A stretch of DNA of 64,000 bases, taken from NCBI GenBank assembly GCA_965238275.1, contig OZ250186.1, forward strand, positions 320,001 to 384,000, given 5' to 3'. This DNA comes from Nitrosopumilus sp. (GTDB lineage Archaea; Thermoproteota; Nitrososphaeria; Nitrososphaerales; Nitrosopumilaceae). The notes beneath the pieces were generated by a model. That model was given only the letters and a program-made list of their open reading frames with translations. It searched no databases and was not told the DNA's origin. A program made the translations under genes and the position numbers. How positions within the stretch are numbered: position 1 is the first letter of the stretch; each line of letters opens with the position of its first letter. Positions 1 through 64,000 of the stretch are shown here, one piece after another.

Positions 1-16
1 TTCAAGAAACGCTTAC

Positions 17-307
17 TTATGCATTTGGGTTTCTCTTCACTTCGATCTCGATTGTTGAAACATTTCTGTTTTTGCCGTCTTGTGACTCGAGGGACTCTGA
101 GCCGATCTTGATATAACCGATGGTGTATCCTGCGTTCTCTGTCTTTCTTGCAATGATTTGGGCTACATCTACAGCTCTACCAATGCTGAGTCCCCTAGCC
201 TTGATGTTCACGGCAGGTAAGCTTGCCAGTTGGATCAACGTGGATGTCACGTATGCCATCAATGGTTTCTTACCGATGAATATGGTGTCTCTTGCTTCGG
301 TTGACAT
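17..307 (-). CDS. albA: Alba DNA/RNA-binding chromatin protein
   Basis: IFIGKKPLMAYV...IKARGLSIGRAVDVA...VSTIEI is the Alba signature. Confidence 0.95.
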   Translation of the reverse strand: MSTEARDTIFIGKKPLMAYVTSTLIQLASLPAVNIKARGLSIGRAVDVAQIIARKTENAGYTIGYIKIGSESLESQDGKNRNVSTIEIEVKRNPNA

Positions 308-430
308 GCAAAATTTGATATTAAACGATAATTTAAAGCTAAAAGTATTGCCACAGAATAACGGGTGCGTGCAGGCCAGGGCATGTATCTTCGAGTCAGA
401 CAGCCCGGAGAAGAGGTGCCTAGCGAGGGT

Positions 431-964
431 TTGAGCGTCTCAAAAATTCTCAGGTCAGGCAGGAGCGCAGAGAAGATCAGGGTTCTGCAGACGATCAGTT
501 CCATCGACGACATGGAGGTCCTGGGGGAGATAGTCTCAAGGCTTGACGATGAGGACATCCAGGTGAGGGGCGAGGCCTTTGGCCTTCTGGTGCTCAACGA
601 CGGGGACATAACAGACTTTCTGGTGAGGGGCATGGAATCGCCTAGCAAAAACATCAGGGGTTTTCTGGCACTCGTGCTTGCAAACAGGAACGAGCAGTCT
701 GCAATACCGGAGATAACCAGGCTTGCCTGCGACGAGTCGTCCATGGTAAGATCCTGCGCGATCGGGGCCCTAGGCCACCTGAAGGCCAGAGATGCAGCAG
801 ACGTCTTTGTCAGGGCGCTTGAAGACGCCAGCCAGGAGGTGAGAAATAGCGCGCTGTTTGCAGTGATTGGCATGAACATTCCAGTATCCGAAGACAGGAT
901 GCAGGCTGTTCTCAGGGACGGCGATGTGGAGACTGCCAGAATGATCTCGCGCCTGAGGGGATAG
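431..964 (+). CDS. HEAT-repeat protein (probable TTG start at 431; ORF open from 365)
   Basis: Repeated LxDedxxVRxxAxxaL motifs (LDDEDIQVRGEAF, CDESSMVRSCAIGAL, LEDASQEVRNSAL). Confidence 0.85.
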   Translation: MSVSKILRSGRSAEKIRVLQTISSIDDMEVLGEIVSRLDDEDIQVRGEAFGLLVLNDGDITDFLVRGMESPSKNIRGFLALVLANRNEQSAIPEITRLACDESSMVRSCAIGALGHLKARDAADVFVRALEDASQEVRNSALFAVIGMNIPVSEDRMQAVLRDGDVETARMISRLRG

Positions 965-969
965 CGGAT

Positions 970-1007
970 TGGAACGGTGCGTGGCGTTTTTAGGTTTGGC
1001 CGTGCCC
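970..1007. repeat. Degenerate att-like junction, probable distal island boundary
   Basis: tggaacgg (cf. tggaccgg) followed by tttttaggtttggccgtgccc (cf. tttttaggttccgccgtgcct), immediately after the HEAT gene stop. Confidence 0.5.
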
Positions 1008-1098
1008 GCTAGAATGGAGTAATTCCGGTCAGCCCGGATCATGAATCCCGGCCGGGTTGCACAAAGAACCGAAAGTACGCCTGCAAGCCACCTTGTGT

Positions 1099-2079
1099 CT
1101 ACATGGGTGCCCGACTGTGCGTGTGCCCCTTTTGGGTGCCTGTCTTGCCTGATGGAGACGGCGATGCTGTGCGGGGCGGACGGCCCCGCGTGCGCCGCCT
1201 TTGGACGTGGACCGTATTGCGCGGCTCTTCCCACGACTCCTGCTGCCCGCCCAGAAATGCATCCATCCCCGCAGGCGAGGCGCACTCGTATATCTCCTCC
1301 ATGGCAGGCATGAACTTCTCCTTTCCCCTCCAAAACGGAAAGCTGCCCAGCTGCTTGGGCAGGGCTGCATGCATCTCCGGCACGTGCGCAGACATCTCCG
1401 GTTCGCCCGTCACCCTCTCCCGGCCCCAGAACTTGCCCGGATCCGTCGAAAGCGGCTCTGCAGGCAGCAGACCGGCAGGGGCAGCCACCTCCACCGGCCT
1501 GAGATTGGCTGCCTTGAGAAGATCCTCCACGTCGGCTCCGCGCATCTTGAATATGAGGAACGGATCGCGGTCAAACTCCTCTGCCAGGATGTAGTATACT
1601 GCCGCCACGTGCTTGCACGGGTTTGACCAGTCAAAGCAGTCGCAGTCTGTCTTGAGATCCTTGCCCTTGGACGGCAGCAGTGAGTATCCGACTTTGGCAA
1701 AGATCTCCTCCACATCCTCAGGCATCCGGCCGGCCAGCAGGCTTGCGGCAATGTCCGGCCGCGCAAAAAGCTCCGGCACCGCCATCTTCCAGGCCCGCGC
1801 AGGCAGGACCTTGACCTTGATTCCCACCTCGTAGGGCTTCCGCTCAGAGCCCTGCACGCGTCCGGTTACCATGCCATTTTCCACACGCACAGACACCACC
1901 TGGCCCCGGCGGGCATACGTCCTGCCGCGTGCAAGCCGCTCATCTATGTTAAAGTCGTCAAGTATGTTGATCCACCTCTTGGCCCACCAGCTCTGGCCAA
2001 ACGCGCCGCGTTTGGTCTGCGCCTTGATGCCGCCCTTGACCTCCCGGGGCCCTGTGGACCTGTAGTACCAAAACGACAC
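1099..2079 (-). CDS. SWIM zinc-finger protein, partner of SNF2 helicase
   Basis: RLARGRTYAR and CDCFDWSNPCKHVAA (CxCx5CxH SWIM) motifs; GTG start overlaps the SNF2 stop (TAGTG). Confidence 0.9.
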   Translation of the reverse strand: MSFWYYRSTGPREVKGGIKAQTKRGAFGQSWWAKRWINILDDFNIDERLARGRTYARRGQVVSVRVENGMVTGRVQGSERKPYEVGIKVKVLPARAWKMAVPELFARPDIAASLLAGRMPEDVEEIFAKVGYSLLPSKGKDLKTDCDCFDWSNPCKHVAAVYYILAEEFDRDPFLIFKMRGADVEDLLKAANLRPVEVAAPAGLLPAEPLSTDPGKFWGRERVTGEPEMSAHVPEMHAALPKQLGSFPFWRGKEKFMPAMEEIYECASPAGMDAFLGGQQESWEEPRNTVHVQRRRTRGRPPRTASPSPSGKTGTQKGHTHSRAPM

Positions 2080-5000
2080 TACTGTCCTTCCTCCTCTCCC
2101 CCGCCAAGCGACAGCATGTCCCTCAGGTCGTCGTCGGACATCTCCGTCAGCCACTTCTCGCCGGTCCCGACCACCATGCGGGCCACCCTTACCTTGCGCT
2201 CGATCATGCCGTCTATCTTCTCCTCGAGTGTTCCTGCACAGATAAACTTGTGGACTTGGACGTTGCGCTTCTGGCCGATGCGGAAGATCCTGTCTGTAGC
2301 CTGGTCCTCCACGGCCGGGTTCCACCAGCGGTCAAAGTGGAAGACGTGGCTTGCCGCCGTGAGGTTCAGCCCCGTGCCGCCTGCCTTCAATGAGAGGATG
2401 AATATCTGCGGCCCGTCCCGGCAGTTCTGGAAACGCTCGACCATCCGGGTGCGCTGTCCCCGGGGGACGCCGCCATGAAGGAACAGTACCTCCAGCCCGA
2501 ACGTCTCTTGCAGGTGGCGTTTGAGCATGTGGCCCATCTCGGCAAACTGGCTGAATACCAGCGCCCGGTCGCCGGATTCCACCACCTCCTCTAGCATCTC
2601 TGTCAGCCTAGCCAGCTTGCCGGACCGGCCGGGTATGCCGGAGCCGTCGGAGAGGAACTGTGCCGGGTGGTTGCAGACCTGCTTGAGTTTGGATATGGTG
2701 GAGAGTATTATCCCTTTCCTCTGGATGCCCTCGGACTCGTTCAGATCCCTCATGCACTCATCCAGAACGGAGGCGTACAGGGATGCCTGCTCCTCTGTCA
2801 GCGGGCAGAACATCTTTGCCTCCATCTTTTCTGGCAGGTCGGAGATTATGGACTTGTCAGTCTTTAGTCTCCGGAGTATGAACGGCCCGGTGGCACGTTT
2901 GAGCTGCTCTGCTGCCTTGGCGTCCTGTTTTGCCTGGATCGGCACGAAGAACTTGCGCCGAAACTCCTCCCGCGTTCCCAAAAACCCGGGATTCAGAAAC
3001 TCCATGATCGACCACAGGTCGCCTACGTTGTTCTCCACCGGCGTTCCTGTCAGGGCAAGGCGGTATTCGGCCCCCAGCGACCTGACGGCCCGTGCCTGCT
3101 TGGTCTCCGGGTTCTTGATGTTCTGCGCCTCGTCCAACACCACCCCGTCCCAGCTGACCATGCCGAACATGTCGGCATCCCGCTGCATCAGCCCGTAGCT
3201 GGAGACGACGATGGCGTGCTTTTCTGCCGCCTTTCTAAACGCCGCCCCGCGCATCCTGCCTGTGCCGTGGTGGATCATCACAGGCAGCCCGGGGGCAAAG
3301 CGTGCAGCCTCCCGGTACCAGTTGTCCACCACCGACGTAGGGCAGACCAGCAGGACGGGCCGGCTGCCTACCTGCCAGTCGCGCTGCACGAGTGCCAGTG
3401 TCTGGACGGTCTTGCCAAGGCCCATGTCATCTGCCAGGCATCCTCCAAGACCCCACCGGCGGAGAAACGAAAGCCAAGAGTAGCCGCGGACCTGGTACGG
3501 CCGGAGCGTGCCTGAGAACCCTTCGGGTTGCTCAAGATCCCCTATTCCCTCCGTCCCGTCAAGCTGCCCGAGCACCTCGGCAAGCCTGCCGGTGGATTTG
3601 ACGCCGTCGATCTCAAGCCCCCCGGGCGTCTCTTCTGCCCCCAGTGCCATCCGGATCACGTCCTTGAATTGCGCCCTTCCCTTGCCCTTCTTGAGAAACT
3701 TGATGGCAGACTGGATCTCAGAGGCGCTGACCTCCATCCACTGTCCGCGAACCCTGACCAGCGACGACTTCATCTCGGCGATCTCCTCGAGCTCTTCAAG
3801 CGTGACCTTCTGGCCGCCCAGCGCAACCTCCCATTCGAACCTCATTATCGCATCAAGCGACAGCCCCCCATATCCTTTCATTTTGGGTGCCTGCACGCTG
3901 ACCCGCGCTGCAAGCTTGGCCCTTGCGCCCTTGCTAGTCCACCAGGACGGGAGCATGATCCCATATCCTGCCTGCTCGAGTGCTGCGGCCTCGGCTGCAA
4001 GGAACTCGTATGCTCCCGGGGTGTCGACTGCGTGACCTTCCAGCCGGGCGTCCTTCAGGCCTGCGGCAACGCCTCTGCATATGCCCGAGGCCTGTCCGAG
4101 CGAGAGGAGCAAAAATTCCTTGGCATTGGAGCCGCTCCTGTCCAGCACGGCAGCCCCGCCGCCCCATACCTCGGCTGCCGACACTATCAGGCTGGGATCG
4201 TCCCGGGCTTGGAGCAGGTAGCGGACAAACCACGCGCCGCCGGCATCTGCGCCGCCGGCAGGCTCCTCCAGGCGGAAGCAGAGACGAAAGGGGGAGGCAG
4301 TTGATACCGTTATGGATCGTTGCCATCCGTCTATCTGGACGGCAAGTCCGGCCAGGCCAGAAGAATCCCCGTGGGTTATCCCGTCTTCAGACTTTAGGGC
4401 GTAAAGCCAGGAATCGTGCATGCTGTCGAACTTGGCACGGTGTTGCCCGGACGACACGTACGGTGCGGCCCTGCGTACCATGTGGTCAGTCAGCGAGGCG
4501 ACTATCTCTTTGAGCACCACGGCTGCAGGCATCTCGGGGGCCTTCCGTGCGCCAGGCTTTGAAAGCGCCCTTGCCACAGCCGGCATGCGCCGGGCCAGCA
4601 TGCCGAACCTCTCGGCGTCCCTGCCCACAAAGACGGGATTCCACTTTGCCGTGTACCGTCCCCTGTCTTCCTCCAGACCGGGAAGGAACTGCTGCCGCGC
4701 GACCAGAAAGCCTGCAAGGCGCAGCACATCTGCCCAGTACGCCATGTCGGCACCGACTAGCACGCCGGGTGTGACAGTCCGCCTGCCTGCAGACGCGCCC
4801 AATAGGCCCACTGCCTCTCCCGGAGACAGCCTGCGTGCGGCGACTTGCCACGCCGCCATCCTTGTCCCTGCTCGGGACGGGGGAGGCTCTGCGATTATGT
4901 CGCTTGACGGGACAGGGTAGGAACCCCGGGTGGGCAGCCAGACAGTTGCCGTGCACTCCCCGGTCGTCTTTGAATCCGAAGGCAACACGGTCTCCAAGGC

Positions 5001-5159
5001 CCGGGCCAGAGCCTCAGAGTTGGCACCCAGCGGATGCTTCCTTGCCCGGAAGAGCCTTACGCCCTTCCACCAGGGTACAGCGCCTGTACGGTAGTTGCGC
5101 GCCTCCTCCCCCCAGAGAACTATGCTTCTCTCGTGGGCACCGGCGTGAAGAATTATCAT
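2079..5159 (-). CDS. SNF2-family DEAD/DEAH helicase/ATPase
   Basis: LADDMGLGKT, LDEAQNIKN, TGTPVEN, SLKAGGTGLNL, WWNPAVEDQATDR; likely start MIILHA at 5159. Confidence 0.95.
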   Translation of the reverse strand: MIILHAGAHERSIVLWGEEARNYRTGAVPWWKGVRLFRARKHPLGANSEALARALETVLPSDSKTTGECTATVWLPTRGSYPVPSSDIIAEPPPSRAGTRMAAWQVAARRLSPGEAVGLLGASAGRRTVTPGVLVGADMAYWADVLRLAGFLVARQQFLPGLEEDRGRYTAKWNPVFVGRDAERFGMLARRMPAVARALSKPGARKAPEMPAAVVLKEIVASLTDHMVRRAAPYVSSGQHRAKFDSMHDSWLYALKSEDGITHGDSSGLAGLAVQIDGWQRSITVSTASPFRLCFRLEEPAGGADAGGAWFVRYLLQARDDPSLIVSAAEVWGGGAAVLDRSGSNAKEFLLLSLGQASGICRGVAAGLKDARLEGHAVDTPGAYEFLAAEAAALEQAGYGIMLPSWWTSKGARAKLAARVSVQAPKMKGYGGLSLDAIMRFEWEVALGGQKVTLEELEEIAEMKSSLVRVRGQWMEVSASEIQSAIKFLKKGKGRAQFKDVIRMALGAEETPGGLEIDGVKSTGRLAEVLGQLDGTEGIGDLEQPEGFSGTLRPYQVRGYSWLSFLRRWGLGGCLADDMGLGKTVQTLALVQRDWQVGSRPVLLVCPTSVVDNWYREAARFAPGLPVMIHHGTGRMRGAAFRKAAEKHAIVVSSYGLMQRDADMFGMVSWDGVVLDEAQNIKNPETKQARAVRSLGAEYRLALTGTPVENNVGDLWSIMEFLNPGFLGTREEFRRKFFVPIQAKQDAKAAEQLKRATGPFILRRLKTDKSIISDLPEKMEAKMFCPLTEEQASLYASVLDECMRDLNESEGIQRKGIILSTISKLKQVCNHPAQFLSDGSGIPGRSGKLARLTEMLEEVVESGDRALVFSQFAEMGHMLKRHLQETFGLEVLFLHGGVPRGQRTRMVERFQNCRDGPQIFILSLKAGGTGLNLTAASHVFHFDRWWNPAVEDQATDRIFRIGQKRNVQVHKFICAGTLEEKIDGMIERKVRVARMVVGTGEKWLTEMSDDDLRDMLSLGGGEEEGQ

Positions 5160-5487
5160 TATACACGCTTGAGATACAGGCAAATAAAACATGCGTGGTT
5201 TTGGGTGGCATGGTTTTGGCTCGCATCCGTTGCCGCACCATGCCGATCCAACATGCCAACGGACCCTTCGGAGGGCGATGCGCCGCACCGGCTTCACGTA
5301 TGAAAAACCCCGAAACGTCTCGCACGGATCCACCCCAAGGGAGGCACAGGGCCGCCAGAACGAGCGAAGCGGGCGGAGGCGGCTGGCGGGTAAGCGGTAT
5401 GCAGACGGGCATCGTGCCAATTGGCATTAAATTAGATTCAAAATATCGTCCAGTTGCTTTTGTGGCCTAAATCATTCTGGAAGATCA

Positions 5488-5995
5488 TCAGGCCGCATAA
5501 TGGCGGATTGCCTGCTCTATTCGAGAGTATTCCGTATCGGACTTGGCAAGGTACCTGATTTCACCCCACCTGATTTTTGGCCCACAGCGGACTGCCAGTC
5601 TTTGCAGGTCTTCAATGTCCTGGTCACGCCCTGCCCTGAACTTTGCAACAATCAGTCCTTCCAAAGAGATGGCATTGACGGTGGTTCCTTTCCTGTCTGC
5701 CGGAATTGCCTCCGCCGTCTTTAGGATGTGCTCCAGCGGAATGTCATTCAAGTCCCGCTTGTGATATACGTCAATTTTGTATCCCCTTGGCGTGAATTTG
5801 TTATCTCTTGGCTGGTTGATTTTGTATCCCCTAGCCAAAAACTCATCGTTTGTTATCTGTTCGGCAACGACAAAATCCAGATCCAGGGATTGTCGTTGCT
5901 CGCCGGTATGCAGCATGACTGCAACTGCCCCCGACAAACGTGGCGGTCCTAAAATCCCGAGAAATGTCCATGGCTTCCCTAATGAGCGGTATCAT
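5488..5995 (-). pseudogene. Nucleotidyltransferase (AbiEii-like type IV TA toxin), frameshifted
   Basis: MIPLIREAMDISRDFRTATFVG joins AVAVMLHTGEQRQSLDLDFVV if one G is removed from the G5 run at 5928-5932; C-terminal KFRAGRDQDIEDL. Confidence 0.7.
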
Positions 5996-6668
5996 TTGGC
6001 AGCAAGTCCTCCTGAACCTTCCATATGGTGTCTCCTGCAAACCTGACCCTGATTTTTACCACGTCCTTGTGGGTCAGCATGATTGCCGCGGCATCCAAAA
6101 AACTCCGTCCGCCGTTTGCCACGCAGTCAAGAAAGACCCTCTCAATCAAATTTTCAAAGGAGCCGATCTTTGGAAGAAGCACGACGCTTCCCCTTTTTCC
6201 TTCCCGAAACCCGTGGCTTTTCAAAAGCTTGGAGACATCTTCAACATTGTCAACGTAGACATGCAGGTCAAGCGGGGTCTGAAACCTTGTCAATTCATGG
6301 GCCCGGTGGTCAAGCGTTATGATTGAACCATTTGGGAGATGTTTTTTCATAAAGTTAACGTCAGTCGGCTTGTAATGCCTTCCAAACCTCCTGGCTTTTT
6401 TGAGTGACATTAATGAAGAGACGATGCTTTGCAAAACAAGGTACGGTTGGGATACGACCTCCCTTTTTATCGTGAATGTGCCACGGTTGCAGTCTGCCAG
6501 CCCCAACTCCTCCAAACGGATCAGTCTCCTTCTGATGGTTCTAGCCGACAGGCCAGAGGCGTCTTTCAGGCTCTTTAGGTCATAGACTGGACTGGGGGGC
6601 AGCTCCTGTGCAAATCCGATTGCATCCTTTGCCTTTTCAAGCATTGATGCACATTCATCCATATTCAT
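5979..6668 (-). CDS. Winged-HTH protein, AbiEi-like antitoxin/regulator
   Basis: N-terminal HTH (LKDASGLSARTIRRRLIRLEELG), C-terminal ERVFLD motif; overlaps the downstream NTase. Confidence 0.6.
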   Translation of the reverse strand: MNMDECASMLEKAKDAIGFAQELPPSPVYDLKSLKDASGLSARTIRRRLIRLEELGLADCNRGTFTIKREVVSQPYLVLQSIVSSLMSLKKARRFGRHYKPTDVNFMKKHLPNGSIITLDHRAHELTRFQTPLDLHVYVDNVEDVSKLLKSHGFREGKRGSVVLLPKIGSFENLIERVFLDCVANGGRSFLDAAAIMLTHKDVVKIRVRFAGDTIWKVQEDLLPNDTAH

Positions 6669-6821
6669 ACAATAATGGTAATATGTGCAGTATATTTATA
6701 CTTTGGACAAATTTGTCTCTTCATATATATGATAGCACATAAAAATGGCTACCAAACCAGACAATCAAGGCACAATCTACGACACGGCATGCCAAGCCAA
6801 ACCATCCCGCCCGTCGTGAAC

Positions 6822-7175
6822 CTACCGCGGGTAAAACGACGGGCATTGGAGGATCATCCAGCTCACCGAAGGGGTATTCGCGCCGCAAGTGGAGCGGAGC
6901 CGGAGGCGCGGATGCAGCAGACGATCCCGGAGATTCTTGGACAGGTTCAGCAGCAAGTCGCGCTTACACTCCGACTCCCCCCTGCCGTGCCGCACCAGCT
7001 GCACCACGAGCTCCTCGAACGTTACCTCCAGTATGTCCTCGAGGAACTCGCACGTTATCTTGCGCAGCGTCCGGGTGTACTTGTCTAGGGTCTCCTTGGA
7101 CTTTATTCCCTGCGCGAACAGGTCCATTGGGGACGCGTCCTTTGCCCTTTCGATCTCGTCTTTTGCCAACTTCAC
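6822..7175 (-). pseudogene. Tyrosine integrase N-terminal fragment
   Basis: KLAKDEIERAKDASPMDLFAQGIKSKETLDKYTRTLRKITCEFLEDIL resembles thaumarchaeal integrase N-termini; homologous to 9996-10139; starts ~40 nt from the att core; truncated. Confidence 0.7.
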
Positions 7176-7216
7176 GTATTCATATGCATATGGAACCCGG
7201 AAAAGCCCTGTAAATA

Positions 7217-7350
7217 GTGGACCGGAAGGGGTCTGCAGCGATAACAAGGCATTTTTAGGTTCCGCTGTGCCTGTAAAATCATCCAGTGTCATTCCAGCAG
7301 CAACCCGTCACCAGTTTGGATCACCTGCCAGATAACAAACCAAGCGATTT
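7217..7350. repeat. attP-like junction (tRNA core + conserved arm)
   Basis: gtggaccggaaggg (7217-7230) is identical to 52581-52594; followed by tttttaggttccgctgtgcctgtaaaatcatc; upstream ~85 nt resembles 52495-52580. Confidence 0.85.
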
Positions 7351-7566
7351 TGTGATGTGATGGAGACAGTACTTACGACGGTTGTCCCACTACCATGAAA
7401 ATTATTCACATATAGGACATGGGGTTTGAGGCATACGTACCGGGAATGCAAGTCAACATGGCTTACGGCTGTTAACTGCCGCGCCACGGCAGAACGCGTC
7501 GTTTGTCCCTTTTTACCACAACCGCCGCTACATGATGGCAGTCTTTTTTGTACTGAATTTGTAGAG

Positions 7567-7842
7567 TTAGTCTCTGCCATATACTGACTTGTGATCTCCC
7601 ACGACCACCAGCAGAATGATCTTTTGTTGGCTGATGACCTTGTAGATTAGCCGATACGAGCGTCCAAGCTCATATGCAAGGTATCCTTTGAACTTGCCTT
7701 TTTTTGGAATGCCTGCATCTTCAGGGTTTTCAGATTTTGCAAGGTGTAATATGGCATCATCCACGCGATTTTGCAGTTGTGATGAAAGTTTTTTGTAGCT
7801 GCTGACAAACAGATTTGTTCTCTCTATCCGCCACAAAATCAT
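7567..7842 (-). CDS. RelE/ParE-family toxin
   Basis: 91 aa; F.SSYKKL...YRLIYKV...LLVVVGDHKSVY typical of the RelE superfamily. Confidence 0.85.
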   Translation of the reverse strand: MILWRIERTNLFVSSYKKLSSQLQNRVDDAILHLAKSENPEDAGIPKKGKFKGYLAYELGRSYRLIYKVISQQKIILLVVVGDHKSVYGRD

Positions 7843-7982
7843 TCAGACCTGCGAAGATCTTCTATTAGCGCTTCGGGTGTTTCAAATGATTTTGGTTTGT
7901 CCTTTCCAGATTCGTATTGTTCTATTGCATACTCTTCGTTTGGCCACAGGCTGTCTGTCGCAGCCTGTTTTGTTTCTGACAT
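7839..7982 (-). CDS. Small acidic putative antitoxin (47 aa, not in ORF track)
   Basis: Hand translation MSETKQAATDSLWPNEEYAIEQYESGKDKPKSFETPEALIEDLRRSE*; ATGA overlap with the toxin start. Confidence 0.7.
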   Translation of the reverse strand: MSETKQAATDSLWPNEEYAIEQYESGKDKPKSFETPEALIEDLRRSE

Positions 7983-8025
7983 GCATTACAATGCCTCTCG
8001 TTGTTTTTAAGATTGTCCATCTTTC

Positions 8026-9379
8026 AACTCTGTTTCCTAATTACGCTCGACACAGATACTCGTCTGTGCAATTCTGCCTACGTCGTCGTCTTGCCCCCTT
8101 CCCTTGCAGTCCTTGGGCCGGGCTTGTAGGCTTGCACGATCCTTGGCGTGCCGTACCCGTTGTCGATTGCAGTATCGATCATCTGGTTGTACAGCTGCAC
8201 CTTTCCGTATATCTCGGCCTTGACGTTCTCCCACTTGCGCGCGCTTATGCACTCGCCCAACACCCGCTTGAACGTGGAAAATACAATCTCGACTGACCAC
8301 CGGTCGTTGTACCCTGACTCCCTGCGCCACGCCTTCTGGAATTCCCTCTTTTGTTCGCGCGTGAGGCCTGCAAACTTGCGTTCTGCCGTCTTGTCCATGC
8401 AGTCCAGGTCCCCCAGCTGCCTGAATCCTGCCTCCTTGCGGGGCATGCACCCGTTCGCCTTTCCGGCAAAGTCGATGCGGACGGGAATCAGCGGCTCGAT
8501 TCCCTGCTCGTCGCAGTACCTGCGGATCTTCTGGGTGTCGTACGCGCCGTCGGCTGCCGCCTTGGTGCCTGCAGAAGTGTCTGAGTTTGGTGATTTTTTT
8601 GCATTTGCAAGGGCCTGCCCCACCAGTTCCTCAAACTGCGGAGAGTCCCCGCACTTGTCGTCGGTTATGGCCACGGCGTAGATCTTTTTGGTTTTGGCAT
8701 CCACCCCGACGTGCAGCTTTATGAAGCCCCGCCTGGTCCCCCACTTTTCTGTCATCCAGTCGCCGCGGTTTGTGGGCTTGAGTCCAGTGGAGTCGAAGGC
8801 AAACAGCTTGATCTCGGCCCGGGTGCCGCCGTCTGAGAACCACGCAGAAGCCGTGCCGCTACCATCATCATTGTCTGCAACAGTGCAGCCAAGCTTGGCC
8901 ATCCTCTTCTGGAACGCCGAGTACGTGGGCGCGTTTTCCTTGCCGACTATCGTCTCTGCCAGACCCTGGAGCTGCCTGTACCTTATGCCGGTGGCGTTTT
9001 TGAACAGGGATGCTGCTGCAAAGCACGCGTTTGAAAATACGTACGGGCGGCCTACCTTCCCGCAGTTTAGCTTCTCGACTCCCTGAGTCAGGATCTCCGG
9101 GCTTATCTGGAGCGTCCACAACTGGCCGCGGTCTATGTACCTGCGGTCATCGTACTGGAACCGGCGTTCTTTGGATTTGAAAGATTTTTTAGCCTCATGC
9201 GTGCCCGTTTTGTCTGGAGAGGATGTGTTTTCAGTCATGGCGGTAACCTGACTGTCTGCACACCTCTCTGATCAATACGGTTTTCTATTGAAGATGTTTG
9301 ATATTATGTTCAAATTCAACTGATCTGGCCTAATTCTGAACCTGTTGGGTGTGACTGGCGATAATTAGGAAACAGAGTT
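8026..9379 (-). mobile_element. IS5-family (IS903-like) element, copy 1; transposase 8078-9238
   Basis: 18-bp TIR aactctgtttcctaatta, 8-bp TSD catctttc; DSTG / KLHVGVD / ADGAYD / RWSVE motifs. Confidence 0.93.
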
Positions 9380-10139
9380 CATCTTTCAGGCAGAACCATC
9401 GCCTCAAGGCGGCACCGGGTCCAAAATAGGCAGCAGGCGGTAACGGGCGCCCCATGCGCTCGGCCCACGCGTGGTCGTACAGTTGCAACGCGTCGTACGC
9501 CTCCAGCGTTATGAATGTCATTACAGGTAGGCCGAACCGCAGTACACGTACAGTGCAGCGCACGCTACCAGGTAGCTTTCAGTCTCTGGATCCAGCAAGA
9601 GGTCTTCTCCTACCCGGTACACCGGCACCAGATCTTTCCAGTTCATGTCCAGTGCGCCGCACCGCACGCCCGAGCTTGCCAGCACCAACACCAGCACTTT
9701 TTCCACCTGGGGGCGCGCGTACTTGAGCATCATCATTACGTCCTACCGGGTTCAGTCCACCAAATCGGACATGTTGTCTGATTCCGGGTACGTCGCGTAG
9801 AGTCTCTTTCACAGGATCGCCACGTAGTTCATGTCAAAGTGGTTCTTGATCGTTTTGAAGTAGTTGCCAAACGATGCCGGGTTCAGGCAGTCGGAATCAC
9901 CCCTGGGAAGCAGCGTTGTCCTCCTGCAATTTTCGGGACACGTTGAGTATCAGGTCGCGCGTCCATTCCGGATCCTTCTTGGTGTGCGTGACCAGCTACG
10001 CGTTCTTTGAACTCGTCTTCCAGCATCTCCTCAAGGAAGCTGCACGGGACTTGGCGCAGCGTCCTAGTGTACTTTTCCAGCGGCGGCGGCGGGATATTGC
10101 GTCCTTCCTTCTAACGATCTTGTCTTTTGTCGACTTCAT
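9380..10139 (-). pseudogene. Degraded tyrosine integrase
   Basis: Multi-frame fragments: MKSTKDKIVRRKDA, KVLVLVLASSGVRCGALDMNWKDL (catalytic Arg box), FITLEAYDAL. Confidence 0.75.
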
Positions 10140-10182
10140 ATATTCAGATACTAGGAAACCCAGAAAAATTATGTTAATAGAA

Positions 10183-10250
10183 TGGACAGGAAGGAATTTG
10201 GTATGAAATTGTAACTTTTTTAGGTTCCGCCGTGCCTGCAAAATCATCTC
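10183..10250. repeat. attP-like junction (tRNA core + conserved arm)
   Basis: tggacaggaaggaatttg matches 16/18 to 52582-52599; followed by ttttttaggttccgccgtgcctgcaaaatcatctc. Confidence 0.8.
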
Positions 10251-10590
10251 ACCCATCACATTCTTTGAACCGACTGTACAGAACCGGTTGAAATGGTACG
10301 GTCTGGAGGCAGATTCGTTCCAATATAGATCCGTGCCCTGACTGAGTCGTTCTCGGACAACACAGTACTTCGTAGTAGCATACCATGACACATTATCAGG
10401 CATCAATCCACCATAGTTATATCAGGAACCGTTCTGACACAGGTTATCCCATAGTTTGTGGTTTGATTGGTTCGATTTTGCCTGAACTTGTTTGTGTCAC
10501 TATAGTTACATTCGAATACCGCGTGTGAGAAACTTTCATATCGATATATTTGAGAATCAATTCTAGATATAGGTGCACAGGGCATACGTA

Positions 10591-10650
10591 TTTTATAACA
10601 TGCTTCCAAGTTTTCATAACAGCCGTATAATTTTTATAACATGCTTCCAA
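10591..10650. promoter_or_regulatory. 19-bp direct repeat upstream of dndB (putative operator)
   Basis: ttttataacatgcttccaa at 10591-10609 and 10632-10650. Confidence 0.5.
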
Positions 10651-10702
10651 AAAACATAATGTGATTAGGCAAACACTACATGAAGATGAGGCTGCAAGTG
10701 CC

Positions 10703-11740
10703 ATGACATTTCCTGCAACCCGGGGAATGCAGGCGGGGCGTGTGTTTTACGTATTCATGTGTGATTTTGCCACCATTGGTAATTACTTCAAGTTTGGTAA
10801 TGATTCTGGCATACCACCGAACATGAGGGCCCAACGTAGGATCCAGAATACGCGCGTGCCAAGAATCACATCATACATCCTGGATAATCCAGACAGCTAT
10901 GTCTTTTCTGCCATCACAGTCTCCGTAGATAAAAAGATACTTTTTGAACCAACACCGCAGAATGACTCCGAAAGTAAGGTAGGCATAATAAGAATCCCCA
11001 GCAATGCCAAGATCCTGGTAAATGACGGGCAACACAGATGCGCGGCAATCCGATCCGCATGTGAGGATGATGCACGTGTCGGAACAGAGAGGATTGCCGT
11101 GGTGGCCTTTGAGGATCGCGGACTCAAGAGAAGCCAGCAGATGTTTGCCGATCTCAATAAACATGCGGTAAAGCCTACAAGATCACTCGGACTACTATAT
11201 GATCACAGGGACACGTTTGCAAGATTCATAGTGACGCTGGTCAACGACGTTGACATATTCTATGGCCGGACTGAGATGGAACGTACCAACATCTCGAACC
11301 GCTCCACGACATTCGTGACCCTGAACGGAGTGGCCGATGCGACAAGATACCTACTAAAGCTGAAAACAAAATCCATCTCCGCCGAGAAGCAAAAGCTTGC
11401 GGTGGAATATTGGAGTAGGGTATCTGCAAATATACCTGAATGGAACCTGCTGCTACAGGGAAAGATAAAGCCATACGATCTCAGAAAAACATATGTTCAT
11501 GCACACACGAACATCCTGAACGCGCTCGGACTAGTTGGGCATGTCCTGACGCAGCGAAATGATTGGAGGGAGAGGTTAAAGGGCCTTCAGAAGATTGACT
11601 GGAGAAAGAGCAGCCCGATATGGCAGAACAATGTGGTAATGGACGGCAAGATGCTCAAGAATAGGCTCGGGATAAAGAGGGCGGCAAACATGATACTTGA
11701 GAATCTTGGTGTTTACGAAACCGTGGACACGGGTTTCTGA
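10703..11740 (+). CDS. dndB: DNA sulfur modification protein DndB (DGQHR domain)
   Basis: NDGQHR motif, SQQMFADLN; first gene of the dnd operon (ORF open from 10661). Confidence 0.93.
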   Translation: MTFPATRGMQAGRVFYVFMCDFATIGNYFKFGNDSGIPPNMRAQRRIQNTRVPRITSYILDNPDSYVFSAITVSVDKKILFEPTPQNDSESKVGIIRIPSNAKILVNDGQHRCAAIRSACEDDARVGTERIAVVAFEDRGLKRSQQMFADLNKHAVKPTRSLGLLYDHRDTFARFIVTLVNDVDIFYGRTEMERTNISNRSTTFVTLNGVADATRYLLKLKTKSISAEKQKLAVEYWSRVSANIPEWNLLLQGKIKPYDLRKTYVHAHTNILNALGLVGHVLTQRNDWRERLKGLQKIDWRKSSPIWQNNVVMDGKMLKNRLGIKRAANMILENLGVYETVDTGF

Positions 11741-11742
11741 TC

Positions 11743-13251
11743 ATGCCTTCTGAATCATTCTTCAAGTCGCACACGCTTGAGAACATCTACAGTGAGATAA
11801 GGCAGGTGTATCTCGGAGACAACAGGCCGTGGATCCTTGGATTTAGCGGCGGCAAGGACTCCACATGCATGGTTCAACTCATCTGGAACGCATTATCCGA
11901 TCTTCCCGCCGAGAAGATTCACAAGAGATTGTTCATAATCTCCTCGGACACGCTAGTCGAGTCACCGAAGGTCGTTGAGCAGATAACCGGAGCACTTGAC
12001 ATGATGGAAAAGGCATCAAAAAAATCACACCTTCCCATATCCACCAATCTGGTACGGCCCGTAATCGAGGACACGTTCTGGGTGTGCCTTCTGGGCAAGG
12101 GATTCCCCGCTCCAAGCAACCTGTTCAGATGGTGCACGGAGCGATTAAAGATAAGGAATGCAGACAGGTTCATCCAAGACAGGGTATCTGAGTACGGCGA
12201 GGCAATTGTGGTGCTCGGTACAAGAAAGGATGAGAGCGGTTCCAGGCAACAACTGATGAACCTGTACGAGATAGACGGAAGCCTGCTATCGCGCCATTCC
12301 AAGTTTGCCCAGACTTACGTCTATACCCCACTACGTGACTTTACGGCAGAGGATGTGTGGAATTACTTGCTACAGAAGAAAAACCCGTGGGGTGCAAACA
12401 ACCGGGATCTGTTGGCACTGTACCAGAACGCAAACGCCTCGGAATGCCCACTTGTGGTAGATGCCAGCACACCGTCGTGCGGCAACAGCCGGTTCGGATG
12501 CTGGACGTGCACTGTGGTTACAGATGATTCCTCACTTCGGAACACCATCGAGAACGGCGAGGAATGGATGGAACCGTTGCTTGAGCTTCGCGAGGAGCTA
12601 AAGGAAACGCAAGATCCAGTTAAGAGAGCAGAGGTTCGATCCCTCAAGCGTAGGATTGGACACATGAAACTCATTGATGACGCACGCAGAAAGGGCTTTG
12701 ACAAGAAAATTCAAGAATCCAAAATGGAACAGAAGGCAGGCGGGGACCACAACCAGGATGATCCGTACTCCAAACTGGTCCCGGGGCCATACACCCTGGA
12801 ATTCTGCCAAGAGTTTCTAGAAAAACTCCTCAGGGCACAGAAAAAGGTAAGGCAGAACGGGCCAGATCCACACATGATGCTCATATTGGATGAGGAGATT
12901 CACGAGATTCAGAGGATATGGAGGATAGAGCGCGGCGACTGGAAGAACACTGCATACCAGATATACGAAAGGATATTAGGCGAGAGGCTCATCCCGCCGC
13001 ATGAGGATCTGGGGGGATTCGGGGCCATCGAACAAAGCGTGCTGGAGGAGATCTGCCAGAAGAACAACGTTCCGACACTGCTAGTCTCCAAACTGCTAAA
13101 CGCCGAACATGAATCCCAAGGCATGGCACAGCATTCCAAAATATATCCAAAGATAAACAAGATACTCGCCGAAGAGTGGAGAGAAGACATGGATGAGATA
13201 ATCCATGACCTTGAGCGCCAAAAGAACACGAAAAAGGAGTTCGGCGGGTAG
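11743..13251 (+). CDS. dndC: DNA phosphorothioation protein DndC (PAPS reductase family)
   Basis: PWILGFSGGKDS, FRWCTERLKI, CGNSRFGCWTCT. Confidence 0.96.
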   Translation: MPSESFFKSHTLENIYSEIRQVYLGDNRPWILGFSGGKDSTCMVQLIWNALSDLPAEKIHKRLFIISSDTLVESPKVVEQITGALDMMEKASKKSHLPISTNLVRPVIEDTFWVCLLGKGFPAPSNLFRWCTERLKIRNADRFIQDRVSEYGEAIVVLGTRKDESGSRQQLMNLYEIDGSLLSRHSKFAQTYVYTPLRDFTAEDVWNYLLQKKNPWGANNRDLLALYQNANASECPLVVDASTPSCGNSRFGCWTCTVVTDDSSLRNTIENGEEWMEPLLELREELKETQDPVKRAEVRSLKRRIGHMKLIDDARRKGFDKKIQESKMEQKAGGDHNQDDPYSKLVPGPYTLEFCQEFLEKLLRAQKKVRQNGPDPHMMLILDEEIHEIQRIWRIERGDWKNTAYQIYERILGERLIPPHEDLGGFGAIEQSVLEEICQKNNVPTLLVSKLLNAEHESQGMAQHSKIYPKINKILAEEWREDMDEIIHDLERQKNTKKEFGG

Positions 13252-13254
13252 TAA

Positions 13255-15300
13255 TTGATCGTAACTAAGGTGATATTGCAAGATTACGGCGTGTATCGTG
13301 GCAGAAACGAGTTTGACTTTACGTGCACGGAAAAGAAGCCGATTGTACTGATTGGTGGGACGAACGGTGCTGGAAAGACCACACTCTTCGAATCCATAAT
13401 GCTCTGTCTTTACGGTATATCCACAATGGGAAAGAGAAGCACGAAAAAGGCGTACAACAAGTTCCTTACGCGAAAAATTCACCGGTATCTAAAGAGTGCA
13501 ACACCTGCGGATCACGCATCCATCACGGTACAGTTCAAGTTCTTTCACAACGGCCAGGAGACAGAGTACTGCGTGGAGCGCTCGTGGAGAAAGGAGGACG
13601 GCGTGGTGGACGAGCAGCTTACAGTCAAGAAGCGCAGCCCGGATCAGAACGACTTTGGTTCTCTGGAGGCGATAGAAAAATCATACTGGCAGTCGTTCAT
13701 AGAGGATCTCATCCCGAAGGGGATAGTAAAGCTGTTCTTCTTTGACGGAGAAAAAATAGTCGGGATCGCAAGGGAGGGCACAGAAGATATCACCATCAAA
13801 GAGTCCTTCAAGTCACTTCTCGGCTTGGAAATCGTAGAGCAACTGCGTGCAGACCTGCAAGTCAACCTGACCAGAAACCTCACCGGTGGCAGCAAGTCGC
13901 TACAGCAGGACTTTGAAAAATACAAGGCAGAGAAGGATGAAAGCATGCACAACACGGAAAGACTGAGGGATAAGCTTGCCCAGAAACAATCTGAGATGGA
14001 CTCGCTGCGCATGGAGATTGATAGTATGGAGGCTAGGATCTCAAAGATAGGCGGCAAGTTTGCCACCGGGCGCGAGGCAGCCAAGGAAAAGCTTGCAGCA
14101 ATAAAGATTATCCACGACAGCATACAGCATAGAATCACGGAGCTGTGCTCCGGCGTACTGCCGTTTGCAATCATACCTACTGTTCTTGAAAGACTATCAG
14201 AGCAGATCCGGACTGATGAGTCAATCCAGCAACAGAGAATTGGACAGAAACTACTCGATTCCAAATTCAAAAAGATCACAGCCAGAATCAGGACGCAGAA
14301 ATTCTGGAATGATGCGGATCTCGATGCAGACAGCAGGGACAAGACAGTTTCCATGATATACGATCTGTTGGAAGAGGAGAGGGTATTGTCAGAGCCGCGC
14401 AGCAAGCCGGTATTTGGATTCTCGACCTTGCAGGTATCTAGGGTTACCAGCATAATCCAGCAGGCAAATACTACTGCACTGCAGAGTCTCAAAAAAGACA
14501 CCGAGAAGATAATAGACGTAGAGGAGACAATATCCCAGCTGGAGACCTCGATTGCAAACGCGCCAAGCGATGATGAGATCGGATCCCTAGTGTCCGAGAT
14601 CGGCAAGATGCACACACGAGCGGGCGCACTTCAGACAGAGATGGACCACATAGAGGAAAGGATATCCAGCAACATTTCCCTAAGGCAGCACCTTGACGCG
14701 AAGCTGCGGGATATTGTATCCCAGATTTACAAGAATGAAAAGTCAAAACAGCACGTGAAACTGACGCAGGATGTCCAGAACGTACTAGAGGAGTTTGTCG
14801 AGAAACTGAAGGCCAGAAAGATACATCTTTTAGAAAAATACTTGCTAGAGTCGACTAGGACACTCATGCACAAGAAAAGCCTCATCGGAAGGGTCAGGGT
14901 CGATCCGGACACATTCGAGGTCATGCTGTTCAGAAAAAACGATGATCTCCTCCCCAAGAATCTCCTATCAGAAGGAGAGAAACAGATGTTTGCAATGGCC
15001 ATCCTGTGGGCTCTGGCCAAGACATCGGGCAGGCCGCTACCGTTCGTGATTGACACGCCGCTTGCAAGACTTGACGAGGGTCACAGGACAAGCATAGTTG
15101 AAAAGTTCCTCCCTGTCGCGTCGCACCAAGTCCTGATATTCTCAACTGACAAGGAGATAGAGTATGAGGATTCTAGAAAGCTGGAGCCGTACGTGGCCAG
15201 ATCATACGCGATGGAGTACGTTGAGGATGAGGGAACCACGAAAAAGCACGACAGCTACTTTTGGAACAAGGAGGGAAAGAGGATTGTTGCGGTTCAGTAG
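13255..15300 (+). CDS. dndD: DNA sulfur modification ATPase DndD (SMC-like)
   Basis: GTNGAGKTT, LFFFDGEKI, LSEGEKQ, IDTPLARLD, ASHQV. Confidence 0.95.
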   Translation: MIVTKVILQDYGVYRGRNEFDFTCTEKKPIVLIGGTNGAGKTTLFESIMLCLYGISTMGKRSTKKAYNKFLTRKIHRYLKSATPADHASITVQFKFFHNGQETEYCVERSWRKEDGVVDEQLTVKKRSPDQNDFGSLEAIEKSYWQSFIEDLIPKGIVKLFFFDGEKIVGIAREGTEDITIKESFKSLLGLEIVEQLRADLQVNLTRNLTGGSKSLQQDFEKYKAEKDESMHNTERLRDKLAQKQSEMDSLRMEIDSMEARISKIGGKFATGREAAKEKLAAIKIIHDSIQHRITELCSGVLPFAIIPTVLERLSEQIRTDESIQQQRIGQKLLDSKFKKITARIRTQKFWNDADLDADSRDKTVSMIYDLLEEERVLSEPRSKPVFGFSTLQVSRVTSIIQQANTTALQSLKKDTEKIIDVEETISQLETSIANAPSDDEIGSLVSEIGKMHTRAGALQTEMDHIEERISSNISLRQHLDAKLRDIVSQIYKNEKSKQHVKLTQDVQNVLEEFVEKLKARKIHLLEKYLLESTRTLMHKKSLIGRVRVDPDTFEVMLFRKNDDLLPKNLLSEGEKQMFAMAILWALAKTSGRPLPFVIDTPLARLDEGHRTSIVEKFLPVASHQVLIFSTDKEIEYEDSRKLEPYVARSYAMEYVEDEGTTKKHDSYFWNKEGKRIVAVQ

Positions 15301-15670
15301 GCTGAGGATGAGCTACCGCTCGCAGAACCTGCTTGCGCAGCTGAAGGCCAGGACGGGCCTTACGCCGAACATCACGGGAAGGTTTGCCATCTGCATGTCG
15401 CTCAATGATCCATCTCCGCCAAATCCCGAAGAGTTTGATGAGAACGGCTCTGAGATACACCCGTCGGTACTGTTTGGTGAGTACGAGGACATCTTCATGG
15501 CAGTCATGGTCATGCGGCTGAGAAAAGACGGACTTGATCCGCAGCTGTACCTTAACAGGATGGTCAGGGCGCACTTTAACCGCGGCACGATCGCATTGTT
15601 TGCCAGGGTGCATGACTTGGTTGACTTTGACCGGATCGTGCGGCAAGAGAGAGAGGCGCAATCTGGATGA
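15287..15670 (+). CDS. dndE: DNA sulfur modification protein DndE
   Basis: LKARTGLTPNITGRFAICMSL...RAHFNRG; probable TTG start at 15287. Confidence 0.92.
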   Translation: MRFSRLRMSYRSQNLLAQLKARTGLTPNITGRFAICMSLNDPSPPNPEEFDENGSEIHPSVLFGEYEDIFMAVMVMRLRKDGLDPQLYLNRMVRAHFNRGTIALFARVHDLVDFDRIVRQEREAQSG

Positions 15671-16827
15671 ATCTTCCCGTATACCTCGATCACCATGCTA
15701 CTACACCATTGGATCCGCTAGTGTTGGATGCCATGATGCCATATCTGACCGAGCGATTCGGCAACGCATCCAGTCTGGATCATCAGTACGGGTATGAAGC
15801 ATCAGTAGCAGTAGATGATGCCCGGGCAAAAGTGGCGAAGCTTGTAGGTGCGAGGCACGACGAGATTATCTTCACCAGCGGTGCCACGGAATCGGATAAC
15901 TTGGCACTAGTTGGCGCAATGGAAAGATTCCGGGGCAATAGGAACCACCTGATTACGTGTGTAACCGAACACAAAGCGGTGCTGGACACGGCACGTCACT
16001 TGGAAAGTATTGGGAAAAATGTAACATACATGTCAGTCGACGAGTTTGGGGACGTCAACCTTGGAGATCTCGAGGAAACGATCACGGACGAAACAGTTAT
16101 GATATCTGTAATGGTAGCCAACAACGAAGTCGGAACCATAGCCGACGTCAAGAAAATAGGCAAGATAGCCCACAAGCATGGTGTGCTGTTTCACACAGAC
16201 GCAGCTCAGGCGGCAGGACACATTCCGCTGAACGTGAAGGAAATGAGCATAGACCTGATGTCTTTCTCCGCACACAAAATGTACGGTCCCAAGGGAATTG
16301 GCGCTCTGTACGTGCGCGGAATACGCCCTAGGGTGGGACTCGACCCAATTCTGCACGGCGGCGGACAGGAACGAAACATGCGCCCTGGCACATACAACGT
16401 TCCATCCATAGTGGGGTTTGGTAGAGCAGCGGAGATTGCAAACAACGAGATGGACAAAGAGCAGACCAGATTCGCAGATTGGTCAACCAAGATCGTCAAC
16501 GAGCTCGGCAAGGTGGGTGCTTTGCTTAACGGGCACCCAGAACATCGCCTGAAACACAACATCAACGTCTGCTTCCCAGGTATTGAGGGAAAAGCCATAA
16601 TCAACTCGGTGTCCAAGTATCTGGCCATATCGGCCGGCTCCGCGTGTACGACGCAGACAGTGGAACCGTCTCACGTGCTAATGGCAATGGGTCTGGGAGA
16701 AGAACGTGCCCACTCGTCTATTCGGCTCGGGCTGGGTAGATTCAACACAGACGAAGAGATAGACTATGCCATAAACAAGATCGTGTCGCAAACAGCCATG
16801 ATCTCCAGCATAGGGGTGAGTGGGTAA
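15667..16827 (+). CDS. dndA: Cysteine desulfurase DndA/IscS
   Basis: YLDHHATTP, FTSGATES, SAHKMYGPKG, SAGSAC; inside the dnd operon. Confidence 0.93.
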   Translation: MNLPVYLDHHATTPLDPLVLDAMMPYLTERFGNASSLDHQYGYEASVAVDDARAKVAKLVGARHDEIIFTSGATESDNLALVGAMERFRGNRNHLITCVTEHKAVLDTARHLESIGKNVTYMSVDEFGDVNLGDLEETITDETVMISVMVANNEVGTIADVKKIGKIAHKHGVLFHTDAAQAAGHIPLNVKEMSIDLMSFSAHKMYGPKGIGALYVRGIRPRVGLDPILHGGGQERNMRPGTYNVPSIVGFGRAAEIANNEMDKEQTRFADWSTKIVNELGKVGALLNGHPEHRLKHNINVCFPGIEGKAIINSVSKYLAISAGSACTTQTVEPSHVLMAMGLGEERAHSSIRLGLGRFNTDEEIDYAINKIVSQTAMISSIGVSG

Positions 16828-17801
16828 TGGATTCTGTTACAGATCACAAACCCCTAGGGGATCCTGACGGATGCTTGGAATGCGCTGGATCTGATGCAAG
16901 CGACTTTGTGGTTGTAGTGGGTAAAAAGGATGAGGAGAGATTCAGAAAATTTGCTATCGGTGAAGACAAGGCCATAATAGAGAACATAGAAGCATTACCT
17001 GAGGTGAATCGCGTCTGGGCACTACGGAGTAAGCGCACATCCGATGTCATATGGTCGAAGATCCATAGTGGAAATCGTGTATTCTTCGCACGCTACGGGA
17101 TGCCCTTCTCGCACCTAGGCATAGTTTTGGGAACGTTGGTTGATGAGTCAGTGGCAACCCGCTTGTGGGGAGACACGCCACAGGTGCGCCAGCTTGACAG
17201 GTTGGTGCTGTTCTCCTCAGTCCAGAAAATCTCAAAGCAGTTTGGCAAGACATGCAATCTGGCCGGCATAAGACCAACCCCGTTCACATCAATCTACGTA
17301 GCCAAGAATCTGATACTCACTTTTGTGAAACCGGATTCCCGACATCTCGACATGGGGCCTGCTGGCGTCATGATGTTGGACGGTGGCACAAATGGTACCG
17401 TGATGTTAGAATCTGGCGTAGCCGGACCGCCTAAGAGAGTGACAGAAGCGGTAACTAGATTCTTGCGTGATACGGAGAAGGTAAAGCAGCTAAAGTCCAA
17501 ATATCAAGGCAAGTGTCAGATCTGCGGGTACGTGCTGCGACGGCTGGAAGGTGGCATGTACAGTGAGGTACATCACTTACGCCCTCTCAAGGACGACGGT
17601 GACGATGACTTTGGAAACATGCTGAATCTGTGCGCCAACCACCACGTGGAGTTTGACTATCTCTTGATCGGGGTATTAGAGGATTGCCAGACAGTTGTAG
17701 ACATACATGGAAACAGAATGGGAACCCTCACATTTAACAGGGGACATGAATTGACTCGTAAGAATATCCTGTTCCACCTGAAGAGGATGGGAATGAAATG
17801 A
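16827..17801 (+). CDS. HNH endonuclease with PUA/EVE-like N-terminal domain
   Basis: CQICG...EVHHLRPL...NMLNLCANHHVEFD; N-terminal WSKIHSGNRVFFA...HLGIV pattern resembles EVE/PUA domains. Confidence 0.75.
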   Translation: MDSVTDHKPLGDPDGCLECAGSDASDFVVVVGKKDEERFRKFAIGEDKAIIENIEALPEVNRVWALRSKRTSDVIWSKIHSGNRVFFARYGMPFSHLGIVLGTLVDESVATRLWGDTPQVRQLDRLVLFSSVQKISKQFGKTCNLAGIRPTPFTSIYVAKNLILTFVKPDSRHLDMGPAGVMMLDGGTNGTVMLESGVAGPPKRVTEAVTRFLRDTEKVKQLKSKYQGKCQICGYVLRRLEGGMYSEVHHLRPLKDDGDDDFGNMLNLCANHHVEFDYLLIGVLEDCQTVVDIHGNRMGTLTFNRGHELTRKNILFHLKRMGMK

Positions 17802-19876
17802 GTCTACGGGATCTGGATCTGAAGCCCCAGTATGACTCCATAACAGACGACGTGTACGGGGATTTTTTCAACAAGGTGCTCAAACGCTCTCTGATGTGTG
17901 CTCGAGTGGGAGGAAAGTTCACATCCAGAAACTTTGCTGCATGCGCTGAGGGGATGCAAGAGTTCATCACTCTTGACGGGACAATGAGACTAGTTCTGCT
18001 GCCCGAGTTTACTGAGGAAGACATCGACGCGATTAACATGGGTGTTAGCAGGGCACAAGACGTGCTCTCTGAGAGATGGATACACGATCTGTCTGAAGTG
18101 AAGGACAAATTCGTGGAGAGTCACACTAAGGCGCTGGCGTGGATGCTTGTCAACGGGCATCTAGAGATCAAGATAGTTGTGCCCGTGAGGAGCGATGGGT
18201 CGGTAGTGTCGTACATGGAGCTGCATGATAGTCAGGTATTTCGCAACAAGATAGGCATATTCTGGGACGGGAACAATGATGCCGTGTCATTTTCAGGCAA
18301 TATCGAGTTTGATGACAGAATGATGGGAGAATATTACCAGTTCAGAGTGTATCGAGGATGGGATGAAAGCGAGAGGCGATACGTGGAACAGGATCTAAAT
18401 GAATTCTACAGATACTGGGATGGCCAAGGGATAAACTCCGAAATCGTGCTGAAGACACTGGCACTACCCGATGCGGTGAGGGACAGTTTATTCAGAATAG
18501 CCCCAAAGTCAAAACCAGAGATAATTCTACAGAACACACCTAGACTCCGTCCGTACCAGAAGGAAGCTGTGCGCATGTGGAACGAAAACGGAGGTAAGGG
18601 CGTGTTCGAGATGGCCACTGGCACTGGCAAAACATTTACCGCTATAGGGTGCATCGAAAAAACCAAGGAAAAAGAGGACAGGTTACTCGTTGTGGTGGCA
18701 TGCCCATTTGATAACCTAAAGAGACAATGGAAATGCGAGCTGGAGAGATGGGACATCAAGTCTATCGTGATTTCTGACACTCGGAATTGGCTCCAGACCT
18801 TAAAGGATCAAATCGCGTCACTGGAGGTATCTGGGAATGGTAGGATTGTAGTAGTGATCACCACGTACAAGACACTCAGCTCCGACAAGTTCGTCCAAGC
18901 CATAAAGAGATGCCGCATTCCGACCATGTTGGTGGCAGACGAGGTTCACAACGCGGGGTCTTCCGGGCAGGCGGCCGGGCTTACGGAATCTTACAGGTAC
19001 CGGTTGGGTCTGTCGGCTACGTTGGAGAGGTACTTTGACCCGGTGGGAACGGAACTAGTGCGCCGGTTCTTTGAGAAAACCGTATATGAAATGAACCTGA
19101 AGATGGCCATAGAGAACGAGTTTCTTGTGGGTTATCACTACTACCCAATCTTCACGGACTTGAACGGTGAAGAGTACAAAGAATATCGGAAATACACGAA
19201 GAACATAGCGAGGTTGTGGAATGCAAAAAAACCAGAGCATCGTAGGCGTCTTGAGAATGCCATACTTGCACGGTCACGTATAGTGCGTGATGCGGCAAGC
19301 AAGCTTGACAGGTTTGGGGAGTGGGTAGAGAAGCACAAGGACAACATGGGGTACACACTCGTATATTGTTCCGAGAGGCAGACGACTGAGGCCAAACAAA
19401 CCCTTACTCACTCCGATATAGTTAACCGTGAGATCACGGCCAAAAATCCGTCTGATCCTAGTCAGAGGCCAATCATCCTGAAAAACTTTAGTGCTGGACG
19501 CTATGATGTGATAGTGGCCAACAAGGTGCTTGATGAGGGTGCCGACGTACCGGCAGCAAAGCGATGTATGCTTCTATCCAGCACAGGAAATCCCAAGCAA
19601 TTCATCCAGCGGCGAGGCAGAGTGCTTAGAAAATTCAAGGGCAAGTATGGTGATGGGAGTCGCAAAGAACACGCAGATATCTATGACGTACTAGTCATTC
19701 CGGATCTGTCCTCAGACTACACTTCAGAAGAGATCAGTACGGAGCGCCAGATCGTTGATTCACAGATTCGCCGTCTGGAGGAGATGGCAGAGGCAGCCAT
19801 TAATAGGGACGAATGTATGAAGATCATAGTAACACTCAAGGCCAAGTTCTCTCTAGAAAAGACCCACAGGGTGTAA
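17798..19876 (+). CDS. pbeA: PbeA-like PLD-fold + SF2 helicase
   Basis: LRPYQ, MATGTGKT, DEVH, LSAT, DEGADVP, QRRGRVLR; N-terminal PLD-like NKIGIFWD...FSG; position after dnd genes. Confidence 0.8.
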   Translation: MSLRDLDLKPQYDSITDDVYGDFFNKVLKRSLMCARVGGKFTSRNFAACAEGMQEFITLDGTMRLVLLPEFTEEDIDAINMGVSRAQDVLSERWIHDLSEVKDKFVESHTKALAWMLVNGHLEIKIVVPVRSDGSVVSYMELHDSQVFRNKIGIFWDGNNDAVSFSGNIEFDDRMMGEYYQFRVYRGWDESERRYVEQDLNEFYRYWDGQGINSEIVLKTLALPDAVRDSLFRIAPKSKPEIILQNTPRLRPYQKEAVRMWNENGGKGVFEMATGTGKTFTAIGCIEKTKEKEDRLLVVVACPFDNLKRQWKCELERWDIKSIVISDTRNWLQTLKDQIASLEVSGNGRIVVVITTYKTLSSDKFVQAIKRCRIPTMLVADEVHNAGSSGQAAGLTESYRYRLGLSATLERYFDPVGTELVRRFFEKTVYEMNLKMAIENEFLVGYHYYPIFTDLNGEEYKEYRKYTKNIARLWNAKKPEHRRRLENAILARSRIVRDAASKLDRFGEWVEKHKDNMGYTLVYCSERQTTEAKQTLTHSDIVNREITAKNPSDPSQRPIILKNFSAGRYDVIVANKVLDEGADVPAAKRCMLLSSTGNPKQFIQRRGRVLRKFKGKYGDGSRKEHADIYDVLVIPDLSSDYTSEEISTERQIVDSQIRRLEEMAEAAINRDECMKIIVTLKAKFSLEKTHRV

Positions 19877-19974
19877 GAAAGTACGTCCAAGCGTAAATTA
19901 TTGGATTACTAGGAACAACCCATTATTTTGCCCACTAAATCTAAAAACTTTTAAGATATTTTGCAACGACAGAT

Positions 19975-20175
19975 ATGTTGACTATAAACCCGCTCATACT
20001 GGATAAGATTGACAGTCTTGATGTGCCAGACAAGATAAAGATGATCCTCAAAGAGATTCTTGAGATGGAGGATCGTCTAGAGATACACGACGAAAAGAGG
20101 GGTGCTGTGTCATCGATAAGCAAGATTCTTGAGAAATATGCCGACGAGGGGGACGTAAAGGAGTTCTGTTCCTGA
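19975..20175 (+). CDS. pbeB: Small acidic protein, PbeB-like
   Basis: 66 aa between helicase and ATPase, 1 nt before the next start; assignment positional. Confidence 0.55.
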   Translation: MLTINPLILDKIDSLDVPDKIKMILKEILEMEDRLEIHDEKRGAVSSISKILEKYADEGDVKEFCS

Positions 20176-20176
20176 C

Positions 20177-22264
20177 ATGGCAGATACAAATAGCCTTCAG
20201 CTGGGTAAGGTTTCAATGAGGAATTACAAGGCGTACCGTGGGGATGTATCAGTAGAGATGTCCCTAGAACAGGATAAGACCATCACAATCATCCACGGTG
20301 AGATGGGTAAGGGGAAGACCACGTTATTGGAGGCAATCTACTGGTGCCTGTATGGAGAGGAGCGGTCTGCGACGGACAGTGACGATGGTATACTGAACAG
20401 CGACGTTCTGAATCAGTTGGAAGTGGGTGGTGGAGATGAGACATCTGTTGAGATATCTCTGCATGTGCAGGGCGAGTTGAGATACAAGATAAAACGCGCA
20501 GTACAATTTGACAAGAAGAACGAGTCGGCCGAGAGCAGAAGGCACAAGTTGGTTGGAGGGAGTCTGCCAAGCGGAATTGAAATAACCGAGAATGTGGAAT
20601 ACAGCGAGTTGCCCCCACGATCAGATGACTGGATGGTGCTACACAACTCTTCGAGGATATCAGACAAGATAGAGAACCTGTTTCCCAGATCGCTGTCGTC
20701 GTATTTTCTGTTCGATGCGGAACTTCTTGACAAATTCTTCAAGACCGATGACGAGATCCTTGTAAGGAATGGCATTGAGAAGATATCTGGCATACCAGTA
20801 ATTGACAATGCCACAAAACACCTAAAGCAATCTAGCAGTACAATTAGGAAAGACATAAAGGAAATTAATCTGGATCCGATCACAAACCAAATGTCGCACT
20901 GGGAGCAGGCAAGAAAAGAAAGCAAGGCGACGATTGACGAGACAGATTCACGCTTGAATAAGATTAATGCTAAAATAGAACACATCGAATATTATCTGAG
21001 AAACCACAGTGAGGAGCTCATAAATTCTACCCAGGGAAAGTTGGATGCCATTAACTATAGCATAAAGAAGATTAACGATAATAGAAAGAAAAATCAGCAC
21101 CACATGAATGACTGGATCTTGTCATCTAACGTAATGTTGCAGCTGAAGGGTGTCATAGAGTGCAGCATTGAACTGTGTGACGCATGGGAGAAAGAGGGTA
21201 AGATCCCGATCGCAGTAAGCAAACATACTCTTAACGGCATATTACACAACAAGCCACCTACGTGTATATGCGGTGCGTCACTGGATGATGGAAGCACGGG
21301 CAGACGCCATATTGAGGATCTGTTGGGGGAGAGTCTGGCCGAGTCGCCGGTAATCCAAAACATATCAACCGGAAGGGGACATTGGGCAGACATGGTAGAA
21401 AAGACAGAACATATCCGTGATGAGCTTGCAGAGTTGAGAGCAGAACGTAGTAGTGCCAATTCTGAGTACGATACCCAGAACGCCAAGAGAAAGGAATGCG
21501 GACATATACTTGAAGCGCACAACGTGGACGAAGTCAAGCAACAATCTCAGAGTCTACGAGATCTCATTAAGGAAAAGAGAGATCTAGACGGTAAAAAGGC
21601 CATGGCGCAAGATAAAATGGCACGTGCGGAAAGGGAATATGCACAACTTGAACAAAAATACGACGAAACACTAAAGCGTACCCGCAAGTACGAGTCGCAG
21701 AGAAATCGGATAGCTTTGGCACAGACTCTTTCCACCATGCTTTCCAAGTGTTGCACCGATCTGATCGAGGAGATGCGTAACATCGTGGCAAAAAGAACTG
21801 AAAAGTACTTCTTTAGGCTGGTGTCGAATGACAATTTTGCAAATATAGAGATCTGTCCGGATTACAAGACGGTGGCAGTAGGCCATGATGGGAAGAGCAA
21901 GTCTCTTTCGGCGGGACAGAGCTGTTGCCTTGCGCTGTCGTACATAGCTTCCATACGCGACATCGCAGAGAAAAACTACTTTATGGTAATAGACTCACCA
22001 TTCCACAACATATCCCAAGATGAGAGAGTGGGCATAGCTCAGAACCTCCCAAAATTCATCCCCGGAACACAGTTAACTTTTCTAGTGCAGGATCAAGAGT
22101 ACACGGGCCATGCTCAGAAAGGCATCATCGGGGAAGAAATTCAGTCGGTTAGGAAGACATTCATGGACAACAAGAGTCTGTGGCGGGAGTATCTCTTGGA
22201 GAAAAACAAAGAACTTGGTGACATGTCACCTCGTACGACCATCAAGGTGGTAGAAGAACAATGA
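20177..22264 (+). CDS. pbeC: PbeC-like SMC/Rad50-type ATPase
   Basis: GEMGKGKTT, YFLFDAE, central CICG hook, LSAGQ, VIDSPF. Confidence 0.8.
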   Translation: MADTNSLQLGKVSMRNYKAYRGDVSVEMSLEQDKTITIIHGEMGKGKTTLLEAIYWCLYGEERSATDSDDGILNSDVLNQLEVGGGDETSVEISLHVQGELRYKIKRAVQFDKKNESAESRRHKLVGGSLPSGIEITENVEYSELPPRSDDWMVLHNSSRISDKIENLFPRSLSSYFLFDAELLDKFFKTDDEILVRNGIEKISGIPVIDNATKHLKQSSSTIRKDIKEINLDPITNQMSHWEQARKESKATIDETDSRLNKINAKIEHIEYYLRNHSEELINSTQGKLDAINYSIKKINDNRKKNQHHMNDWILSSNVMLQLKGVIECSIELCDAWEKEGKIPIAVSKHTLNGILHNKPPTCICGASLDDGSTGRRHIEDLLGESLAESPVIQNISTGRGHWADMVEKTEHIRDELAELRAERSSANSEYDTQNAKRKECGHILEAHNVDEVKQQSQSLRDLIKEKRDLDGKKAMAQDKMARAEREYAQLEQKYDETLKRTRKYESQRNRIALAQTLSTMLSKCCTDLIEEMRNIVAKRTEKYFFRLVSNDNFANIEICPDYKTVAVGHDGKSKSLSAGQSCCLALSYIASIRDIAEKNYFMVIDSPFHNISQDERVGIAQNLPKFIPGTQLTFLVQDQEYTGHAQKGIIGEEIQSVRKTFMDNKSLWREYLLEKNKELGDMSPRTTIKVVEEQ

Positions 22265-22725
22265 GCAACAGGATATCAAGACTGTTGCAGGCAGACTGGC
22301 CGGCACACATGTCGTACGACAAGGATGAACCGGATGTAGAGGGTTTTTATTCTACGATCAGTGGGACGGTTAGGGAAAAGACCTCAATATTCAACAACAA
22401 GAGACAGATAGACATATTCCTTTTGGCAATGGCGATGGGAATTGAGATGGGTGAGAGAAAGAAGCTGAAAAGACCATCGCAGACGCTCCGCCGCGATGCA
22501 TTGACCGAGATAGAGGTGTGGATGATGTGCAGTGTAGCCCTTGCCGAGGAACGCACCTTGGACGTACTGGCCAACCCATCAAGGGTAATCAAGATTTGTG
22601 AAGAATACTCCAACGGGGGCATAAATACACTGATGAGCCTCAACATGCTCAGCGGCAGCAATATATCGGAACCATATGAGGAGTCACTTGAGAATTTTCT
22701 AGACAAGCACATGTCCAAAGACTGA
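22261..22725 (+). CDS. pbeD: PbeD-like / DndE-like small protein
   Basis: DIFLLAMAMG...ICEEYSNGGI pattern; overlaps the ATPase stop. Confidence 0.65.
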   Translation: MSNRISRLLQADWPAHMSYDKDEPDVEGFYSTISGTVREKTSIFNNKRQIDIFLLAMAMGIEMGERKKLKRPSQTLRRDALTEIEVWMMCSVALAEERTLDVLANPSRVIKICEEYSNGGINTLMSLNMLSGSNISEPYEESLENFLDKHMSKD

Positions 22726-22740
22726 TGAGCAAAGAACCAC

Positions 22741-25146
22741 ATGTCCTGTACCTCTGATTTTAAATCTAAATGCGATCCAACTATAACCAACCTAGATTCA
22801 GATGGGATCATTCGAGCAAATATGTTAGTCTCAGTTGCCATAAAGGCAAACCGAAAACATCCGCTCTTGTTTCTTCCAGATTTTGTGGAGGACTTGTTCA
22901 ATGGCATGTATAGCCGCAAGATGATGAATAAACATCACATACACACATACAACGACTTTAACACGATGACATCATCAACCCTCGGATTTAACGGGCAGAG
23001 AACCAAGAGTCATAACGAGGACTGTCTAGAGAAAAACTTGGCGATACGTGACTGGCGACAGCAGTACGATATCTTCATGTCCCAATTTAGATTGTTTCGT
23101 TCACAGTTAGTAGATATGTTTAACTGTAGTCTACTCAGAACACTTGTAGCACATACTGTATTGAGGCTACAGTACATCCCATACAATAACACAGAAAAGT
23201 CGGTGATTGAGTCTTACAACGCTCTAAAGGCAGACATTCATATTCCGCGGGACGCGGTATTTGAAGACTATATTGCAGATGGATTTGTACATAAAATCGA
23301 TTCTGCCACAGCACACATGGCGCACGAGTCCCTCCTGACACGCATAGAAGGAGATATCTCATTACCAGCCAAGTACACACATGTGAGAGTTGCGATGCAG
23401 AATATGATAAAAAACAACAAGGGTGGTATACAGTACCAGAGTCTAATGACAAAGGTTCTAGGAGAGTTTCCGCTATTTCGGATGCTGCCTGGCAGAGGTG
23501 AGATCGACTACATGCTAGATAACCTAGAGCACGATGGAGATATAATCTGCAAACAGGCGTTTTGGAAATTTGCGCCATTTTCTAACCATCTTTTCTCCTC
23601 TGATTCTTACAGGGCTAGTATAGAGGCGATGAAGGCACAGGCGGTGTCAATGGGGCGTATCAAGTTCTTTGGACGGCGTATGACGCCGGATCGATTCGTA
23701 TCGGAACTGCATGCTCTCGAAGCCGGTGACTTAGACGACAGAGACGACCAAGTTACACGGATTGCCGGATTGGTGCTGAGCGACGCGGTATTGCTTCAGA
23801 GCCCGGCGGAGCATGTACCAGGATTCGACTTTGTGATGGATTTTACGAACTACAACTTTAGGCCCGAACAGGAGGACATGATGAAAAAACTCAACTTTGT
23901 GGTGCGATCAAAAACCATTCACTGTAAGGTAATGATAAAAGACACGATCACATCACATGAAATTGATGAGCTACACAAGATCGTTCCGGACGACGAACAG
24001 GGGGTAGTGTTTACGTGCAGTCCGGTATCTCAGGTCGTCAAGCGACAGACGCTGAACAACAGGACGATCCAGATAATCGACGAGGGCGGCATACGCGCTT
24101 GGTGCGCTATCACATCCACCATGCCATGTAGGCTCAACTCCGTTGCCCGAGTCAGGTATGGAGATGACAGGGGAAAGGCAGTCATGGTAGAGTCTGTCAA
24201 CTATGAATCTGGCATGGCTGTTGTGAAGGCGGTGCCTGATCGCAAGGAAATGACACTTCCAATTGGATGTCTTGAGGAGATCGGTCCTGACGTGGATATT
24301 TTGATAGATACTGAATCTGAAAACCTCGTACGTGCACAAAGGAAAATGACACGTCTGGAAAATGACTTTTCAACTGATCCGGTGGACAAGATTCTCAATC
24401 AGGTAGTGAATAACGAATCAGTACATGTAGATGACGATTTTATCACCGCCTCAGAGGAGTACTTCGGGTTCTTATGCAATTTGGCTAGCTTGGCAGGGAA
24501 TACGTTTGAGACAGGACTGAGTTTGAACGTGCATGCAATCCACAGAACACGTATGGGATTGATGAAAAGCATCAAGCCTGAAACGTTTGATGGACCTCAT
24601 CCAGATATTGACATTTCCGAAGAATCTCGACATGTTAGGTATGTGGAGTTCAAGAACGGTATACACTCTACAATCAACATGTTTTCACTTGCAAGTGGCA
24701 GTTCATTCGCGTGCGAGTGTTTTCACAGACTTAACGAGACGTACCGTTTTACCCTGTGCAGCCACATGGTAGCAGCCATTATCCGACTAGGGTTTGAGGA
24801 GCATAGAAATTGGAAGTTTGCGAGGCATCGAATATCCACGTTTCAAGAGGGGTTGAATGCACTCAGAATGAAGAATGTTATGAGAGGGATACTTGCATTA
24901 CGTGACGTGATTGGGGACAATTCGAAACAATTGATCAAAGAATACATTTGGTCTTATATGGCGAACAATGACGAAGATCAAGAAGCCACGAATACTACAG
25001 GTTTCTGTAATGCTGAAAAAAACATTCGCGATTTGCTGGAGAATAATTCCGAACTGTTGAAACTCTTAGAAATTTTGGGGGCGGACATATCTAAGCTGGA
25101 CGAGAATTCACTGAAGCGTGTAGTCAACGCACTGTATGATCATTAG
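22741..25146 (+). CDS. Large hypothetical protein with possible wHTH, restriction-endonuclease-like region and SWIM motif
   Basis: 801-aa ORF co-oriented with pbe genes; FACECFHRLNETYRFTLCSHMVAA (CxC..CxH). Confidence 0.6.
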   Translation: MSCTSDFKSKCDPTITNLDSDGIIRANMLVSVAIKANRKHPLLFLPDFVEDLFNGMYSRKMMNKHHIHTYNDFNTMTSSTLGFNGQRTKSHNEDCLEKNLAIRDWRQQYDIFMSQFRLFRSQLVDMFNCSLLRTLVAHTVLRLQYIPYNNTEKSVIESYNALKADIHIPRDAVFEDYIADGFVHKIDSATAHMAHESLLTRIEGDISLPAKYTHVRVAMQNMIKNNKGGIQYQSLMTKVLGEFPLFRMLPGRGEIDYMLDNLEHDGDIICKQAFWKFAPFSNHLFSSDSYRASIEAMKAQAVSMGRIKFFGRRMTPDRFVSELHALEAGDLDDRDDQVTRIAGLVLSDAVLLQSPAEHVPGFDFVMDFTNYNFRPEQEDMMKKLNFVVRSKTIHCKVMIKDTITSHEIDELHKIVPDDEQGVVFTCSPVSQVVKRQTLNNRTIQIIDEGGIRAWCAITSTMPCRLNSVARVRYGDDRGKAVMVESVNYESGMAVVKAVPDRKEMTLPIGCLEEIGPDVDILIDTESENLVRAQRKMTRLENDFSTDPVDKILNQVVNNESVHVDDDFITASEEYFGFLCNLASLAGNTFETGLSLNVHAIHRTRMGLMKSIKPETFDGPHPDIDISEESRHVRYVEFKNGIHSTINMFSLASGSSFACECFHRLNETYRFTLCSHMVAAIIRLGFEEHRNWKFARHRISTFQEGLNALRMKNVMRGILALRDVIGDNSKQLIKEYIWSYMANNDEDQEATNTTGFCNAEKNIRDLLENNSELLKLLEILGADISKLDENSLKRVVNALYDH

Positions 25147-25187
25147 TATCAGTTCCATGTACCTGCGTATATACCAAAAGTGAAAAG

Positions 25188-26230
25188 TTGATGCGATTGT
25201 CACATATTTTACCGCATCTAAAGTTATACCAATTTCACGTCCCACAGTCAATGAAGATCAAGACGATGTTGAAAAGATACGCCGCTGAGACAGACTGCGA
25301 TACCAAGGACCGCATGATGCTGATCATCAGAGTCAAACGTGACGGGATAACCATGAGGGATTCTGCAAAATCCCTGGGAAAGTCAGCCTCGTGGGGCTAC
25401 AAGTGGCACGAGCGCTACCTGGAAGTCGGATTTGACAGGCTGGGAAACATGCCGCGTTCCGGCAGGCCGACCAAGGCGAGCAAGGCAGACATGAAGAAGA
25501 TCAGAAAGGCCGCATGCAGAAAACCTGTCTGGACGGGCATGGAGATGCAGCAATACATCCAACAGAAGACCGGAGTAAGGTACGAACTCGGATATGTGCG
25601 CCAGATACTGCGCGGGTGGGGCTATTCCCAGAAGGTTCCCGTAGGAAAACATGCAAGGGCACCTGACGAGGAGATCAGGAAATTCCAAAAAGAGATGCCA
25701 GAGCTTATAAAAAAAAGAACAGCGAAGGAACAGTCGTAGCGATACAGGACGAGTCCATAGTAATCTCCGATGCGCGGCCGCGAAGACGCGGCTACACCAG
25801 GAAGGGAATACGGGCGTTTTTCACGTACACCGGCTCACACTCCAAGACGATAATCCACGGACTGATCACCACGGACGGCAGGGGCATGTTCCGGCAGTAC
25901 GACGCGTTTACCAAGGACACCTTTGAGGACTTTCTAAGGCAGGCGATGTACAGGTTCAAGAAGATCTGCCTGATCATGGACAAGGCCTCCCAGCACAGGG
26001 CATCAAACATACGCAAACTGCTTGATGGCACAGACGGCCTGGAGATAGTCTTCCTGCCAACTGCAACCCCGGACCTGAGCGCCATAGAGACGTACTGGAG
26101 GGATCTCAAACGGGCAGTGCTTGACGTGCCGTACACCAGCCTGAGCATGCTCCGCGAGGCGATCACCAGGTACACGAGGTACAAAAAACCGAATCTGGTC
26201 GTTGAAAACTTTCTGTACAGGGCCATCTAG
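25188..26230 (+). mobile_element. IS630-family transposase split by a -1 frameshift
   Basis: HTH ORF (PRSGRP) then -1 frame IQDES / IMDKASQH / PDLSAIETYW; A8G slippery run at 25709-25717; element ends not resolved. Confidence 0.88.
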
Positions 26231-26766
26231 AACGACATCAAACCGCACCGGACCCACGCCGCCTAGCGTGTGCCATGCACGGCGCACCAGAGCATGCAAT
26301 GTCTAATGTTCGGGGCGTCTTTTCTCGTCATTTGGGAATTCAACGCACCTCGTAATTTCCAGAGACGGCTGTTGCATCAAAAATTTATGAGCGATTTTGA
26401 TATGAATTTTTCATTGCTGGTATACATCAGCATTCACAAAGATAATTCTAAGAGTTCTAGGAAAAACAAGGAAAAAAAATTGATATGGGATTACCACCCA
26501 ATATGCAACTCCCAACACAACTAGGATTCATTCCACCTTATCCTTCTTTCCCGATCAGCTACTATGTCCATAACACGTTTGTAGCCTCCCACAGAACGCC
26601 AATCAATCTCCGGGTAGTCACCACATTTGCAATTTTTCCTAGTCAGGTTGTCGTTAATTATCACGGTTTTGCCGTAGCGGTGTTTCCTTCTCAAAAAACA
26701 GATCATCTTGTGGATCTGCCGTAAAGGAGTGCCCATGCCGCCGCCAGCCTCGTTGCTTTCTTCATT

Positions 26767-28192
26767 AGAGAATATGCGTAATCCCCCTGTTCACACCGAT
26801 AAATTTAGATCAGGCACGATCGCGTCTCACATCAAATGCCAGACTCGCCTGATCAGATCATACACAGATTGGAACAGGAAAACAAAAATCTGAAAAAAAT
26901 TTTAAATCAGAAAGACAGGGAGTTGGGCCTTGAGCGCGGCCTGTGGAGGAGCAGGGATGATGGCTGGAACCCCGGCAAGGGACCTGTGCTGCACCGGCTA
27001 GAAGTGCTAGACGACATAATACGCGATGGGGACAAGCTCCGTCAGGCCACGCTGGCAGACGGGGAACAGTTCCGGTACATGCTGGAACGGGCCAAGGTGT
27101 TTCTGACGCATTCGGGCCAGATGCCGCTGTTCCGCGATAACGCATCCCGGGTCTCCGATCCCGGAAACCGGTGCAAGCTGTACCTGAGACACGCGCTGCT
27201 CATGACACTTGTCCACAAAAAGGACAACCCCACCCAGGGCGTGCTTGCCGCGTTCTTCGGGATAGACCAGACCACCGTATCCCGGTACATTCCAGTGATG
27301 GATGCGATGCTGGCAGGAATACTTCCGACGGCAGACAACATATCCGAGGAGGTTGCTGCTGCCCCGGCCAAGGAGGATTTCAAGAAGATCGTGCCCGGGC
27401 TCGACGGGGGCAAGATCTTCATAGACGGCACGCACTGCCCCATACAGCGCCTGTCTGTAAAGTCAGTCCGGCGCATGAAATACTCCGGCAAGAAGAAAAA
27501 ATTCACCAACAATACCAACGTGTACACCAACCAGAACGGGGTGGTGATTGGCATATCAAAAAGCACCGTCGGGTCAGTCGGCGACATCACGCTTCTCAAG
27601 GAACGCCCCATGCCGTTTGGAAAATGGGAGAAGGCGATGCACGATCCGGACCTGCCAGAATCAGACGGGTGCCACCCATTCGTCGACCGCGGCTATCAGG
27701 GAGTCGCAGACCACTTGCCCGGCACCACGCCGGAGATCCCGTACAAGAAGACCAGGGACACGCCGCTGACGCAGGAGCAAAAAAAGCACAACCACAGGAT
27801 CAACTCCACCCGGGTGTTGGTGGAGCACACGATAGGCAGGCTCAAGCGCTACGCGCGCCTCACCGACCCGTACGACGGGACGGCGGCTCAGTTCAACAGG
27901 GAGTTTAACGTGATCACCGGACTGGTAAACCTGAACCTTTTGTGGGACTTTATAGAAAAGGATCCGCCGCCACCCGGGCAGTGGAAGACGTCAGTAGACT
28001 GGGACAGGGCCTGCTCCAAAGCTCCGGTTCAGTAGAATTCAGGGCACGATGAAGTGCTGCAAGGCTGCGCATGTTATTTTGGATTTTGAGGCGAGCGGAC
28101 TTGCCACATGCCCGACACGAGTAGTTTTGGGCCGTATTTTTCCGGTTTTTTATGGCCGGACTGGCAAAATGGATGGATTACGCATATTTTCT
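26767..28192 (+). mobile_element. IS5/ISL2-like (DDE_Tnp_4) element, copy 1; transposase 26836-28035
   Basis: Imperfect TIR agagaatatgcgtaatcc / ggattacgcatattttct, 3-bp TSD ATT; IDGT, YSGKKK, DRGYQG, RVLVEH. Confidence 0.92.
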
Positions 28193-28226
28193 ATTCATTC
28201 TATCACCCCCTGTTTCAAAGAAAAAC

Positions 28227-29909
28227 GTAACTGTATAGTTTTTTGATCAAATGTTGAACTCCATGCCTACGTGCGTCTATGCAGTTTTTTGACGTGGAGT
28301 CAGGCCCTCGCGTAAGACCGTGCCAAGATCATCTCCCCTTGCCTTGCATGTCTGCTTGATGCTCATCAGCGTGGCAATGGCATCTGCGCCCTTTTTTGAC
28401 CTGCTCCCGTTGCTGTTCTTGCGCAGGATGACGCACGGCCTGATGGCCCGCTCTGCCCGGTTGTTGTGGTATTCGACGCCGTCTGTCTCCAGAAACGCAA
28501 ACAGGTGATCCCCCTCCCGCACCAGCCTCTTGCGCATCCTGTTGCAGTGCTTGCAGTCGCGGTCCTTTTCGAGCCTGCCGATAAGTGACGCGATGCGACG
28601 ATCCAGCCTCTTCTTTGTTGCCAGTGCTTTGGCACCTCCAGAAACGATGCCGTCGATGTGCGAGTCCCACAGTATCGCGCGCAGCGTCCTTGCGTGTCGC
28701 TTGTAGTCATCGCCGGGATTCTTGTATTTCAGGGTGTCCTTGATGTCCCGGGCGTAATGAAGGTGGCACTTTTGGTGCATGCTCCCGATGACGTTCCACG
28801 CGGCCCACGAGTCAGACGTGACGCATCCCGGGTAGTCCTTGCCGAGCATCTTTTTTGGAACCTTCGAGTTCCTGTGGCGGTGCACCTCGTAGATTACGGC
28901 GTACCTGGCTACAGCCACCCACAGCCAATAGTTTGTGCCGTCGACGCGCCAGATTGTCTCGTCCCCGTTTATCGCAGGCGAGTTTCTTACCTCCTCCCTG
29001 ATCTTCTCGTACAGTGGCCCGAGCTCCCGGGCCATCCTGCACACCATGCGGTTTATCGCAGATTCCGTGATTCTTGCCGAGTACATCATCATGACAATAT
29101 TGCATATTCTGAGGTCTGACATGCCGTGCAGCCGGAGGATGACCATCATTATCATAAAGTTGATCCCGTACCTGGAGTTTGGCAGTGCCAGCGGAGTCCT
29201 GCCGGACACGGTCCTCTTGCAGTTCCTGCAACGCCTTCTCTTTACTGTCACCTTGATGTGCTTTAGTTCCGTCTTGGCAGCCTCCCTTACCACCTTTGTG
29301 TACGTGGACACGCATTCTGAGAGGTCGGAGCTGCCGCAGTTGCCGCACGTGTGCGGATCTGCTGTCTCCTCTGCGTCTATTCTTTCAGGACGCGCAAGGC
29401 CCGTGCGTTTGTGGTCACTTGGCTTGCCCTTGCCCTTGCCCTTGCCCTTTGCGCGGCGCCGGGTACTGCCGGTCTTTTTGTCCGGTTTTGCGCCGATGCT
29501 CCTTGCAACGGCAGCCGATATGATGCCCTTTGCCTCCTGCAACTCTGCCGTGAGATCCTGGATCTGTTTGAGGGCGGCAGCGTAAAGATCAGCGAGTTTG
29601 GCCATCTGCCGGTCTTTTTCGGCCATCTGCCGGTCTTTTTCGGCCATCTGCCGGTCTTTTTCGGCCATCTGCCGGTCTTTTTCGGCCATCTGCTCTGCCA
29701 TCACACCCACTTTTTCCTCCAGTTTTGCAATCCTTGACTCGGAATTATCATCAGACATATGCAAACCGTGGGCAACAATGATCTAAAAATTAGGACGGAG
29801 AGAAAAACTCGATCAAGTGATCAAAAATAGTTTTAAAAAATTAGACAGACGCGGATTTTCTGATTGTAGATATGGAGTTCAACATTTGATCAAAAAACTA
29901 CACAGATAC
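28227..29909 (-). mobile_element. IS66-family single-ORF element; transposase 28277-29764
   Basis: TIR gtaactgtatagttttttgatcaaatgttgaactccat, 8-bp TSD agaaaaac; GDET, QKCHLH, NNRAERAIR. Confidence 0.93.
29598..29691 (-). repeat. 21-bp tandem repeat encoding the AEKDRQM heptad
   Basis: ggccatctgccggtctttttc about 4.5 times. Confidence 0.9.
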
Positions 29910-30004
29910 AGAAAAACTTGTATCTCGGGTCACTGACTTTACACCCCTTGCGGGCCACCGCGTCCAGCTCCCGATAACGTTACAGAACTGTTTTAAGATA
30001 AGTT

Positions 30005-33000
30005 GTAACTGTGTAGTTTTTTGATCAAATGGTAAATTCGTAAGTGATTCGCTTTTTGAAGTTCCGCTGGCTTTGCGCGCCTATACTCGCGCAGTCTCCC
30101 CATCCGAGAGCGCGGATCGTGCCGGATAAATGGTGACGCAGGCTCCGTTGTCAGCCGTCGCCGGACGCGGAACGCACCAGGTGGTCGAAGAACTTTTCCC
30201 CCCGGACGCGGTCAGTGGCCAGCAAGGTGAACAGCACGGAATTTGCGTCCATGCCCTTCCGGGACCGGTTGCCCCCGCCGTCATTCCTCACCGAGACAAA
30301 CCTTCGGTTGGCCCTCTCCACCGCGTTGTTGTCCGGACTGATGCCCGGGATCCGCAGGCAGGTTGTCATGTAGTACCCCTCGCGGTAGCGCCGCTTGCGG
30401 TATTTGGCGATGGTGCCGTACTTGTCGTCTTTGTACGGGGCGGCAAACAGCCCCGCTAGTTCCGAGTCTATGCAGTCAGCTGCCACTTCCCTGGAATGCG
30501 GGTCCTTGACGCGCCAGGCGCGGTAGATCTTTTTGTGCACGGCAGACAGCCCGGCTAGGAATTCGGCCACGTCCCCGCCTGGGTTCCACTCCAGATCCTT
30601 CTGCACCAGGCGCTCCTGGTGGACCACGCACATCTGGCGGGCCGACCCGACATGGAGCCACGCCGGGTACGAGTCCTGCGTGAGGGTTCCCCCGTAGCCG
30701 GGCAGCACGCCCTTGATGGTCTTTATCTTGCGGGAGTCCACGATCTCCACCAGGCACGATCTCTTGCCGAGTGCGACCACGCCGTAACCACGCCTGCCAC
30801 CTTCCAGTGGCCAGTGGAACTCGTCGGCCCCCAGGTGCGGCTCCTTTAGAATCTCTTCCCTCACGGCGTCGCGTTCCGGGGCCATCTGTCTGGCCCTGCT
30901 TATCTTGTTCCTGTATGCAGACGAGCAGGACACGGGCGTGCCAAGCGCGTCGCCTGCGAATTCGGCGGATCTTGCGTGGGACAGCCCGGACATGTTCAAA
31001 AAGTTGAGCACGGCGCCGATGTTGGCGCCGTAGCGGGCGTGCGGCGAGGTTTCGGGCGGCTTGGCAGAGACCTGTTTCTTGCAGTCCCTGCACCAGCGCC
31101 TGACTGTCACGTACTTTATGGTCTTTACAATCAGGTCCAGCCTCTTGACGATCCGGTCGTATTTGTCCGTGGGGTTCTCTGAAATGTTCTTCCCGCCGCA
31201 CCCGGGGCACCTGTCAAAGTCTACGATCTCCGTGCAGTCTGCCTTATCGGGCCTCTTGTTGATCGTGGCCTTTTGCCCCTTGGGCCTGCCTGCCTTGCCG
31301 GGATTGGCCTTCTTTTTGGAGGAAGGCATGCTTATCCCGTTTGCCCGGGCGCTGAGCCTGCGGTTTGCGTCAACGTGCCTCTTGTTGTCTCCTTCAAGTG
31401 ACTCCACCCTGGCCCGCAGGTTCTCTGTCTCCTTGCCGTCTGCCGTACCGGCAATCTTGCGCGCCATTTTCAGGATCCCGCCGGCGGCATCCACGACATC
31501 GCGCACCACGCCTGACCAGTACTGGCAGCACCCGCATCCGGACTCCATGCAGGTGCCGCAGTCCGGCGCGGAACGTCCCGGGATTGCCTTAAATCCCTCC
31601 GCTTCCAAGCATGTTTGGTGTGTCGGTTCCTTCATTTGTGATGATCTGAAGGGACTGGCACCCGCTAGTACTTGGATCTCTACAGACAATTATTTTTGAC
31701 AAGGCGTGAAAAATCTTCTGGTTCCGTCCCGACACGGTGACTACCGGCAGAGGAGTCAGGGTACTTCAAAAAGCGAATCACTTACGTAAATTCCATGTCT
31801 ACAAGAAACTATGTATTTTTTTGACATAGAACCAGACCCTCGCGCAGGACCGTGCAAAGATCATCGCCCCTTGCCTTGCATGTCTGTTTGATGCTCATCA
31901 GTATGGCAATAGCGTCTGCGCCATTCTTTGACCTGCTCCCGTTGCTGTTCTTGCGAAGGATGACGTACGGCCTGATGGCCCGCTCTGCCCGGTTGTTGTG
32001 GTATTCTACATCGTCTGTCTCCAGAAACGCAAACAGGTGATCCCTTTCCCGCACCAGCATCTTGCGCATCCTGTTGCAGTGCTTGCAGTCGCGGTCCTTC
32101 TCGAGCCTGCCTATCATGGACGCGATGCGACGGTCCAGCCTCTTCTTTGTGGCAAGCGCGTCTGCTCCTCCCGGAATGGCACCGTCGACGACGTGCGAGT
32201 CCCACAGTATGCTGCGCAGCGTCCTTGCGTGCCGCCGGTAGTCCTGGCCGGGATTTTTGTATTTCAGGGTGTCCTTGACGTCCCGGACGTAATGCAGGTG
32301 GCACTTTTGGTGCATGGCTCCTATGACGTTCCACGCTCCCCACGAGTCAGACGTCACGCATCCCGAATAGTCCTTGCCAAGCATCTTTTTTGGAACCTTC
32401 GAGTTCCTGCGGCGGTGTACCTCGTAGATTACGGCGTACTTTGTTACCACCGCCCACAGCCAGTAGTTGGTGCCGTTGACGCGCCAGACGGACTCGTCCC
32501 CGTTTATCGCAGGCGAGCGCCTTACCTCCTCCTTGATCTTCTCGTACAGCGGCCCAAGCTCCCGTGCCATCCTGCACACCATGCGGTTTATGGCAGATTC
32601 GGTGATCCTTGCAGAGTACGTTATCAGGACAATCTGGCATATCCTGAGGTCTGACATGCCGTGCAGCCTGAGGATGACCATCATTATCATAAAGTTGATC
32701 CCGTACCTGGAGTTTGGCAGTGCCAGCGGGGTCCTGCCAGACACGGTCTTCTTGCAGTTCCTGCAGCGCCTTCTCTTTACTGTCACCCTGATGTGCTCTA
32801 GTTCCGCCTTGGCAGCCTCCCTTACGACCTTTGTGTACGTGGATACGCACTCGGAGAGGTCGGAGCTGCCGCAGTTGTCGCACGTGTGGGGATCTGCCGT
32901 CTCCTCTGCGTCTATTCTTTCAGGACGCCTGAGGCCGGTACGTCTGTGGACGCTTGGCTTGCCCTTGGCCTTTGTGCGGCGTCTGGCACTGCCCGTTTTT

Positions 33001-33359
33001 TTGTCAGGTTTTGCGCCGATGCTCCTTGCAACGGCAGCCGATATGACGCCCTTTGCTTCCTGCAACTCTGTCGTGAGGTCCTGGATCTGTCGGAGGGCGG
33101 CAGTGTAAAGATCAGCGAGATTGGCCAGCTGTCGGTCTTTTTTGGCCAGCTGCCCTGCCATCATCTCCACTTTTTCCTCCAGTTCTGCAATCCTTGACTC
33201 GGAACTATCATCAGACATATGCAAACCGTGGTAACTGATGATCTAAAAATTGGAATGGAGAGAAAAACTCGATCAAGTGATTAAAAATAGTTTCAAAAAA
33301 ACTACACATACGTTTGTAGGCATGGAATTCAACGTTTGATCAAAAAACTACACAGTTAC
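30005..33359 (-). mobile_element. IS66-family element (transposase 31809-33224) hosting a nested IS
   Basis: TIR gtaactgtgtagttttttgatcaaa, 8-bp TSD gataagtt; close paralog of 28277-29764. Confidence 0.92.
30040..31785 (-). mobile_element. Nested IS66-family element (second type); transposase ORF 30151-31689
   Basis: TIR gtaagtgattcgctttttgaagt, 8-bp TSD gtaaattc; ADEFHW, QMCVVH, DNNAVERANR. Confidence 0.92.
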
Positions 33360-33394
33360 GATAAGTTAATTAATGTCTACTTGGGATATGTTCT

Positions 33395-34114
33395 GTGGCT
33401 GTTATTAAACAAACTATTAGTCTTCCATCATGCAAAATTAATAGAAAAACATTAAAAAAAATTTGTAAGTTTTTAGACGAACGACGTACTGAAATGAAAG
33501 ATGAAGAGCGTGAAGCAACACTTCGCATTACAATTAAAATGAAACGAAAAAAAATGGAATTTGATTCGTGTGAGGAATTTCTTCTACAAGAAGATATACG
33601 AAATGATCTGAAAAGCATGTCATTTGATTTAAAGAAATATTTCAACTATGATCATCATATTGAAATATATCTTGGTTTTGAAACATGGGATATTTCAGAA
33701 ATTGTGGTTTCTGGAAAAAATTCAGTATGGGTTAATGGCGTAGTCAAAGGATTAGAAGAGATTTTTAGTGAACAGTCAACAAAGCATAGTTTGGTACATG
33801 GAAAAAAAACTCTGATTCCAATAGTTATAGGGCTTGCTATAATATCAGCTTTTGCAGCTAGTATAGCATACTCGATTAATGATCCAGTTAGTATCTGGAG
33901 CAAGTTTCTAGACAACGATTCCAATTTACCATCAGGATTTATTGCTGGATTGAGTAGTATTGGAATATATTGGTTACTTCTGCAATGGTTATTTCCTGTT
34001 GTAGAATTCGAAGGTGTCGGCATACAACAAAGAATTAGAAAAGGAATTATCATAATAGCTGGAACGATCTTAGGTGGGCTAGTAACAACTATGATTTATA
34101 ATCAAATCCAGTAG
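33395..34114 (+). CDS. AT-rich hypothetical membrane protein (soluble N-terminus, ~3 C-terminal TM helices)
   Basis: Hydrophobic segments LIPIVIGLAIISAFAASIAY, FIAGLSSIGIYWLLLQWLF, IIIIAGTILGGLV. Confidence 0.75.
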   Translation: MAVIKQTISLPSCKINRKTLKKICKFLDERRTEMKDEEREATLRITIKMKRKKMEFDSCEEFLLQEDIRNDLKSMSFDLKKYFNYDHHIEIYLGFETWDISEIVVSGKNSVWVNGVVKGLEEIFSEQSTKHSLVHGKKTLIPIVIGLAIISAFAASIAYSINDPVSIWSKFLDNDSNLPSGFIAGLSSIGIYWLLLQWLFPVVEFEGVGIQQRIRKGIIIIAGTILGGLVTTMIYNQIQ

Positions 34115-34199
34115 CTACAGCAACCAAAAAATAAGACTATTATATATCAATGTCTCCTTTCCCAGCATGACATGCCGTTTGTTGAGTTGTTTATGAACT

Positions 34200-34500
34200 G
34201 GCATCCCAATCCAATTGAGACCACCGTCTGGATGCCGATCAGGACGGGCAAGAAAGTCTCGTCCATCTGACGACGTACGGCATCACGCACAGGAAGACCA
34301 GACCTGCCGCACATGTTTGCATTTTTGGAGCATCTTGGGATGGTGCCCACCAACAATGTATCGGAGCGGGCGTTGCGCTATGTCGTTGTATTGCGCAAAA
34401 TAATCGAGCAGATCAAGGAGCCTGATGCCATGAAGTGCCTGATGATGTGAAGGCGCGGAGGTTCCAGGATGATGCCCGGGTAAGGGAGCTGTCCGAACTG
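34200..34500 (+). pseudogene. IS66 transposase C-terminal remnant
   Basis: Hand translation PHMFAFLEHLGMVPTNNVSERALRYVVVLRKI; boundaries approximate. Confidence 0.7.
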
Positions 34501-34606
34501 CCACGAACGCTTTCGAAGTGCCTGTGAATGCTCCGGGATGCGCCCCTGTCTGTCTTGATACCATGGTAGCACCAAGACACGGCAGGAAGAAAAAACAGGA
34601 CAAATC

Positions 34607-34732
34607 CAAGGAGATTCAGTCTATAATGATGACTTTTTGGGTTCCGCCGTGCCTGCAACACCGTCTCGTGCCATTCCAGCGGCAATCCATCATCGGTTTG
34701 GATCGCCTGCCAGACAACAAATCAGACATTTT
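34607..34732. repeat. att-arm repeat copy
   Basis: caaggagattcagtctataatgatgactttt is identical to 51600-51630; continues gggttccgccgtgcctgcaa...tttggatcgcctgccagacaacaaa, similar to 7257-7339. Confidence 0.85.
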
Positions 34733-34822
34733 ACTATCCTGCATTTCCGCCGTGGACTACAGCACGTCCGACACGTGTATCCATACGACAGTATCTTACC
34801 ATCTGTCAATTTGTCATACATT

Positions 34823-35994
34823 AGACATAATCCGTAATTGGGTATAACCACACGATTGGACGCATTGCAGGACAAATCCGGTTGATTGCACGGAATTGCA
34901 TGTCAATTCGAACTTACCCGATGATCAAAACTATACGTCAGCCGTGTTTTATTCTGATTGCCCATGTCAAAGCATGTCATTATACGACAAATTAGCAAAA
35001 AAGCCCAAACTGTTCATCCGGTGCACTGGACTGACAGTCTCCGAATTTAATTTGGTGGCAGGGCGGCTGGCAAAAAAATACCCCAGGGCAGAGCAAAAGC
35101 GACTCTCCAAAAGAAGCAGGATGCGCGGCATTGGTGCCGGACGCAGGTGGAAACTGGATCTGAAAAACAGGTTTCTTCTGGTCCTGTTTTATTACAGGAC
35201 ATACGCCACACAGGATCTTCTTGCCATGGTGTTTCAGGTGGGCCAGGCTAGCGTGTCCCGCAGCATGGGGGCACTGGAGCCGTCGATCCGGCAGTGCGTT
35301 CCGCTTCCGTCAAAGATCTACGCCAGCATCAAGGCCACCAAGACGCTTGACGATCTTGAGGAGATCATTCCGGGCCTGACTGCCCTGATTGATGCCTCCG
35401 AGCAGCAGATACAACGTCCCGGGCGCAAGGACATGGAACGGTCCCACTACTCGGGCAAGGCACACAGGCACACGTCCAAGGTCCAGTACACATCGGCCAC
35501 GGACGGCCTCATCCTTCACAAGACCCGGCATTCCCCGGGCAGGATCCACGACTTTGCAGTATTCAAAAAGAAACACCCGACATTCCCTGACAACCTTCCA
35601 CGCAAGGACGGGAGCAAGGACAAGAAAAGGATCAAGGTCAGAGAGATCCTGGATGGCGGATACCAGGGGATCAACAAGGAGTTTCCTGACCGGGATGCCG
35701 TAGTGCCGTACAAGAAGCAAAAAGGTGCAGAATTGTCCCCCGAGCAGAAGGAATTCAACAAAAAACACTCAAAGGTACGGGTGTATGTGGAGCACGCCAT
35801 CCGCAGGGTCAAACGGTTTCGCATAATGGGCGGTGTCTACCGAAACCGCCTGAAAAAATATGACACCATCAATGACATCGTTTGCGGATTTGCCAACCTC
35901 AGGGTTCTCCTAGTCCGGGAAGCAATCGGGTAGGAGTCAAAAAACCTACACAATATAGGAAAATATGCATAATTTCTAATTACGGATTATGTCT
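34823..35994 (+). mobile_element. IS5/ISL2-like (DDE_Tnp_4) element, second type; transposase ~34973-35933
   Basis: 17-bp TIR agacataatccgtaatt, 3-bp TSD ATT; IDASE, YSGKAH, DGGYQG, RVYVEH. Confidence 0.92.
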
Positions 35995-36028
35995 ATTATA
36001 AAACTTGGAAAAACAGTGTCTCACAGAA

Positions 36029-36928
36029 ATGACGAAACATCGCGTAGCATGGACGGATGTGGACGTGACCTTCCTCACGGGAAACCATTCCAAAATGACC
36101 GATGCCGAACTGTCCCGGGCACTCAACAGGTCGATCCGCTCGGTATCCCACAAGCGACTGAGGCTCGGACTTGGCAGTGCCAAGCGTGCCGCCTCACCGA
36201 ATGCTTGGTCGGAGAAAGAAGATCAATTCCTCCTGCAAAACCGGCACATGGGGCCGGAGGACGTTGCAAAGACGATCGGAAGAACCAAAGCCGCCGTGGC
36301 GCACAGGAGGAAATCGCTTGGAATGTCAGTCCCAAAGTCGGAGACGGCTTGGAAGGACGATGAGATGCGGTTTTTGAAGGAAAACCCCGAAATACCGACC
36401 GCGACGCTGTCTGAACGACTCGGCAGGACACAAGTAGCGGTGCGGCAGATGAGGCGCAAATGCGGGCTGTGCCGGGAAAAACACCATCCTTGGAGCCAGG
36501 GAGAAGAAGATAATCTGAGAAAGAACATGTCGCTGCAACTAGGCGAACTTTGCAAGCTGTTTCCAAACCGAACACATGCTTCTGTAAACGCCAAGGCCAG
36601 AAAGATGGGCAGGTCGCGTTACAATCGCGTGGGTTACACGGTTACGCCGAACGGGTACATAGAAATCACGGTGAATGGCAGGCGCGTGCTTGAACACGTA
36701 TACGTGATGGAGCAGTACAAGCGCCGCATGCTGAAAAAAGGAGAGATTGTCCACCACATAGACTGCGACAGGAAAAACAACAACCTGAATAACCTCGATC
36801 TGCTACAATCCGACAGCCAGCACCAGGCCACCCACAACTCGTTCAGGAAGCTGCTTAAGCCACTGCTGGATTCCGGCCACGTCGTGTATGATTTTGAGAG
36901 ACACAGGTACGGGGTCGAAAGACTATGA
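36029..36928 (+). CDS. HNH endonuclease with 4 tandem Myb/SANT-like HTH repeats
   Basis: Repeats begin WTDVD, WSEKE, WKDDE, WSQGE; C-terminal EHVYVME...VHHIDCDRKNNNLNNL. Confidence 0.85.
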   Translation: MTKHRVAWTDVDVTFLTGNHSKMTDAELSRALNRSIRSVSHKRLRLGLGSAKRAASPNAWSEKEDQFLLQNRHMGPEDVAKTIGRTKAAVAHRRKSLGMSVPKSETAWKDDEMRFLKENPEIPTATLSERLGRTQVAVRQMRRKCGLCREKHHPWSQGEEDNLRKNMSLQLGELCKLFPNRTHASVNAKARKMGRSRYNRVGYTVTPNGYIEITVNGRRVLEHVYVMEQYKRRMLKKGEIVHHIDCDRKNNNLNNLDLLQSDSQHQATHNSFRKLLKPLLDSGHVVYDFERHRYGVERL

Positions 36929-38229
36929 GCGTAGGCAGGCAGTGGAGCGTGAAGGATCTCGGTTTTCTAAGAATGCACTCAGGCATGCCGCGCAAAGAGC
37001 TTGCCAGCAAACTCAGCCGTACTGAACAGGCCGTAAAGCAGAAACTGCATGAACTCGGACTTTCCGTTTCACATGCATGGAGTCAGGATGAAATAAGATT
37101 CCTTGAAGCGCATCCACGCATGACCGCCGGTGAAATATCAAGGCACATCGACAGATCCGTCCACTCCATATACAGAATGCGCAACGCCCACAACCTGCCG
37201 TCGTCGTACAGCTGGACTAGCGAGGAAGACGACTTTCTCAGGAATAACCTAGGTATGACGGCGGCCGATCTGGGAGAAAAACTAGGCCGGTCGAAAGACC
37301 AAGTGCACAAGAGAAAAAAGAAACTCGGCCTGCCGCCATCTGACATGGCAAAACACTGGACAGCAGAACAGATCAGGTACCTGCGGGAGCATCCGGACAT
37401 GCAGGTAGCCGAGATTGTGAAACAAATCCAAAAGACGGAACACGCGATAAATCACAAACGGAGGGAACTGGGACTGTCACGCAAGACGGTTCACAAAAGA
37501 TGGATCATGGAAGATGACAGATTCCTACGCGAGCACGACGGCGAAGCAGCCAAAGCACTGGCGGAAACAATGGACAGGACGCTGTTCTCCGTGCAGGTGA
37601 GGAGGCAACATCTCGGCCTGACCGTTCCGAAGTCGGAACTGACGTGGAAGGATCATGAGAAGGATACGCTTAGGAAGAACCCGAACGAGCCAGCTACATC
37701 TCTCGCGCAAAGAATCGATCGCAGTCCGGCGGCGGTGCGCAGGGCCCGAAGGCTTGAGGGACTACCGCCGCTCTTGATCCGCAACGAATGGACGGACGAG
37801 GAGATTTTGCTGTTGCTGGACAACCTAGGGATGAAGCGAGCTTACATATACGGAATTCTCCCACACCGCACGAAGGCTTCCGTAGATGGCATGTTGAAGG
37901 AACTCGGCAGGGAACGACAGAACAACAAGGGGTTCACGTACATGACAGGCTACAAGGCGGTATACGTGGACGGAGTACCAGTACCAGAACACCGTATCGT
38001 CATGGAAAAACAGATCGGCCGACACCTGAAACCAGGCGAAAAGGTACACCACATAAACGGCATCAGGAATGACAACAGGCACGAGAATCTGGACTTGTTC
38101 AAGAACCAGTCGGAGCACATGCGGGCAGAGGCGTCTATAAACAAATGCATCCCAAAACTGCTTCAATCCGGAGTCATCATGTACTCCCGCAAGACACACG
38201 AGTACCTCTTAGCAGACGGAACGGCATGA
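36925..38229 (+). CDS. HNH endonuclease with 7 tandem Myb/SANT-like HTH repeats
   Basis: Repeats begin WSVKD, WSQDE, WTSEE, WTAEQ, WIMED, WKDHE, WTDEE; C-terminal EHRIVME...VHHINGIRNDNRHENL; ATGA overlap with upstream paralog. Confidence 0.85.
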   Translation: MSVGRQWSVKDLGFLRMHSGMPRKELASKLSRTEQAVKQKLHELGLSVSHAWSQDEIRFLEAHPRMTAGEISRHIDRSVHSIYRMRNAHNLPSSYSWTSEEDDFLRNNLGMTAADLGEKLGRSKDQVHKRKKKLGLPPSDMAKHWTAEQIRYLREHPDMQVAEIVKQIQKTEHAINHKRRELGLSRKTVHKRWIMEDDRFLREHDGEAAKALAETMDRTLFSVQVRRQHLGLTVPKSELTWKDHEKDTLRKNPNEPATSLAQRIDRSPAAVRRARRLEGLPPLLIRNEWTDEEILLLLDNLGMKRAYIYGILPHRTKASVDGMLKELGRERQNNKGFTYMTGYKAVYVDGVPVPEHRIVMEKQIGRHLKPGEKVHHINGIRNDNRHENLDLFKNQSEHMRAEASINKCIPKLLQSGVIMYSRKTHEYLLADGTA

Positions 38230-38423
38230 TCCACGTGACCGTCACAAGGCTCTGGTAAATTTTGGTGATCTCTGTCGTTTGCTATTCAAAAGCGTGTTTT
38301 TGGATCTTCTCCAGATTCGATCCCGCTGCATTTCATCATAGTGTTCAAAAGTGTGGTGTTTGCAAGGCAGATTCCACATACAACACGCAGGGTCACAACT
38401 ACCACAGAACATGTGTCTTTATT

Positions 38424-38669
38424 TTAGCTGATGGTTTTTGGGCAGCCATTCCTGCTACAGGGAGTTTCTGGCAACTTGCGCTGTTCGCTTATAGCTTTGG
38501 CAAATATTCTAGCTTCATACTCTTCTACAAAATATCCCCAGCCGCCTTGTTCAGACGAATGTTGACCACCACCAATGTCAAGCTTGTGGCTCCCGATTTT
38601 GTGAATAGTGACGTGGGGGTTATGCCGGTTGTAATAAACTGCAAATTTTACTTCTTCATGTCGTCCCAT
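38424..38669 (-). CDS. Small hypothetical protein
   Basis: 81-aa ATG ORF with AT-rich upstream region; His and Cys residues. Confidence 0.5.
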   Translation of the reverse strand: MGRHEEVKFAVYYNRHNPHVTIHKIGSHKLDIGGGQHSSEQGGWGYFVEEYEARIFAKAISEQRKLPETPCSRNGCPKTIS

Positions 38670-38777
38670 GCGTTCGATTAGCCATTCAATAATAAAAATT
38701 TACATAACACTGCCTAAAACTGCATGTGTTTTAGAGAGACTTGGAGTACCATTTGACCCGTTCATAGTGAAAAATTG

Positions 38778-40547
38778 GTAATTGTTTCGCTTTTTGAAGT
38801 ACCCCGGATGGCCTAGCGGGCATCCATGGCGCCGGGAATAAATCTAATGATTTCGTGCTCGGGACGACAAAGCTAGACTGTCGTGATCTAAATGTGAGTG
38901 GGTGCTAGTTCCTTCGAGATAGCAAATGAAGAAACCAGCACACCAGACATGCTTGGAGGTGGAGGAATTTAAGGCAATACACGAGCCCTCCTTACACTTA
39001 CCACAAATCCTTCCTGATGCCGGGGCGTGCATGAAACCAGAATGCAGGTGTTGTCGGTTCTGGACAAGGGTGCTTGGCGATACGATCGGCTTGACAGGCA
39101 AGATCTTGGAGGCTGCTGCCGCCGAAGTTGCAGGCAGGCCAGGCGCCAACTGCAAGGAGATCGAGGACCTGCAGGCACTCGTCTCATCCCTCACAGAGGA
39201 CAACAAGAGGTACGCCAAGGCCAACAGGGAGCTTAACGCCAAGGCCAACAGGATCAACATCCCCACCGTGACCAAGAAAAAGGCAGGCCCAAGGAAGGCC
39301 GGCAGGCCCAAGGGGCAAAAACCCACCATCAACTGCAGGCCAAAACGCGTCGACCGCGTCGAGGAGATCGACTGCAAGGAATGTCCCGACTGTGGCAACG
39401 ACAATCTTTCGGACGTGACTGACAGGTACGATCGCATCGTGACTGTCATGCGCGTCATACTGGAAAACGTCAGGTACGTCATCAAGCGGCGCTGGTGCCG
39501 CGGGTGCAAAAAACAGGTCTCTGGAAGGGTTCCCGGCGCGGCAAAACACGCGCGCCGTTCATCAAACTTTGATGCGGCCATGACGTCCCTGAACATGAAC
39601 GGTTTGTCGCATGCCAGGGCCGCAGAATTTGGCAGTGACGCGTGGGGGCACAAAATCTCGCGCCCGTCTGCATACCGCGGCAAGATCAGGCAGGCAGAGC
39701 GCATGGCACCGGAGCGTGATTCTGTAAGAAAGCGCGTGTTAGAGGCGCCACACCTGAACGCAGACGAATTCCACTGGCCGTTGGGCGGCAAACGCGGCTA
39801 CGGGATAGTGGCCCTGGCAAAAGACGCCTGCCTCGTGGAGGTGACCGGCTCGCGGGGCATCAAGACGCTTTGCCACACACTCCCGGACTACAAGGGAACC
39901 ATAACGCAGGACTCGTATGCAGGATGGCTCCACGTGGGATCGTGCCGCCAGATGTGCGTGTGGCACCAGGAACGCCTGGTGCAAAAGGACGTCCTGACCA
40001 ACCCCAAAGGTGACGTTCCAAAGTTTCTGGACAGGCTGTCGGCAATCCACGATAAGATTTATCGCGCATCCAGAATCGAGGACGGGCACACGAGGATCGT
40101 CGCGGCCCACTGCATAGACGCGGAGCTGCGCGGGCTGATGAACGAACCGTTTGCAGACGATGGGCACGGCACCATCGCCAGACACAAGAAGAGGAACCCC
40201 CGGGAGGGATACTTTATGACCACCTGCCTGCACGTGGACGGCATCGAGCCGGACAACAACGCAGTGGAGAGGGTCAACCGGAGGTTCGTGGCCATAAGGA
40301 GCGACGGGGGCGGAAACCGCTCCCAGAAGGGCATGGATGCCAACTCGATCCTGTTCACGCTGCTGGCAACTGACAGGATCAACGCGAACAGTTTCTTTGA
40401 TCATCTGGTCCGCTCGTCCTCTGGAGACAGTTGAGGCATCATCTGACGGCACGTATGGTGCATCACGGGAAAAAAGATTCCACGGCAAGGGAAAGGCTGC
40501 ACCTGCTCCACTGTTAGGCAGGCCACTTCAAAAAGCGAAACTGTTAC
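38778..40547 (+). mobile_element. IS66-family element (second type); transposase 38926-40434
   Basis: Imperfect TIR gtaattgtttcgctttttgaagt, 8-bp TSD aaaaattg; paralog of 30151-31689. Confidence 0.92.
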
Positions 40548-40572
40548 AAAAATTGTTAGTTCAGATACTACC

Positions 40573-42027
40573 TCAGCCCGGAATCAAATAAGAAGGAGCA
40601 TATCCTTTGGTCGAACCAAGATCCTCATAGATCTGCGCGCGCGGCATACGATCCCACAAGTGGCCCAGCAAGAGTATCGCGCCTTGCGGCCCTGCCAGGA
40701 AGAGGTGCATTTGGTCTGGCCTGTATTTCTGAACGAGTCGACGAATCGAGTCGCGTGTTTCATAAGCCCAGCCTCGGGCATCGGCGGCGTCGCCAATCGC
40801 GTGGTTGCTGGCACCATTTGCGGGACGGATGCAAACGTACTCCCCGACATTAATCTGCTTGTCGTGAATATATGCCAACACATCCGTCGACGGATCAACG
40901 GCCAAAGCGATACCCACAGCAAGATCTTTACCAAATCCCAGAGTCGTAGCGTCCTGCTTGATAGCAACATCAGACAACTCTCCTACAGAAGACCAAACCG
41001 TCTGACCCTGAAATGATGAAACCTGAAAGCCTGCGGTCTTGCTCAGCTCTATGCCTACGGCAAACCAAGTGGGCAAGCGCATGTACCCTCTGACTAGAAC
41101 GTGCGCGTGTCCCTGCGATCGTAATTTCTGTGCCGCCCCCCGGAGTTCTGATCGAAACCGGTCATTCCACAGTGCAGGATTTGACAGCAGACGTCTAACT
41201 CTCGGCTCGTTGCCTGGAAACGAGTCGACCCAGTCAAGGACAATAGTAGCGTTTTCCGGCATAGGGTCACGGTCAATTGCCTGTACAAGAATTGAAGCTG
41301 TCGGTGAATCGCCGGATTGCTTTAGCGGCTCAACCGCTAGCCTCAGCTTGGCAACGGTGATCTCCCTCTTACCCTCAGTTACCCAACCGCGTACGATTCC
41401 CATGCCTCGAGACACCGCATCCTCATCGTTGCGAAGGCCGACCGCAGCCATGAGTGGCCGCACCAACAGCGTCAAATCCTCCTCGGTTTTTCCAAGCATG
41501 AACCGGATGTCATGGAAAAACAGCACCGCTTCCTCCTCGTCGACCATGAGGTGCTCGGCAAGCATGCGGCGAACGTTGCCTTCTTTTGATCTGGGTTTTG
41601 CATATTGCAAGCGACGCGCGACGGTGCGATCACGGCCGTCTATCATGCCCAGCAACGGATCCGCAGCTTGTGGAAGGCGGTTGGTCACCAGAGTTATCTT
41701 GGGTTTGTGCCCGCTCTGGTTGCCTATCCATAGCTTGTGGAACCCTTGGATTATGCTTGGTCCGCCAACCCTGGAAGGCTTAGTGAGCCACTCCATTCCA
41801 GCAGCTTGGCTTGCATCTGCTGAAGACTTGAGTTGGTAGCATTCATATCCACCGTCTTCCATGTACACTGTGACATCATCGGCATTTCCCGCTTTAGGAT
41901 CCTCAATTCCAATTTTGGTTATGCCGCTACCTGCATTAATCGCCCTGATTACTTGAACCCAAGAGAACAGATGCTGATAGTCGTCGCCTCTGATTCGGGC
42001 GCCGCTGGCACTTAGTCCTGTGGTCAT
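40573..42027 (-). CDS. CBASS effector: Cap4-like nuclease fused to SAVED
   Basis: N-terminal GDDYQ...DDV...YQLK; C-terminal HLFLAGPQGAILLLGH...QIYE...Y SAVED pattern. Confidence 0.88.
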   Translation of the reverse strand: MTTGLSASGARIRGDDYQHLFSWVQVIRAINAGSGITKIGIEDPKAGNADDVTVYMEDGGYECYQLKSSADASQAAGMEWLTKPSRVGGPSIIQGFHKLWIGNQSGHKPKITLVTNRLPQAADPLLGMIDGRDRTVARRLQYAKPRSKEGNVRRMLAEHLMVDEEEAVLFFHDIRFMLGKTEEDLTLLVRPLMAAVGLRNDEDAVSRGMGIVRGWVTEGKREITVAKLRLAVEPLKQSGDSPTASILVQAIDRDPMPENATIVLDWVDSFPGNEPRVRRLLSNPALWNDRFRSELRGAAQKLRSQGHAHVLVRGYMRLPTWFAVGIELSKTAGFQVSSFQGQTVWSSVGELSDVAIKQDATTLGFGKDLAVGIALAVDPSTDVLAYIHDKQINVGEYVCIRPANGASNHAIGDAADARGWAYETRDSIRRLVQKYRPDQMHLFLAGPQGAILLLGHLWDRMPRAQIYEDLGSTKGYAPSYLIPG

Positions 42028-42962
42028 GGATTCTGTTTACCACCCATGGAGTCAAACGGTCGGGTCGGCTCCGTCCGGTCAAGCACCGATAAAGCAGTCT
42101 CAAAACTGACAGGTTCGTCCGGAAACGCCTCAAGGAGAAGATTGGGTATGAGGCGTTGGGCGATGTCTGAAAAGGAGTAGCCGTAGTCTTGGCATTTCCC
42201 ATCCGGGCCGGTCAGTCTAGCCAATTCACGGTATTGATCGTCGTTAAAGATGTCATCAAAGGCCCTACGGAACAACGCCTCCCTTTGTTCTGCATTTGGT
42301 CGTTTAAACTCATGGTGAACCGCTGCACGGCGCAGGACTGCCGGATCTAGTGACTTGTAGCGATTGGTGCAAAGTATCACCAAAACAGGCAAACGCTCTC
42401 GCGCAAGACGGTCTATGCCCCTAATCAGCGCGTTGACCCCCGCACGGTCCTCGTGGTGCATCTGCTCAGTATCCCGCGACTCTGCAAGTGCATCTGCCTC
42501 GTCGATCACGAAAACGACCGCCGAAGTGGGTTTACCATGTTGCTCAAATCCACGTCGAGCAGATTCTGCCACTTTGTCAAATGCCTGCGATATCAGGTGG
42601 GTCATCTGACCTACGGTTCCTTGCCCACGGGTAATGAGACTCAAACGCAGGAGAGTCACCTTGATGTCTTCCTCTCTGGCTATAGGACTGCCCAAGCTAT
42701 CCGCAAGTGTTGTCTTTCCCGTACCCACGTCTCCGGAAAACACCATCAGCGGTGAGCGTCGATAAAATTGCTCCACGCATGGCAGGACAGATCCGTGTTT
42801 TTCCTTACTCCATTGTTCTAGCAACTCCGGAACCAAGATAAGACGGGCTTCTTTTAGCAGGACGGCTTTTAGGCGATCCAGCCCAACAAGCATTTTGAAT
42901 TGACTATCTGCATCTACGTCTGGCATCTCTCTAACATCGTCGAACAGATCATGTGAGACCAT
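42024..42962 (-). CDS. cap6: TRIP13/Pch2-like AAA+ ATPase (Cap6)
   Basis: GDVGTGKT, IDEADALA, QMHHEDRAGVNALIRGID, LDPAVLRRAA. Confidence 0.92.
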   Translation of the reverse strand: MVSHDLFDDVREMPDVDADSQFKMLVGLDRLKAVLLKEARLILVPELLEQWSKEKHGSVLPCVEQFYRRSPLMVFSGDVGTGKTTLADSLGSPIAREEDIKVTLLRLSLITRGQGTVGQMTHLISQAFDKVAESARRGFEQHGKPTSAVVFVIDEADALAESRDTEQMHHEDRAGVNALIRGIDRLARERLPVLVILCTNRYKSLDPAVLRRAAVHHEFKRPNAEQREALFRRAFDDIFNDDQYRELARLTGPDGKCQDYGYSFSDIAQRLIPNLLLEAFPDEPVSFETALSVLDRTEPTRPFDSMGGKQNP

Positions 42963-42972
42963 ACAAAAACAC

Positions 42973-43476
42973 CTAGTAGGGACGGAACGTCTGTCGTTGG
43001 GTGCTAACGCCTTGTGAAGAGTAACTTCTGTCGGTCGCCCAGTATCCGTTACCGTTTTGTGGTTCTTGTCCGGGAGTGCGTTTGATGGGAATGCGTGCCT
43101 CGATCTGCTGTTTTTTTACATTTGGTAACGAGCCCCAATTCACGCTATGTGTCAGGAACGAAAACCACACTGAGTTAGAAACATCTGCGCGTGCAAAAAC
43201 GCTACCAGATTTTCCATCCTGTAACGAACCGTCCTGCCGAACTTCATAGCGCAGGGCAACAACTATCTGATCGTTTCGCTTGAACCCATATTCTACTCGT
43301 GCCAAGTAACCCCCGGCCAAAAGTTCGGTCAGCTCTTCATAGTAATCCCATATCAAGGATTCATCTGGTTGTCCGTAATAGGCTAGCATACCTCGGAGAT
43401 CTGCCATTACCTTAGAGGCAATATATTTCGCACCGGTTCTGGTAAACGTGGAACTTGTTGTAAATGTGTTAGTCAT
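42973..43476 (-). CDS. cap7: Bacterial-type HORMA domain protein (Cap7)
   Basis: T/S-rich N-terminus, AKYIASKVMADL, GYLARVEYGF; located between CD-NTase and TRIP13. Confidence 0.88.
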   Translation of the reverse strand: MTNTFTTSSTFTRTGAKYIASKVMADLRGMLAYYGQPDESLIWDYYEELTELLAGGYLARVEYGFKRNDQIVVALRYEVRQDGSLQDGKSGSVFARADVSNSVWFSFLTHSVNWGSLPNVKKQQIEARIPIKRTPGQEPQNGNGYWATDRSYSSQGVSTQRQTFRPY

Positions 43477-43811
43477 GTCTCCCTAACCCCTGAAAGATGA
43501 CCCGAGAATGACTTGCCAAGATTCCACCGCCCTTTCCTTGGTGGTAGCATAAAAAGCCTCGCGTATGGCGTCCGCTGCCTCTTCTGCGGCCTCAACAAGC
43601 GCGGCACGATCATTAACTGAATACCGGTTGGTGACATTGTTATCAGCGTTGACTGGATCGAATACTTCGATGGCGGCTCCCGTAAGGCTTGGAAGGTCGC
43701 TAGGTGGGTAGCAGTCGCCGAATGCCACCCGTTCCTCAAGGTCGGTCTTTACTATGTAACTGAAGAATTTTTCAAGAATTCGCGGATAGTCATTCAATTC
43801 CATGCCAGAAT

Positions 43812-45375
43812 AGAAGATATGCGTAATCCACCCATTTTGCCAACCCGGCCATAAAAAACCGGAAAAATACGGCCTAAAACTAGTCGTGTCTGGTATGTGG
43901 CAAGTCCGTTCACCCCAAAATCCAAAATGACGTGCGCAGCCTTGCAGCACTTCATCGTGCCCTGAATTCTACTTGACCGGAGCTTGGGAGCAGGCCCTGT
44001 CCCAGTCTACTGACGTCTTCCACTGCCCCGGTGGTGGCGGGCCCTTTTCCATGCAGTCCCACAAAAGGTTCAGGTTTACCAGCCCGGTGATCACGTTGAA
44101 CTCCCGGTTGAACTGCGCCGCGTTGCCGTCGTACGGGTCGGCAAGACGCGCGTAGCGCTTGAGCCTGCCTATGGCGTGCTCCACCAACACCCGGGTGGAG
44201 TTGATCCTGTGGTTGTGCTTTTTTTGCTCCGGCGTCAGCGGCGTGTCCCTGGTCTTCTTGTACGGGATCTCCGGCGTGGTGCCGGGCAGGTGGTCTGCGA
44301 TTCCCTGGTAGCCGCGGTCGACGAAGGGGTGGCACCTGTCTGATTCTGGCAGATCCGGATCGTGCATCGCCTCCTCCCACTTTCCAAACGGCATGGGGCG
44401 TTCCTTGAGCAGCGTGATGTCGCCGACTGACCCGACGGTGCTTTTTGATATGCCGATCACCACCCCGTCCCGGTTGGCGTACACGTTGGTATTGTTGGTG
44501 AACTTTTTCTTCTTGCCGGAGTATTTCATGCGCCGGACTGACTTTACAGACGGGCGCTGCACGGGGCAGTGCGTGCCGTCTATGAATATCTCGCCCCCGT
44601 CGGACCCGGGCACGATCTTCTTGAAATCCTCCTTGGTCGGGGCAGCAGCTACCTCCTCGGATATGTTGTCTGCCGTCGGAAGTATTCCTGCCAGCATCGC
44701 ATCCATCACCGGAATGTACCGGGACACGGTGGTCTGGTCTATCCCGAAGAATGCGGCAAGCACGCCTTGGGCGGGGTTGTCCTTTTTGCGGATAAGTGCT
44801 AGGAGCAGTGCGTGTCTCAGGTACAGTTTGCACCGGTTTCCGGGATCGGAGACCCGGGATGCGTTATCGCGGAACAGCGGCATCTGGCCCGAATGCGTCA
44901 GAAACACCTTGGCCCGCTCCAGCATGTACCGGAACTGTTCCCCGTCTGCCAGCGTGACATGGCGGAGCTTGTCCCCGTCGCGTATTATGCCGTCTAGCAC
45001 CTCTAGCAGGTGCAACGCTGGCCCCTTGCCGGGGTTCCAGCCATCGTTCCTGCTCTTCCACAGGCCGCGTTCAAGGCCCAACTCCCTGTCTTTCTGTTCC
45101 AGCTTTTTGTCTTTCTGCTTTAGAATATTTTTTAGGGTTTTGTCTTTCTGTTCCAGCTTTTTGTCTTTCTGTTCCAGCTTTTTGTCTTTCTGTTCCAGCT
45201 TTTTGTCTTTCTGTTCCAGCTTTTTGTCTTTCTGCTTTAGAATATTTTTTAGGCTTCTGTTTTCCTGTTCCAATCTGTGCATGATCTGATCAGGCGAGTC
45301 TGGCATTTGATGTGAGACGCGATCGTGCCTGATCTAAATTTATCGATGTGAACAGGGGGATTACGCATATTTTCT
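43812..45375 (-). mobile_element. IS5/ISL2-like element, copy 2; transposase 43969-45306
   Basis: TIR agaagatatgcgtaatcc / ggattacgcatattttct, 3-bp TSD AAT; close paralog of 26836-28035. Confidence 0.93.
45087..45253 (-). repeat. 21-bp tandem repeats encoding QKDKKLE heptads
   Basis: tgtctttctgttccagctttt repeated, plus a duplicated LKNILKQKDKK block. Confidence 0.9.
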
Positions 45376-46315
45376 AATCGGCCAAGTGGGCCACGAGTAG
45401 TTCCAATAAGAAGGACTTGCATTTGAATGCGGCGTTTTCATCTTTTCGTTGCTTGGCCCACCATTTGACCAAGCGCACAACTTGGGCAAAGTGCTGCGGG
45501 TTGGATGTCTTCCGAACACGGATAAACTTAAGGTGAAGCGGGATGCTGGTAAGGAGCCTCTCACCGGTATACTTGTCTATCAGATATCCATAGTCTTTCT
45601 CATCTCCCTCATAGATGACGGGAACAACATCTACATCCAGTCCGCTTCCTCGGAAATGAATTTTCACACAATGGGGGGAACTCGTATCAAAGTCGCTCGG
45701 ATCCTTTTGTGGGTACGCCTCGCGGAGGCGCTCCCCCACCCACGGCACCACGTCTTTTTCACTACCAGGAGTTTGATCCTTCTTTACATATACTGCGACA
45801 TCAAGGTCGTTGATGGTGCGCAGGGCGGTTCCTTTGGCAACGCTTCCGGCATGCAGCATTTTGACCAACCCGAACCCGGGGTTGTCCGCAATGTGCCGTT
45901 CAAGGATATCGCGGAGGCTGTTCACCTGTTCCCTGTATTTGTGCACGGAATCTTGCGGAAGATTAATTCGTTCTTCTGCGAAGGAAAGTATGTCCGCATG
46001 GGTTATGAATGAGTCTGTCATCTACACTCCTCTCATGCATATAGGATCTTAAGAATGATTCGCTCTAGAGTGTTGTGACGCAGTGCTGGACATATTGTTT
46101 CGCTCATTATCCAGCAAAATCAGGCATGAATTCAGGATAAAATGATCGAAACTTTTTGTCTCCTACTACGCATAATTAGCAAATTGCCAGACATGTCTCT
46201 AGGTAATCGGCTTGGAGGCCACCATCCTGCTCTTGGGCGCTGAACATGTAGTACGTCAGGTTCTGCATGAACCTGAAAGGCAGTCTAGAATGGAGCCCCC
46301 AATCGCCGGAACCGG

Positions 46316-47452
46316 TCATGACGATAAAGCCAGTTCTTTGATCAAATACACGTGTTCCAGCGGGGAGTTCTTGATCATCCTCCTGCTGATCAAGCCGCTA
46401 GGAATCTCCTCTAGGTACTCTTTTCTTCGCGTGCGTGCATCATCCACATCTACGCGTCCTAGCAAGTCCAGATTTCTCATGATGGCGTGCATGTACCCCG
46501 TCTCGTCAGTTCCTGAAGGCGACGGAGATCCCTCCAAGTGCCTTTGGAGGGACTTGGCAAAGAGGAGCATCAGCAACACATCGGTGATGTGGTTAGATTT
46601 TTTATAGGAATAAAGCCTAGAAAGATAGCTCCCCTGAAAGCCATTATAGTGGCTAAGCAGATCCGATGCGACAAGTGCGTTGGTGTCTAGCGGCAAGAAA
46701 CTGCCAAGCGATTGCACTATGCTGGAGATTATGTCGGATACCGTGTAAGGCGGGTCGCGCTTGAAGCGGCCTACCTTGAACCCTGTCAGTTTTTGATACG
46801 AGTCGTAGGCTATCGCGAGATCCTTCGGGTTGGCTTGCCGCAGCAGCGTGGCAATATCGTAGATCTGCTTGACGATCTCGGTACGGTTTTCGGCTTTGAT
46901 CCCCACCGTCCCGATCGCCAAGGACGTGATCTTGTCAGCTATCAAGGTGCCTCTTGACAGTATTGTCATATCCTGGAGTGTCCCAAAATCCAGTATCTGC
47001 GAACCGGCCCGGATACGCTGCGTGTCAAGGTGCAGGTCCGCGCCGCAGAATGCGTCCACCTTCACGCTCTCTTGCCTGCCCAAGCAGGAGTCGTACATTA
47101 TCCTGTATGAGACGAAATTCTCTATCGGAAGGGGTTTTCTGGGAATGATCTTACTACACCGAAGCCCGTCCACGCTGCCATTTATGTCGTTCATGACGCC
47201 TTCGATCTCATCTGCAGAATGGCTGCTGAGGACGTCGATGTCCTTGCTCATGCGTTGTACCATGAAGTTGGGTTGGTGAAACGGCATGCACATCCCGCCC
47301 CTCGTGGTGCAGTGAATCTCTTGGGTGATGTGCTTGTGTATTTCAAAACACATGATGAACTTCTCGACAAGCGGGTCGGCGGGAAACCCGTACTTTTCAG
47401 AAATTCCGAGGATCCTCTCCCTAGTGAGCATCTCCGAGTAGTATAGAGCCAA
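46316..47452 (-). CDS. AbiEii-like nucleotidyltransferase toxin
   Basis: VEK...RGGMC...QRMSKDIDV, VKVD, LIADKITSL, KQIYDI. Confidence 0.82.
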   Translation of the reverse strand: MALYYSEMLTRERILGISEKYGFPADPLVEKFIMCFEIHKHITQEIHCTTRGGMCMPFHQPNFMVQRMSKDIDVLSSHSADEIEGVMNDINGSVDGLRCSKIIPRKPLPIENFVSYRIMYDSCLGRQESVKVDAFCGADLHLDTQRIRAGSQILDFGTLQDMTILSRGTLIADKITSLAIGTVGIKAENRTEIVKQIYDIATLLRQANPKDLAIAYDSYQKLTGFKVGRFKRDPPYTVSDIISSIVQSLGSFLPLDTNALVASDLLSHYNGFQGSYLSRLYSYKKSNHITDVLLMLLFAKSLQRHLEGSPSPSGTDETGYMHAIMRNLDLLGRVDVDDARTRRKEYLEEIPSGLISRRMIKNSPLEHVYLIKELALSS

Positions 47453-47455
47453 AAC

Positions 47456-49336
47456 CTACTCCTCCGGGAGGTACTCCTCGATCTCGTTTAGGATTTGCCT
47501 GCGCCTGGCAAGCGACCGCAATTTTGCGGGTCTTGCCAAGCCGGCATCGAGCAGCTCGTCTAGCACGAGGATCAGATCGTCATGGTAAAGGGGAATCCTA
47601 TCCCGGGTAACCTCAAAGTAGAGGTCCAGCCAAGCCTTCTCCGGCCCGGCCCAAGCAAGGGAAAGCCTCTCCCTGTATTCGCGAATTACGATGAACTTGC
47701 TGTGCTCTGTCCCATACAGCACGGCTGCAAGATCCTGCCTGCTCGGGTTTAGCACGACTGTAAACCCTCCTGCATGATCCGATATGGCCTCAAGCAGGCT
47801 CTGGCCGGCTCCCGGCACCGTATGGATCGTGTATACGATCTTGCCGTGGGTGTTGTGCAGGAACGGCACCAGCGTGGAAAGGCCGGTAAACTGAAAGTCA
47901 TGCTCAAAGGTCTCCTTCAGGTAGTCGTGCAGCTCGACAAGGTCGTTTTGCAAGGAATATCCGGGGAGATGAACCGCCTTTTCCCTCGGGGCACTCTTAC
48001 CGGCATGCCGGGTGAGGCGATCCCTGACAAACTCGTTCAGCATCCTGTTCCTGCGCTCGATGAAGGAGCGGCGTGACGGATCCTCTGCGGCCAATTCGGC
48101 CTCTATGCGAATCAGCCCGACAAGGAACAGCGGGTTCTTGAACAGGTGGAACGCCGGGTTGTTCCTTCCGATGCCGACGCGAACCCCGTTATTTACGGTC
48201 TCGACATCGAAGGTGTCCGAATCGTTGAACTCAAAATCAAAGATTGCGTCCCCCTTCCGCTGGACGAATCTGCCGGCCTCTCGCAGCAGCAACTTTGTGT
48301 TCTCGGAGCTCATTCGGGTGTCCAGAGGCGGGAGGTTGGGGTTCGGGTCCAATGCCAGCACAGATTCAATGTCAGACATGCCCTCTTTCGGGGACGAGGC
48401 CTGCCGCATGATCATCTTCACGACGGCGTCGGCAATGAAGCCGGATGCTGCCTCGCGGTACTCCGGCGACTCGGTCAGGAAGCCGGTCTTGTGGAAGTTG
48501 ACCGGGACGTGATCCAGGGACAGCTCGCCTGCCACCCTTGCGGCATTGGGGTGGAGTTTTATTCCAAACTTGTCAAACGCACTGATCAGCCTTCCGTTGC
48601 GGTACAGGTGTATTCCGTAGTCGCCTTTTATGGAGCGCCTCGCAAGGAGCCCGACCCAGCCAGTCATCCTACCGCCGGCAGTCTCTATGCTTACCGGGTG
48701 CTTCGAGCCGTCCACCAGTTTGGGCAAAGAAGGCTTGCAGGGGCGGGAGTTGACCAGTATCCGAACCTGGCCGCGTTCGATGTACGGCCCGTATCTGATC
48801 CCAAACCTACGGCGGAAGTTTAGTATCTGGTTTGGGTATAACGGCACCTTGATTTTGCTTATCATTATCTGGGTTCCGCGCCAACCTCCTTCCCTGGCAA
48901 TCTTCTCGATTTCAAAGTTGGTCCAGTTTTTAGACGCGTCGTTAAGCCATAGATCCTCGTCGTACCTTGCAGTAAACATAAAACTCGATCCCGGTACCGT
49001 GGTGCGTATGGTAAAGGCCTTTCCAAGGCTCGAGCACGCGCTCTTCAGGCCGAGCCCGAACTGTCCCAGCTTGCCTTTCTTTGTTTCCTTGGCAACAGTC
49101 AGCGCTTCCCTGAGCCCCTCAGAGTCCATCCCGCATCCGTCGTCGGACACCTCAATCTGCCCCAACCTAAAGTGCAAGATGACGCTGATCGTCCCCGTAT
49201 CGTCAAGCCGTGCGTCGATGGCGTTGTCTATCAACTCTGCCACCGCCTGCTCTGTCCTGTATCCGACCAGGCCGAGCTTCTTGATCAGGCTCTTGTCAGG
49301 CGTTATGTCGACTGTTATCTTTGCCATGCTGATCAC
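47456..49336 (-). CDS. GHKL (MORC/MutL-type) ATPase fused to an AbiEi-like C-terminal domain
   Basis: ELIDNAIDA, DDGCGM, GQFGLGLKSA, GTQI, YRNGRLI, NFHKTGF; C-terminal FTGLSTL...GPEKAWLDL. Confidence 0.78.
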   Translation of the reverse strand: MISMAKITVDITPDKSLIKKLGLVGYRTEQAVAELIDNAIDARLDDTGTISVILHFRLGQIEVSDDGCGMDSEGLREALTVAKETKKGKLGQFGLGLKSACSSLGKAFTIRTTVPGSSFMFTARYDEDLWLNDASKNWTNFEIEKIAREGGWRGTQIMISKIKVPLYPNQILNFRRRFGIRYGPYIERGQVRILVNSRPCKPSLPKLVDGSKHPVSIETAGGRMTGWVGLLARRSIKGDYGIHLYRNGRLISAFDKFGIKLHPNAARVAGELSLDHVPVNFHKTGFLTESPEYREAASGFIADAVVKMIMRQASSPKEGMSDIESVLALDPNPNLPPLDTRMSSENTKLLLREAGRFVQRKGDAIFDFEFNDSDTFDVETVNNGVRVGIGRNNPAFHLFKNPLFLVGLIRIEAELAAEDPSRRSFIERRNRMLNEFVRDRLTRHAGKSAPREKAVHLPGYSLQNDLVELHDYLKETFEHDFQFTGLSTLVPFLHNTHGKIVYTIHTVPGAGQSLLEAISDHAGGFTVVLNPSRQDLAAVLYGTEHSKFIVIREYRERLSLAWAGPEKAWLDLYFEVTRDRIPLYHDDLILVLDELLDAGLARPAKLRSLARRRQILNEIEEYLPEE

Positions 49337-49485
49337 TACGTGTTAATATAATATATATTCACAGCTTTTGATCAATCACTATGCAAACGTGGCTGGTTTT
49401 CGTTGGCAAGGACTGCCACCGCCGGCATGTGTGGGCACTCAATCTTGGCGTATGGTGGAACATTTACGTTTGCGGCCAAAAACTG

Positions 49486-49571
49486 CAAAATTATCAGATT
49501 ATCAAAATTTATAAGATTTGCAAAATTTATAAGATTTGCAAAATTTATAAGATTTGCAAAATTATAAGATT
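49486..49571. repeat. 18-bp AT-rich tandem repeat
   Basis: caaaatttataagatttg x3 perfect plus degenerate flanking units. Confidence 0.9.
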
Positions 49572-49800
49572 CGATTCGATGTTATATCCTGCAAAATGCG
49601 CCATAGTCTGTTACGGGTGATCCAAGTATGCAAGAATTCTGTACAAAACTGACAAAACCTACTGCACGCATATGCTCGTGACATGATAGTGACAAGGAAA
49701 TCACACATGCGTAGTAATCGGATTAAAGATCCGGAAAAAAGAAGATTCATCCAATTGGTTAAATCGATACACAAAGATCCTAGTAGAGCCAGACATCTTC

Positions 49801-50919
49801 ATGAACCGAGCCAGACATGTAAAACGTGGGGACGAGTTCCTCCGGGATGTCAGCCTATCTGAACTTGAACAGATACGCAGTGAGGAACCTCACGGTAAGG
49901 CCAAAGCCATGCTACAGGCGGCCATACACCGAAAGAAAGGCGAGACCCCGGATGCCATATCAAAGGCCATCGGGGTGGCAACCAGCACCATACATGACTG
50001 GTTGCTGCGGCTGGAGGAAGGCGGCTTGGAGCGCAGGCACGACTGCAAGAGTCCCGGCAGGCCGTGTCGCCTGTCCGACGCACAGAAGGAATCCCTTGAC
50101 GGGGATATCGCCAAGGAGCCCATGGCAAGCGGCTTTTTCCGCGGCACGTGGACGGCCAGACTCGTCGGCCGCCGCATTCTAAACGCGTTTGGGATCCGGT
50201 ACAGCGACAGCGGTGCGCTCAAGCTGACGCGCAGGATGAACTTTTCAGTCAGGGGAGTTCGGCCCGTGCCGTACAACTCGGCCACGGCCGAGGATCTGGC
50301 CGAATACGTGGAGGAGACGATCCGGCAGGCAAGGGAGCATGACAGGAACGGCTACAAGGTAGCGTTCATTGATTTTGCCGGATTTGCCGACTCTCCGGCC
50401 TCCAAGCGCGGCATACGGCGCAGGGGCGGCAGGGACACAGTCAAGACCAACTGCTCCAAAAAGACAGTCAAGGTAACAGGGGCCTTGGGCAAGAGCACGC
50501 TGGACATACAGTTCCACGAGTCTGCCAACACTGAAAGCGTGGCTGCACTTTTGGAATACCTTCGACGGAAGTATGGAAAGATCTACGCGATCATGGACAA
50601 CGCCGGAGCCCACACCAGCAAGGACATGGAGCGGTACGTTGAAGGTACGAAAGGCGACGTGGTTCGGTGGTTTCTGCCCCCGCGCACGCCGCAGCACAAT
50701 CCCATCGAGGTGGAGTGGAGGGAGCTCAAGAGGGCGCTATCTGCAACCTTCTTTGGCGGATTCGACGAACTGCAGAAGAGAATCAGGCAGCTGCTGCGCA
50801 GCAGGGAGGTCGCCATAGTGAGGCTGATCGATTACGTGTTCGAGGCCATCGGCCCACAGAAGGGGCCATGGCAGAAGGCGCGGCGCATACCCGTGGAACC
50901 GCCTTCCTGCACTGCCTGA
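49801..50919 (+). mobile_element. IS630-family transposase (single ORF)
   Basis: HTH, SPGRPCRL, IMDNAGAH, LPPRTPQHNPIEVEW; element ends not resolved. Confidence 0.88.
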
Positions 50920-51215
50920 CATGCATGTAATGCGCGAAGAACAGTTCCGTACCAGGATATCTTGCATCCAGGCCGCCGTCGCCTGCGTCTGCTGCAAACC
51001 TTGCAGTGTCCTGCCTTTCACGCCTTAAACAGAAGATTCCGCGGGATCCGATTCCTGAAATTATCAGACGGGCCATCCTGCTCCCGAGACATGATGCGAT
51101 GCCGATGCCGTCATGCTCATTGGAGTGCCACAATCTGCCATAGATCCAAATCCCATGGGCAGTTTTTCCGAATCTTTAATCCGATTACTATGCGTAGGAT
51201 AAAACAGCATACTTT

Positions 51216-51255
51216 GGAAGGGGCCTGCGACTATAACATGGTATTTTTAGGTTCC
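51216..51255. repeat. att-like junction remnant
   Basis: ggaaggggcctgcgactataacatggtatttttaggttcc aligns without gaps to 7224-7263. Confidence 0.75.
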
Positions 51256-51599
51256 ATCACCAGAATCCACAGTGATTGCAGTCTAGAGGGCTTCGCACCC
51301 ACGGCGGATGCAGATCTACACACATTTCACGAAATAACGACAGATGGCCATCGGGGGCTTACAATACCCCCTTTTTTTTCATGCATGTTGTTTGAAGGTT
51401 ATTTTCTGCGTTAGTCTAAGGAATGATTATGTAACCTCCCCCATGTTTCCGTGCTCAGACCAATGCAGCACGCCAGTATTCTGCATGTTCCAAGGGAACC
51501 TGTTAGATGAACTTAATACACTGCGGAAAACACACGACGTAGTATGTCGGGCAACGCAGCGGTTATCGACAACGAGAAGGTAGTATTTCTAGACCAACT

Positions 51600-51700
51600 C
51601 AAGGAGATTCAGTCTATAATGATGACTTTTTTTAGGTTCCACCGTGTCTGCAAAACATCTCGCGTCAGTCCAGCGACAACCTGTCATAGGTCTAGATAGC
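51600..51700. repeat. att-arm repeat copy
   Basis: 31 nt identical to 34607-34637, then ttaggttccaccgtgtctgcaaaacatctc. Confidence 0.8.
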
Positions 51701-51824
51701 CAACCATGCGACTAGCTGCATGGTAATTTCAGCCGATCAATTGCTTTTTATGTCATTTTGTGGTACATGGTGCATGTTAGAAGGCAGCACGAATCTAACG
51801 GTTGATGCAAAAGCACATGTCAAC

Positions 51825-52160
51825 ATGAAGCGTAACTATCCGGATGAATCCGACGAACATGTGATAGCCAGACTTCTGAGCAACGTTCCCGGCGGGCAGG
51901 CCGTAACCAGGAAACGACTTGACGAGATCAGTGAAGGAACTGCGGAGGCGGGGTTGCACATACTGTGCAACGAGCTTGCAAAGATACGAAAATATCCGGA
52001 CGAGTCATACGGGTCTATCGTGGACAGGATAATACGTCTTGACAAGGAAGAGGACGTTATGACAAGCGAGGATTTGAGGGACATTGAGGAAAGCCTTGCA
52101 GATGCAAGGAACACGCACCCTGCCAGAACAATACACGAGGCACCGACTTCTAGCAGATAG
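51825..52160 (+). CDS. Putative archaeal antitoxin (internally duplicated YPDES motif); start uncertain
   Basis: YPDESDEHVIARLL / YPDESYGSIVDRII and EDLRDIEESLAD; located upstream of RelE. Confidence 0.55.
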   Translation: MKRNYPDESDEHVIARLLSNVPGGQAVTRKRLDEISEGTAEAGLHILCNELAKIRKYPDESYGSIVDRIIRLDKEEDVMTSEDLRDIEESLADARNTHPARTIHEAPTSSR

Positions 52161-52224
52161 CTTGAAAACCTAACGGTTCTGTAGGCATAATCGATTATTA
52201 ATTAAGAGGCATTCATACAGTGGT

Positions 52225-52479
52225 ATGGCTTGGAAACTCGCATGGTTGCCGAGGGCCGAAAGGGAGTTGGAGAAACTGGATCCCGAAATTCAACGGCGCA
52301 TCCGCGACAAGATCGGCGATTGCATTGACAATCCGCATCATTACGCGACACGCCTTACCAATCTTCCGTATTACCGGGTGCGTGTGGGAAAATATCGCAT
52401 AATCTTAGACCTGGACGAGAATATCCGGACAGTCGTGGTCATGAAAATAGATCACAGGGGCAGGGTTTATGACAGATGA
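52225..52479 (+). CDS. RelE/StbE-family toxin
   Basis: AERELEKLD...YRVRVGKYRII...IDHRGRVY. Confidence 0.92.
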   Translation: MAWKLAWLPRAERELEKLDPEIQRRIRDKIGDCIDNPHHYATRLTNLPYYRVRVGKYRIILDLDENIRTVVVMKIDHRGRVYDR

Positions 52480-52494
52480 TGCGTGGGGCAATCA

Positions 52495-52538
52495 GGCGCG
52501 TCCTTTGACCTTTCAATTTTGCCTTTTGCCAACTTCAC
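52495..52538 (-). pseudogene. 5' stub of integrase next to the tRNA
   Basis: GTG-start VKLAKGKIERSKDA, homologous to the starts at 7175 and 10139. Confidence 0.6.
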
Positions 52539-52581
52539 GCCTACTGATACGCGTGGAACCCAGAAAAGTCATGTAAATATG

Positions 52582-52655
52582 TGGACCGGAAGGGATTTGA
52601 ACCCTTGATCCGATGCATGCCATGCACCTATCCTACCAGACTAGACGACCGGCCC
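52582..52655 (-). tRNA. tRNA-Ala(GGC)
   Basis: Cloverleaf GGGCCGG/CCGGTCC with G3:U70, anticodon stem GGTGC/GCATC around GGC, T-arm AAGGG-TTCAAAT-CCCTT. Confidence 0.95.
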
Positions 52656-52718
52656 AAGAATCAGAATTCTGATCGAGTTATGGTTTCAGGAATGGTTATT
52701 AACGTTTAGCGGTTGGCA

Positions 52719-54072
52719 AACTCTGTTTCCTAATTATCGCCAGTCACACCCAACAGGTTCAGAATTAGGCCAGATCAGTTGAATTTGAACATAATATCAA
52801 ACATCTTCAATAGAAAACCGTATTGATCAGAGAGGTGTGCAGACAGTCAGGTTATCGCCATGACTGAAAACACATCCTCTCCAGACAAAACGGGCACGCA
52901 TGAGGCTAAAAAATCTTTCAAATCCAAAGAACGCCGGTTCCAGTACGATGACCGCAGGTACATAGACCGCGGCCAGTTGTGGACGCTCCAGATAAGCCCG
53001 GAGATCCTGACTCAGGGAGTCGAGAAGCTAAACTGCGGGAAGGTAGGCCGCCCGTACGTATTTTCAAACGCGTGCTTTGCAGCAGCATCCCTGTTCAAAA
53101 ACGCCACCGGCATAAGGTACAGGCAGCTCCAGGGTCTGGCAGAGACGATAGTCGGCAAGGAAAACGCGCCCACGTACTCGGCGTTCCAGAAGAGGATGGC
53201 CAAGCTTGGCTGCACTGTTGCAGACAATGATGATGGTAGCGGCACGGCTTCTGCGTGGTTCTCAGACGGCGGCACCCGGGCCGAGATCAAGCTGTTTGCC
53301 TTCGACTCCACTGGACTCAAGCCCACAAGCCGCGGCGACTGGATGACAGAAAAGTGGGGGACCAGGCGGGGCTTCATAAAGCTGCACGTCGGGGTGGATG
53401 CCAAAACCAAAAAGATCTACGCCGTGGCCATAACCGACGACAAGTGCGGGGACTCTCCGCAGTTTGAGGAACTGGTGGGGCAGGCCCTTGCAAATGCAAA
53501 AAAATCACCAAACTCAGACACTTCTGCAGGCACCAAGGCGGCAGCCGACGGCGCGTACGACGCCCAGAAGATCCGCAGGTACTGCGACGAGCAGGGAATC
53601 GAGCCGCTGATTCCCGTCCGCATCGACTTTGCCGGAAAGGCGAACGGGTGCATGCCCCGCAAGGAGGCAGGATTCAGGCAGCTGGGGGACCTGGACTGCA
53701 TGGACAAGACGGCAGAACGCAAGTTTGCAGGCCTCACGCGCGAACAAAAGAGGGAATTCCAGAAGGCGTGGCGCAGGGAGTCAGGGTACAACGACCGGTG
53801 GTCAGTCGAGATTGTATTTTCCACGTTCAAGCGGGTGTTGGGCGAGTGCATAAGCGCGCGCAAGTGGGAGAACGTCAAGGCCGAGATATACGGAAAGGTG
53901 CAGCTGTACAACCAGATGATCGATACTGCAATCGACAACGGGTACGGCACGCCAAGGATCGTGCAAGCCTACAAGCCCGGCCCAAGGACTGCAAGGGAAG
54001 GGGGCAAGACGACGACGTAGGCAGAATTGCACAGACGAGTATCTGTGTCGAGCGTAATTAGGAAACAGAGTT
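52719..54072 (+). mobile_element. IS5-family (IS903-like) element, copy 2; transposase 52860-54020
   Basis: Same 1354-bp length and TIR as 8026-9379; 8-bp TSD ggttggca; protein differs at 2 positions seen. Confidence 0.93.
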
Positions 54073-54252
54073 GGTTGGCAGGTTCTCCAAACACCTGCCG
54101 TGTATGCCGGATGGCGTCCCCATCCATGCTCATCCAGGAACAAGATGTCTCCAGGATGATGCTGCAGGCAGACGATCCTGGTGTTGCCTGCGTTTGCATG
54201 AGAATCTGCAGGGACATAATATATTTAACCATGGGAAGAAAGTTGATCAGTT

Positions 54253-55098
54253 GTGGTTATAGATAACAAGGGAACTGTTACGTACGTTCATCTGCTGAAG
54301 GAGGATCTTGTAATTATCAGGATGGTGCCAAACGACGGTTCGGTGCCAGACTACAAGCCGGGCCAGTTCATCACTCTGGGACTGCCAAATCCCGTGGAAG
54401 GCGGAAAGATTGTCAGGCGGGCATACTCCATTGCGTCGCATCCGGAGAACAGGGACTACATCGAACTTATAATCAGGTGGGTAAGAAAGCCGCTCCCGGG
54501 AAGGCTGACCACCCAGATATTCAACATAAAGGAGGGCGACGAGATCCTCTGGCTCAAGCCCACAGGCAGGGCGCTGTTAATCAACGACGAGCTTCCAAAC
54601 GGGGAGAAGGACAACAGAAGGATAATATGCATCGGGGGAGGCACCGGGCTTGCACCGTTTGTCAGTTTTGCACAGCACCTTCACGATATCCAGGACAAGA
54701 GGGAGATCCTAGTCCTTCACGGCGCAAGCTATCTTGACGAGCTGGCCTACAAGGACGTCCTGACGCGTCTTGAATACGACAGCATCAAAAGGGGCAAGGA
54801 CGGGTGGAACTTTAAGTACAGGGCCGCAATCAGCAGGCCGCAGGAGTGGTTCAACAGATCATGGACAGGCCAGACAGGCAGGGTCGAGACGTTTTTGAGG
54901 CCCAAGGAGGGCGGAATGTCCCCGCTTGAGGAGATGCTCGGCGAGAAGGTGACAAAGGAGAACACGATATTTTACGTCTGCGGCTGGCAGGGAACCATCG
55001 ACGGGGTGATGGACTTTCTAAAGCCAAGGGGCTTTGTAACAGAGCACGATAAGCGCGAGGATAAAAGCTTTGAAGTCAAGTACGAGTCGTATGGGTAG
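54253..55098 (+). CDS. Ferredoxin-NADP+ reductase family oxidoreductase
   Basis: PGQF, RRAYSIAS, GGGTGLAPF, YVCG, YESY. Confidence 0.92.
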   Translation: MVIDNKGTVTYVHLLKEDLVIIRMVPNDGSVPDYKPGQFITLGLPNPVEGGKIVRRAYSIASHPENRDYIELIIRWVRKPLPGRLTTQIFNIKEGDEILWLKPTGRALLINDELPNGEKDNRRIICIGGGTGLAPFVSFAQHLHDIQDKREILVLHGASYLDELAYKDVLTRLEYDSIKRGKDGWNFKYRAAISRPQEWFNRSWTGQTGRVETFLRPKEGGMSPLEEMLGEKVTKENTIFYVCGWQGTIDGVMDFLKPRGFVTEHDKREDKSFEVKYESYG

Positions 55099-55163
55099 TG
55101 GTAGTAGTAGTAGTCCCATGGACAGACATCAACACTCCATAATAATACCCATCTAGCCGGTGC

Positions 55164-55769
55164 ATGTTGACTACCGCTCTATACCTTGCACACCTGAATC
55201 CGGTAACCAACGCCCATGTCAGGATAATCTCGGAACTGCAGGCAGACGCAGACGCAGTCAAGGTCATGCCGGTGGTGTTCAGGGACGGGGACAGGGAGAT
55301 CAACACCAGGAGCTTTCCGTTCAGCTTTGAGACAAGAAGCAGGATGCTGCAGTCCGTCTTTGGGGATTCCATAGAGATTACCGACGACTATGCCTTCCAC
55401 GCACCGTTCAAAAGATACATGCCGCCGCTGTTCTCCCCGAAATCGTGGCAGCTGAGAAGGCAGATTCTCAACGGGGTCAGCGGGGAGTTCTTTTCATACA
55501 CGGGAGACAAGGCCGAGGGATACATGCTCAGGATGTACAGGCTGAGGCCCAGGACCGGCCAGAGAAAGCCGCTCTCTGCAACATCAGTCAAGGAGGGACT
55601 GTACGAGGCGGCCCTTGGAAGGGAGTCCGGGTGGAGGGGTGACGTCCCGGAGAGCATCACAAAGGTGATCGAGGAGGACTGGGAGACTGTGGAGATGTTT
55701 GCAGGCATGCCTGATGCCACCACCAGGGTCGCGGGAATGAAGTTTCCCAAGGACGGATGGTCAAGGTAG
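55164..55769 (+). CDS. Cytidylyltransferase-like (HIGH-superfamily) protein
   Basis: HLNPVTNAH (HxGH-like), PFSFETR, LSATSVK. Confidence 0.7.
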   Translation: MLTTALYLAHLNPVTNAHVRIISELQADADAVKVMPVVFRDGDREINTRSFPFSFETRSRMLQSVFGDSIEITDDYAFHAPFKRYMPPLFSPKSWQLRRQILNGVSGEFFSYTGDKAEGYMLRMYRLRPRTGQRKPLSATSVKEGLYEAALGRESGWRGDVPESITKVIEEDWETVEMFAGMPDATTRVAGMKFPKDGWSR

Positions 55770-55879
55770 ACGCATGCCATTCCAGCCCGGCGGCACAGCA
55801 GCGGATCCGGCCAGGCATGGTTTGCAGGGGATCCGCAAAATGATTAGAGATTAATATACGCGCCGGGTGCAATTGCCCC

Positions 55880-56800
55880 ATGGCAGTGCCGTTTTCAAGA
55901 TATACATGGCTGGACCAGAGGTACGTCCTGACAAAGAATGCCGGCATTCCCATAACCACGCATGCCATCCACTACGGAACCTCCGTCTTTGAGGGGGTAA
56001 GGGCGTACTGGAACGATGCAAACCTCAACGTGTTCCGGCTTGATGCCCACATAGCCAGGTTCAGGAGATCCGGCCAATTCTACAACATGCCCCTGAGGTT
56101 CTCGGATGCAGAGATTGCAGGGGCCATCACCGAAACCTGCAAAAAGAACAAGATCAGGGAGTCGTGCTACATCAGGCCGTTTTACTTTGTAGGGGAGTAT
56201 GGAATCAACCTTCACATAACTGACAGGACCCCCACAAGCATGGGAATAATCACGTTTCCGTTCGGGGAGATGTTTGACGGGGGCGGGATCTCGGCTGCGG
56301 TGGTCTCGTGGAGAAAGTTCTCAGGCATGTCAACGCCTACACAGTCAAAGATCAGCGGAAACTATCTCAACTCAGTCATTGCAACCAACGAGGCAAGGGA
56401 GCGCGGGGCAGACGAGGCAATCCTGCTTGACCGCCACGGAAACGTAAGCGAGGCTGCAGGGGAGAACATCTTCATTGTAAGGGAAGGAGGCCAGCTTGTC
56501 ACGCCGTCGCAGGCATCAGGCCCGCTTGAGGGGATCACCATGGATACTGTAATCAGGATCGCAGGGGACATGGGAGTCGATGTCATCCAGAGGGGGATTA
56601 CGCGGGACGAGCTGTCAATGGCAGAGGAGATCTTTCTTACAGGAACCGCAGCAGAGATAACCCCGGTCACGTCAGTCGACTCCGTGACGATAGGACGCGG
56701 CACGCCGGGGGACATGACATGCAAGATCAAGGGCAGGTACGCAGACATCGTAATGGGCAGGAATCCGGACTACTCCCACTGGCTGACCGGGGTATACTAG
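55880..56800 (+). CDS. ilvE: Branched-chain amino acid aminotransferase
   Basis: HYGTSVFEG, YIRP, KISGNY, EAAGENIF, LEGIT, GTAAEI. Confidence 0.92.
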   Translation: MAVPFSRYTWLDQRYVLTKNAGIPITTHAIHYGTSVFEGVRAYWNDANLNVFRLDAHIARFRRSGQFYNMPLRFSDAEIAGAITETCKKNKIRESCYIRPFYFVGEYGINLHITDRTPTSMGIITFPFGEMFDGGGISAAVVSWRKFSGMSTPTQSKISGNYLNSVIATNEARERGADEAILLDRHGNVSEAAGENIFIVREGGQLVTPSQASGPLEGITMDTVIRIAGDMGVDVIQRGITRDELSMAEEIFLTGTAAEITPVTSVDSVTIGRGTPGDMTCKIKGRYADIVMGRNPDYSHWLTGVY

Positions 56801-57739
56801 ATGAGGGTAGTACAGATAGGAGTCGGCGGATGGGGCAGGAACCACGCCAGGATCCTCTCGCAGCTGGGCGTGCTTGGCGCAGTGTGCGATGCCGACCCCG
56901 CACGCAGCAAAGAGTACGGGGAGAGGTACTCTGTAAACCACTACCAGTCAGTCGACGAGATGCTGGCAGCAGAAGAGGAGTTTGACGGGGCCCTTGTAGT
57001 CACGCCCACCAGAACACACGCAGAGGTTGCGCAGAGGCTGCTGGAGGCAAAAAAACACGTCTTTGTGGAAAAACCCCTCACGCATACGGCAGAGGACGGG
57101 GAGAGGCTTGCATTGCTTGCAGAGAGAAACAGGGTAATCCTGACATGCGGCTACATCGAGAGGTTCAACCCCGCAGTGCGCAGGGTAAAGGAGATTGTAA
57201 CGGACAGGACATACGGGGATCTCATCATGCTGGAGTTTCACCGCGGGAACAGGATTCCCATCCACATCAAGGATGTGGGCATCGTCCACGACACTGCAAC
57301 GCATGACATCGATACTGCAAACTGGCTGTTTGGCAGGATGCCGCACGTGGTCTTTGCAAGGGCGGGCAGCATAAGGCACGAGCACGAGGACTTTTCAAGC
57401 ATAATGCTGGGGTACGAAGACCAGAAGATTGCCATGATATCCTCAAACTGGATCACCCCAAAGAAGCGCAGGAGGTTTGATGCGGTGTGTACCGACGCGG
57501 TGATATCCTCTGACTTTATAACGCAAAAGATAACAGTGGAGGAGCAGGACAGCACCGTCACGATAGACAACGTAAAGCAGGAGCCGCTCCTGCTAGAGAT
57601 TCAGAGCTTTCTTGGCGCAATGGAGGGCAGGAACAAGCATCCCGTAACGGCTTCAGAGGCAGTAAACGTCACTAGGATCGCCGAAGCTGCACTTTTATCT
57701 AGCCAGAAGGGGATCCCAATCTATCTGGATTTGAGATGA
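56801..57739 (+). CDS. Gfo/Idh/MocA oxidoreductase
   Basis: IGVGGWG, VFVEKP, ERFNP, HDID. Confidence 0.92.
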   Translation: MRVVQIGVGGWGRNHARILSQLGVLGAVCDADPARSKEYGERYSVNHYQSVDEMLAAEEEFDGALVVTPTRTHAEVAQRLLEAKKHVFVEKPLTHTAEDGERLALLAERNRVILTCGYIERFNPAVRRVKEIVTDRTYGDLIMLEFHRGNRIPIHIKDVGIVHDTATHDIDTANWLFGRMPHVVFARAGSIRHEHEDFSSIMLGYEDQKIAMISSNWITPKKRRRFDAVCTDAVISSDFITQKITVEEQDSTVTIDNVKQEPLLLEIQSFLGAMEGRNKHPVTASEAVNVTRIAEAALLSSQKGIPIYLDLR

Positions 57740-58008
57740 ACAGGACAATGATGGACATTCTGGCGTGCCCAAACGACAAGAGCTATCCGCTGGAACTGTT
57801 CGTGGTTAACGAGAAGGAGGACGGCAGGGTCTCGGAGGGGGCCCTGTACTGTCAGGAGTGCTCCAGGTTCTACCCCATAATAGGCGAGATTCCCATCATG
57901 CTCCCAGACGAACTGAGAAACAGGGAGCAGGAGATGGGTTTCCTGCAGGAGCACAAGGATGACCTGCCTGAAAAGATTATTAGCTCGGCAGGCCCATGGC
58001 ATCTTTAG
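57736..58008 (+). CDS. Trm112-family protein
   Basis: ILACPNDK...LYCQECSRFYPIIGEIPIMLP. Confidence 0.9.
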   Translation: MNRTMMDILACPNDKSYPLELFVVNEKEDGRVSEGALYCQECSRFYPIIGEIPIMLPDELRNREQEMGFLQEHKDDLPEKIISSAGPWHL

Positions 58009-58009
58009 A

Positions 58010-58489
58010 TTGGTTGTAAACTTTGTATCCGAGTCGGCAAAGATTGGCAGGAACGTCAAGATATGGCACTTTGCGTACGTTGGCGATGACGTGGAGATCG
58101 GCGACAACGTCAAGATAGGATCGCTTGTCCACCTGGACTATGGCGCAAAGGTCGGGGAGGGCACAAAGATAGAGGGAAACGCGCACATCTCGTATCTCAC
58201 CAGAATAGGAAGGAACGTCTTCATAGGGCCCTCTGTCACCACCACCAACGATCCCTACCCGATGTCTGACAGGCTCGCAGGTATCACGATAAGGGACAAT
58301 GCCGTGATTGGCGCAAATGCGACCCTCATGGCCGGAATAACCATAGGCCAGGACAGCGTCGTTGCGATGGGCTCCGTGGTGACAAGGGACGTCCCGGACG
58401 GCGTGGTCGTCATGGGGGTGCCGGCGACGATACGGTACACCAGGGCAGAGTACGAAAAGAAGAGAAAGGCGTGGATGGAAGAAGGCTAG
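58010..58489 (+). CDS. Hexapeptide-repeat N-acetyltransferase (WbpD-like)
   Basis: IGxNVxI repeats, VFIGPSV, TTTNDPYP, VTRDVP, GVPA. Confidence 0.9.
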   Translation: MVVNFVSESAKIGRNVKIWHFAYVGDDVEIGDNVKIGSLVHLDYGAKVGEGTKIEGNAHISYLTRIGRNVFIGPSVTTTNDPYPMSDRLAGITIRDNAVIGANATLMAGITIGQDSVVAMGSVVTRDVPDGVVVMGVPATIRYTRAEYEKKRKAWMEEG

Positions 58490-58704
58490 TACCGTATTCG
58501 TCTCCCAAACACCCAGTTCTTCATCTTGGAGAGGACCAGCACCCACAGCACCACCATGCCTATTGCCACTGCACCCTTTAGCGCAGACGTTAGCAGCGGG
58601 TCGACGCCCTCAAGGTGCAGCGGCCCCAACACAAGCACCGCTATTCCCCCGCCTGCAATAATCAGCAGCCACATGATGACCAACATGGCGTATATGGACT
58701 TCAC
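58486..58704 (-). CDS. Small 2-TM membrane protein
   Basis: Two hydrophobic helices; overlaps the upstream gene stop. Confidence 0.75.
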   Translation of the reverse strand: MKSIYAMLVIMWLLIIAGGGIAVLVLGPLHLEGVDPLLTSALKGAVAIGMVVLWVLVLSKMKNWVFGRRIRY

Positions 58705-59693
58705 TGGAATACACCTGCCAGAACGGCTGTGGCCACTGCAAGGCCCCCCGAGAAGGCGGCAAGCCTGAAGATTGCCATGGCCGCCTGCCTCTCAGAGAGC
58801 GGCCCCCATGTCAGGATCAGCCTTACCAGGCTCTTTGGGGCAATCTTGTCGCCAGTATCCCGGAACAAAAGATCGTCGGTAACCTCCACCGGGTTTCCCG
58901 GGACCTGCCGGTGCTCGACTATCCGCTTTGTGCTGGACAGGAAGAGGAAAGAGTTGAATATGGCAGGGAGCAGCGCGACTGCGGCTATCACCTCGACATC
59001 CCCCACTATTGCAATGGCGCCGTACATGGCGCCGAATGCCAGCGCCCCCGAATCCCCAGGGAATATGCTGCTTGGTATCTTGTGGTACCTGTAGTATGCC
59101 AGCGCCACAAATCCCAGCGGCAGGCTGACCAGTGCCATCTCAAAGTTCTGCAGTATGAAGAGGCAGAGCGAAAGCGAGAATCCGGCAATCACCATGAACC
59201 CGCTTGCGACTCCGTTCATGACATCAATGGAGTTTATCGTGTTTCCGGTTACGGCGATCATGATTGGTATTATTGCCAAGTACAGTATCGGGATCTGCAC
59301 CTCCCCGAACGGGGGGAATGCAAGGTTCGTGTCATACGTGCCGAGCAGAATTATCGGGGCAGCAGAAACCGCAAGCAGTACCGGCTTGAACCACCCGCCC
59401 ATTGTCCTCCGGTCATCCACGTACCCGACGGCAAATGCGGCTCCCGTGGTGGCCATCACTGCAAGGATCGCGTCAAGCTGCAAAAACGCATAAAGGACTC
59501 CCTCAGACGCGATCATCCCGGCGACGATCGATATTCCCCCCGGCCTTGCGACCATCTTCTTGCCCTTCTTGGCCACGTCAGGCACCACCATGCCCCTGCC
59601 CTCCAGGTACCGGGTCAGCGGGGGCGTCATGGCATACACTGCAAGGAATGCCACGATGCATGATGCCAGCGCCGGAATTACTAGATCTGCCAA
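58701..59693 (-). CDS. MraY/AglH-family GlcNAc-1-phosphate transferase
   Basis: GYVDD, NTINSIDVMNG, IFPGDSG; multiple TM helices. Confidence 0.9.
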   Translation of the reverse strand: MADLVIPALASCIVAFLAVYAMTPPLTRYLEGRGMVVPDVAKKGKKMVARPGGISIVAGMIASEGVLYAFLQLDAILAVMATTGAAFAVGYVDDRRTMGGWFKPVLLAVSAAPIILLGTYDTNLAFPPFGEVQIPILYLAIIPIMIAVTGNTINSIDVMNGVASGFMVIAGFSLSLCLFILQNFEMALVSLPLGFVALAYYRYHKIPSSIFPGDSGALAFGAMYGAIAIVGDVEVIAAVALLPAIFNSFLFLSSTKRIVEHRQVPGNPVEVTDDLLFRDTGDKIAPKSLVRLILTWGPLSERQAAMAIFRLAAFSGGLAVATAVLAGVFQ

Positions 59694-61853
59694 CTACCTG
59701 ATCCTCCTCTTCAGTTCGGACTTTATTTTGTTTGCAAGTGCGGGCCCTATCTTGTCGACTTCTGCAAGCCTCCTTGGGGTGACCCCGGAGAGATCCTCGA
59801 GGGTCCTGATCCCGCTCTTGTATAGCGCCCTTGCCCTCACCCTGCCTATCCCCTTTATGCGCACAAGGCCCACAAGCTCCTCGCCGATTCCGTTGACCAC
59901 CCGGGTTCTCAGCGTGTTAATCTCCTCAAGCAGCTCGGTCCGGTCTGCAATCTTTGAGATCTCGCCCAGGCAGTAGAGGAGCCGGTCTGCGTTCTCGACT
60001 AGCCTGTGCATGTCGCCTGACTCGACTCCCAGGGTGTCAGATATGGCAAGCTCGGAGGACTCTGATATCCACGAATGGAGTGCAAGCAGGCTCCGGGACG
60101 CGTAATGGGCAGCGGCGGCGGCGGCGGCGGCAGCAGCAGCAGGCACGGACCCCAGCATCTGTTCTGGATGGCTTTCAACTAGTGCCTGTGCCAGGTCGTG
60201 ATCCCTGACCCTAAGTGCGAACTTTGGATAAAACTCCTCGCATTCGGTCACCAGGTGCAGGAACCCAAGCGTGTGCGTTCCCGGGGTCGCGTCCCTTGCA
60301 GCCTCAAGGAGGGTCGTGGCAGTCACTGGATCAAGGTACAGCAGGGACGTCCTTCTTCCCAGCCTGGTTGCAGCATACCTGCCGCCCTTTTGCACTATCA
60401 TGGAGTTGCCCGTGAGGAGCCGCAGCGATATGTTCACGCCGAACTTGACAGAGGACGTGCGGGACTGCTGCCCCCCCAGCGTCTCCAGGAAAAAGTCCAA
60501 AATGTCCTCTTTTTTTATTCCTGGGTTTGTGACGATTACGCTGAGCGTGTGTATTCTCAGGGACCGGTCATCCATTATCTGGGACTCGATCGGTTCAGGC
60601 TCCCCGTTAACATAGTACTCCATGAGATCCCCGTACGTGTCAGTCTCAATCACTATGGACTCCCCGTACTCGTCGTACTGGGGCCGTCCGGCCCTCCCGC
60701 ACAGCTGCTTGTACTCCAGCACGCTGATTGGCGCGTTCACGCCTGCCCTGGCGTCATACCTGCTGACGCTTGATATCACCACCCTCCTTGCAGGCAGGTT
60801 GACTCCTGCAGCAAGAGTGGGAGTCGACGAGAGCAGCTTGATTGTCCCCCTGCGGAACTCGTCTTCGATCGTCTCCCTGCAGTTCTGGTTCAGTCCGGCG
60901 TGATGGAATGCAACGCCCTTTTTGACCAGCGCGGCAAGCGTCGTTACCAGTTCGGTGTGCTCATTCCTTGACATGATGTCGCCGGAGACCTTCTCAAGCC
61001 TGCCTGCGTCTGCTGCCTTGAGGGTGCCTGATATCGCGTCTGCTGCCTTTGTCGCAAGGGATTTTGAGCGGACGCGGGTCGATGCAAATATCAGGGACTG
61101 CCCCCCGTCAAGCACCGACTGCACGCCAAGGTCCACGGGCGTCCCCCGCACGCTGTGCGGAACCTCAAAGGTGCGGCCGTCATTCATTGTGACCACCCCC
61201 CCGCTGTACACCCCCTCAGACAGCGGGACCGGCCTCCAGCTGTTCTGGACCAGCTTGCACCCCAGCCACCTTGCTATCTCCTCTGAGTTGGTAACAGTGG
61301 CGCTCAGGCCCACTATCTGGGGTTTGGTGTTCAGCCGCCTGAGCTGCGTGAGGGTCATCTCAAGGGCCGGACCCCTTCCCCGGTCCCCTATCAGGTGCAC
61401 CTCGTCAGATATCACCAGCCCTATGTCCTCAAGCCAGTCCTCGCCGCGCCTTATTATGGAGTCCATCTTTTCGTTGGTCAGGACCAGCACGTCGTTCTTG
61501 TCCAGGTTTCGGCGGGAGCCCTCATAGTCCCCGGTGTCCATCCCCACCCGGATGCTCCTCCTCTCAAGGGCGACGTTCTGGAGTTCCCTAAACTCTGCAA
61601 ACTTTTCTGCTGCAAGGGCGCGCAGCGGACTGAGGTATACCACCTTCCCGCCGTTCCCGGAGAGGTATCCCAGCATCGCAATCATTGCAATCAGGGTCTT
61701 TCCGCTTGCCGTGGGCGCAGACACCAGGATGCTCTCCCCCTCAAGCAGGCCGGCCTTTACGCTTGCCGCCTGCGGCGGGTACAGCTCCTCAAACCCCTGC
61801 GACACGAGAAACTCGATTGCGGGGTTGGGAAGTTTCAGGTTTTCTATTTTCAT
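59694..61853 (-). CDS. hel308: Hel308/Ski2-like DNA helicase
   Basis: PTASGKT, DEVH, LSAT, FHHAGL, TLAAGVNLP, GRAGRPQYD, C-terminal HhH. Confidence 0.93.
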   Translation of the reverse strand: MKIENLKLPNPAIEFLVSQGFEELYPPQAASVKAGLLEGESILVSAPTASGKTLIAMIAMLGYLSGNGGKVVYLSPLRALAAEKFAEFRELQNVALERRSIRVGMDTGDYEGSRRNLDKNDVLVLTNEKMDSIIRRGEDWLEDIGLVISDEVHLIGDRGRGPALEMTLTQLRRLNTKPQIVGLSATVTNSEEIARWLGCKLVQNSWRPVPLSEGVYSGGVVTMNDGRTFEVPHSVRGTPVDLGVQSVLDGGQSLIFASTRVRSKSLATKAADAISGTLKAADAGRLEKVSGDIMSRNEHTELVTTLAALVKKGVAFHHAGLNQNCRETIEDEFRRGTIKLLSSTPTLAAGVNLPARRVVISSVSRYDARAGVNAPISVLEYKQLCGRAGRPQYDEYGESIVIETDTYGDLMEYYVNGEPEPIESQIMDDRSLRIHTLSVIVTNPGIKKEDILDFFLETLGGQQSRTSSVKFGVNISLRLLTGNSMIVQKGGRYAATRLGRRTSLLYLDPVTATTLLEAARDATPGTHTLGFLHLVTECEEFYPKFALRVRDHDLAQALVESHPEQMLGSVPAAAAAAAAAAAHYASRSLLALHSWISESSELAISDTLGVESGDMHRLVENADRLLYCLGEISKIADRTELLEEINTLRTRVVNGIGEELVGLVRIKGIGRVRARALYKSGIRTLEDLSGVTPRRLAEVDKIGPALANKIKSELKRRIR

Positions 61854-63937
61854 ACCCGGTTATAGTGGCCTGGCCTTGATTCATAAATAGATGCTTCCCT
61901 TTGCATCCTTTTGATGAACTCCCTTGCCTCGTCGTCGGTAAACTTTTCAGTCTTTCCAAGCTCCTTGACAAGCGTCTTCTCCTCCACAGGTATCTTGTTG
62001 TCGCCCTCTAGCGACTTTAGCACGTCCATGAACAGCCGCATCCGGGATACCTCGCTTCTTGGCTTTCCCTGCAAGACGCCCAAGTCCACCTTGCCGGTGT
62101 TGACGTCCACGCCTGCATCCTGCAGCATGCTCTGAATCAGGAATATGGCGCGCTCTGCGTCCTCCCCCTCTACTGTGTCCTTCATCAGCAGCCTGGCCCT
62201 TGCCGTGGAGAGCCTGATTATTCCCTCCAGCTGCCTCGGGGTTACTGTGATCATCTCTTCTGATTCCACGTTCCTCATCTGAAGGTAGTAGTCCAGTATC
62301 TTCGCCTCTGCCTCCTTTGTCAGGCTGGGCGCAGAGCGCTTTGCATACGAGAGGTATTTCGTGAGCGTATCCACGTCAATCACAGAGCGCCTGTCTGTTC
62401 CCTTGGGGGTGTGCAGATCTATGATGTGCCTTGCAATCACCTCGTCCCTCTCCCGTGTGGGTATGTCCCTTACGACAAATATCAGGTCAAAACGCGTCAG
62501 AAGCGGGATCGGCAGGTTGACGTTTTCTGTAATGTTCTTGAAGGGATCGTACTTGCCGTACATCGGGTTGGCCGCAGCCAGGATGGATGTTCTTGCGTTG
62601 AGCGTGGCCACGATTCCCCCCTTTGCTATGCTTGCAGACTGCTGCTCCATGACCTCGTGCAGCGCGCTTCTGTCCTCGGGTTTCATCTTGTCAAACTCGT
62701 CGATGCTGACCAGCCCCTGATCGCCGAGCACGACGGCGCCTGCCTCAAGCATCATGATTCCGGTCTTGTCCCGGACTACGGCAGCTGTCAGGCCCGCCGC
62801 AGTGGAGCCCCTGCCGGACGTGTACAGGCCGCGCGGGGCGATCCTTGAGCAGAACTTTAGCATCTCGCTCTTTGCGGTTCCCGGATCCCCCACCAGAAAC
62901 ACGTTGATGTCGCCCCGAATCTTGCTTCCGTCCACCAGCAGCCTCTGGTTGGAGCCTACGATCAGCAGCAGTATGGCCTCTTTTATCAGCGACTGGCCCT
63001 GGATGTGCGGCGCAAACGAGTCTATCAGCCTCTGGTATACGTCCGGACTCTGGGCCAGTGCCCTGATCATCTTCTCCTCCTCCGGGGAGATCTCCTCCCT
63101 CTCAATCTTGCGCGAGGTCTTTGTGCCCTGGCCGCCCAGAAACTCTACGTTGTTTCCCTCGATCCTCAGCCGGTAAAGTCCGCTGTGTCCCCTCTGGACT
63201 CCTGCCACGGACTCCTGCTCTACCCGGACCAGCCCGGTAAGAATTATCCTGTCTCCCGGCCTTGCGCTGTTCACCAGATCCTGTTTGATTGAGACGTCGA
63301 TGTAGTGGGGCAGCTGTCCTGGCGGCAGATCCTCTGGAAGCTCCTGCAGTCTGAGAATCTGAAAGTCGATAAACCTGCTCTCCTCGGGCTTTAGCTCAAA
63401 CTCGCGGTGCTTGCACTCTGTATTGCTGCACCTCACGGGGGTCGAGACGTCCATTCCCTTTATCCGGATCACCCTGTTGGGGTGTCCGTCAGGACAGGCA
63501 AAGAGCAGCTCCTTGGCAAGCGGCTTTACCTCAGAGGCCCTTACCACCATTCCAGACACGCTGGTTATGGTCCCTATGGTCTCTGCATTGATCTGCCGCA
63601 GGCTCCGTTCCAGCGGGTAGTTGACTATTCTGACGCGGATCTCGTCTTTGATCTTCTCGGCATACTCGGGGAATCTCGTCTGGAGGGCCTCCTTGATTGC
63701 GTTTGAAAACGTCTCAAGGATGCGGTCAGGGTTCTCCGTAAACATGGCCTCGATCTCAGGCTGTGTCACCAGGTCGTTATAGTCCACGATGATATACTTT
63801 GTATTCCTTGGCATCATCTGGTCTATTGCATCCAGGTACCGGTATGCGCCGTCCCTGTTTTTGAACCTGACAAGAAACTGCTTTACCAGATCAGACAGCG
63901 CAGAGTCGCTAAACGTCCTGACCTGCGTCTCACTCAT
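61850..63937 (-). CDS. mcm: MCM replicative helicase
   Basis: GDPGTAKS, IDEFDKM, LLTRFD, Zn finger; ATG start at 63937. Confidence 0.97.
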   Translation of the reverse strand: MSETQVRTFSDSALSDLVKQFLVRFKNRDGAYRYLDAIDQMMPRNTKYIIVDYNDLVTQPEIEAMFTENPDRILETFSNAIKEALQTRFPEYAEKIKDEIRVRIVNYPLERSLRQINAETIGTITSVSGMVVRASEVKPLAKELLFACPDGHPNRVIRIKGMDVSTPVRCSNTECKHREFELKPEESRFIDFQILRLQELPEDLPPGQLPHYIDVSIKQDLVNSARPGDRIILTGLVRVEQESVAGVQRGHSGLYRLRIEGNNVEFLGGQGTKTSRKIEREEISPEEEKMIRALAQSPDVYQRLIDSFAPHIQGQSLIKEAILLLIVGSNQRLLVDGSKIRGDINVFLVGDPGTAKSEMLKFCSRIAPRGLYTSGRGSTAAGLTAAVVRDKTGIMMLEAGAVVLGDQGLVSIDEFDKMKPEDRSALHEVMEQQSASIAKGGIVATLNARTSILAAANPMYGKYDPFKNITENVNLPIPLLTRFDLIFVVRDIPTRERDEVIARHIIDLHTPKGTDRRSVIDVDTLTKYLSYAKRSAPSLTKEAEAKILDYYLQMRNVESEEMITVTPRQLEGIIRLSTARARLLMKDTVEGEDAERAIFLIQSMLQDAGVDVNTGKVDLGVLQGKPRSEVSRMRLFMDVLKSLEGDNKIPVEEKTLVKELGKTEKFTDDEAREFIKRMQREASIYESRPGHYNRV

Positions 63938-64000
63938 GGGCCACATCCATTATCTGTGCCTCAAGGGCCTGACTGTTCTCATAGATGGTCTTGTAAAAGA
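63930..64000 (-). CDS. C-terminal end of upstream gene (probably GINS), truncated by window
   Basis: Open frame FYKTIYENSQALEAQIMDVAHE* overlapping the mcm start; identity from usual gins-mcm synteny only. Confidence 0.45.
   Translation of the reverse strand, partial: FYKTIYENSQALEAQIMDVAHE

Follow-up and report, generated by a model that had tools for sequence, protein, structure and literature searches.

A marine ammonia-oxidising Nitrosopumilus carries 51.6 kb of DNA inserted between a HEAT-repeat gene and the tRNA-Ala(GGC) gene, and the locus raises the question of how the defence and toxin-antitoxin genes within the insertion came together at this site. The window analysed is the whole 64,000-nucleotide stretch containing the insertion, and coordinates are those of the window unless given for the genome (Table 1). 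An earlier sequence-only reading had proposed that related tRNA-targeting elements integrated here repeatedly, left attP-like sites behind and then lost their integrases, and that relatives should have the HEAT gene directly beside tRNA-Ala. In all four of the relatives whose sites were read (G013, G020, G008 and G006) this is so, with the HEAT stop codon abutting the tRNA-Ala 3' end. Among the same-genus genomes, 20 have both flanks on one contig; the island is missing from the tRNA-Ala site in 19 of these, and the flanks are 763-810 nt apart in 18 of the 20, compared with 53.9 kb here. The empty site in relatives and the position of the inserted DNA, precisely at the 3' end of the tRNA, are marks of a tandem tRNA island. 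The comparison genomes are species representatives only, and stepwise gain is judged between species.

Six junctions on the same strand divide the island, as had been claimed; four are strong, one is diverged and one is truncated. They share a 27-nt arm, which is cut short at the truncated junction. Searching with up to three mismatches recovers it on the + strand at 7252, 10217, 34634 and 51629, with none expected in 100 shuffles. Allowing six mismatches gives only seven copies in the whole 2.2-Mb genome. The island accounts for five of these, full or diverged, now including the J0 copy at 987 (five mismatches); the other two lie beyond the window, and one of them bounds a small tRNA-Val element on its far side. 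The sixth island copy (J4) is visible only by profile search, using an nhmmer model from which it had been left out, and it retains the arm's initial 12 nt and the 24 nt that precede them. Profile searching of the genome yielded no further significant copy of the arm unit. All seven copies have one orientation relative to the tRNA-like core, and the motif is present in only three of 151 genus genomes. Among public genome contigs, real copies occur only in the Nitrosopumilus G017 and G151 records, the other nine stretches with the arm pattern being chance bacterial matches; of 19 metagenome-contig stretches with the pattern, none has the flanking unit.

Table 1. Features of the tRNA-Ala island and its flanks, in window coordinates.
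Feature	Position	Strand	Evidence or content
HEAT-repeat gene, chromosomal left flank	365..964	+	Pfam HEAT_2, E 5.7e-18
J0, island left end: decayed tRNA 3'-end remnant, diverged arm 987-1013	970..1013	+	
E1 cargo: SWIM zinc-finger protein 1099-2325, SNF2 helicase 2079-5420	1099..5420	-	Pfam SWIM, SNF2-rel_dom, DUF3670
E1 cargo: nucleotidyltransferase 5488-5937, 229-aa protein 5979-6668	5488..6668	-	
E1 integrase remnant, N-terminal 79 aa	6939..7175	-	tblastn E 4.5e-26, 63% identity to homologue P0039
J1: integrase-side arm 7134-7216, core 7217-7229, tRNA-like stretch, arm 7252-7278, conserved tail	7134..7323	+	includes repeat families D7, D9, D11
E2: RelE/ParE-type toxin 7567-7842, overlapping 90-aa ORF 7308-7580	7308..7842	-	
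Insertion sequence within E2 integrase pseudogene	8027..9376	-	flanking 9-bp duplication CATCTTTCA
E2 integrase pseudogene, aa 1-254, frameshifted, cut by insertion sequence	9423..10139	-	
J2: integrase-side arm, core 10183-10200, arm 10217-10243	10098..10296	+	arm an exact match
E3 cargo	10661..25146	+	dndB, dndC, dndD, dndA, HNH gene, pbeA, pbeC, dnd-associated gene, 801-aa gene
Five clustered insertion-sequence copies: IS481/630-like, DDE_Tnp_4, three IS66	25170..33377		Pfam
J3: far-side unit only, arm 34634-34660	34602..34705	+	
E4 cargo: two HNH / HTH-HNH proteins	36005..38229	+	Pfam HNH_3, HTH families
E4 cargo: type III CBASS (SAVED nuclease 40573-42027, TRIP13 42024-42962, HORMA 42973-43476; cyclase 43483-43950 and 45374-46021, split by insertion sequence 43801-45388)	40573..46021	-	PADLOC, Pfam
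E4 cargo: AbiEii-like nucleotidyltransferase 46316-47452, GHKL ATPase 47456-49336	46316..49336	-	
J4: truncated unit, cut 12 nt into arm	51216..51257	+	nhmmer E 7.7e-6
J5: far-side unit, arm 51629-51655	51594..51699	+	repeat family D20
E6: 146-aa protein, ParE toxin 52225-52479	51720..52479	+	Pfam ParE_toxin 45.5 bits
E6 integrase remnant (23 codons from 52538), integrase-side arm 52497-52580	52470..52580	-	arm 80% identical to J1 (repeat family D7)
tRNA-Ala(GGC), integration target	52581..52655	-	ARAGORN; Rfam tRNA 51.7 bits

The arm is imperfectly palindromic and forms part of a far-side unit of about 105 nt, in which it is preceded by a tRNA-like stretch and followed by a tail; J5 and J3 are 93% identical over the 40 nt preceding the arm. 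The junctions differ in what accompanies this unit. That each contains a decayed tRNA 3' end holds clearly for J1 (7217, 13/13 nt) and J2 (10183, 16/18) and in part for J4 (51216) and J0 (970), but the match is poor at J3 (34607) and J5 (51600). Similarly, full attP-like joints with an integrase-side arm, a core and a far-side arm are present at 7217 and 10183, whereas J3, J4 and J5 have neither an integrase-side arm nor an integrase remnant on their left. The core sequence follows that of the target tRNA: it is of the Ala type (GGAAGGG) at 7217, 10183 and 51216, and the tRNA-Val element has a Val-type core (GGATGGG) at its far end.

Integrase remnants on the - strand start at 7175, 10139 and 52538, in each case 42-44 nt to the left of the core or the tRNA, in agreement with the spacing of about 40 nt noted before, the third comprising only 23 codons. 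They are thus seen for E1, E2 and E6, and neither tblastn nor the arm search finds one for E3, E4 or E5. No integrase in the island is intact (tblastn with paralogues; ORF survey), as expected if the elements lost theirs. Two intact paralogues are located elsewhere in the genome, at 72,433 and 75,142, and are 36-38% identical to the island remnants; the E2 remnant matches the intact paralogues with a best tblastn E of 2e-56. Members of the family occur in 51 of 151 genus genomes and are linked to tRNA genes: of 29 loci, 8 have a same-strand tRNA 44-51 nt upstream of the integrase gene and 15 have one within 200 nt.

The family has, by structure modelling, a two-domain tyrosine-recombinase fold. 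An AlphaFold model of an intact paralogue (pLDDT 77.7) gives 14 Foldseek matches in the PDB at E <= 0.001; among the matches listed every one is a tyrosine recombinase or integrase, with XerA, XerH and Cre leading and lambda Int lower (E 3.9e-3). Alignment of the family with a PF00589-positive family by hhalign has a probability of 95.3% (E 2.2e-8), and from this alignment the residues R169, R303/R304, H332 and Y342, which are invariant in 20 integrase sequences, are the putative catalytic Arg, Arg, His and Tyr. Curated models miss the family because of its divergence: no Pfam entry, PF00589 included, matches at E <= 1, and NCBIfam XerA scores 25.4 bits against a cut-off of 220. A PDB sequence search gave a best E of 1.1 with the single protein and no matches with the profile, and a search for related loci seeded with the intact integrase found nothing. 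In G151, two intact integrases adjacent to tRNA-Lys genes share their integrase-side arm with the island (E 6e-25 and 7e-20), as found with a model from which these copies had been left out; at the far end of these two elements no unit or repeat was found within 19 kb. We found no locus that combines an intact integrase, a tRNA and a far-side unit, and the best example of a complete element is that at tRNA-Val, in which the integrase is dead.

The modules range from 1 to 24 kb and contain several genes on both strands. Their gene contents are as claimed by the sequence-only reading, with one exception: what had been called 'AbiE' in the first module gives just a weak match to nucleotidyltransferases (Pfam DUF6036 at the cut-off, AbiEii only at E 0.0077, no PADLOC match); the neighbouring SWIM/SNF2 pair is ZorD/DpdE-like by PADLOC. 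The E2 toxin is recognised by NCBIfam RelE_StbE (37.5 bits) and as ParE-like by Pfam, and the toxin/ORF stretch has a 99% identical copy at tRNA-Val. In E3, PADLOC identifies DndB/C/D/A, PbeA and PbeC with E down to 1e-184, and Pfam and NCBIfam agree. A search for an intact source of the Dnd-Pbe element found dnd genes in 32 of 151 genus genomes, and because all are 71% identical or less, no recent donor was found. The split CBASS cyclase of E4 matches PADLOC model positions 4-217 and 213-323 in two separate ORFs, and the pair beside it is identified as AbiEii (45.3 bits) and HATPase_c_3 by Pfam and as AbiEii and MzaB-like by PADLOC. Ten insertion sequences lie inside the island, and those of the cluster between 25170 and 33377 recur elsewhere in the genome.

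In the closest relative, G017, the site contains an island of only 7.7 kb, with the same left joint J0 and the SWIM-SNF2 pair, and window positions 1-5258 are 86% identical to it. Since E1 is common to both genomes, it is probably the oldest element. Module boundaries in relatives had been expected to coincide with the junctions; homology with G017 stops at 5258, away from any junction.

We consider it likely that decayed integrative elements have piled up in tandem at the tRNA-Ala(GGC) 3' end to form the island, and the empty sites, joints and integrase remnants support the proposal that related elements integrated repeatedly at this one tRNA. Each would belong to one family, with a tyrosine integrase at the tRNA-proximal end, its gene starting about 43 nt from the tRNA end, and a conserved unit of about 105 nt at the far end. 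Integration would take place between the element attachment site and the tRNA 3' end, with the tRNA being restored, and each new element would push older ones away from the tRNA. A joint between two elements would resemble the element attachment site, with integrase-side arm, core and far-side arm, the arm presumably being a protein-binding part of it. Decay would then truncate, frameshift or delete the integrases, and the insertion sequences would invade the island and rearrange its ends, leaving defence cargo and toxin-antitoxin genes. The suggested order of integration runs from E1 toward younger elements nearer the tRNA. J3, J4 and J5 fit this scheme only if deletions or rearrangements are assumed, because they have no integrase-side arm or remnant and match the tRNA-Ala end weakly.

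An alternative that we regard as unlikely is that the joints are still active and that the integrase-less modules are non-autonomous cassettes, excised, moved or swapped by an integrase encoded elsewhere, much as in cis/trans-mobilisable elements or, loosely, an integron. It is similarly doubtful that, in a small Nitrosopumilus clade, modules bounded by attachment units still move or change places through an integrase acting in trans, each retaining the far-side unit of about 105 nt together with an integrase-side arm of about 85 nt and the first 13-23 integrase codons. Two observations hint at such movement. With its insertion sequence set aside, the E2 interior (7277-10079) shares at least 98% identity with the tRNA-Val element and has the same frameshifted integrase, indicating that it was copied after the integrase died. 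The att-proximal ends of the two are, however, only about 80% and 60% identical, and gene conversion explains the pattern equally well, since an element that was excised and re-integrated would take its ends with it. For the tRNA-Val element no empty site was delimited, its flanks being non-syntenic in four relatives and without a match at E <= 1e-10 in G013. The second hint is a 1.43-kb insertion (genome 2,073,827-2,075,258), unique to this genome and missing at the same site in G151 and G017, which is bounded by an 8-bp repeat. It contains a complete joint with no more than 13 codons of integrase, and joining its two ends would yield a J3-type unit. On three occasions a short integrase-side arm has been kept along with 13-23 codons, and the two intact paralogues are resident in the genome, but their low identity to the island remnants, the module boundary with G017 at 5258 rather than at a joint, the multi-gene modules on both strands, and the lack of a conserved hairpin or covariation in the unit all argue against mobilisation in trans. 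Were it true, whole defence systems would be exchanged like cassettes in archaea, and the tRNA-Ala island would be a live, re-sortable defence store and no graveyard.

About as unlikely is that most of the island came in once or twice as part of a large composite element with relic joints already inside it, rather than being assembled stepwise at this tRNA. In G017, three arm units lie in tandem inside a 6.4-kb insertion at the 3' end of a methionine-synthase gene, with no tRNA or same-family integrase within 8 kb; since these are away from any tRNA and the 1.43-kb insertion contains an internal joint, relic joints can evidently travel as passengers. J3 to J5 likewise have no Ala-type cores or integrase-side arms, although the core at 51216 reads GGAAGGG. 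Against this, E1 is common to G017, requiring at least two steps, J1 and J2 have the Ala-type cores expected from integration here, and E6 adjoins the tRNA with its own integrase-side arm. Least credible by far is that the arm has no part in an attachment site and is instead a small repeat, a terminator or a small gene's 3' end that lies by chance at module ends, as the weakly conserved ORF-like frame running into several units, the flanking T and A runs and the imperfect palindrome might suggest, given that the few copies always lie beside a tRNA-like core in one relative orientation, with different downstream genes, no terminal inverted repeats, no consistently open ORF and no Rfam match.

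The nature of the unit was also considered separately. A miniature inverted-repeat element or insertion-sequence end was rejected on the low copy number, the presence in only three genus genomes and the lack of inverted repeats around the units; the motif is not a genome-wide repeat. A small protein gene was rejected for a frame that is not consistently open across copies, and a structured RNA for the missing Rfam match and the RNAalifold result (11 units, -4.6 kcal/mol, nine pairs, all inside the arm, none of the nine with compensatory changes).

Interpreted as a tandem pile-up, the island provides a clean, dated case of defence-island assembly in an abundant marine archaeon, the dating being based on the oldest element, common to the sister species, and on the younger ones lying closer to the tRNA. 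Dnd-Pbe, type III CBASS and other systems can be assigned to tRNA-targeting Nitrosopumilus elements, and definition of the integrase family and both attachment-site arms should aid in finding element borders in other thaumarchaeal genomes.

The earlier description of the array as integron-like is doubtful. There is a likeness in the ordered, same-orientation modules, the repeated site between them and the defence genes. Integron cassettes are mostly single promoterless ORFs in one orientation, and attC sites fold as imperfect hairpins. In contrast, the modules here are multi-gene and on both strands, the repeated site has no supported hairpin, the island lacks an adjacent integron-type integrase, attI and a common promoter, and its elements each originally brought their own integrase, remnants of which lie inside the array. 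Serial tRNA integration itself has been described in Thaumarchaeota, Prochlorococcus tycheposons and Dehalococcoides. Streptococcal accretion is similar in its site-specific tandems of att-flanked, integrase-less elements, which can be mobilised by a neighbour, as far as the part of that account consulted describes (PMC5704250); those elements are linked to conjugation, whereas the island here, known from its sequence, has no conjugation genes. The Dehalococcoides ssrA islands, in the portion of the report considered, are also in tandem at a small-RNA gene with 3'-end repeats between them, but are bacterial and have metabolic rather than defence cargo (PMC3146451). In Prochlorococcus tycheposons, from the sections of the preprint used here, successive integrations at one tRNA likewise push old elements into a marine island with partial tRNAs, fragmented integrases and defence cargo (bioRxiv 10.1101/2020.12.28.424599); they differ in being bacterial, in an unrelated integrase lineage, and in excision seen by PCR, where our case is built on sequence alone. 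The sections consulted of the survey of Thaumarchaeota integrated elements (Krupovic et al. 2019, PMC6563490) report tandem proviruses and casposons rather than a six-joint, 51.6-kb stack at one tRNA, and attachment sites that are short (median 17 bp), and in its main text, as far as consulted, we met no description of the 27-nt arm or 105-nt unit. The same sections describe the closest counterparts to the present island, in the same phylum, with integration at the 3' part of tRNA genes, internal insertion sequences and defence cargo, including cryptic elements with XerC/XerD-family integrases, and with tyrosine-recombinase elements that form arrays by re-use of a site (PMC6563490).

The genome under study (G000; one contig, 2.22 Mb, 52.7% G+C) carries a 51.6-kb island between a HEAT-repeat gene (365–964) and tRNA-Ala(GGC), and encodes Alba, MCM and an archaeal Hel308-type helicase in the window flanks. 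These genes, together with the Nitrosopumilus labels on the integrase homologues and on both related records with the junction motif described below, identify the organism as a Nitrosopumilus, an ammonia-oxidising thaumarchaeon. The sequence-only reading had predicted an empty site in relatives, with the HEAT gene directly at the tRNA, and this is what we find. The island flanks were queried in 24 genomes of the same genus (one genome per species), 20 of which had both on one contig. The flanks are 763–810 nt apart in 18 of these 20, leaving space for the HEAT gene and tRNA only; the spacing is 53.9 kb in G000, 8.1 kb in its closest relative G017, and 2.8 kb in G006. The HEAT stop codon abuts the tRNA 3' end at all four sites read (G013, G020, G008 and G006), and G006 is thus likewise empty at the exact insertion point.

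The six same-orientation copies of a junction motif proposed for the island (970, 7217, 10183, 34607, 51216 and 51600) are all recovered, including a diverged and a truncated one. The 27-nt arm of this motif is found with up to two mismatches at 7252, 10217, 34634 and 51629, always on the + strand (0 matches in 100 shuffles). Allowing six mismatches gives seven matches on both strands of the whole genome, adding 987 (five mismatches) and, outside the window, 2,073,981 (exact) and 1,389,729 (opposite strand); so short a list argues against an unlinked, MITE-like dispersed repeat. What remains of the copy at 51216 is the 24 nt leading into the arm plus 12 nt at the arm's start (51246–51257), where it breaks off within the palindrome centre; a profile built without this copy recovered it (E 7.7e-6). 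Arms with up to three mismatches occur in three of 151 genus genomes (G000, G017 with three copies, and G151 with two), and scans of public genome and metagenome collections gave no further real copies, indicating an element family that is young and limited to one clade rather than a general repeat.

Homologous integrase starts had been placed about 40 nt left of 7217, 10183 and the tRNA, and - strand frames indeed begin at 7175, 10139 and 52538, 42–44 nt from the tRNA or the tRNA-3'-end-like core of the joint, with first residues common to all three. Those at 7175 and 10139 match many database homologues and the two intact paralogues that a genome search revealed (Table). As proposed, only remnants are left in the island: the frame at 7175 is N-terminal (best match E 4.5e-26, residues 1–79), that at 10139 is frameshifted and interrupted by an insertion sequence (best match E 2e-56, residues 33–216), and that at 52538 has 23 codons. 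Searching the island with 20 family members at E up to 5 gave no others. The intact integrases lie tail to tail with 43% mutual identity and no cargo between them, and an arm-like sequence is located ~95 nt upstream of the first.

The family is recognised by none of Pfam, NCBIfam (above cut-off) and PDB sequence searches. Three lines of evidence nonetheless place it among the tyrosine recombinases: profile comparison with the PF00589-positive recombinases of G000 (95.3% probability, E 2.2e-8, 329 columns), residues R169, R303/R304, H332 and Y342 that are invariant in the family alignment, and an AlphaFold model (pLDDT 77.7) whose best PDB matches are XerA, XerH, Cre, lambda Int and other tyrosine recombinases. 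Members occur in 51 of 151 genus genomes, and a same-strand tRNA (Lys, Val, Arg or Thr) ends 44–51 nt before the gene start at 8 of 29 loci and within 200 nt at 15, so a start ~40 nt from a tRNA is the usual layout. In G000, tRNA-Lys(TTT) bears another island, where an insertion sequence breaks the integrase after codon 37 and a PLD-nuclease/SNF2-type helicase gene lies deeper inside.

An exact repeat of the last 13 nt of tRNA-Ala lies at 7217, and a repeat matching it at 16 of 18 nt lies at 10183; the pieces are shorter at 51216 and 970, and resemblance is poor at 34607 and 51600. Alignment of all copies shows that a conserved far-side unit of ~105 nt exceeds the arm, comprising in order a variable tRNA-3'-like core, a tRNA T-arm-like stretch, the arm, and a ~45-nt tail. 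The core matches the target tRNA, being Ala-type in the island, Val-type at 1,389,729 and Lys-like in relatives. An integrase-side arm of ~85 nt, consisting of a promoter-like region and the first codons, has six genomic copies (7217, 10183, tRNA-Ala, tRNA-Lys, tRNA-Val and 2,073,853) and also adjoins two intact tRNA-Lys integrases of G151, both outside the search model; no decayed copy is present left of 34607, 51216 or 51600. From the distribution of both arms, the full attP-like joints are those at 7217 and 10183; 970 marks the chromosomal end, and 34607, 51216 and 51600 have the far-side unit only. The arm is an imperfect palindrome (T-run and AGG, 10-nt centre, CCTG and A-run), and because it shows no compensatory changes we infer a role as a protein-binding site on duplex DNA, which it would suit better than a folded strand. 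There are no inverted repeats around the units, and the tRNA is the sole Rfam match.

Features of the island and related loci (L numbers, extracted loci with local coordinates)
Feature	Position	Strand	Details
tRNA-Ala(GGC)	52581-52655	-	
Intact paralogous integrases	72,433; 75,142 (L036 6434-9143, G000:C1:72433-75142)		460 aa; 421 aa
Dnd-Pbe			dndB, dndC, dndD, dndA, pbeA, pbeC, associated genes
Type III CBASS			SAVED nuclease, TRIP13, HORMA
AbiEii-like nucleotidyltransferase and GHKL ATPase			
ZorD/DpdE-like SNF2 helicase and SWIM protein			
RelE/ParE-type toxins			two
tRNA-Lys(TTT) island	L037, G000:C1:258297-268000		
tRNA-Val(CAC) element	L038 2144-3795, G000:C1:1388143-1389790		1.6 kb
1.43-kb insertion	L039 7827-9258, G000:C1:2073827-2075258		
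G017 6.4-kb insertion	L051 7678-14113, G017:C1:563677-570112		

Cargo calls from PADLOC, Pfam and NCBIfam agree with the proposed modules (Dnd-Pbe, CBASS, GHKL-AbiE, SWIM-SNF2 and RelE toxin-antitoxin), save that the AbiE of the first module is a weak match. The island holds ten insertion-sequence copies (~14.9 kb summed), and an eleventh lies just past the tRNA; one family is present at 8027–9376, within the second element (between joints 7217 and 10183), and at 52696–54086, on the chromosomal side. An insertion sequence (43801–45388) splits the CBASS cyclase gene (43483–46021), leaving two ORFs, so this system is probably inactive, with HORMA, TRIP13 and SAVED nuclease appearing whole. The 5' parts of two transposase ORFs contain 21-nt tandem repeats in 4 to 6 copies (29597–29701, 45078–45272), and an 18-nt AT-rich repeat occurs four times in tandem (49487–49575) between the GHKL ATPase gene and an IS630-type element.

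G017 carries a 7.7-kb island at the same tRNA-Ala site, to which window 1–5258 is 86% identical; the aligned stretch covers the left joint along with the SWIM and SNF2 genes. Beyond 5258 homology resumes only at the tRNA, and the tRNA-nearer material differs between the two genomes. The leftmost element was thus already in place when the two species diverged, making it the oldest. Module boundaries in relatives had been expected at the repeats; homology with G017 instead stops just upstream of the SNF2 gene, short of the joint at 7217, an end point that speaks against clean exchange module by module.

The simplest account of the island is serial site-specific integration at tRNA-Ala, in which newer elements would lie closer to the tRNA, followed by decay, in which integrases would have been lost and insertion sequences would have invaded; the event order and crossover point are those we infer. 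The three joints lacking an integrase side (34607, 51216 and 51600) are not neat fits, and neither are three loci outside the window; these observations leave a small probability for movement of modules in trans by an integrase from elsewhere. At tRNA-Val, the arm at 1,389,729 is the far end of an element whose integrase remnant lies 45 nt behind the tRNA. Its interior is at least 98% identical to that of the second element (7277–10079 minus the insertion sequence), with the same integrase frameshifts, and was thus copied after integrase death, whereas the ends differ (far-side arm ~80% identical, integrase-side arm ~60%). Plain excision plus re-integration does not explain this copying; gene conversion might. 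A further full joint, at 2,073,945, sits in a 1.43-kb insertion, specific to G000, that is missing at the same locus in G151 (flanks contiguous, 91% identical) and in G017. It has an 8-bp repeat at its borders and contains no more than 13 codons of the integrase. A 19-mer with three genomic copies, found ahead of the arm at 34613 and 51606, forms its right end, and its left end is arm-like; joining the two would rebuild a unit, suggesting that an integrase-less element recently inserted at a pseudo-site. The insertion codes for a 46-aa ribbon-helix-helix protein; in G151 (C1:999.8–1000.6 kb) the gene for this protein is itself repeated in tandem ~6 times with a 144-nt period. In G017, a methionine-synthase (homocysteine methyltransferase) gene has a 6.4-kb insertion at its stop codon that holds three arm units in tandem, 200–330 nt each, the original gene end being displaced to the far side; no tRNA or integrase of the island's family is nearby, and the site is empty in G000. 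The probability of movement in trans is low: against it, the intact genomic integrases are only 36–38% identical to the island remnants, and the supposed integron-like array shows no integron-specific feature.

Serial integration at one tRNA is a process already described. For thaumarchaeal integrated elements (PMC6563490), targets at tRNA 3' ends are reported, along with short attachment sites and with arrays arising by site re-use. For Prochlorococcus tycheposons (bioRxiv 10.1101/2020.12.28.424599), older elements are described as displaced into the island by new ones, leaving partial tRNAs and fragmented integrases.

Follow-up and report, generated by a model that had tools for sequence, protein, structure and literature searches.

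Overlapping genes for two HTH-array HNH proteins in a Nitrosopumilus defence island: possible halves of one site-specific endonuclease

The window analysed here is a 64,000-nt stretch of contig OZ250186.1 from Nitrosopumilus sp. It contains two consecutive genes, A and B, each encoding an array of HTH repeats followed by a C-terminal HNH domain (Table 1). The stop codon of A and the start codon of B share an ATGA overlap. Upon alignment, A matched residues 141-427 of B with 37% identity, indicating that B consists of an A-like core with three additional N-terminal repeats. The first-pass annotation had described two overlapping paralogs with 4 and 7 repeats and HNH ends, whose arrays differ in the number of N-terminal repeats. 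Both points were borne out, by the open reading frames, the repeat profile with its shuffled controls, the Pfam HNH_3 matches and this alignment. An alternative in-frame start of A is available upstream (TTG at 36005), where the frame is also open. Support for the ATG at 36029 comes from P0018, a homolog with 70% identity to A, which likewise comprises 299 aa and whose alignment begins at residue 1. Both frames are intact and of full length compared with homologs. According to Pfam and the AF2 models, the whole architecture comprises 4 or 7 DNA-binding units plus HNH, and no other domains were detected.

Table 1. Features of the gene pair and its flanks (window coordinates)
Feature	Position	Strand	Description	Basis
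Upstream IS (context)	34817..36000	+	DDE_Tnp_4 transposase at 34896-35933	Pfam, inverted repeats
Gene A	36029..36928	+	299 aa; 4 HTH repeats and C-terminal HNH_3 (A-type)	ORF list, Pfam, AF2
Repeat array of A	36050..36622	+	Units 36050-36181, 36206-36337, 36350-36481, 36491-36622 (starting at aa 8, 60, 108, 155)	Motif, alignment, AF2
HNH_3 domain of A	36614..36925	+	aa 196-299	Pfam, I-HmuI structural match, AF2
ATGA overlap	36925..36928	+	Stop codon of A, start codon of B	Sequence, ORF coordinates
Gene B	36925..38229	+	434 aa; 7 HTH repeats and C-terminal HNH_3 (B-type)	ORF list, Pfam, AF2
Repeat array of B	36943..37920	+	Units 36943-37074, 37078-37209, 37213-37344, 37357-37488, 37501-37632, 37645-37776, 37789-37920 (starting at aa 7, 52, 97, 145, 193, 241, 289)	Alignment, A-only profile
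HNH_3 domain of B	37912..38226	+	aa 330-434	Pfam, own profile, tree clade
Downstream IS66-family element (context)	38775..40550	+	Transposase at 38926-40434; inverted repeat 26 nt, 88% complementary	Pfam DDE_Tnp_IS66, inverted repeat

The pair is flanked by IS elements on both sides. The terminal inverted repeats of the upstream element (34817-34839 and 35978-36000) are 23 nt long and 91% complementary. Its right end lies 28 nt before the ATG of A, which makes expression of the pair uncertain. The downstream IS begins 546 nt past B. Further upstream, apparent IS66-type debris was noted by eye, and the neighbourhood in general is rich in IS copies and apparent IS debris. An HNH-based transposon was also considered and rejected, as no terminal repeats bracket the pair and the inverted repeats belong to the two neighbouring IS. 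The genes had been thought to follow directly on an att junction, which proved incorrect: none was found beside them, and an IS occupies the preceding 1.2 kb. Att-like repeats are instead located at tRNA-Ala, at the scale of the roughly 45-kb island around the genes, and the ORFs that were scanned against Pfam and PHROGs included no integrase for this island. The proposed location in a defence module was correct, with Dnd-Pbe and CBASS genes as neighbours in the window, including DndB/C/D, PbeA (9e-184), PbeC (2e-74), and CBASS HORMA, TRIP13-like and SAVED genes. A nearby CBASS cyclase gene is interrupted by an IS.

Both C-terminal domains scored above the Pfam gathering score of 24.8 for HNH_3 (PF13392), with 30.0 bits for A and 35.7 bits for B, and several PHROG HNH-endonuclease families were matched as well. 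The AF2 model of A displays the beta-beta-alpha elements (E240-243, E256-259, H262-282). Structural comparison of this domain with I-HmuI (1u3e_M) covered 77 residues with an rmsd of 3.4 A and a Foldseek probability of 0.99, at a Z of 7.1 that is below the level treated as a clearly specific match. Together with the HNH_3 scores, this agrees with the I-HmuI type assigned from the sequence at the outset. Sequence searches of the PDB returned nothing at E <= 1 for B and, for the HNH domain of A, a single spurious row (TsaE, E 0.27).

The catalytic signatures were read by alignment column across 57 HNH domains. In A, the signature comprises H242, H243, N251, N255, H265 and H269; among 13 A-type proteins, the first five are invariant and H269 is nearly so. 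B carries the signature HHNNHE, which retains HH, N, N and H, with Glu402 substituted for the last His. The H-H-N-N-H-H form was observed in 38 of the 57 aligned domains, A included, and H-H-N-N-H-E in 13, which are B-type. The last His is replaced in all B-type domains (13 E, 2 Q, 1 G). Stronger deviations were also found within this type, such as H-R-N-N-H-Q in P0011, a terminal Q in P0008 and a terminal G in the second domain of P0023. Since some of these signatures look catalytically degraded, B may not always cut.

The repeats are 45-52 aa long in both proteins (A, n=4; B, n=7). A profile built from the four repeats of A alone recovered exactly 7 units in B, with 13.9-39.5 bits each and 171.3 bits in total; in the chance control, 200 shuffles of B's array reached at most 5.5 bits and yielded no unit scoring over 5 bits. 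The AF2 models (pLDDT 84.9 for A and 78.7 for B) contain 4 and 7 units of three helices, respectively, and the predicted fold of the repeats is a three-helix HTH of the Myb/homeodomain-like class. The top structural match of a single repeat is the DNA-binding domain of GcrA (5yiu; Z 8.2, rmsd 1.4 A, 47/49 residues, 26-28% identity), followed by GcrA in complex with methylated DNA (5yiv_A, Z 7.4), and these two head 997 aligned chains. The c-Myb R2R3 domain reached Z 6.4-6.5, a likeness at fold level only. The leading Foldseek rows were SNAPc and Reb1 (7xur_A, E 2.2e-3; Reb1-Ter 5eyb), and comparison of the repeat profile with the PDB gave 2lvs at E 0.007, c-Myb R3 at E 0.008 and the GcrA chain 5yiu at E 0.98.

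The repeats had initially been described as Myb/SANT repeats. The three-helix HTH fold in this description is upheld by the models and structural matches, while the family assignment is not: Pfam Myb_DNA-binding (PF00249) remained under its gathering score of 24.4 (14.2 bits for A, 10.6 bits for B), only 1 of the 11 single repeats matched Pfam Myb, at E 0.21, and the best structural match is GcrA. The Myb/SANT core is formed by three Trp (or aromatic) residues at regular intervals. Of these, just the first Trp is invariant across the 11 repeats, and the second invariant position is occupied by a Leu. Pfam GcrA (PF07750) was absent at E <= 1 for A and B; the repeat-only homologs P0001-P0003 have it in their precomputed Pfam lists. 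Furthermore, both A (1.7e-26) and B (3.7e-58) matched the PHROG repeat family phrog_323. This family carries the label transcriptional regulator.

A second unfused pair was observed at locus L017 of a Cenarchaeum MAG, where an A-type gene (7007-7966) is followed by a B-type gene (7959-9272) with an 8-nt overlap. Two unfused pairs were thus inspected (n=2), and they are not independent because the host genomes are related. Additionally, A-type and B-type units, in this order, are fused in one chain in 4 of the best 150 matches (P0007, P0016, P0017 and P0023), and the cluster members P0154 and P0156 bring the fused proteins to six, in four metagenome clusters. A tree of the HNH domains groups the six second domains with window B in a starred 11-row clade (98/90), and the six first domains with window A, P0018 and P0022 in a 9-row group (90/92; inner node 97/82 starred). 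Within the A-type and the B-type group, the fused proteins branch in the same order. The stand-alone A-type protein P0022 shares 56% identity with residues 1-285 of the fused P0016. Real support for the idea, already raised in the first-pass annotation, that A and B may work as a pair comes from the L017 pair, the fused proteins and the separate grouping of the two HNH types in the tree.

Members of the wider repeat-HNH family do not generally occur in pairs. A metagenome profile search returned 80 loci, none with two adjacent repeat-HNH genes; an HNH ORF was present in 78 of these loci and absent from 2 (L096 and L106), and 7 HNH ORFs carried 1-3 repeats. Three of the 80 metagenome loci contained a double-HNH ORF lacking repeats. 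Among 80 viral loci obtained with the family alignment, none of the 81 HNH ORFs had this repeat. One of these viral loci had two HNH ORFs. Searches of viral contigs gave no locus with B or P0007 as query and one weak locus with P0017, and a genome search with P0006 returned only its own locus, L017. As anticipated from the sequence, repeat number varies among homologs, with 1-6 repeats in 40 single-HNH matches, 7 in B and 8-9 in the fused proteins. Repeat arrays without any HNH account for 88 of the best 150 matches, which indicates that the array has an independent existence as a DNA-binding protein.

The distribution of the pair is patchy. A search of 60 relatives returned no full-length homolog, and 400 other sampled genomes of the same phylum gave no full-architecture match. 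MCM is 76% identical between genomes G000 and G454, and the nuclease pairs just 36-41%; the G454 pair is also non-syntenic with the window pair. Comparison of the flanks of the window and L017 pairs gave no protein-level match, and blastn returned only two matches of 38-53 nt, within the paired genes themselves. Searches for a target site, an empty-site allele or an intron or intein context found none; the sequence on either flank is an IS element. Judged by its sequence and placement, the cassette probably resembles a free-standing selfish nuclease gene: patchy, fast-evolving, non-syntenic and situated between IS in an integrated defence island.

Our preferred reading, which we hold with about even confidence, is that A and B are the halves of one site-specific HNH endonuclease of the I-HmuI/HNH_3 kind, composed of two subunits and probably selfish. 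The proteins would be translated from the overlapping genes, and their GcrA/Myb-like modules (4 in A, 7 in B) would be laid along DNA so that a long target is read jointly. Each C-terminal HNH may then cut one strand, yielding a double-strand break, or a nick if A alone is active. Such strand-by-strand cutting is suggested by the nicking activity of I-HmuI-type enzymes and by the existence of A-B fusions. A much more specific version appears quite unlikely. It proposes an obligate dual nickase of one His-site and one Glu-variant HNH subunit, with independently extendable arrays that would read few bp per module, a target of about 40-60 bp and a staggered double-strand break. Alternatively, given that GcrA-type folds can detect DNA methylation, the arrays could read a DNA modification pattern and not the sequence itself.

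The pair could also act as an innate immune effector of the island, in which the HTH arrays recognise invading DNA, perhaps modified, before cutting; we rate this as possible on the whole but unlikely. Modified DNA enters this reading because GcrA, the closest solved fold, prefers methylated sites, and the best matches of the repeat include the GcrA complex with methylated DNA (5yiv). Both inspected pairs lie inside defence islands, the L017 pair adjoining PDC-S46 (2.4e-201), a setting that fits a defence role as well as a selfish one. Selfish genes are likewise known to accumulate in such islands. In PADLOC-DB 2.0, the only family matched by B was mad1 of the MADS system (2.9e-10), but this is a 60-position, HTH-sized model with no single stretch passing, so that B matches at the level of one HTH only, and A matched 0 families. 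Moreover, no methylase or other self-protection partner is encoded next to the pair, and relatives encoded by phages have been annotated as, or are considered to be, homing endonucleases. The long arrays would suggest rare, long targets, which are better suited to homing than to broad restriction.

Another reading, which seems rather improbable, assigns the cutting to one protein: A would cut (nick) while B, with a weakened or inactive HNH, targets, clamps or regulates it, or both would be DNA-binding regulators with vestigial HNH domains. The loss of the last His from every B-type domain and the change of the second His to Arg in P0011 are consistent with such a helper, as are the abundance of HNH-less arrays among the best matches and the regulator label of the PHROG family. 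However, Glu is a competent metal ligand, and window B retains the HH, N, N and H residues. The B-type HNH is also conserved across the starred 11-row clade, fusions included, which argues for selection on the domain.

It is doubtful that the genes are an inactive passenger, acquired horizontally, stranded between IS and neither expressed nor functional. The close IS elements on either side, the copies and debris around them and the split CBASS cyclase would agree with such a fate, but both frames are intact and the catalytic signatures and the ATGA coupling have been kept.

The repeat sequences bear on the suggestion that the arrays are evolvable in the manner of TALE or zinc-finger proteins. 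Identity between repeats is 7-42% in ungapped comparison. Across 13 proteins, the best match of a repeat was found at the same position from the HNH in 48 of 60 repeats, including 13/13 at positions -1 and -2 and 12/12 at position -4. Conservation between the orthologs with 70% identity peaks in helix 3, where 34 of 41 residues are identical (83%), compared with 26/37 in helix 1, 18/29 in helix 2 and 27/44 in the linkers. No sign of diversifying change at the recognition positions was seen in this comparison. Inside one protein, helix-3 residues vary from repeat to repeat, and the extra N-terminal units of B are most similar to internal units, which suggests growth by duplication. A naturally programmable TALE/ZFN-like nuclease, with swappable repeats that each read a few bases through a variable helix 3, is therefore highly improbable: the variable repeat number of the family, the differing helix-3 residues and the apparent duplication in B would favour it, but divergent repeats that are not near-identical cassettes, a fixed repeat order and a conserved helix 3 argue against it.

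The two-subunit endonuclease that we prefer shares its HNH_3 catalytic domain, present in both A and B, with the I-HmuI / HNH_3 / zf-His_Me_endon group. The modules of I-HmuI are of the NUMOD/IENR kind. Those of A and B are GcrA/Myb-like, with up to 7 per chain. In addition, the order of domains is inverted: the array comes first here and the HNH forms the C-terminal end, whereas the I-HmuI match spans residues 25-105 of a 174-residue chain. There are also two genes, or an A/B fusion, with two distinct HNH types and no sequence-level match in the PDB. In the available text of PMC5714182, group 2 of the HNH_3 His-Me finger nucleases is described as homing endonucleases in which the nuclease is joined to single or tandem HTH-type (NUMOD) modules. 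As HNH_3 homing endonucleases with strings of modules are already known, the general design is not new; the pairing, on the other hand, appears to be new. The conserved two-part form, in which a Glu-variant unit comes after a canonical HNH unit, each with its own array and encoded in overlapping genes or a fusion, seems undescribed. Our literature search found no paper on it. The matches for GcrA with HNH were irrelevant: in the portions available, the matching term in PMC5487053 is a degenerate DNA motif, and PMC7824862 names Myb-type regulators and HNH separately.

Other known systems resemble parts of the pair. GcrA has a single DNA-binding domain and a C-terminal sigma-factor-binding domain. 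The GcrA of Caulobacter crescentus (5yiu/5yiv) shares the fold of the single repeat, but in A and B 4-7 such domains are joined to a nuclease. According to the accessible parts of the respective papers, GcrA works with sigma70/RNA polymerase (PMC5887438, PMC4647560) and binds methylated elements preferentially (PMC5887438). Tandem three-helix modules that track along DNA are also found in c-Myb R2R3, Reb1, SNAPc subunit 4 and the archaeal CRISPR-repeat-binding protein (2lvs), which are all without a nuclease, and only one Trp is conserved per repeat in A and B, unlike in Myb/SANT proteins. Engineered TALE and zinc-finger nucleases are similar in concept, as an array of DNA-reading modules is tethered to a nuclease and used in pairs. 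They differ from A and B in their near-identical repeats with hypervariable specificity residues, and in the use of FokI rather than HNH.

If each unit cuts one strand, the pair would show how HNH enzymes of the nickase type achieve double-strand breaks. The family, with its natural variation in module number, would then also be useful for understanding how multi-HTH arrays read long sites. Should the register between modules and DNA prove solvable, it could provide a natural, compact, protein-only scaffold for nucleases with very long targets. The locus further records what is probably a phage-type selfish nuclease within an archaeal defence island.

Phage relatives of this type were identified by tblastn. 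Residues 260-430 of B, which span the last repeats and the HNH, are 33% identical (E 1e-12) to gp103 of the mycobacteriophage Thibault, and the phage relatives are annotated as HNH endonucleases. Such mycobacteriophage genes are discussed, in the available part of PMC3706429, as free-standing homing endonucleases. In contrast to A and B, the mycobacteriophage proteins are each encoded by a single gene and measure about 205 aa, with no A/B pairing seen, and family members near this length carry about two repeats. The gp103 gene of Thibault is located between two DNA methylase fragments.

Genes A and B, the two repeat-array HNH nuclease genes, share four bases (ATGA), where the stop codon of A runs into the start codon of B. 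The ATG at 36029 was preferred to an upstream TTG because the homolog P0018, 70% identical to A, has an equal length and its alignment begins at residue 1. The window belongs to an archaeal chromosome, with MCM and a Hel308-type helicase with archaeal domain 4 present. Both proteins contain tandem repeats with the consensus W-x3-E-x2-F-L-R ... R-T-x3-V-x3-R-x2-L-G-L, as the first-pass annotation had described. As a control, a profile built solely from the four repeats of A recovered seven units in B, no more and no fewer, scoring 13.9-39.5 bits each and 171.3 bits together; among 200 shuffles of B's array the maximum was 5.5 bits, and units above 5 bits were found in none. Since A aligns to residues 141-427 of B (37% identity), B can be divided into a core resembling A and three additional units at its N terminus, in agreement with that description. 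The arrays of A (1.7e-26) and B (3.7e-58) match phrog_323, a family labelled 'transcriptional regulator, D5-like'.

Features of the nuclease pair, its surroundings and the related Cenarchaeum locus L017
Locus	Feature	Position	Strand	Remarks
Window	Direct repeat, about 42 nt	7191-7232 and 52555-52596		tRNA-Ala 3' end and about 27 nt beyond
Window	Upstream IS, DDE_Tnp_4 transposase	inverted repeats 34817-34839 and 35978-36000		ends 28 nt before gene A
Window	Gene A	36029-36928	+	299-aa ORF; repeat units start at aa 8, 60, 108 and 155
Window	Gene B	36925-38229	+	434-aa ORF; repeat units start at aa 7, 52, 97, 145, 193, 241 and 289
Window	Downstream IS66-family element	38775-40550
Window	CBASS type III operon	40573-46021	-
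Window	CBASS SAVED effector	40573-42027	-
Window	CBASS TRIP13-like AAA	42024-42962	-
Window	CBASS HORMA	42973-43476	-
Window	CBASS cyclase, C-terminal piece	43483-43950	-	matches CBASS_cyclase_a positions 208-317
Window	DDE_Tnp_4 IS interrupting the cyclase gene	43969-45306
Window	CBASS cyclase, N-terminal SMODS piece	45374-46021	-
Window	tRNA-Ala	52581-52655	-
L017	A-type gene	7007-7966		identical to P0014
L017	B-type gene	7959-9272		8-nt overlap with A-type gene; contains P0006/P0157

In the predicted structures of A (13-row alignment, pLDDT 84.9, pTM 0.35) and B (8-row alignment, pLDDT 78.7, pTM 0.27), each repeat has three helices and the C-terminal end forms a beta-beta-alpha unit; the low pTM of both fits beads on a string. 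VIA-align ranked the GcrA DNA-binding domain (5yiu) first (Z 8.2, rmsd 1.4 A, 47/49 residues, 26% identity) and I-HmuI third (Z 7.1 over 77 residues), with c-Myb R2R3 at Z about 6.4-6.5. Foldseek of the A model against the PDB returned nothing at E <= 0.001; its top rows were multi-Myb or HTH arrays, including SNAPc chain 7xur_A (2.2e-3), Reb1-Ter, Mos1, Tc3 and tandem homeodomains, and I-HmuI was also returned (probability 0.99). Against viral models, Foldseek gave 30 matches at E <= 0.001, some of them to proteins that bear the names homing endonuclease, HNH nuclease or D5 protein. An 11-repeat profile compared with the sequences of solved structures matched an archaeal CRISPR-repeat-binding protein (2lvs, E 0.007), c-Myb R3 (E 0.008) and, weakly, GcrA (E 0.98 only). 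Judging from the models, the repeats are Myb/homeodomain-like three-helix HTH modules with the GcrA domain as their nearest solved relative. The earlier Myb/SANT label thus holds for the fold but not for the family: filing under Pfam Myb/SANT was ruled out because Pfam Myb remains below threshold in A and B and the structural matches place GcrA nearest. Pfam HNH_3 exceeds its curated threshold of 24.8 bits in both A (30.0) and B (35.7), and several PHROG HNH-endonuclease families match the pair.

The most informative result of the analysis is the pairing of A-type units, with His at the last position of the HNH signature, and B-type units, with a replacement there (Glu in B). A second A-then-B pair was identified at L017, on a chromosome-scale Cenarchaeum MAG. 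Furthermore, repeats and two HNH domains occur in one chain in P0007, P0016, P0017 and P0023 (4 of the best 150 matches), and likewise in the cluster members P0154 and P0156. In these six fused proteins, the first HNH ends its signature with His (6/6) and the second with Glu (5/6) or Gly (1/6). In a maximum-likelihood tree of 55 HNH domains, with two duplicate rows removed beforehand, all six second domains grouped with B, P0005, P0009/P0158 and P0088 in a starred 11-row clade (98/90). The six first domains joined A, P0018 and P0022 in a group of nine rows (90/92, not starred), in which the inner node uniting P0022 with the six was starred (97/82). The branching order of the fused proteins was identical in both groups, and P0022, a stand-alone A-type protein, shares 56% identity with residues 1-285 of fused P0016. 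The L017-lineage B-type genes P0006, P0008 and P0011 form a separate starred clade whose placement is not settled, and P0014 (the L017 A-type protein) groups with P0012. The constant gene order, the repeated fusions and the matching branch order together provide good comparative evidence that A-type and B-type units work together. The two pairs count as fewer than two independent observations, since their host genomes are kin (same phylum, MCM 76% identical); the nucleases are only 36-41% identical, and no homology common to the flanks of the two pairs was found.

We favour, with about even confidence, a site-specific HNH endonuclease of the homing type, made of two subunits that are sometimes joined in one chain; its two HTH arrays would read one long site and its two HNH domains would do the cutting. 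In a classification of His-Me finger nucleases, members of the HNH_3/I-HmuI group are homing endonucleases that carry one NUMOD or other HTH module or a tandem series of them (PMC5714182). A protein-atlas search matched A to HNH_3 clusters that are viral for the most part. A tblastn search of B against phage genomes gave 143 records, the best of which span just the last repeats and the HNH. One of them, Thibault gp103, resembles B's C-terminal part in this respect and is located between two DNA methylase fragments; passages of the Thibault-group phage paper treat such HNH genes as free-standing homing endonucleases (PMC3706429). In the Thibault locus (JN201525, 1919-3720), the short flanking genes gp102 and gp105 are both annotated as DNA methylase, and it looks as though gp103 was inserted into a methylase gene.

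The exhaustive protein search returned 29,499 proteins at E <= 0.001; this number fell to 1,251 at E <= 1e-10 and to just 23 at E <= 1e-30. When the best 150 of the 29,499 were sorted by our own profile thresholds, 88 contained repeat arrays only, 40 repeats and one HNH, 4 repeats and two HNH, 5 HNH only, and 13 neither at the cut-offs used. The 40 one-HNH proteins carry 1 (n=6), 2 (n=12), 3 (n=10), 4 (n=9), 5 (n=1) or 6 (n=2) repeats. Of 80 loci returned by a metagenome scan, 78 showed an HNH ORF, these being generic HNH_3 genes, of which 7 bear 1-3 repeats; a neighbouring repeat-HNH pair was observed in 0/80. This repeat was found in none of 81 HNH ORFs from 80 viral loci. B had no match in 60 related genomes, and in 400 other sampled same-phylum genomes the A-family profile detected no full A architecture; it matched only pieces, either repeats or an HNH alone, in 10 other genomes. 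In the open-access library searched, no paper was found on GcrA/Myb-like repeat arrays fused to HNH_3, nor on an A/B pair of such genes. This patchy, fast-evolving, non-syntenic nuclease pair looks like selfish or defence genes.

It is unlikely, in our view, that the pair is a defence nuclease, which might sense DNA modification in view of the GcrA-like fold of its repeats. The proposed defence setting was confirmed: the wider region is a defence island with DndB/C/D and a cysteine desulfurase, PbeA, PbeC, a CBASS type III set, AbiEii and many transposases. Direct repeats that include the tRNA-Ala 3' end bracket about 45 kb of lower GC, in which lie Dnd-Pbe, CBASS, the nuclease pair and numerous IS elements; they suggest att sites of an integrated island, although the scanned ORFs yielded no integrase. 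An att junction had also been placed just before the genes; none was found upstream, in 34147-34816, and the IS with inverted repeats lies between this interval and gene A. The interval 34147-34816 is without a long ORF and, by eye, looks like IS66 debris. The L017 pair likewise lies amid IS elements and adjoins the PADLOC candidate PDC-S46.

Across 13 aligned A-type proteins, H242, H243, N251, N255 and H265 are invariant and H269 nearly so; H265 and H269 lie, in the A model, at the beginning of the helix that follows both strands. In colicin-type HNH enzymes the metal is held at the start of the helix after two strands, and the Glu of the B-type site could act as a metal ligand. Among 57 HNH domains, all from repeat-bearing homologs, the signature H-H-N-N-H-H was found in 38 (including A), H-H-N-N-H-E in 13 (including B), a final Q in 2 (P0008 and P0011, the latter also with Arg for the second His), a final G in 1 (P0023 second domain) and other variants in 3. 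The Q, G and R variants indicate a B-type catalytic site under looser constraint than the A-type. One nuclease with a targeting partner that does not cut is, in our estimate, quite improbable.

Two IS elements, one per side, enclose the gene pair, and we give little credence to an inactive stranded passenger. The window repeats are 7-42% identical among themselves in ungapped comparison. With positions numbered from the HNH, 48 of 60 repeats in 13 proteins were most similar to the repeat that occupies the equivalent position of another protein (13/13 at -1, 13/13 at -2, 9/13 at -3 and 12/12 at -4), and extra N-terminal units were closest mostly to internal units. When A is compared with its 70%-identical ortholog, conservation is highest in helix 3 (34/41 residues, 83%), with lower values for helix 1 (26/37), helix 2 (18/29), linkers (27/44) and the HNH region (69/97). 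Because repeats are position-matched and divergent with helix 3 conserved, the array is probably an ordered series of distinct modules under purifying selection, and its growth appears occasional, by N-terminal duplication. These figures speak against the evolvable, TALE-like code first proposed, and a programmable-code nuclease is very improbable.

Several further observations were made at these loci. At 35978-36029, where the upstream IS ends on its right side, the IS end and the bases next to it read ...TTATAAAA..., about 30 nt before the gene A ATG; by eye, and as only an idea, TTATAAAA could be a hybrid archaeal TATA box for a near-leaderless transcript. The archaeal phosphorothioation defence cluster (10661-25146) includes DndB (2e-113), a DndC-like PAPS reductase, a DndD-like SMC ATPase, a class-V aminotransferase (cysteine desulfurase type), an HNH protein, PbeA (9e-184), PbeC (2e-74), a small dnd_assoc_4-like protein and an 801-aa protein matching no family. 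Just within the putative island's left end, a small ORF (7567-7842, minus) matches the RelE-like toxin family phrog_1213 (1.1e-10), possibly with the adjoining 90-aa ORF (7308-7580) as its partner. Four IS66-family transposase genes (495, 512, 471 and 502 aa) lie inside 12 kb (28277-33224 and 38926-40434), three of them consecutive on the minus strand, and two 386-aa DDE_Tnp_1 copies (8078-9238 and 52860-54020) are close to the island's ends. Beside the L017 pair (11672-15680) are a HATPase_c-like protein, whose Pfam matches are weak, and a 780-aa ATPase (2.4e-201 to PDC-S46); IS630-, IS66- and IS4-type transposases surround the pair. Tandem HNH domains in one chain without these repeats were observed at three other loci, L042 (320-1198), L056 (133-1356) and L057 (1747-2970). 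HNH doubling may be a wider theme among HNH_3 proteins, since many repeat-free members have two tandem HNH (among them P0060, P0061, P0070, P0071 and P0082) or three (P0038).

Follow-up and report, generated by a model that had tools for sequence, protein, structure and literature searches.

A predicted AbiE/MenAT-type gene pair in Nitrosopumilus sp. whose antitoxin-like protein carries a MORC-type ATPase

Organization of the pair and the ATPase head

We analyzed a 64,000-nt stretch of Nitrosopumilus sp. DNA (GCA_965238275.1 OZ250186.1:320001-384000; "the window"), in which two adjacent genes lie on the minus strand. The upstream gene (47456..49336; here called the fusion gene) encodes a MORC-type GHKL+S5 ATPase, a middle domain, and a predicted AbiEi-type C-terminal domain (CTD), and its open reading frame (ORF) runs for 626 amino acids (aa) from a GTG. 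The downstream gene (46316..47452) encodes a 378-aa nucleotidyltransferase (NTase) of the AbiEii/DUF1814 family, the predicted toxin, from a TTG start. Both ORFs are as given in an earlier note on this DNA, which had been made from the sequence alone. The stop codon of the fusion gene (TAG, 47456 to 47458) is followed by GTT and then by the NTase TTG at 47452; this 3-nt spacer makes the first base of the NTase gene the fourth nucleotide after the stop, in agreement with the 4 nt noted before. Translation of the fusion gene probably begins at the ATG at 49327, for a protein of 623 aa, because an identical 623-aa database protein (P0003) and the N termini of the homologues agree with it; the search gave 392 homologues besides P0003. 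About 25 nt upstream of this ATG, we read from the sequence an AT-rich, TATA-box-like stretch (49344..49359, minus strand), a possible archaeal promoter that would give a leaderless mRNA.

The GHKL (Bergerat-fold) ATPase domain spans residues ~1 to 165 (48842..49336, minus strand), as supported by a Pfam HATPase_c_3 match (residues 26 to 125; E 5.6e-18) and by invariant motifs. It is followed by an S5-fold transducer-like domain at residues ~170 to 300 (48437..48829, minus strand), identified by Foldseek and by the invariant stretch N280-F-x-K283-T-G-F. Residues E34, N38, D65, G69, G91, G94, G96, G154-T155, and K283 were invariant across 34 homologues, and sequences with all ATPase catalytic residues retained reached down to 45% identity. 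The closest PDB sequence match of the GHKL domain was MORC4 (7k7t; E 5.2e-8), and by Foldseek the ATPase module aligned with MORC2/3/4, SMCHD1, and TRAP1 (E about 1e-13, over 340 to 440 columns; 370 to 443 columns for the MORC2/3/4 ATPase modules). Pfam Morc6_S5 came just short of its cutoff in three relatives (23.9 to 25.2 bits versus 26.2), a subthreshold signal confined to the relatives. Both the complete GHKL motifs and the S5-like region described in the earlier note were thus upheld. The order of the module, a Bergerat-fold GHKL domain with ATP-binding motifs and then an S5 fold with a conserved lysine, is that of MORC and paraMORC proteins.

The middle region (residues ~301 to 457; 47966..48436, minus strand) was delimited from predicted secondary structure and local confidence in the full-length model (pLDDT, 79), which shows helices, a four-strand sheet (356 to 390), a long helical hairpin (402 to 446), and a low-confidence linker (443 to 457). 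A Pfam search of this region gave no family match, and residues 300 to 450 fell in the ESM Atlas among unnamed clusters only (at 0.93), which had no common Pfam family. NCBIfam returned only N-terminal, GHKL-level matches for the fusion protein (MzaB, sacsin, and MutL), all far under their cutoffs. We rejected MzaB of the MZA system as an identification, given 44.1 bits against an equivalog cutoff of 850 and a match limited to GHKL residues 18 to 142; the PADLOC match to MzaB (E 1.7e-9) covers the same N-terminal stretch. Pfam-type profiles detected no nuclease, helicase, or DNA-binding domain in the fusion protein. Across 301 genomes of the same family, strong matches to the ATPase plus middle region all lay in frames continuous with the CTD, no close relative of the ATPase module lacking the CTD was found, and the other frames of 510 to 625 aa gave GHKL-level matches only (E 1e-9 to 1e-5).

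The C-terminal domain and the nucleotidyltransferase

The DUF6577-like CTD (residues ~458 to 626; 47459..47965, minus strand) is predicted to neutralize the toxin. The two stretches highlighted by the earlier note, FTGLSTL and GPEKAWLDL, are present, and within the domain they occupy the best-conserved columns. For the CTD model (pLDDT, 86.5), the top structural match among 48,161 chains was the CTD of Streptococcus agalactiae AbiEi (6y8q_A; Z 8.9; rmsd 3.1 over 121 aligned residues; chain residues 57 to 193), the sole chain with Z of at least 8, and the AbiEi homologue Rv2827c (1zel) scored Z 6.0. It is important to note that NTase-fold chains also matched the model (Z 5.3 to 6.7), and a shared fold therefore accounts for some of the AbiEi score. 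The structural check that the earlier note had proposed for residues ~460 to 626 gave no PDB match at E ≤0.001 by Foldseek (Rv2827c ranked second, E 0.078), and the wider structural search placed the AbiEi CTD first.

At the sequence level, the CTD and C-terminal half of the window's own protein matched no Pfam family at E up to 10, and the CTD profile searched against PDB sequences gave a chance-level SMG-9 match only and none to solved AbiEi. The link to AbiEi thus rests on the fold and on a bridge through DUF6577 profiles. DUF6577 (PF20217) matched two relatives above its cutoff of 27.8 bits (30.4 and 34.8) and a third at 26.3, with the matches beginning at profile positions 35 to 39. Further, hhalign aligned the CTD with 90 stand-alone proteins of 200 to 340 aa (probability, 99.9%; E 2.4e-36), of which 71 match DUF6577 and 25 match the winged helix-turn-helix (wHTH) family AbiEi_4. 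The alignment spans only the C-terminal two-thirds of these proteins, after their wHTH (positions 78 to 244), and BLASTP also joined the CTD to a wHTH+DUF6577 protein (E 2e-19). The profile of the stand-alone proteins matched only wHTH proteins among PDB sequences, via its N terminus. Taken with the model, these profiles indicate that the last ~170 residues of the fusion protein are the predicted neutralizing domain of an AbiEi-type antitoxin, as the earlier note had read them. The absence of a wHTH, also noted before, holds as well, since residues 1 to 457 are GHKL+S5 and middle domain and the DUF6577 homology starts past the wHTH.

DUF6577-type domains also occur on other heads, in two protein clusters with an HsdS-like or unknown N-terminal region. 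The known autoregulatory circuit, which goes with the wHTH, is absent from the fusion antitoxin.

The assignment of the NTase to AbiEii was made by both Pfam (E 1.3e-11; 45.3 bits versus a cutoff of 22.5) and PADLOC (E 5.6e-18), as anticipated; NCBIfam returned nothing for it, and its profile had 0 matches at E ≤10 among PDB sequences. In an alignment of 21 NTases, from which one locus with internal stops (L016, counted as a broken NTase) was left out, residues G52, G53, R67, S69, D71, D73, D173, K174, K195, and D199 were invariant, and with them the entire motif set of GG, R-x-S-x-D-x-D, DK, and K-x3-D. The active-site stretch R67-M-S69-K70-D71-I-D73 (47234..47254, minus strand) contains four of these residues, and R67/S69/K70/D73 are spaced as R76/S78/K79 of MenT3 (PMC11375011) and its D82 (title of PDB 6j7n). 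By this analogy, S69 is the predicted auto-phosphorylation site.

A predicted complex of the NTase with the CTD had weak support (score, 0.52; runs, 0.57, 0.43, and 0.52; best of three controls, 0.00). Of 157 solved complexes, 116 attain the mark that it passed, as do 2 of 215 mismatched pairs, and scores of 0.60 or less include only 18 of the 157 solved complexes yet both of the mismatches. At least 90% of contacts agreed among runs, with a partner pLDDT of at least 82. Since a solved structure has been reported for a like complex (AbiEi:AbiEii), resemblance to it may be all that the pass reflects.

Linkage, distribution, and surroundings

Among 34 related loci, the downstream NTase was intact in 22, broken in 6, and absent in 6. 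The pair therefore recurs in 28 of the 34 (broken copies counted), which argues that the pairing is not due to chance and answers the search for a conserved pair that the earlier note had called for. Across the 301 genomes of this family there were 35 NTase places, of which 29 had a CTD place no more than about 70 nt away. The remainder comprised the second fragment of an adjacent gene that had been interrupted, one place 1.7 kb away, two at contig edges, and just two orphans, both broken. We found no intact NTase without an adjoining fusion gene in this sample, while 16 of the 45 CTD places had no adjoining NTase. This asymmetry is what dependence of the NTase on the fusion protein would be expected to produce. 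In 12 of the 34 loci, the fusion gene was intact but an intact NTase was lacking, so the fusion protein may have a function of its own. One locus (L007) has an ORF with a methyltransferase domain in the NTase position.

The stand-alone antitoxin genes have an NTase of the same subfamily directly downstream in 7 of 10 loci (profile E down to 4e-47). In the NTase tree, the partners of fusion proteins and those of stand-alone proteins fell on opposite sides of a branch (SH-aLRT, 99). Judged from these sequences, the fusion gene and its NTase are inherited together.

Within the Nitrosopumilaceae, the distribution was patchy and multicopy (27 of 301 genomes, with up to 5 copies), and one copy in a Dehalococcoidia MAG was nested inside the archaeal clade. 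This spread points to a mobile conflict element, which would be of interest in ammonia-oxidizing archaea, whose defense repertoire is poorly known. In the window, the pair lies in an insertion sequence (IS)-dense region with IS66, DDE_Tnp_4, DDE_3, and DDE_Tnp_1 transposases and a ParE toxin.

Directly downstream of the pair, on the same strand, is a type III CBASS in which an insertion sequence interrupts the cyclase gene. The position upstream of and co-oriented with CBASS that the earlier note reported is correct; the adjacency, however, is not conserved, and we found no cyclase among 140 neighboring ORFs of 18 related loci. The absence of a cyclase at those loci and the split cyclase here led us to reject the reading of CBASS and the pair as one system. 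From sequence, the adjacent CBASS appears to have been inactivated by the insertion, and the adjacency appears incidental. PADLOC (E ≤1e-8) matched 13 of the 140 neighboring ORFs, in 10 of the 18 loci, several of them generic ATPases or helicases; as a raw count, the defense context of the related loci is modest. The association of MORC-type ATPases with restriction-modification, helicase, or nuclease genes was not seen here: none was adjacent to the pair in the window, and the 140 neighboring ORFs held one mREase_IV match and one helicase match.

Interpretation and comparison with known systems

On balance, we judge it probable that the pair is a toxin-antitoxin (TA) operon of the AbiE/MenAT family (abortive-infection type) whose antitoxin lost its wHTH and gained a MORC-type ATPase. 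Three features of that family (COG5340-DUF1814) are found, namely the NTase motifs, a co-oriented upstream antitoxin gene, and the AbiEi-type CTD; a fourth, the wHTH, is missing from antitoxin residues 1 to 457. The N-terminal wHTH would thus have been replaced by the GHKL+S5 ATPase and a middle domain of ~150 residues. From family biochemistry, the NTase would halt growth through the addition of nucleotides to the 3' ends of tRNAs, and docking of the CTD would lead the NTase to phosphorylate its own active-site S69 and so switch itself off. Indirect signs of such toxicity and neutralization are the invariant S69, the weakly supported NTase-CTD complex, and the lack of intact orphan NTases in the sample. 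As in other MORC/GHKL clamps, the ATPase may dimerize and go through ATP cycles, probably while bound to DNA, and may couple a cellular or invader-derived signal to the silencing of the toxin by the CTD, in which case the antitoxin itself would be the sensor. On this view, the ATPase would gate toxin release. A fuller version, in which invading DNA or a viral protein drives ATP-dependent dimerization of the head, the CTD no longer induces auto-phosphorylation, and the tRNA-modifying NTase becomes active, is conceivable, and we hold it only tentatively. The earlier note had proposed the gated release of a sequestered toxin, a view that gives way to antitoxin-induced auto-phosphorylation of the toxin, as described in the accessible portions of PMC11375011 and bioRxiv 10.64898/2026.01.19.700257. 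The CTD of S. agalactiae AbiEi alone is enough for toxin neutralization, according to the available part of PMC3985639. When E. coli carrying S. agalactiae AbiE was challenged with 32 coliphages, no protection was seen (accessible text of bioRxiv 10.64898/2026.01.19.700257), so a defense role is not universal in the family.

That same lack of phage protection, together with the stabilization of a plasmid by AbiE (reported in the consulted portion of PMC3985639), would also suit a plain addiction TA system in which the MORC module replaces the wHTH in DNA binding, dimerization, or antitoxin stability, senses no infection, and stabilizes mobile or island DNA. The IS-dense surroundings with ParE, the up to 5 copies in some genomes, and the broken toxin genes that commonly adjoin intact antitoxin-like genes, as in decaying TA loci, are consistent with this. 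An ATPase of ~450 residues whose catalytic residues are all invariant across 34 sequences would, however, be costly for dimerization or DNA binding alone, and in the 301 genomes it was never shed, its strong matches all being continuous with a CTD; we regard plain addiction as unlikely. The MORC-CTD protein could instead be the main actor, for example as a DNA clamp or compactor on foreign DNA, with the NTase as an accessory or regulator. Prokaryotic MORCs are tied to restriction-modification contexts (in the accessible part of PMC2292703), and the fusion genes that persist without an intact NTase (12 of 34 loci), the CTD places without any NTase, and the methyltransferase-domain ORF at L007 all fit this reading. 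Yet domain searches of the fusion protein revealed nothing of a nuclease, helicase, or DNA-binding kind, the CTD is related to antitoxins that pair with this NTase subfamily, and the NTase keeps every catalytic residue and the regulatory serine, and so we consider it quite improbable.

GHKL folds include kinases, among them histidine kinases and SpoIIAB-type serine kinases, and the GHKL domain might therefore itself be the kinase that acts on S69 of the NTase, the CTD being no more than a docking site. Neutralization of MenT3 through phosphorylation at the equivalent serine is established, and MenA3 was at first proposed to be a kinase (both in the available text of PMC11375011). We nevertheless give this explanation very little credence: the architecture is that of a GHKL+S5 ATPase with top structural matches to MORC2/3/4, SMCHD1, and Hsp90/TRAP1 and none to kinases, stand-alone relatives would, from their architecture, neutralize without a GHKL domain, and the toxin phosphorylates itself in the systems studied (PMC11375011; bioRxiv 10.64898/2026.01.19.700257, as far as their accessible portions go).

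Returning to the TA operon with an ATPase-bearing antitoxin, we found no description of a MORC ATPase-AbiEi antitoxin fusion in the literature searched (supplementary MORC architecture lists of Iyer et al. 2008 could contain it), and PADLOC has no model for the fusion; the pair may thus be undescribed, as the earlier note supposed. The literature searched also held no mention of Pfam DUF6577, which would gain a predicted function as the neutralizing domain of an AbiEi-type antitoxin family. Antitoxins of this kind would be modular, with a neutralizing domain movable onto other heads, here a MORC ATPase. If the fuller gating version is true, the pair would be the first ATPase-gated type VII TA system and a minimal two-gene model of what prokaryotic MORC ATPases sense in immunity. 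The roles of these ATPases are mostly inferred from gene neighborhoods, and a two-gene growth-arrest system would make the ATPase trigger testable. Work on AbiE/MenAT systems would gain from it a natural experiment on the regulation of antitoxin-induced toxin auto-phosphorylation.

Among the closest known systems is AbiE (AbiEi-AbiEii of Streptococcus agalactiae and Lactococcus), formerly type IV and now proposed as a type VII TA or abortive-infection system. Like AbiE, the pair is bicistronic with the antitoxin gene first, has a DUF1814/AbiEii NTase with the same motif set, and has an antitoxin CTD of the same fold (6y8q, Z 8.9). Unlike AbiE, it has ~457 residues of MORC-type ATPase and middle domain in place of the autorepressing wHTH, its CTD has no direct sequence match to solved AbiEi, and its putative phospho-acceptor is a serine rather than the T65 of AbiEii (accessible text of bioRxiv 10.64898/2026.01.19.700257). 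With MenA3-MenT3 of Mycobacterium tuberculosis (Rv1044-Rv1045, TakA-TglT), it shares the R-x-S-K-D-x-D stretch, in which a serine takes the place of MenT3 S78, and a predicted AbiEi-family antitoxin, which in the case of MenA3 induces toxin auto-phosphorylation. MenA3, in contrast, is a small two-domain protein without an ATPase, and the NTase profile has no sequence-level match to any PDB chain. The stand-alone wHTH+DUF6577 proteins, from archaeal genomes of the same phylum, have a homologous CTD and a partner NTase in the same profile family; they differ in their length of 200 to 340 aa, in keeping the wHTH (AbiEi_4 in 25 of 90), and in having NTases on the other side of the tree branch.

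The GHKL+S5 module, the ATP-binding motifs, and the patchy, mobile distribution are as in the prokaryotic MORC and paraMORC proteins of Iyer, Abhiman, and Aravind (2008), a likeness that holds at the level of the module. The partners of prokaryotic MORCs are restriction-modification, helicase, and nuclease proteins in the available parts of PMC2292703 and the Tiamat preprint; the fusion protein instead has a predicted NTase toxin as its partner, to which a fused antitoxin domain links it. Neither protein matches AriA or AriB of PARIS in PADLOC (E ≤0.01). In PARIS and in CapRel-type fused sensor-antitoxins, an NTPase or antitoxin-like module restrains a toxin until a trigger arrives. The likeness to PARIS is thus one of concept, by analogy and without homology: PARIS joins the ABC-type ATPase AriA to the Toprim nuclease AriB, and the pair described here joins a GHKL ATPase to an NTase.

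Gene layout and the ATPase of the fusion protein

Two genes lie nearly end to end on the minus strand: the fusion gene ORF 1 (47456-49336; 626 aa from a GTG) and ORF 2 (46316-47452; 378 aa from a TTG), which encodes an AbiEii-type nucleotidyltransferase (NTase), the predicted toxin. The TTG of ORF 2 begins 3 nt past the TAG stop of ORF 1. The true start of ORF 1 is likely the ATG at 49327, giving a protein of 623 aa, because this start matches the identical database protein P0003 and the N-termini of homologues; a TATA-like AT-rich stretch is found ~25 nt upstream of this ATG. Five tandem copies (90% matches) of the 18-nt unit TGCAAAATTTATAAGATT were found at 49484-49571, ~150 to 240 nt upstream of the fusion gene start and between it and a DDE_3 transposase gene. 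The array may have a regulatory role or may be what remains of an IS end.

We conclude from sequence and model matches, together with invariant motifs, that the N-terminal part of the ORF 1 protein is a MORC-type GHKL+S5 ATPase, predicted to be catalytically competent. The Pfam family HATPase_c_3 was matched at residues 26-125 (E 5.6e-18), and the best PDB sequence match was human MORC4 (E 5.2e-8). PADLOC and NCBIfam gave only MzaB/MutL-level matches, which were N-terminal and far sub-threshold. The full-length AlphaFold model, for which 34 homologues were used (pLDDT 79, pTM 0.48), contained a GHKL domain (residues ~1-165), an S5-like domain (~170-300), a middle region (~301-446) in which helices and a small sheet accompany a long helical hairpin, a linker modelled with low confidence (443-457), and a compact C-terminal domain, or CTD (~458-626). 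Using Foldseek, the ATPase modules of MORC2, MORC3, and MORC4 aligned with this model over 370 to 443 columns (E about 1e-13), and SMCHD1 and TRAP1/Hsp90 also matched it (E about 1e-13). The Bergerat motifs (E34, N38, D65, G69, G91, G94, G96, and G154-T155) and the S5-domain lysine K283 within NFHKTGF were invariant across the 34 homologues, with identities as low as 45%. The middle domain matched no family in Pfam or in a structure-atlas search.

The C-terminal domain and the nucleotidyltransferase

The earlier note had read the C-terminal domain as AbiEi-like, and the structural and profile comparisons uphold this reading. The CTD includes a conserved FQFTGLSTLxPFL motif. The window's own CTD matched no Pfam model; in three relatives, the CTD region matched DUF6577 (PF20217) from profile positions 35 to 39 onward. 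A model of the CTD (residues 440-626, built on 30 sequences; pLDDT 86.5, pTM 0.84) found nothing in Foldseek at an E value of ≤0.001, with Rv2827c at rank 2. In a second, Foldseek-independent structural search of 48,161 chains, the top chain was Streptococcus agalactiae AbiEi, 6y8q_A (Z 8.9; rmsd, 3.1 Å; 121 residues aligned), which was the only chain at a Z of ≥8. Residues 25-186 of the model aligned with residues 57-193 of this chain, which form the AbiEi C-terminal domain. The AbiEi homologue Rv2827c scored a Z of 6.0 in the same search, and several NTase-fold proteins scored Z values of 5.3 to 6.7, so that part of the structural signal between the CTD and AbiEi reflects a shared fold.

Searching 1.84 billion representatives with the CTD profile returned only 161 clusters at an E value of ≤0.001. 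Among the best 150 of these 161 clusters, a MORC N-terminal or middle region was present in 36 (26 full-length and 10 shorter pieces) and absent from 114, most of which were 200 to 310 aa long. We aligned 90 short, MORC-less, CTD-matching proteins (alignment A4); 71 of the 90 matched DUF6577, 25 matched the AbiEi_4 winged helix-turn-helix (wHTH), and A4 N-termini matched solved wHTH proteins. The fusion CTDs aligned to A4 with an hhalign probability of 99.9% (E 2.4e-36) over positions 78-244 of 278, thus spanning the whole region past the wHTH. One protein with both AbiEi_4 and DUF6577, from a genome of the same order, was 28% identical to the window's CTD over 149 residues (E 2e-19). Directly downstream of such stand-alone antitoxin genes, 7 of 10 loci carried an NTase of the window's own NTase profile family (E 1e-13 to 4e-47). 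Together, the fold match, the profile link to wHTH proteins, and the same-family NTase downstream indicate that DUF6577 represents the C-terminal part of a family of AbiEi-type antitoxins, and these comparisons of sequences and models likewise indicate that the fusion protein in the window carries an AbiEi-type C-terminal part without the wHTH.

The complete DUF6577 unit, including the wHTH part, was also found fused to other N-terminal regions in two database proteins: P0250 (698 aa), with a weak Type I specificity-subunit (Methylase_S) match in its N-terminal region, and P0232 (609 aa), in which the unit is joined to about 400 residues without an assigned family.

ORF 2 matched AbiEii in Pfam (E 1.3e-11; 45.3 bits versus a cut-off of 22.5) and in PADLOC (E 5.6e-18), and its profile found no chain among PDB sequences. 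Residues G52, G53, R67, S69, D71, D73, D173, K174, K195, D199, and H288 were invariant in 21 family members. The R67-M-S69-K70-D71-I-D73 segment is spaced as R76, S78, and K79 (PMC11375011) and D82 (PDB 6j7n) of MenT3. S78 is reported as the MenT3 serine whose antitoxin-induced auto-phosphorylation inactivates the toxin (PMC11375011).

Linkage and distribution of the gene pair

We used 39 loci from species-representative genomes as a linkage sample; 38 were titled as Nitrosopumilaceae, Nitrosopumilus, Cenarchaeum, Thaumarchaeota, or Nitrososphaera MAGs and one as Dehalococcoidia. Five loci were set aside (L003 and L026, which end inside the gene; L008, truncated; and the remnants L031 and L040), and the 34 with a full-length fusion gene and downstream DNA were counted. 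The NTase was intact directly downstream of the fusion gene in 22, broken in 6 (L004, L006, L013, L016, L021, and L024), and absent in 6 (L007, L011, L018, L032, L033, and L039). With an intact or broken NTase downstream in 28 of 34 loci, the claim that the gene pair is conserved was borne out. In one Nitrosopumilaceae locus (L007:7873-9000), the NTase position directly after an intact fusion gene is filled by a 375-aa ORF carrying a class I methyltransferase domain (Methyltransf_31, E 7e-10). In L006:7937-10535 and in the same-family genome G538 (C2:506428-508922), an insertion of ~1.4 kb interrupts the NTase gene at profile positions ~107-166, and the fusion gene upstream stays intact.

We surveyed 301 same-family genomes and found the CTD (E ≤1e-10) in 27 of them, representing 9 of 27 genera; of the 37 genomes in the window's genus, 5 had it. 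A single genome carried as many as 5 copies. Every strong match to the module formed by the ATPase and middle domain was in a frame continuous with the CTD. The NTase was found in 24 of the 301 genomes, at 35 places: 29 were no more than about 70 nt from a CTD place, one was the latter half of an adjoining, interrupted gene, one was 1.7 kb from a partial CTD, two were at contig edges, and two, both broken, were true orphans. Conversely, 16 of 45 CTD places had no adjoining NTase. Four same-family genomes (G530, G545, G136, and G508) each carried 3 to 5 fusion gene copies, some clustered within about 80 kb (e.g., G530:C2 at 804 to 882 kb).

In a quick maximum-likelihood tree built from 30 NTases, a branch (SH-aLRT 99) separated the 23 fusion-partnered NTases from the 7 whose partners are stand-alone antitoxins, a split compatible with the fusion having arisen once. 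Within the archaeal NTase group, the Dehalococcoidia copy was placed beside the NTases of the window and L023. It comes from the only bacterial locus found (L027, 5995-9003, on a Dehalococcoidia MAG contig). The nested position of this NTase and a fusion protein about 60% identical to the window's suggest transfer between domains.

Genomic surroundings, proposed mechanism, and known systems

The pair is located in an IS-dense stretch, with transposase genes at 26836-28035, 28277-29764, 30151-31689, 31809-33224, 34896-35933, 38926-40434, 43969-45306, 49801-50919, and 52860-54020. Among those at 26836-40434 and 49801-54020 are three further IS66-family and two further DDE_Tnp_4 transposases, along with one each of DDE_3 and DDE_Tnp_1. 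Two HNH-endonuclease proteins are encoded at 36005-36928 and 36925-38229; the second of these contains several HTH repeats. In the 51720-52655 region, a ParE-family toxin gene (52225-52479; Pfam E 1.1e-11) is preceded by a 146-aa ORF of no family, which may be its antitoxin, and a tRNA gene lies at 52582-52655 (minus strand).

Directly downstream of the pair is a type III CBASS (40573-46021, minus strand) with a SAVED-endonuclease effector (40573-42027), TRIP13 (42024-42962), HORMA (42973-43476), and a cyclase. An IS of ~1.58 kb with 30-nt inverted ends (43803-43832 and 45355-45384), containing the 43969-45306 transposase gene, splits the cyclase gene into an N-terminal part (45374-46021; profile positions 4-217) and a C-terminal part (within 43483-43950; positions 213-323), and from its sequence the window's CBASS is probably inactive. 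Around 18 related loci, 13 of 140 neighbour ORFs, in 10 loci, had PADLOC matches at an E value of ≤1e-8 (raw counts), with no cyclase among them.

The AbiEi CTD is reported to be sufficient for toxin neutralisation (PMC3985639). AbiEi and MenA3 are described as antitoxins that bind the toxin and, via a conserved loop, induce it to auto-phosphorylate, and MenT toxins as modifying tRNA acceptor ends (PMC11375011; bioRxiv 10.64898/2026.01.19.700257; PMC7450476; PMC10435456). By analogy, the fused CTD would induce S69 phosphorylation and thereby silence the NTase, and we hypothesize that the ATPase cycle of the MORC head would decide whether silencing continues. Complex prediction of the NTase with the CTD lends weak support to such a complex: the score was 0.52 (best control, 0.00), the runs agreed in at least 90% of contacts, and partner pLDDT was at least 82. 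Among 157 solved complexes, 116 reached the mark, compared with 2 of 215 mismatches; for scores of 0.60 or under, these numbers were only 18 of the 157 solved complexes and both mismatches. Because a like complex is reported as solved, this pass may reflect likeness only.

In the literature searched, with subscription journals outside its scope, no combination of AbiEii with GHKL and no mention of DUF6577 or PF20217 was found. Nor did that literature link AbiEii, MORC, DUF6577, HATPase_c_3, or paraMORC as such a fusion, or describe one of DUF1814/COG5340/COG2253 with GHKL/MORC; the latter terms overlapped only in PMC3632139, where MORC occurs only in the reference list. Passages of an archaeal immunity survey (PMC12988326), the Tiamat GHL preprint, and a sponge-Thaumarchaeota paper (PMC7848895) describe no such fusion; in the last, an AbiE-family module is reported from sponge-associated genomes only. 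Within this literature, we thus found no MORC ATPase-AbiEi CTD fusion beside an NTase, the MORC architecture lists in the supplement of Iyer et al. 2008 lying outside the scope. Compared with AbiE and MenAT, the window's pair is alike in toxin and neutralising domain but differs in that the wHTH characteristic of that family is absent and a MORC ATPase is added.
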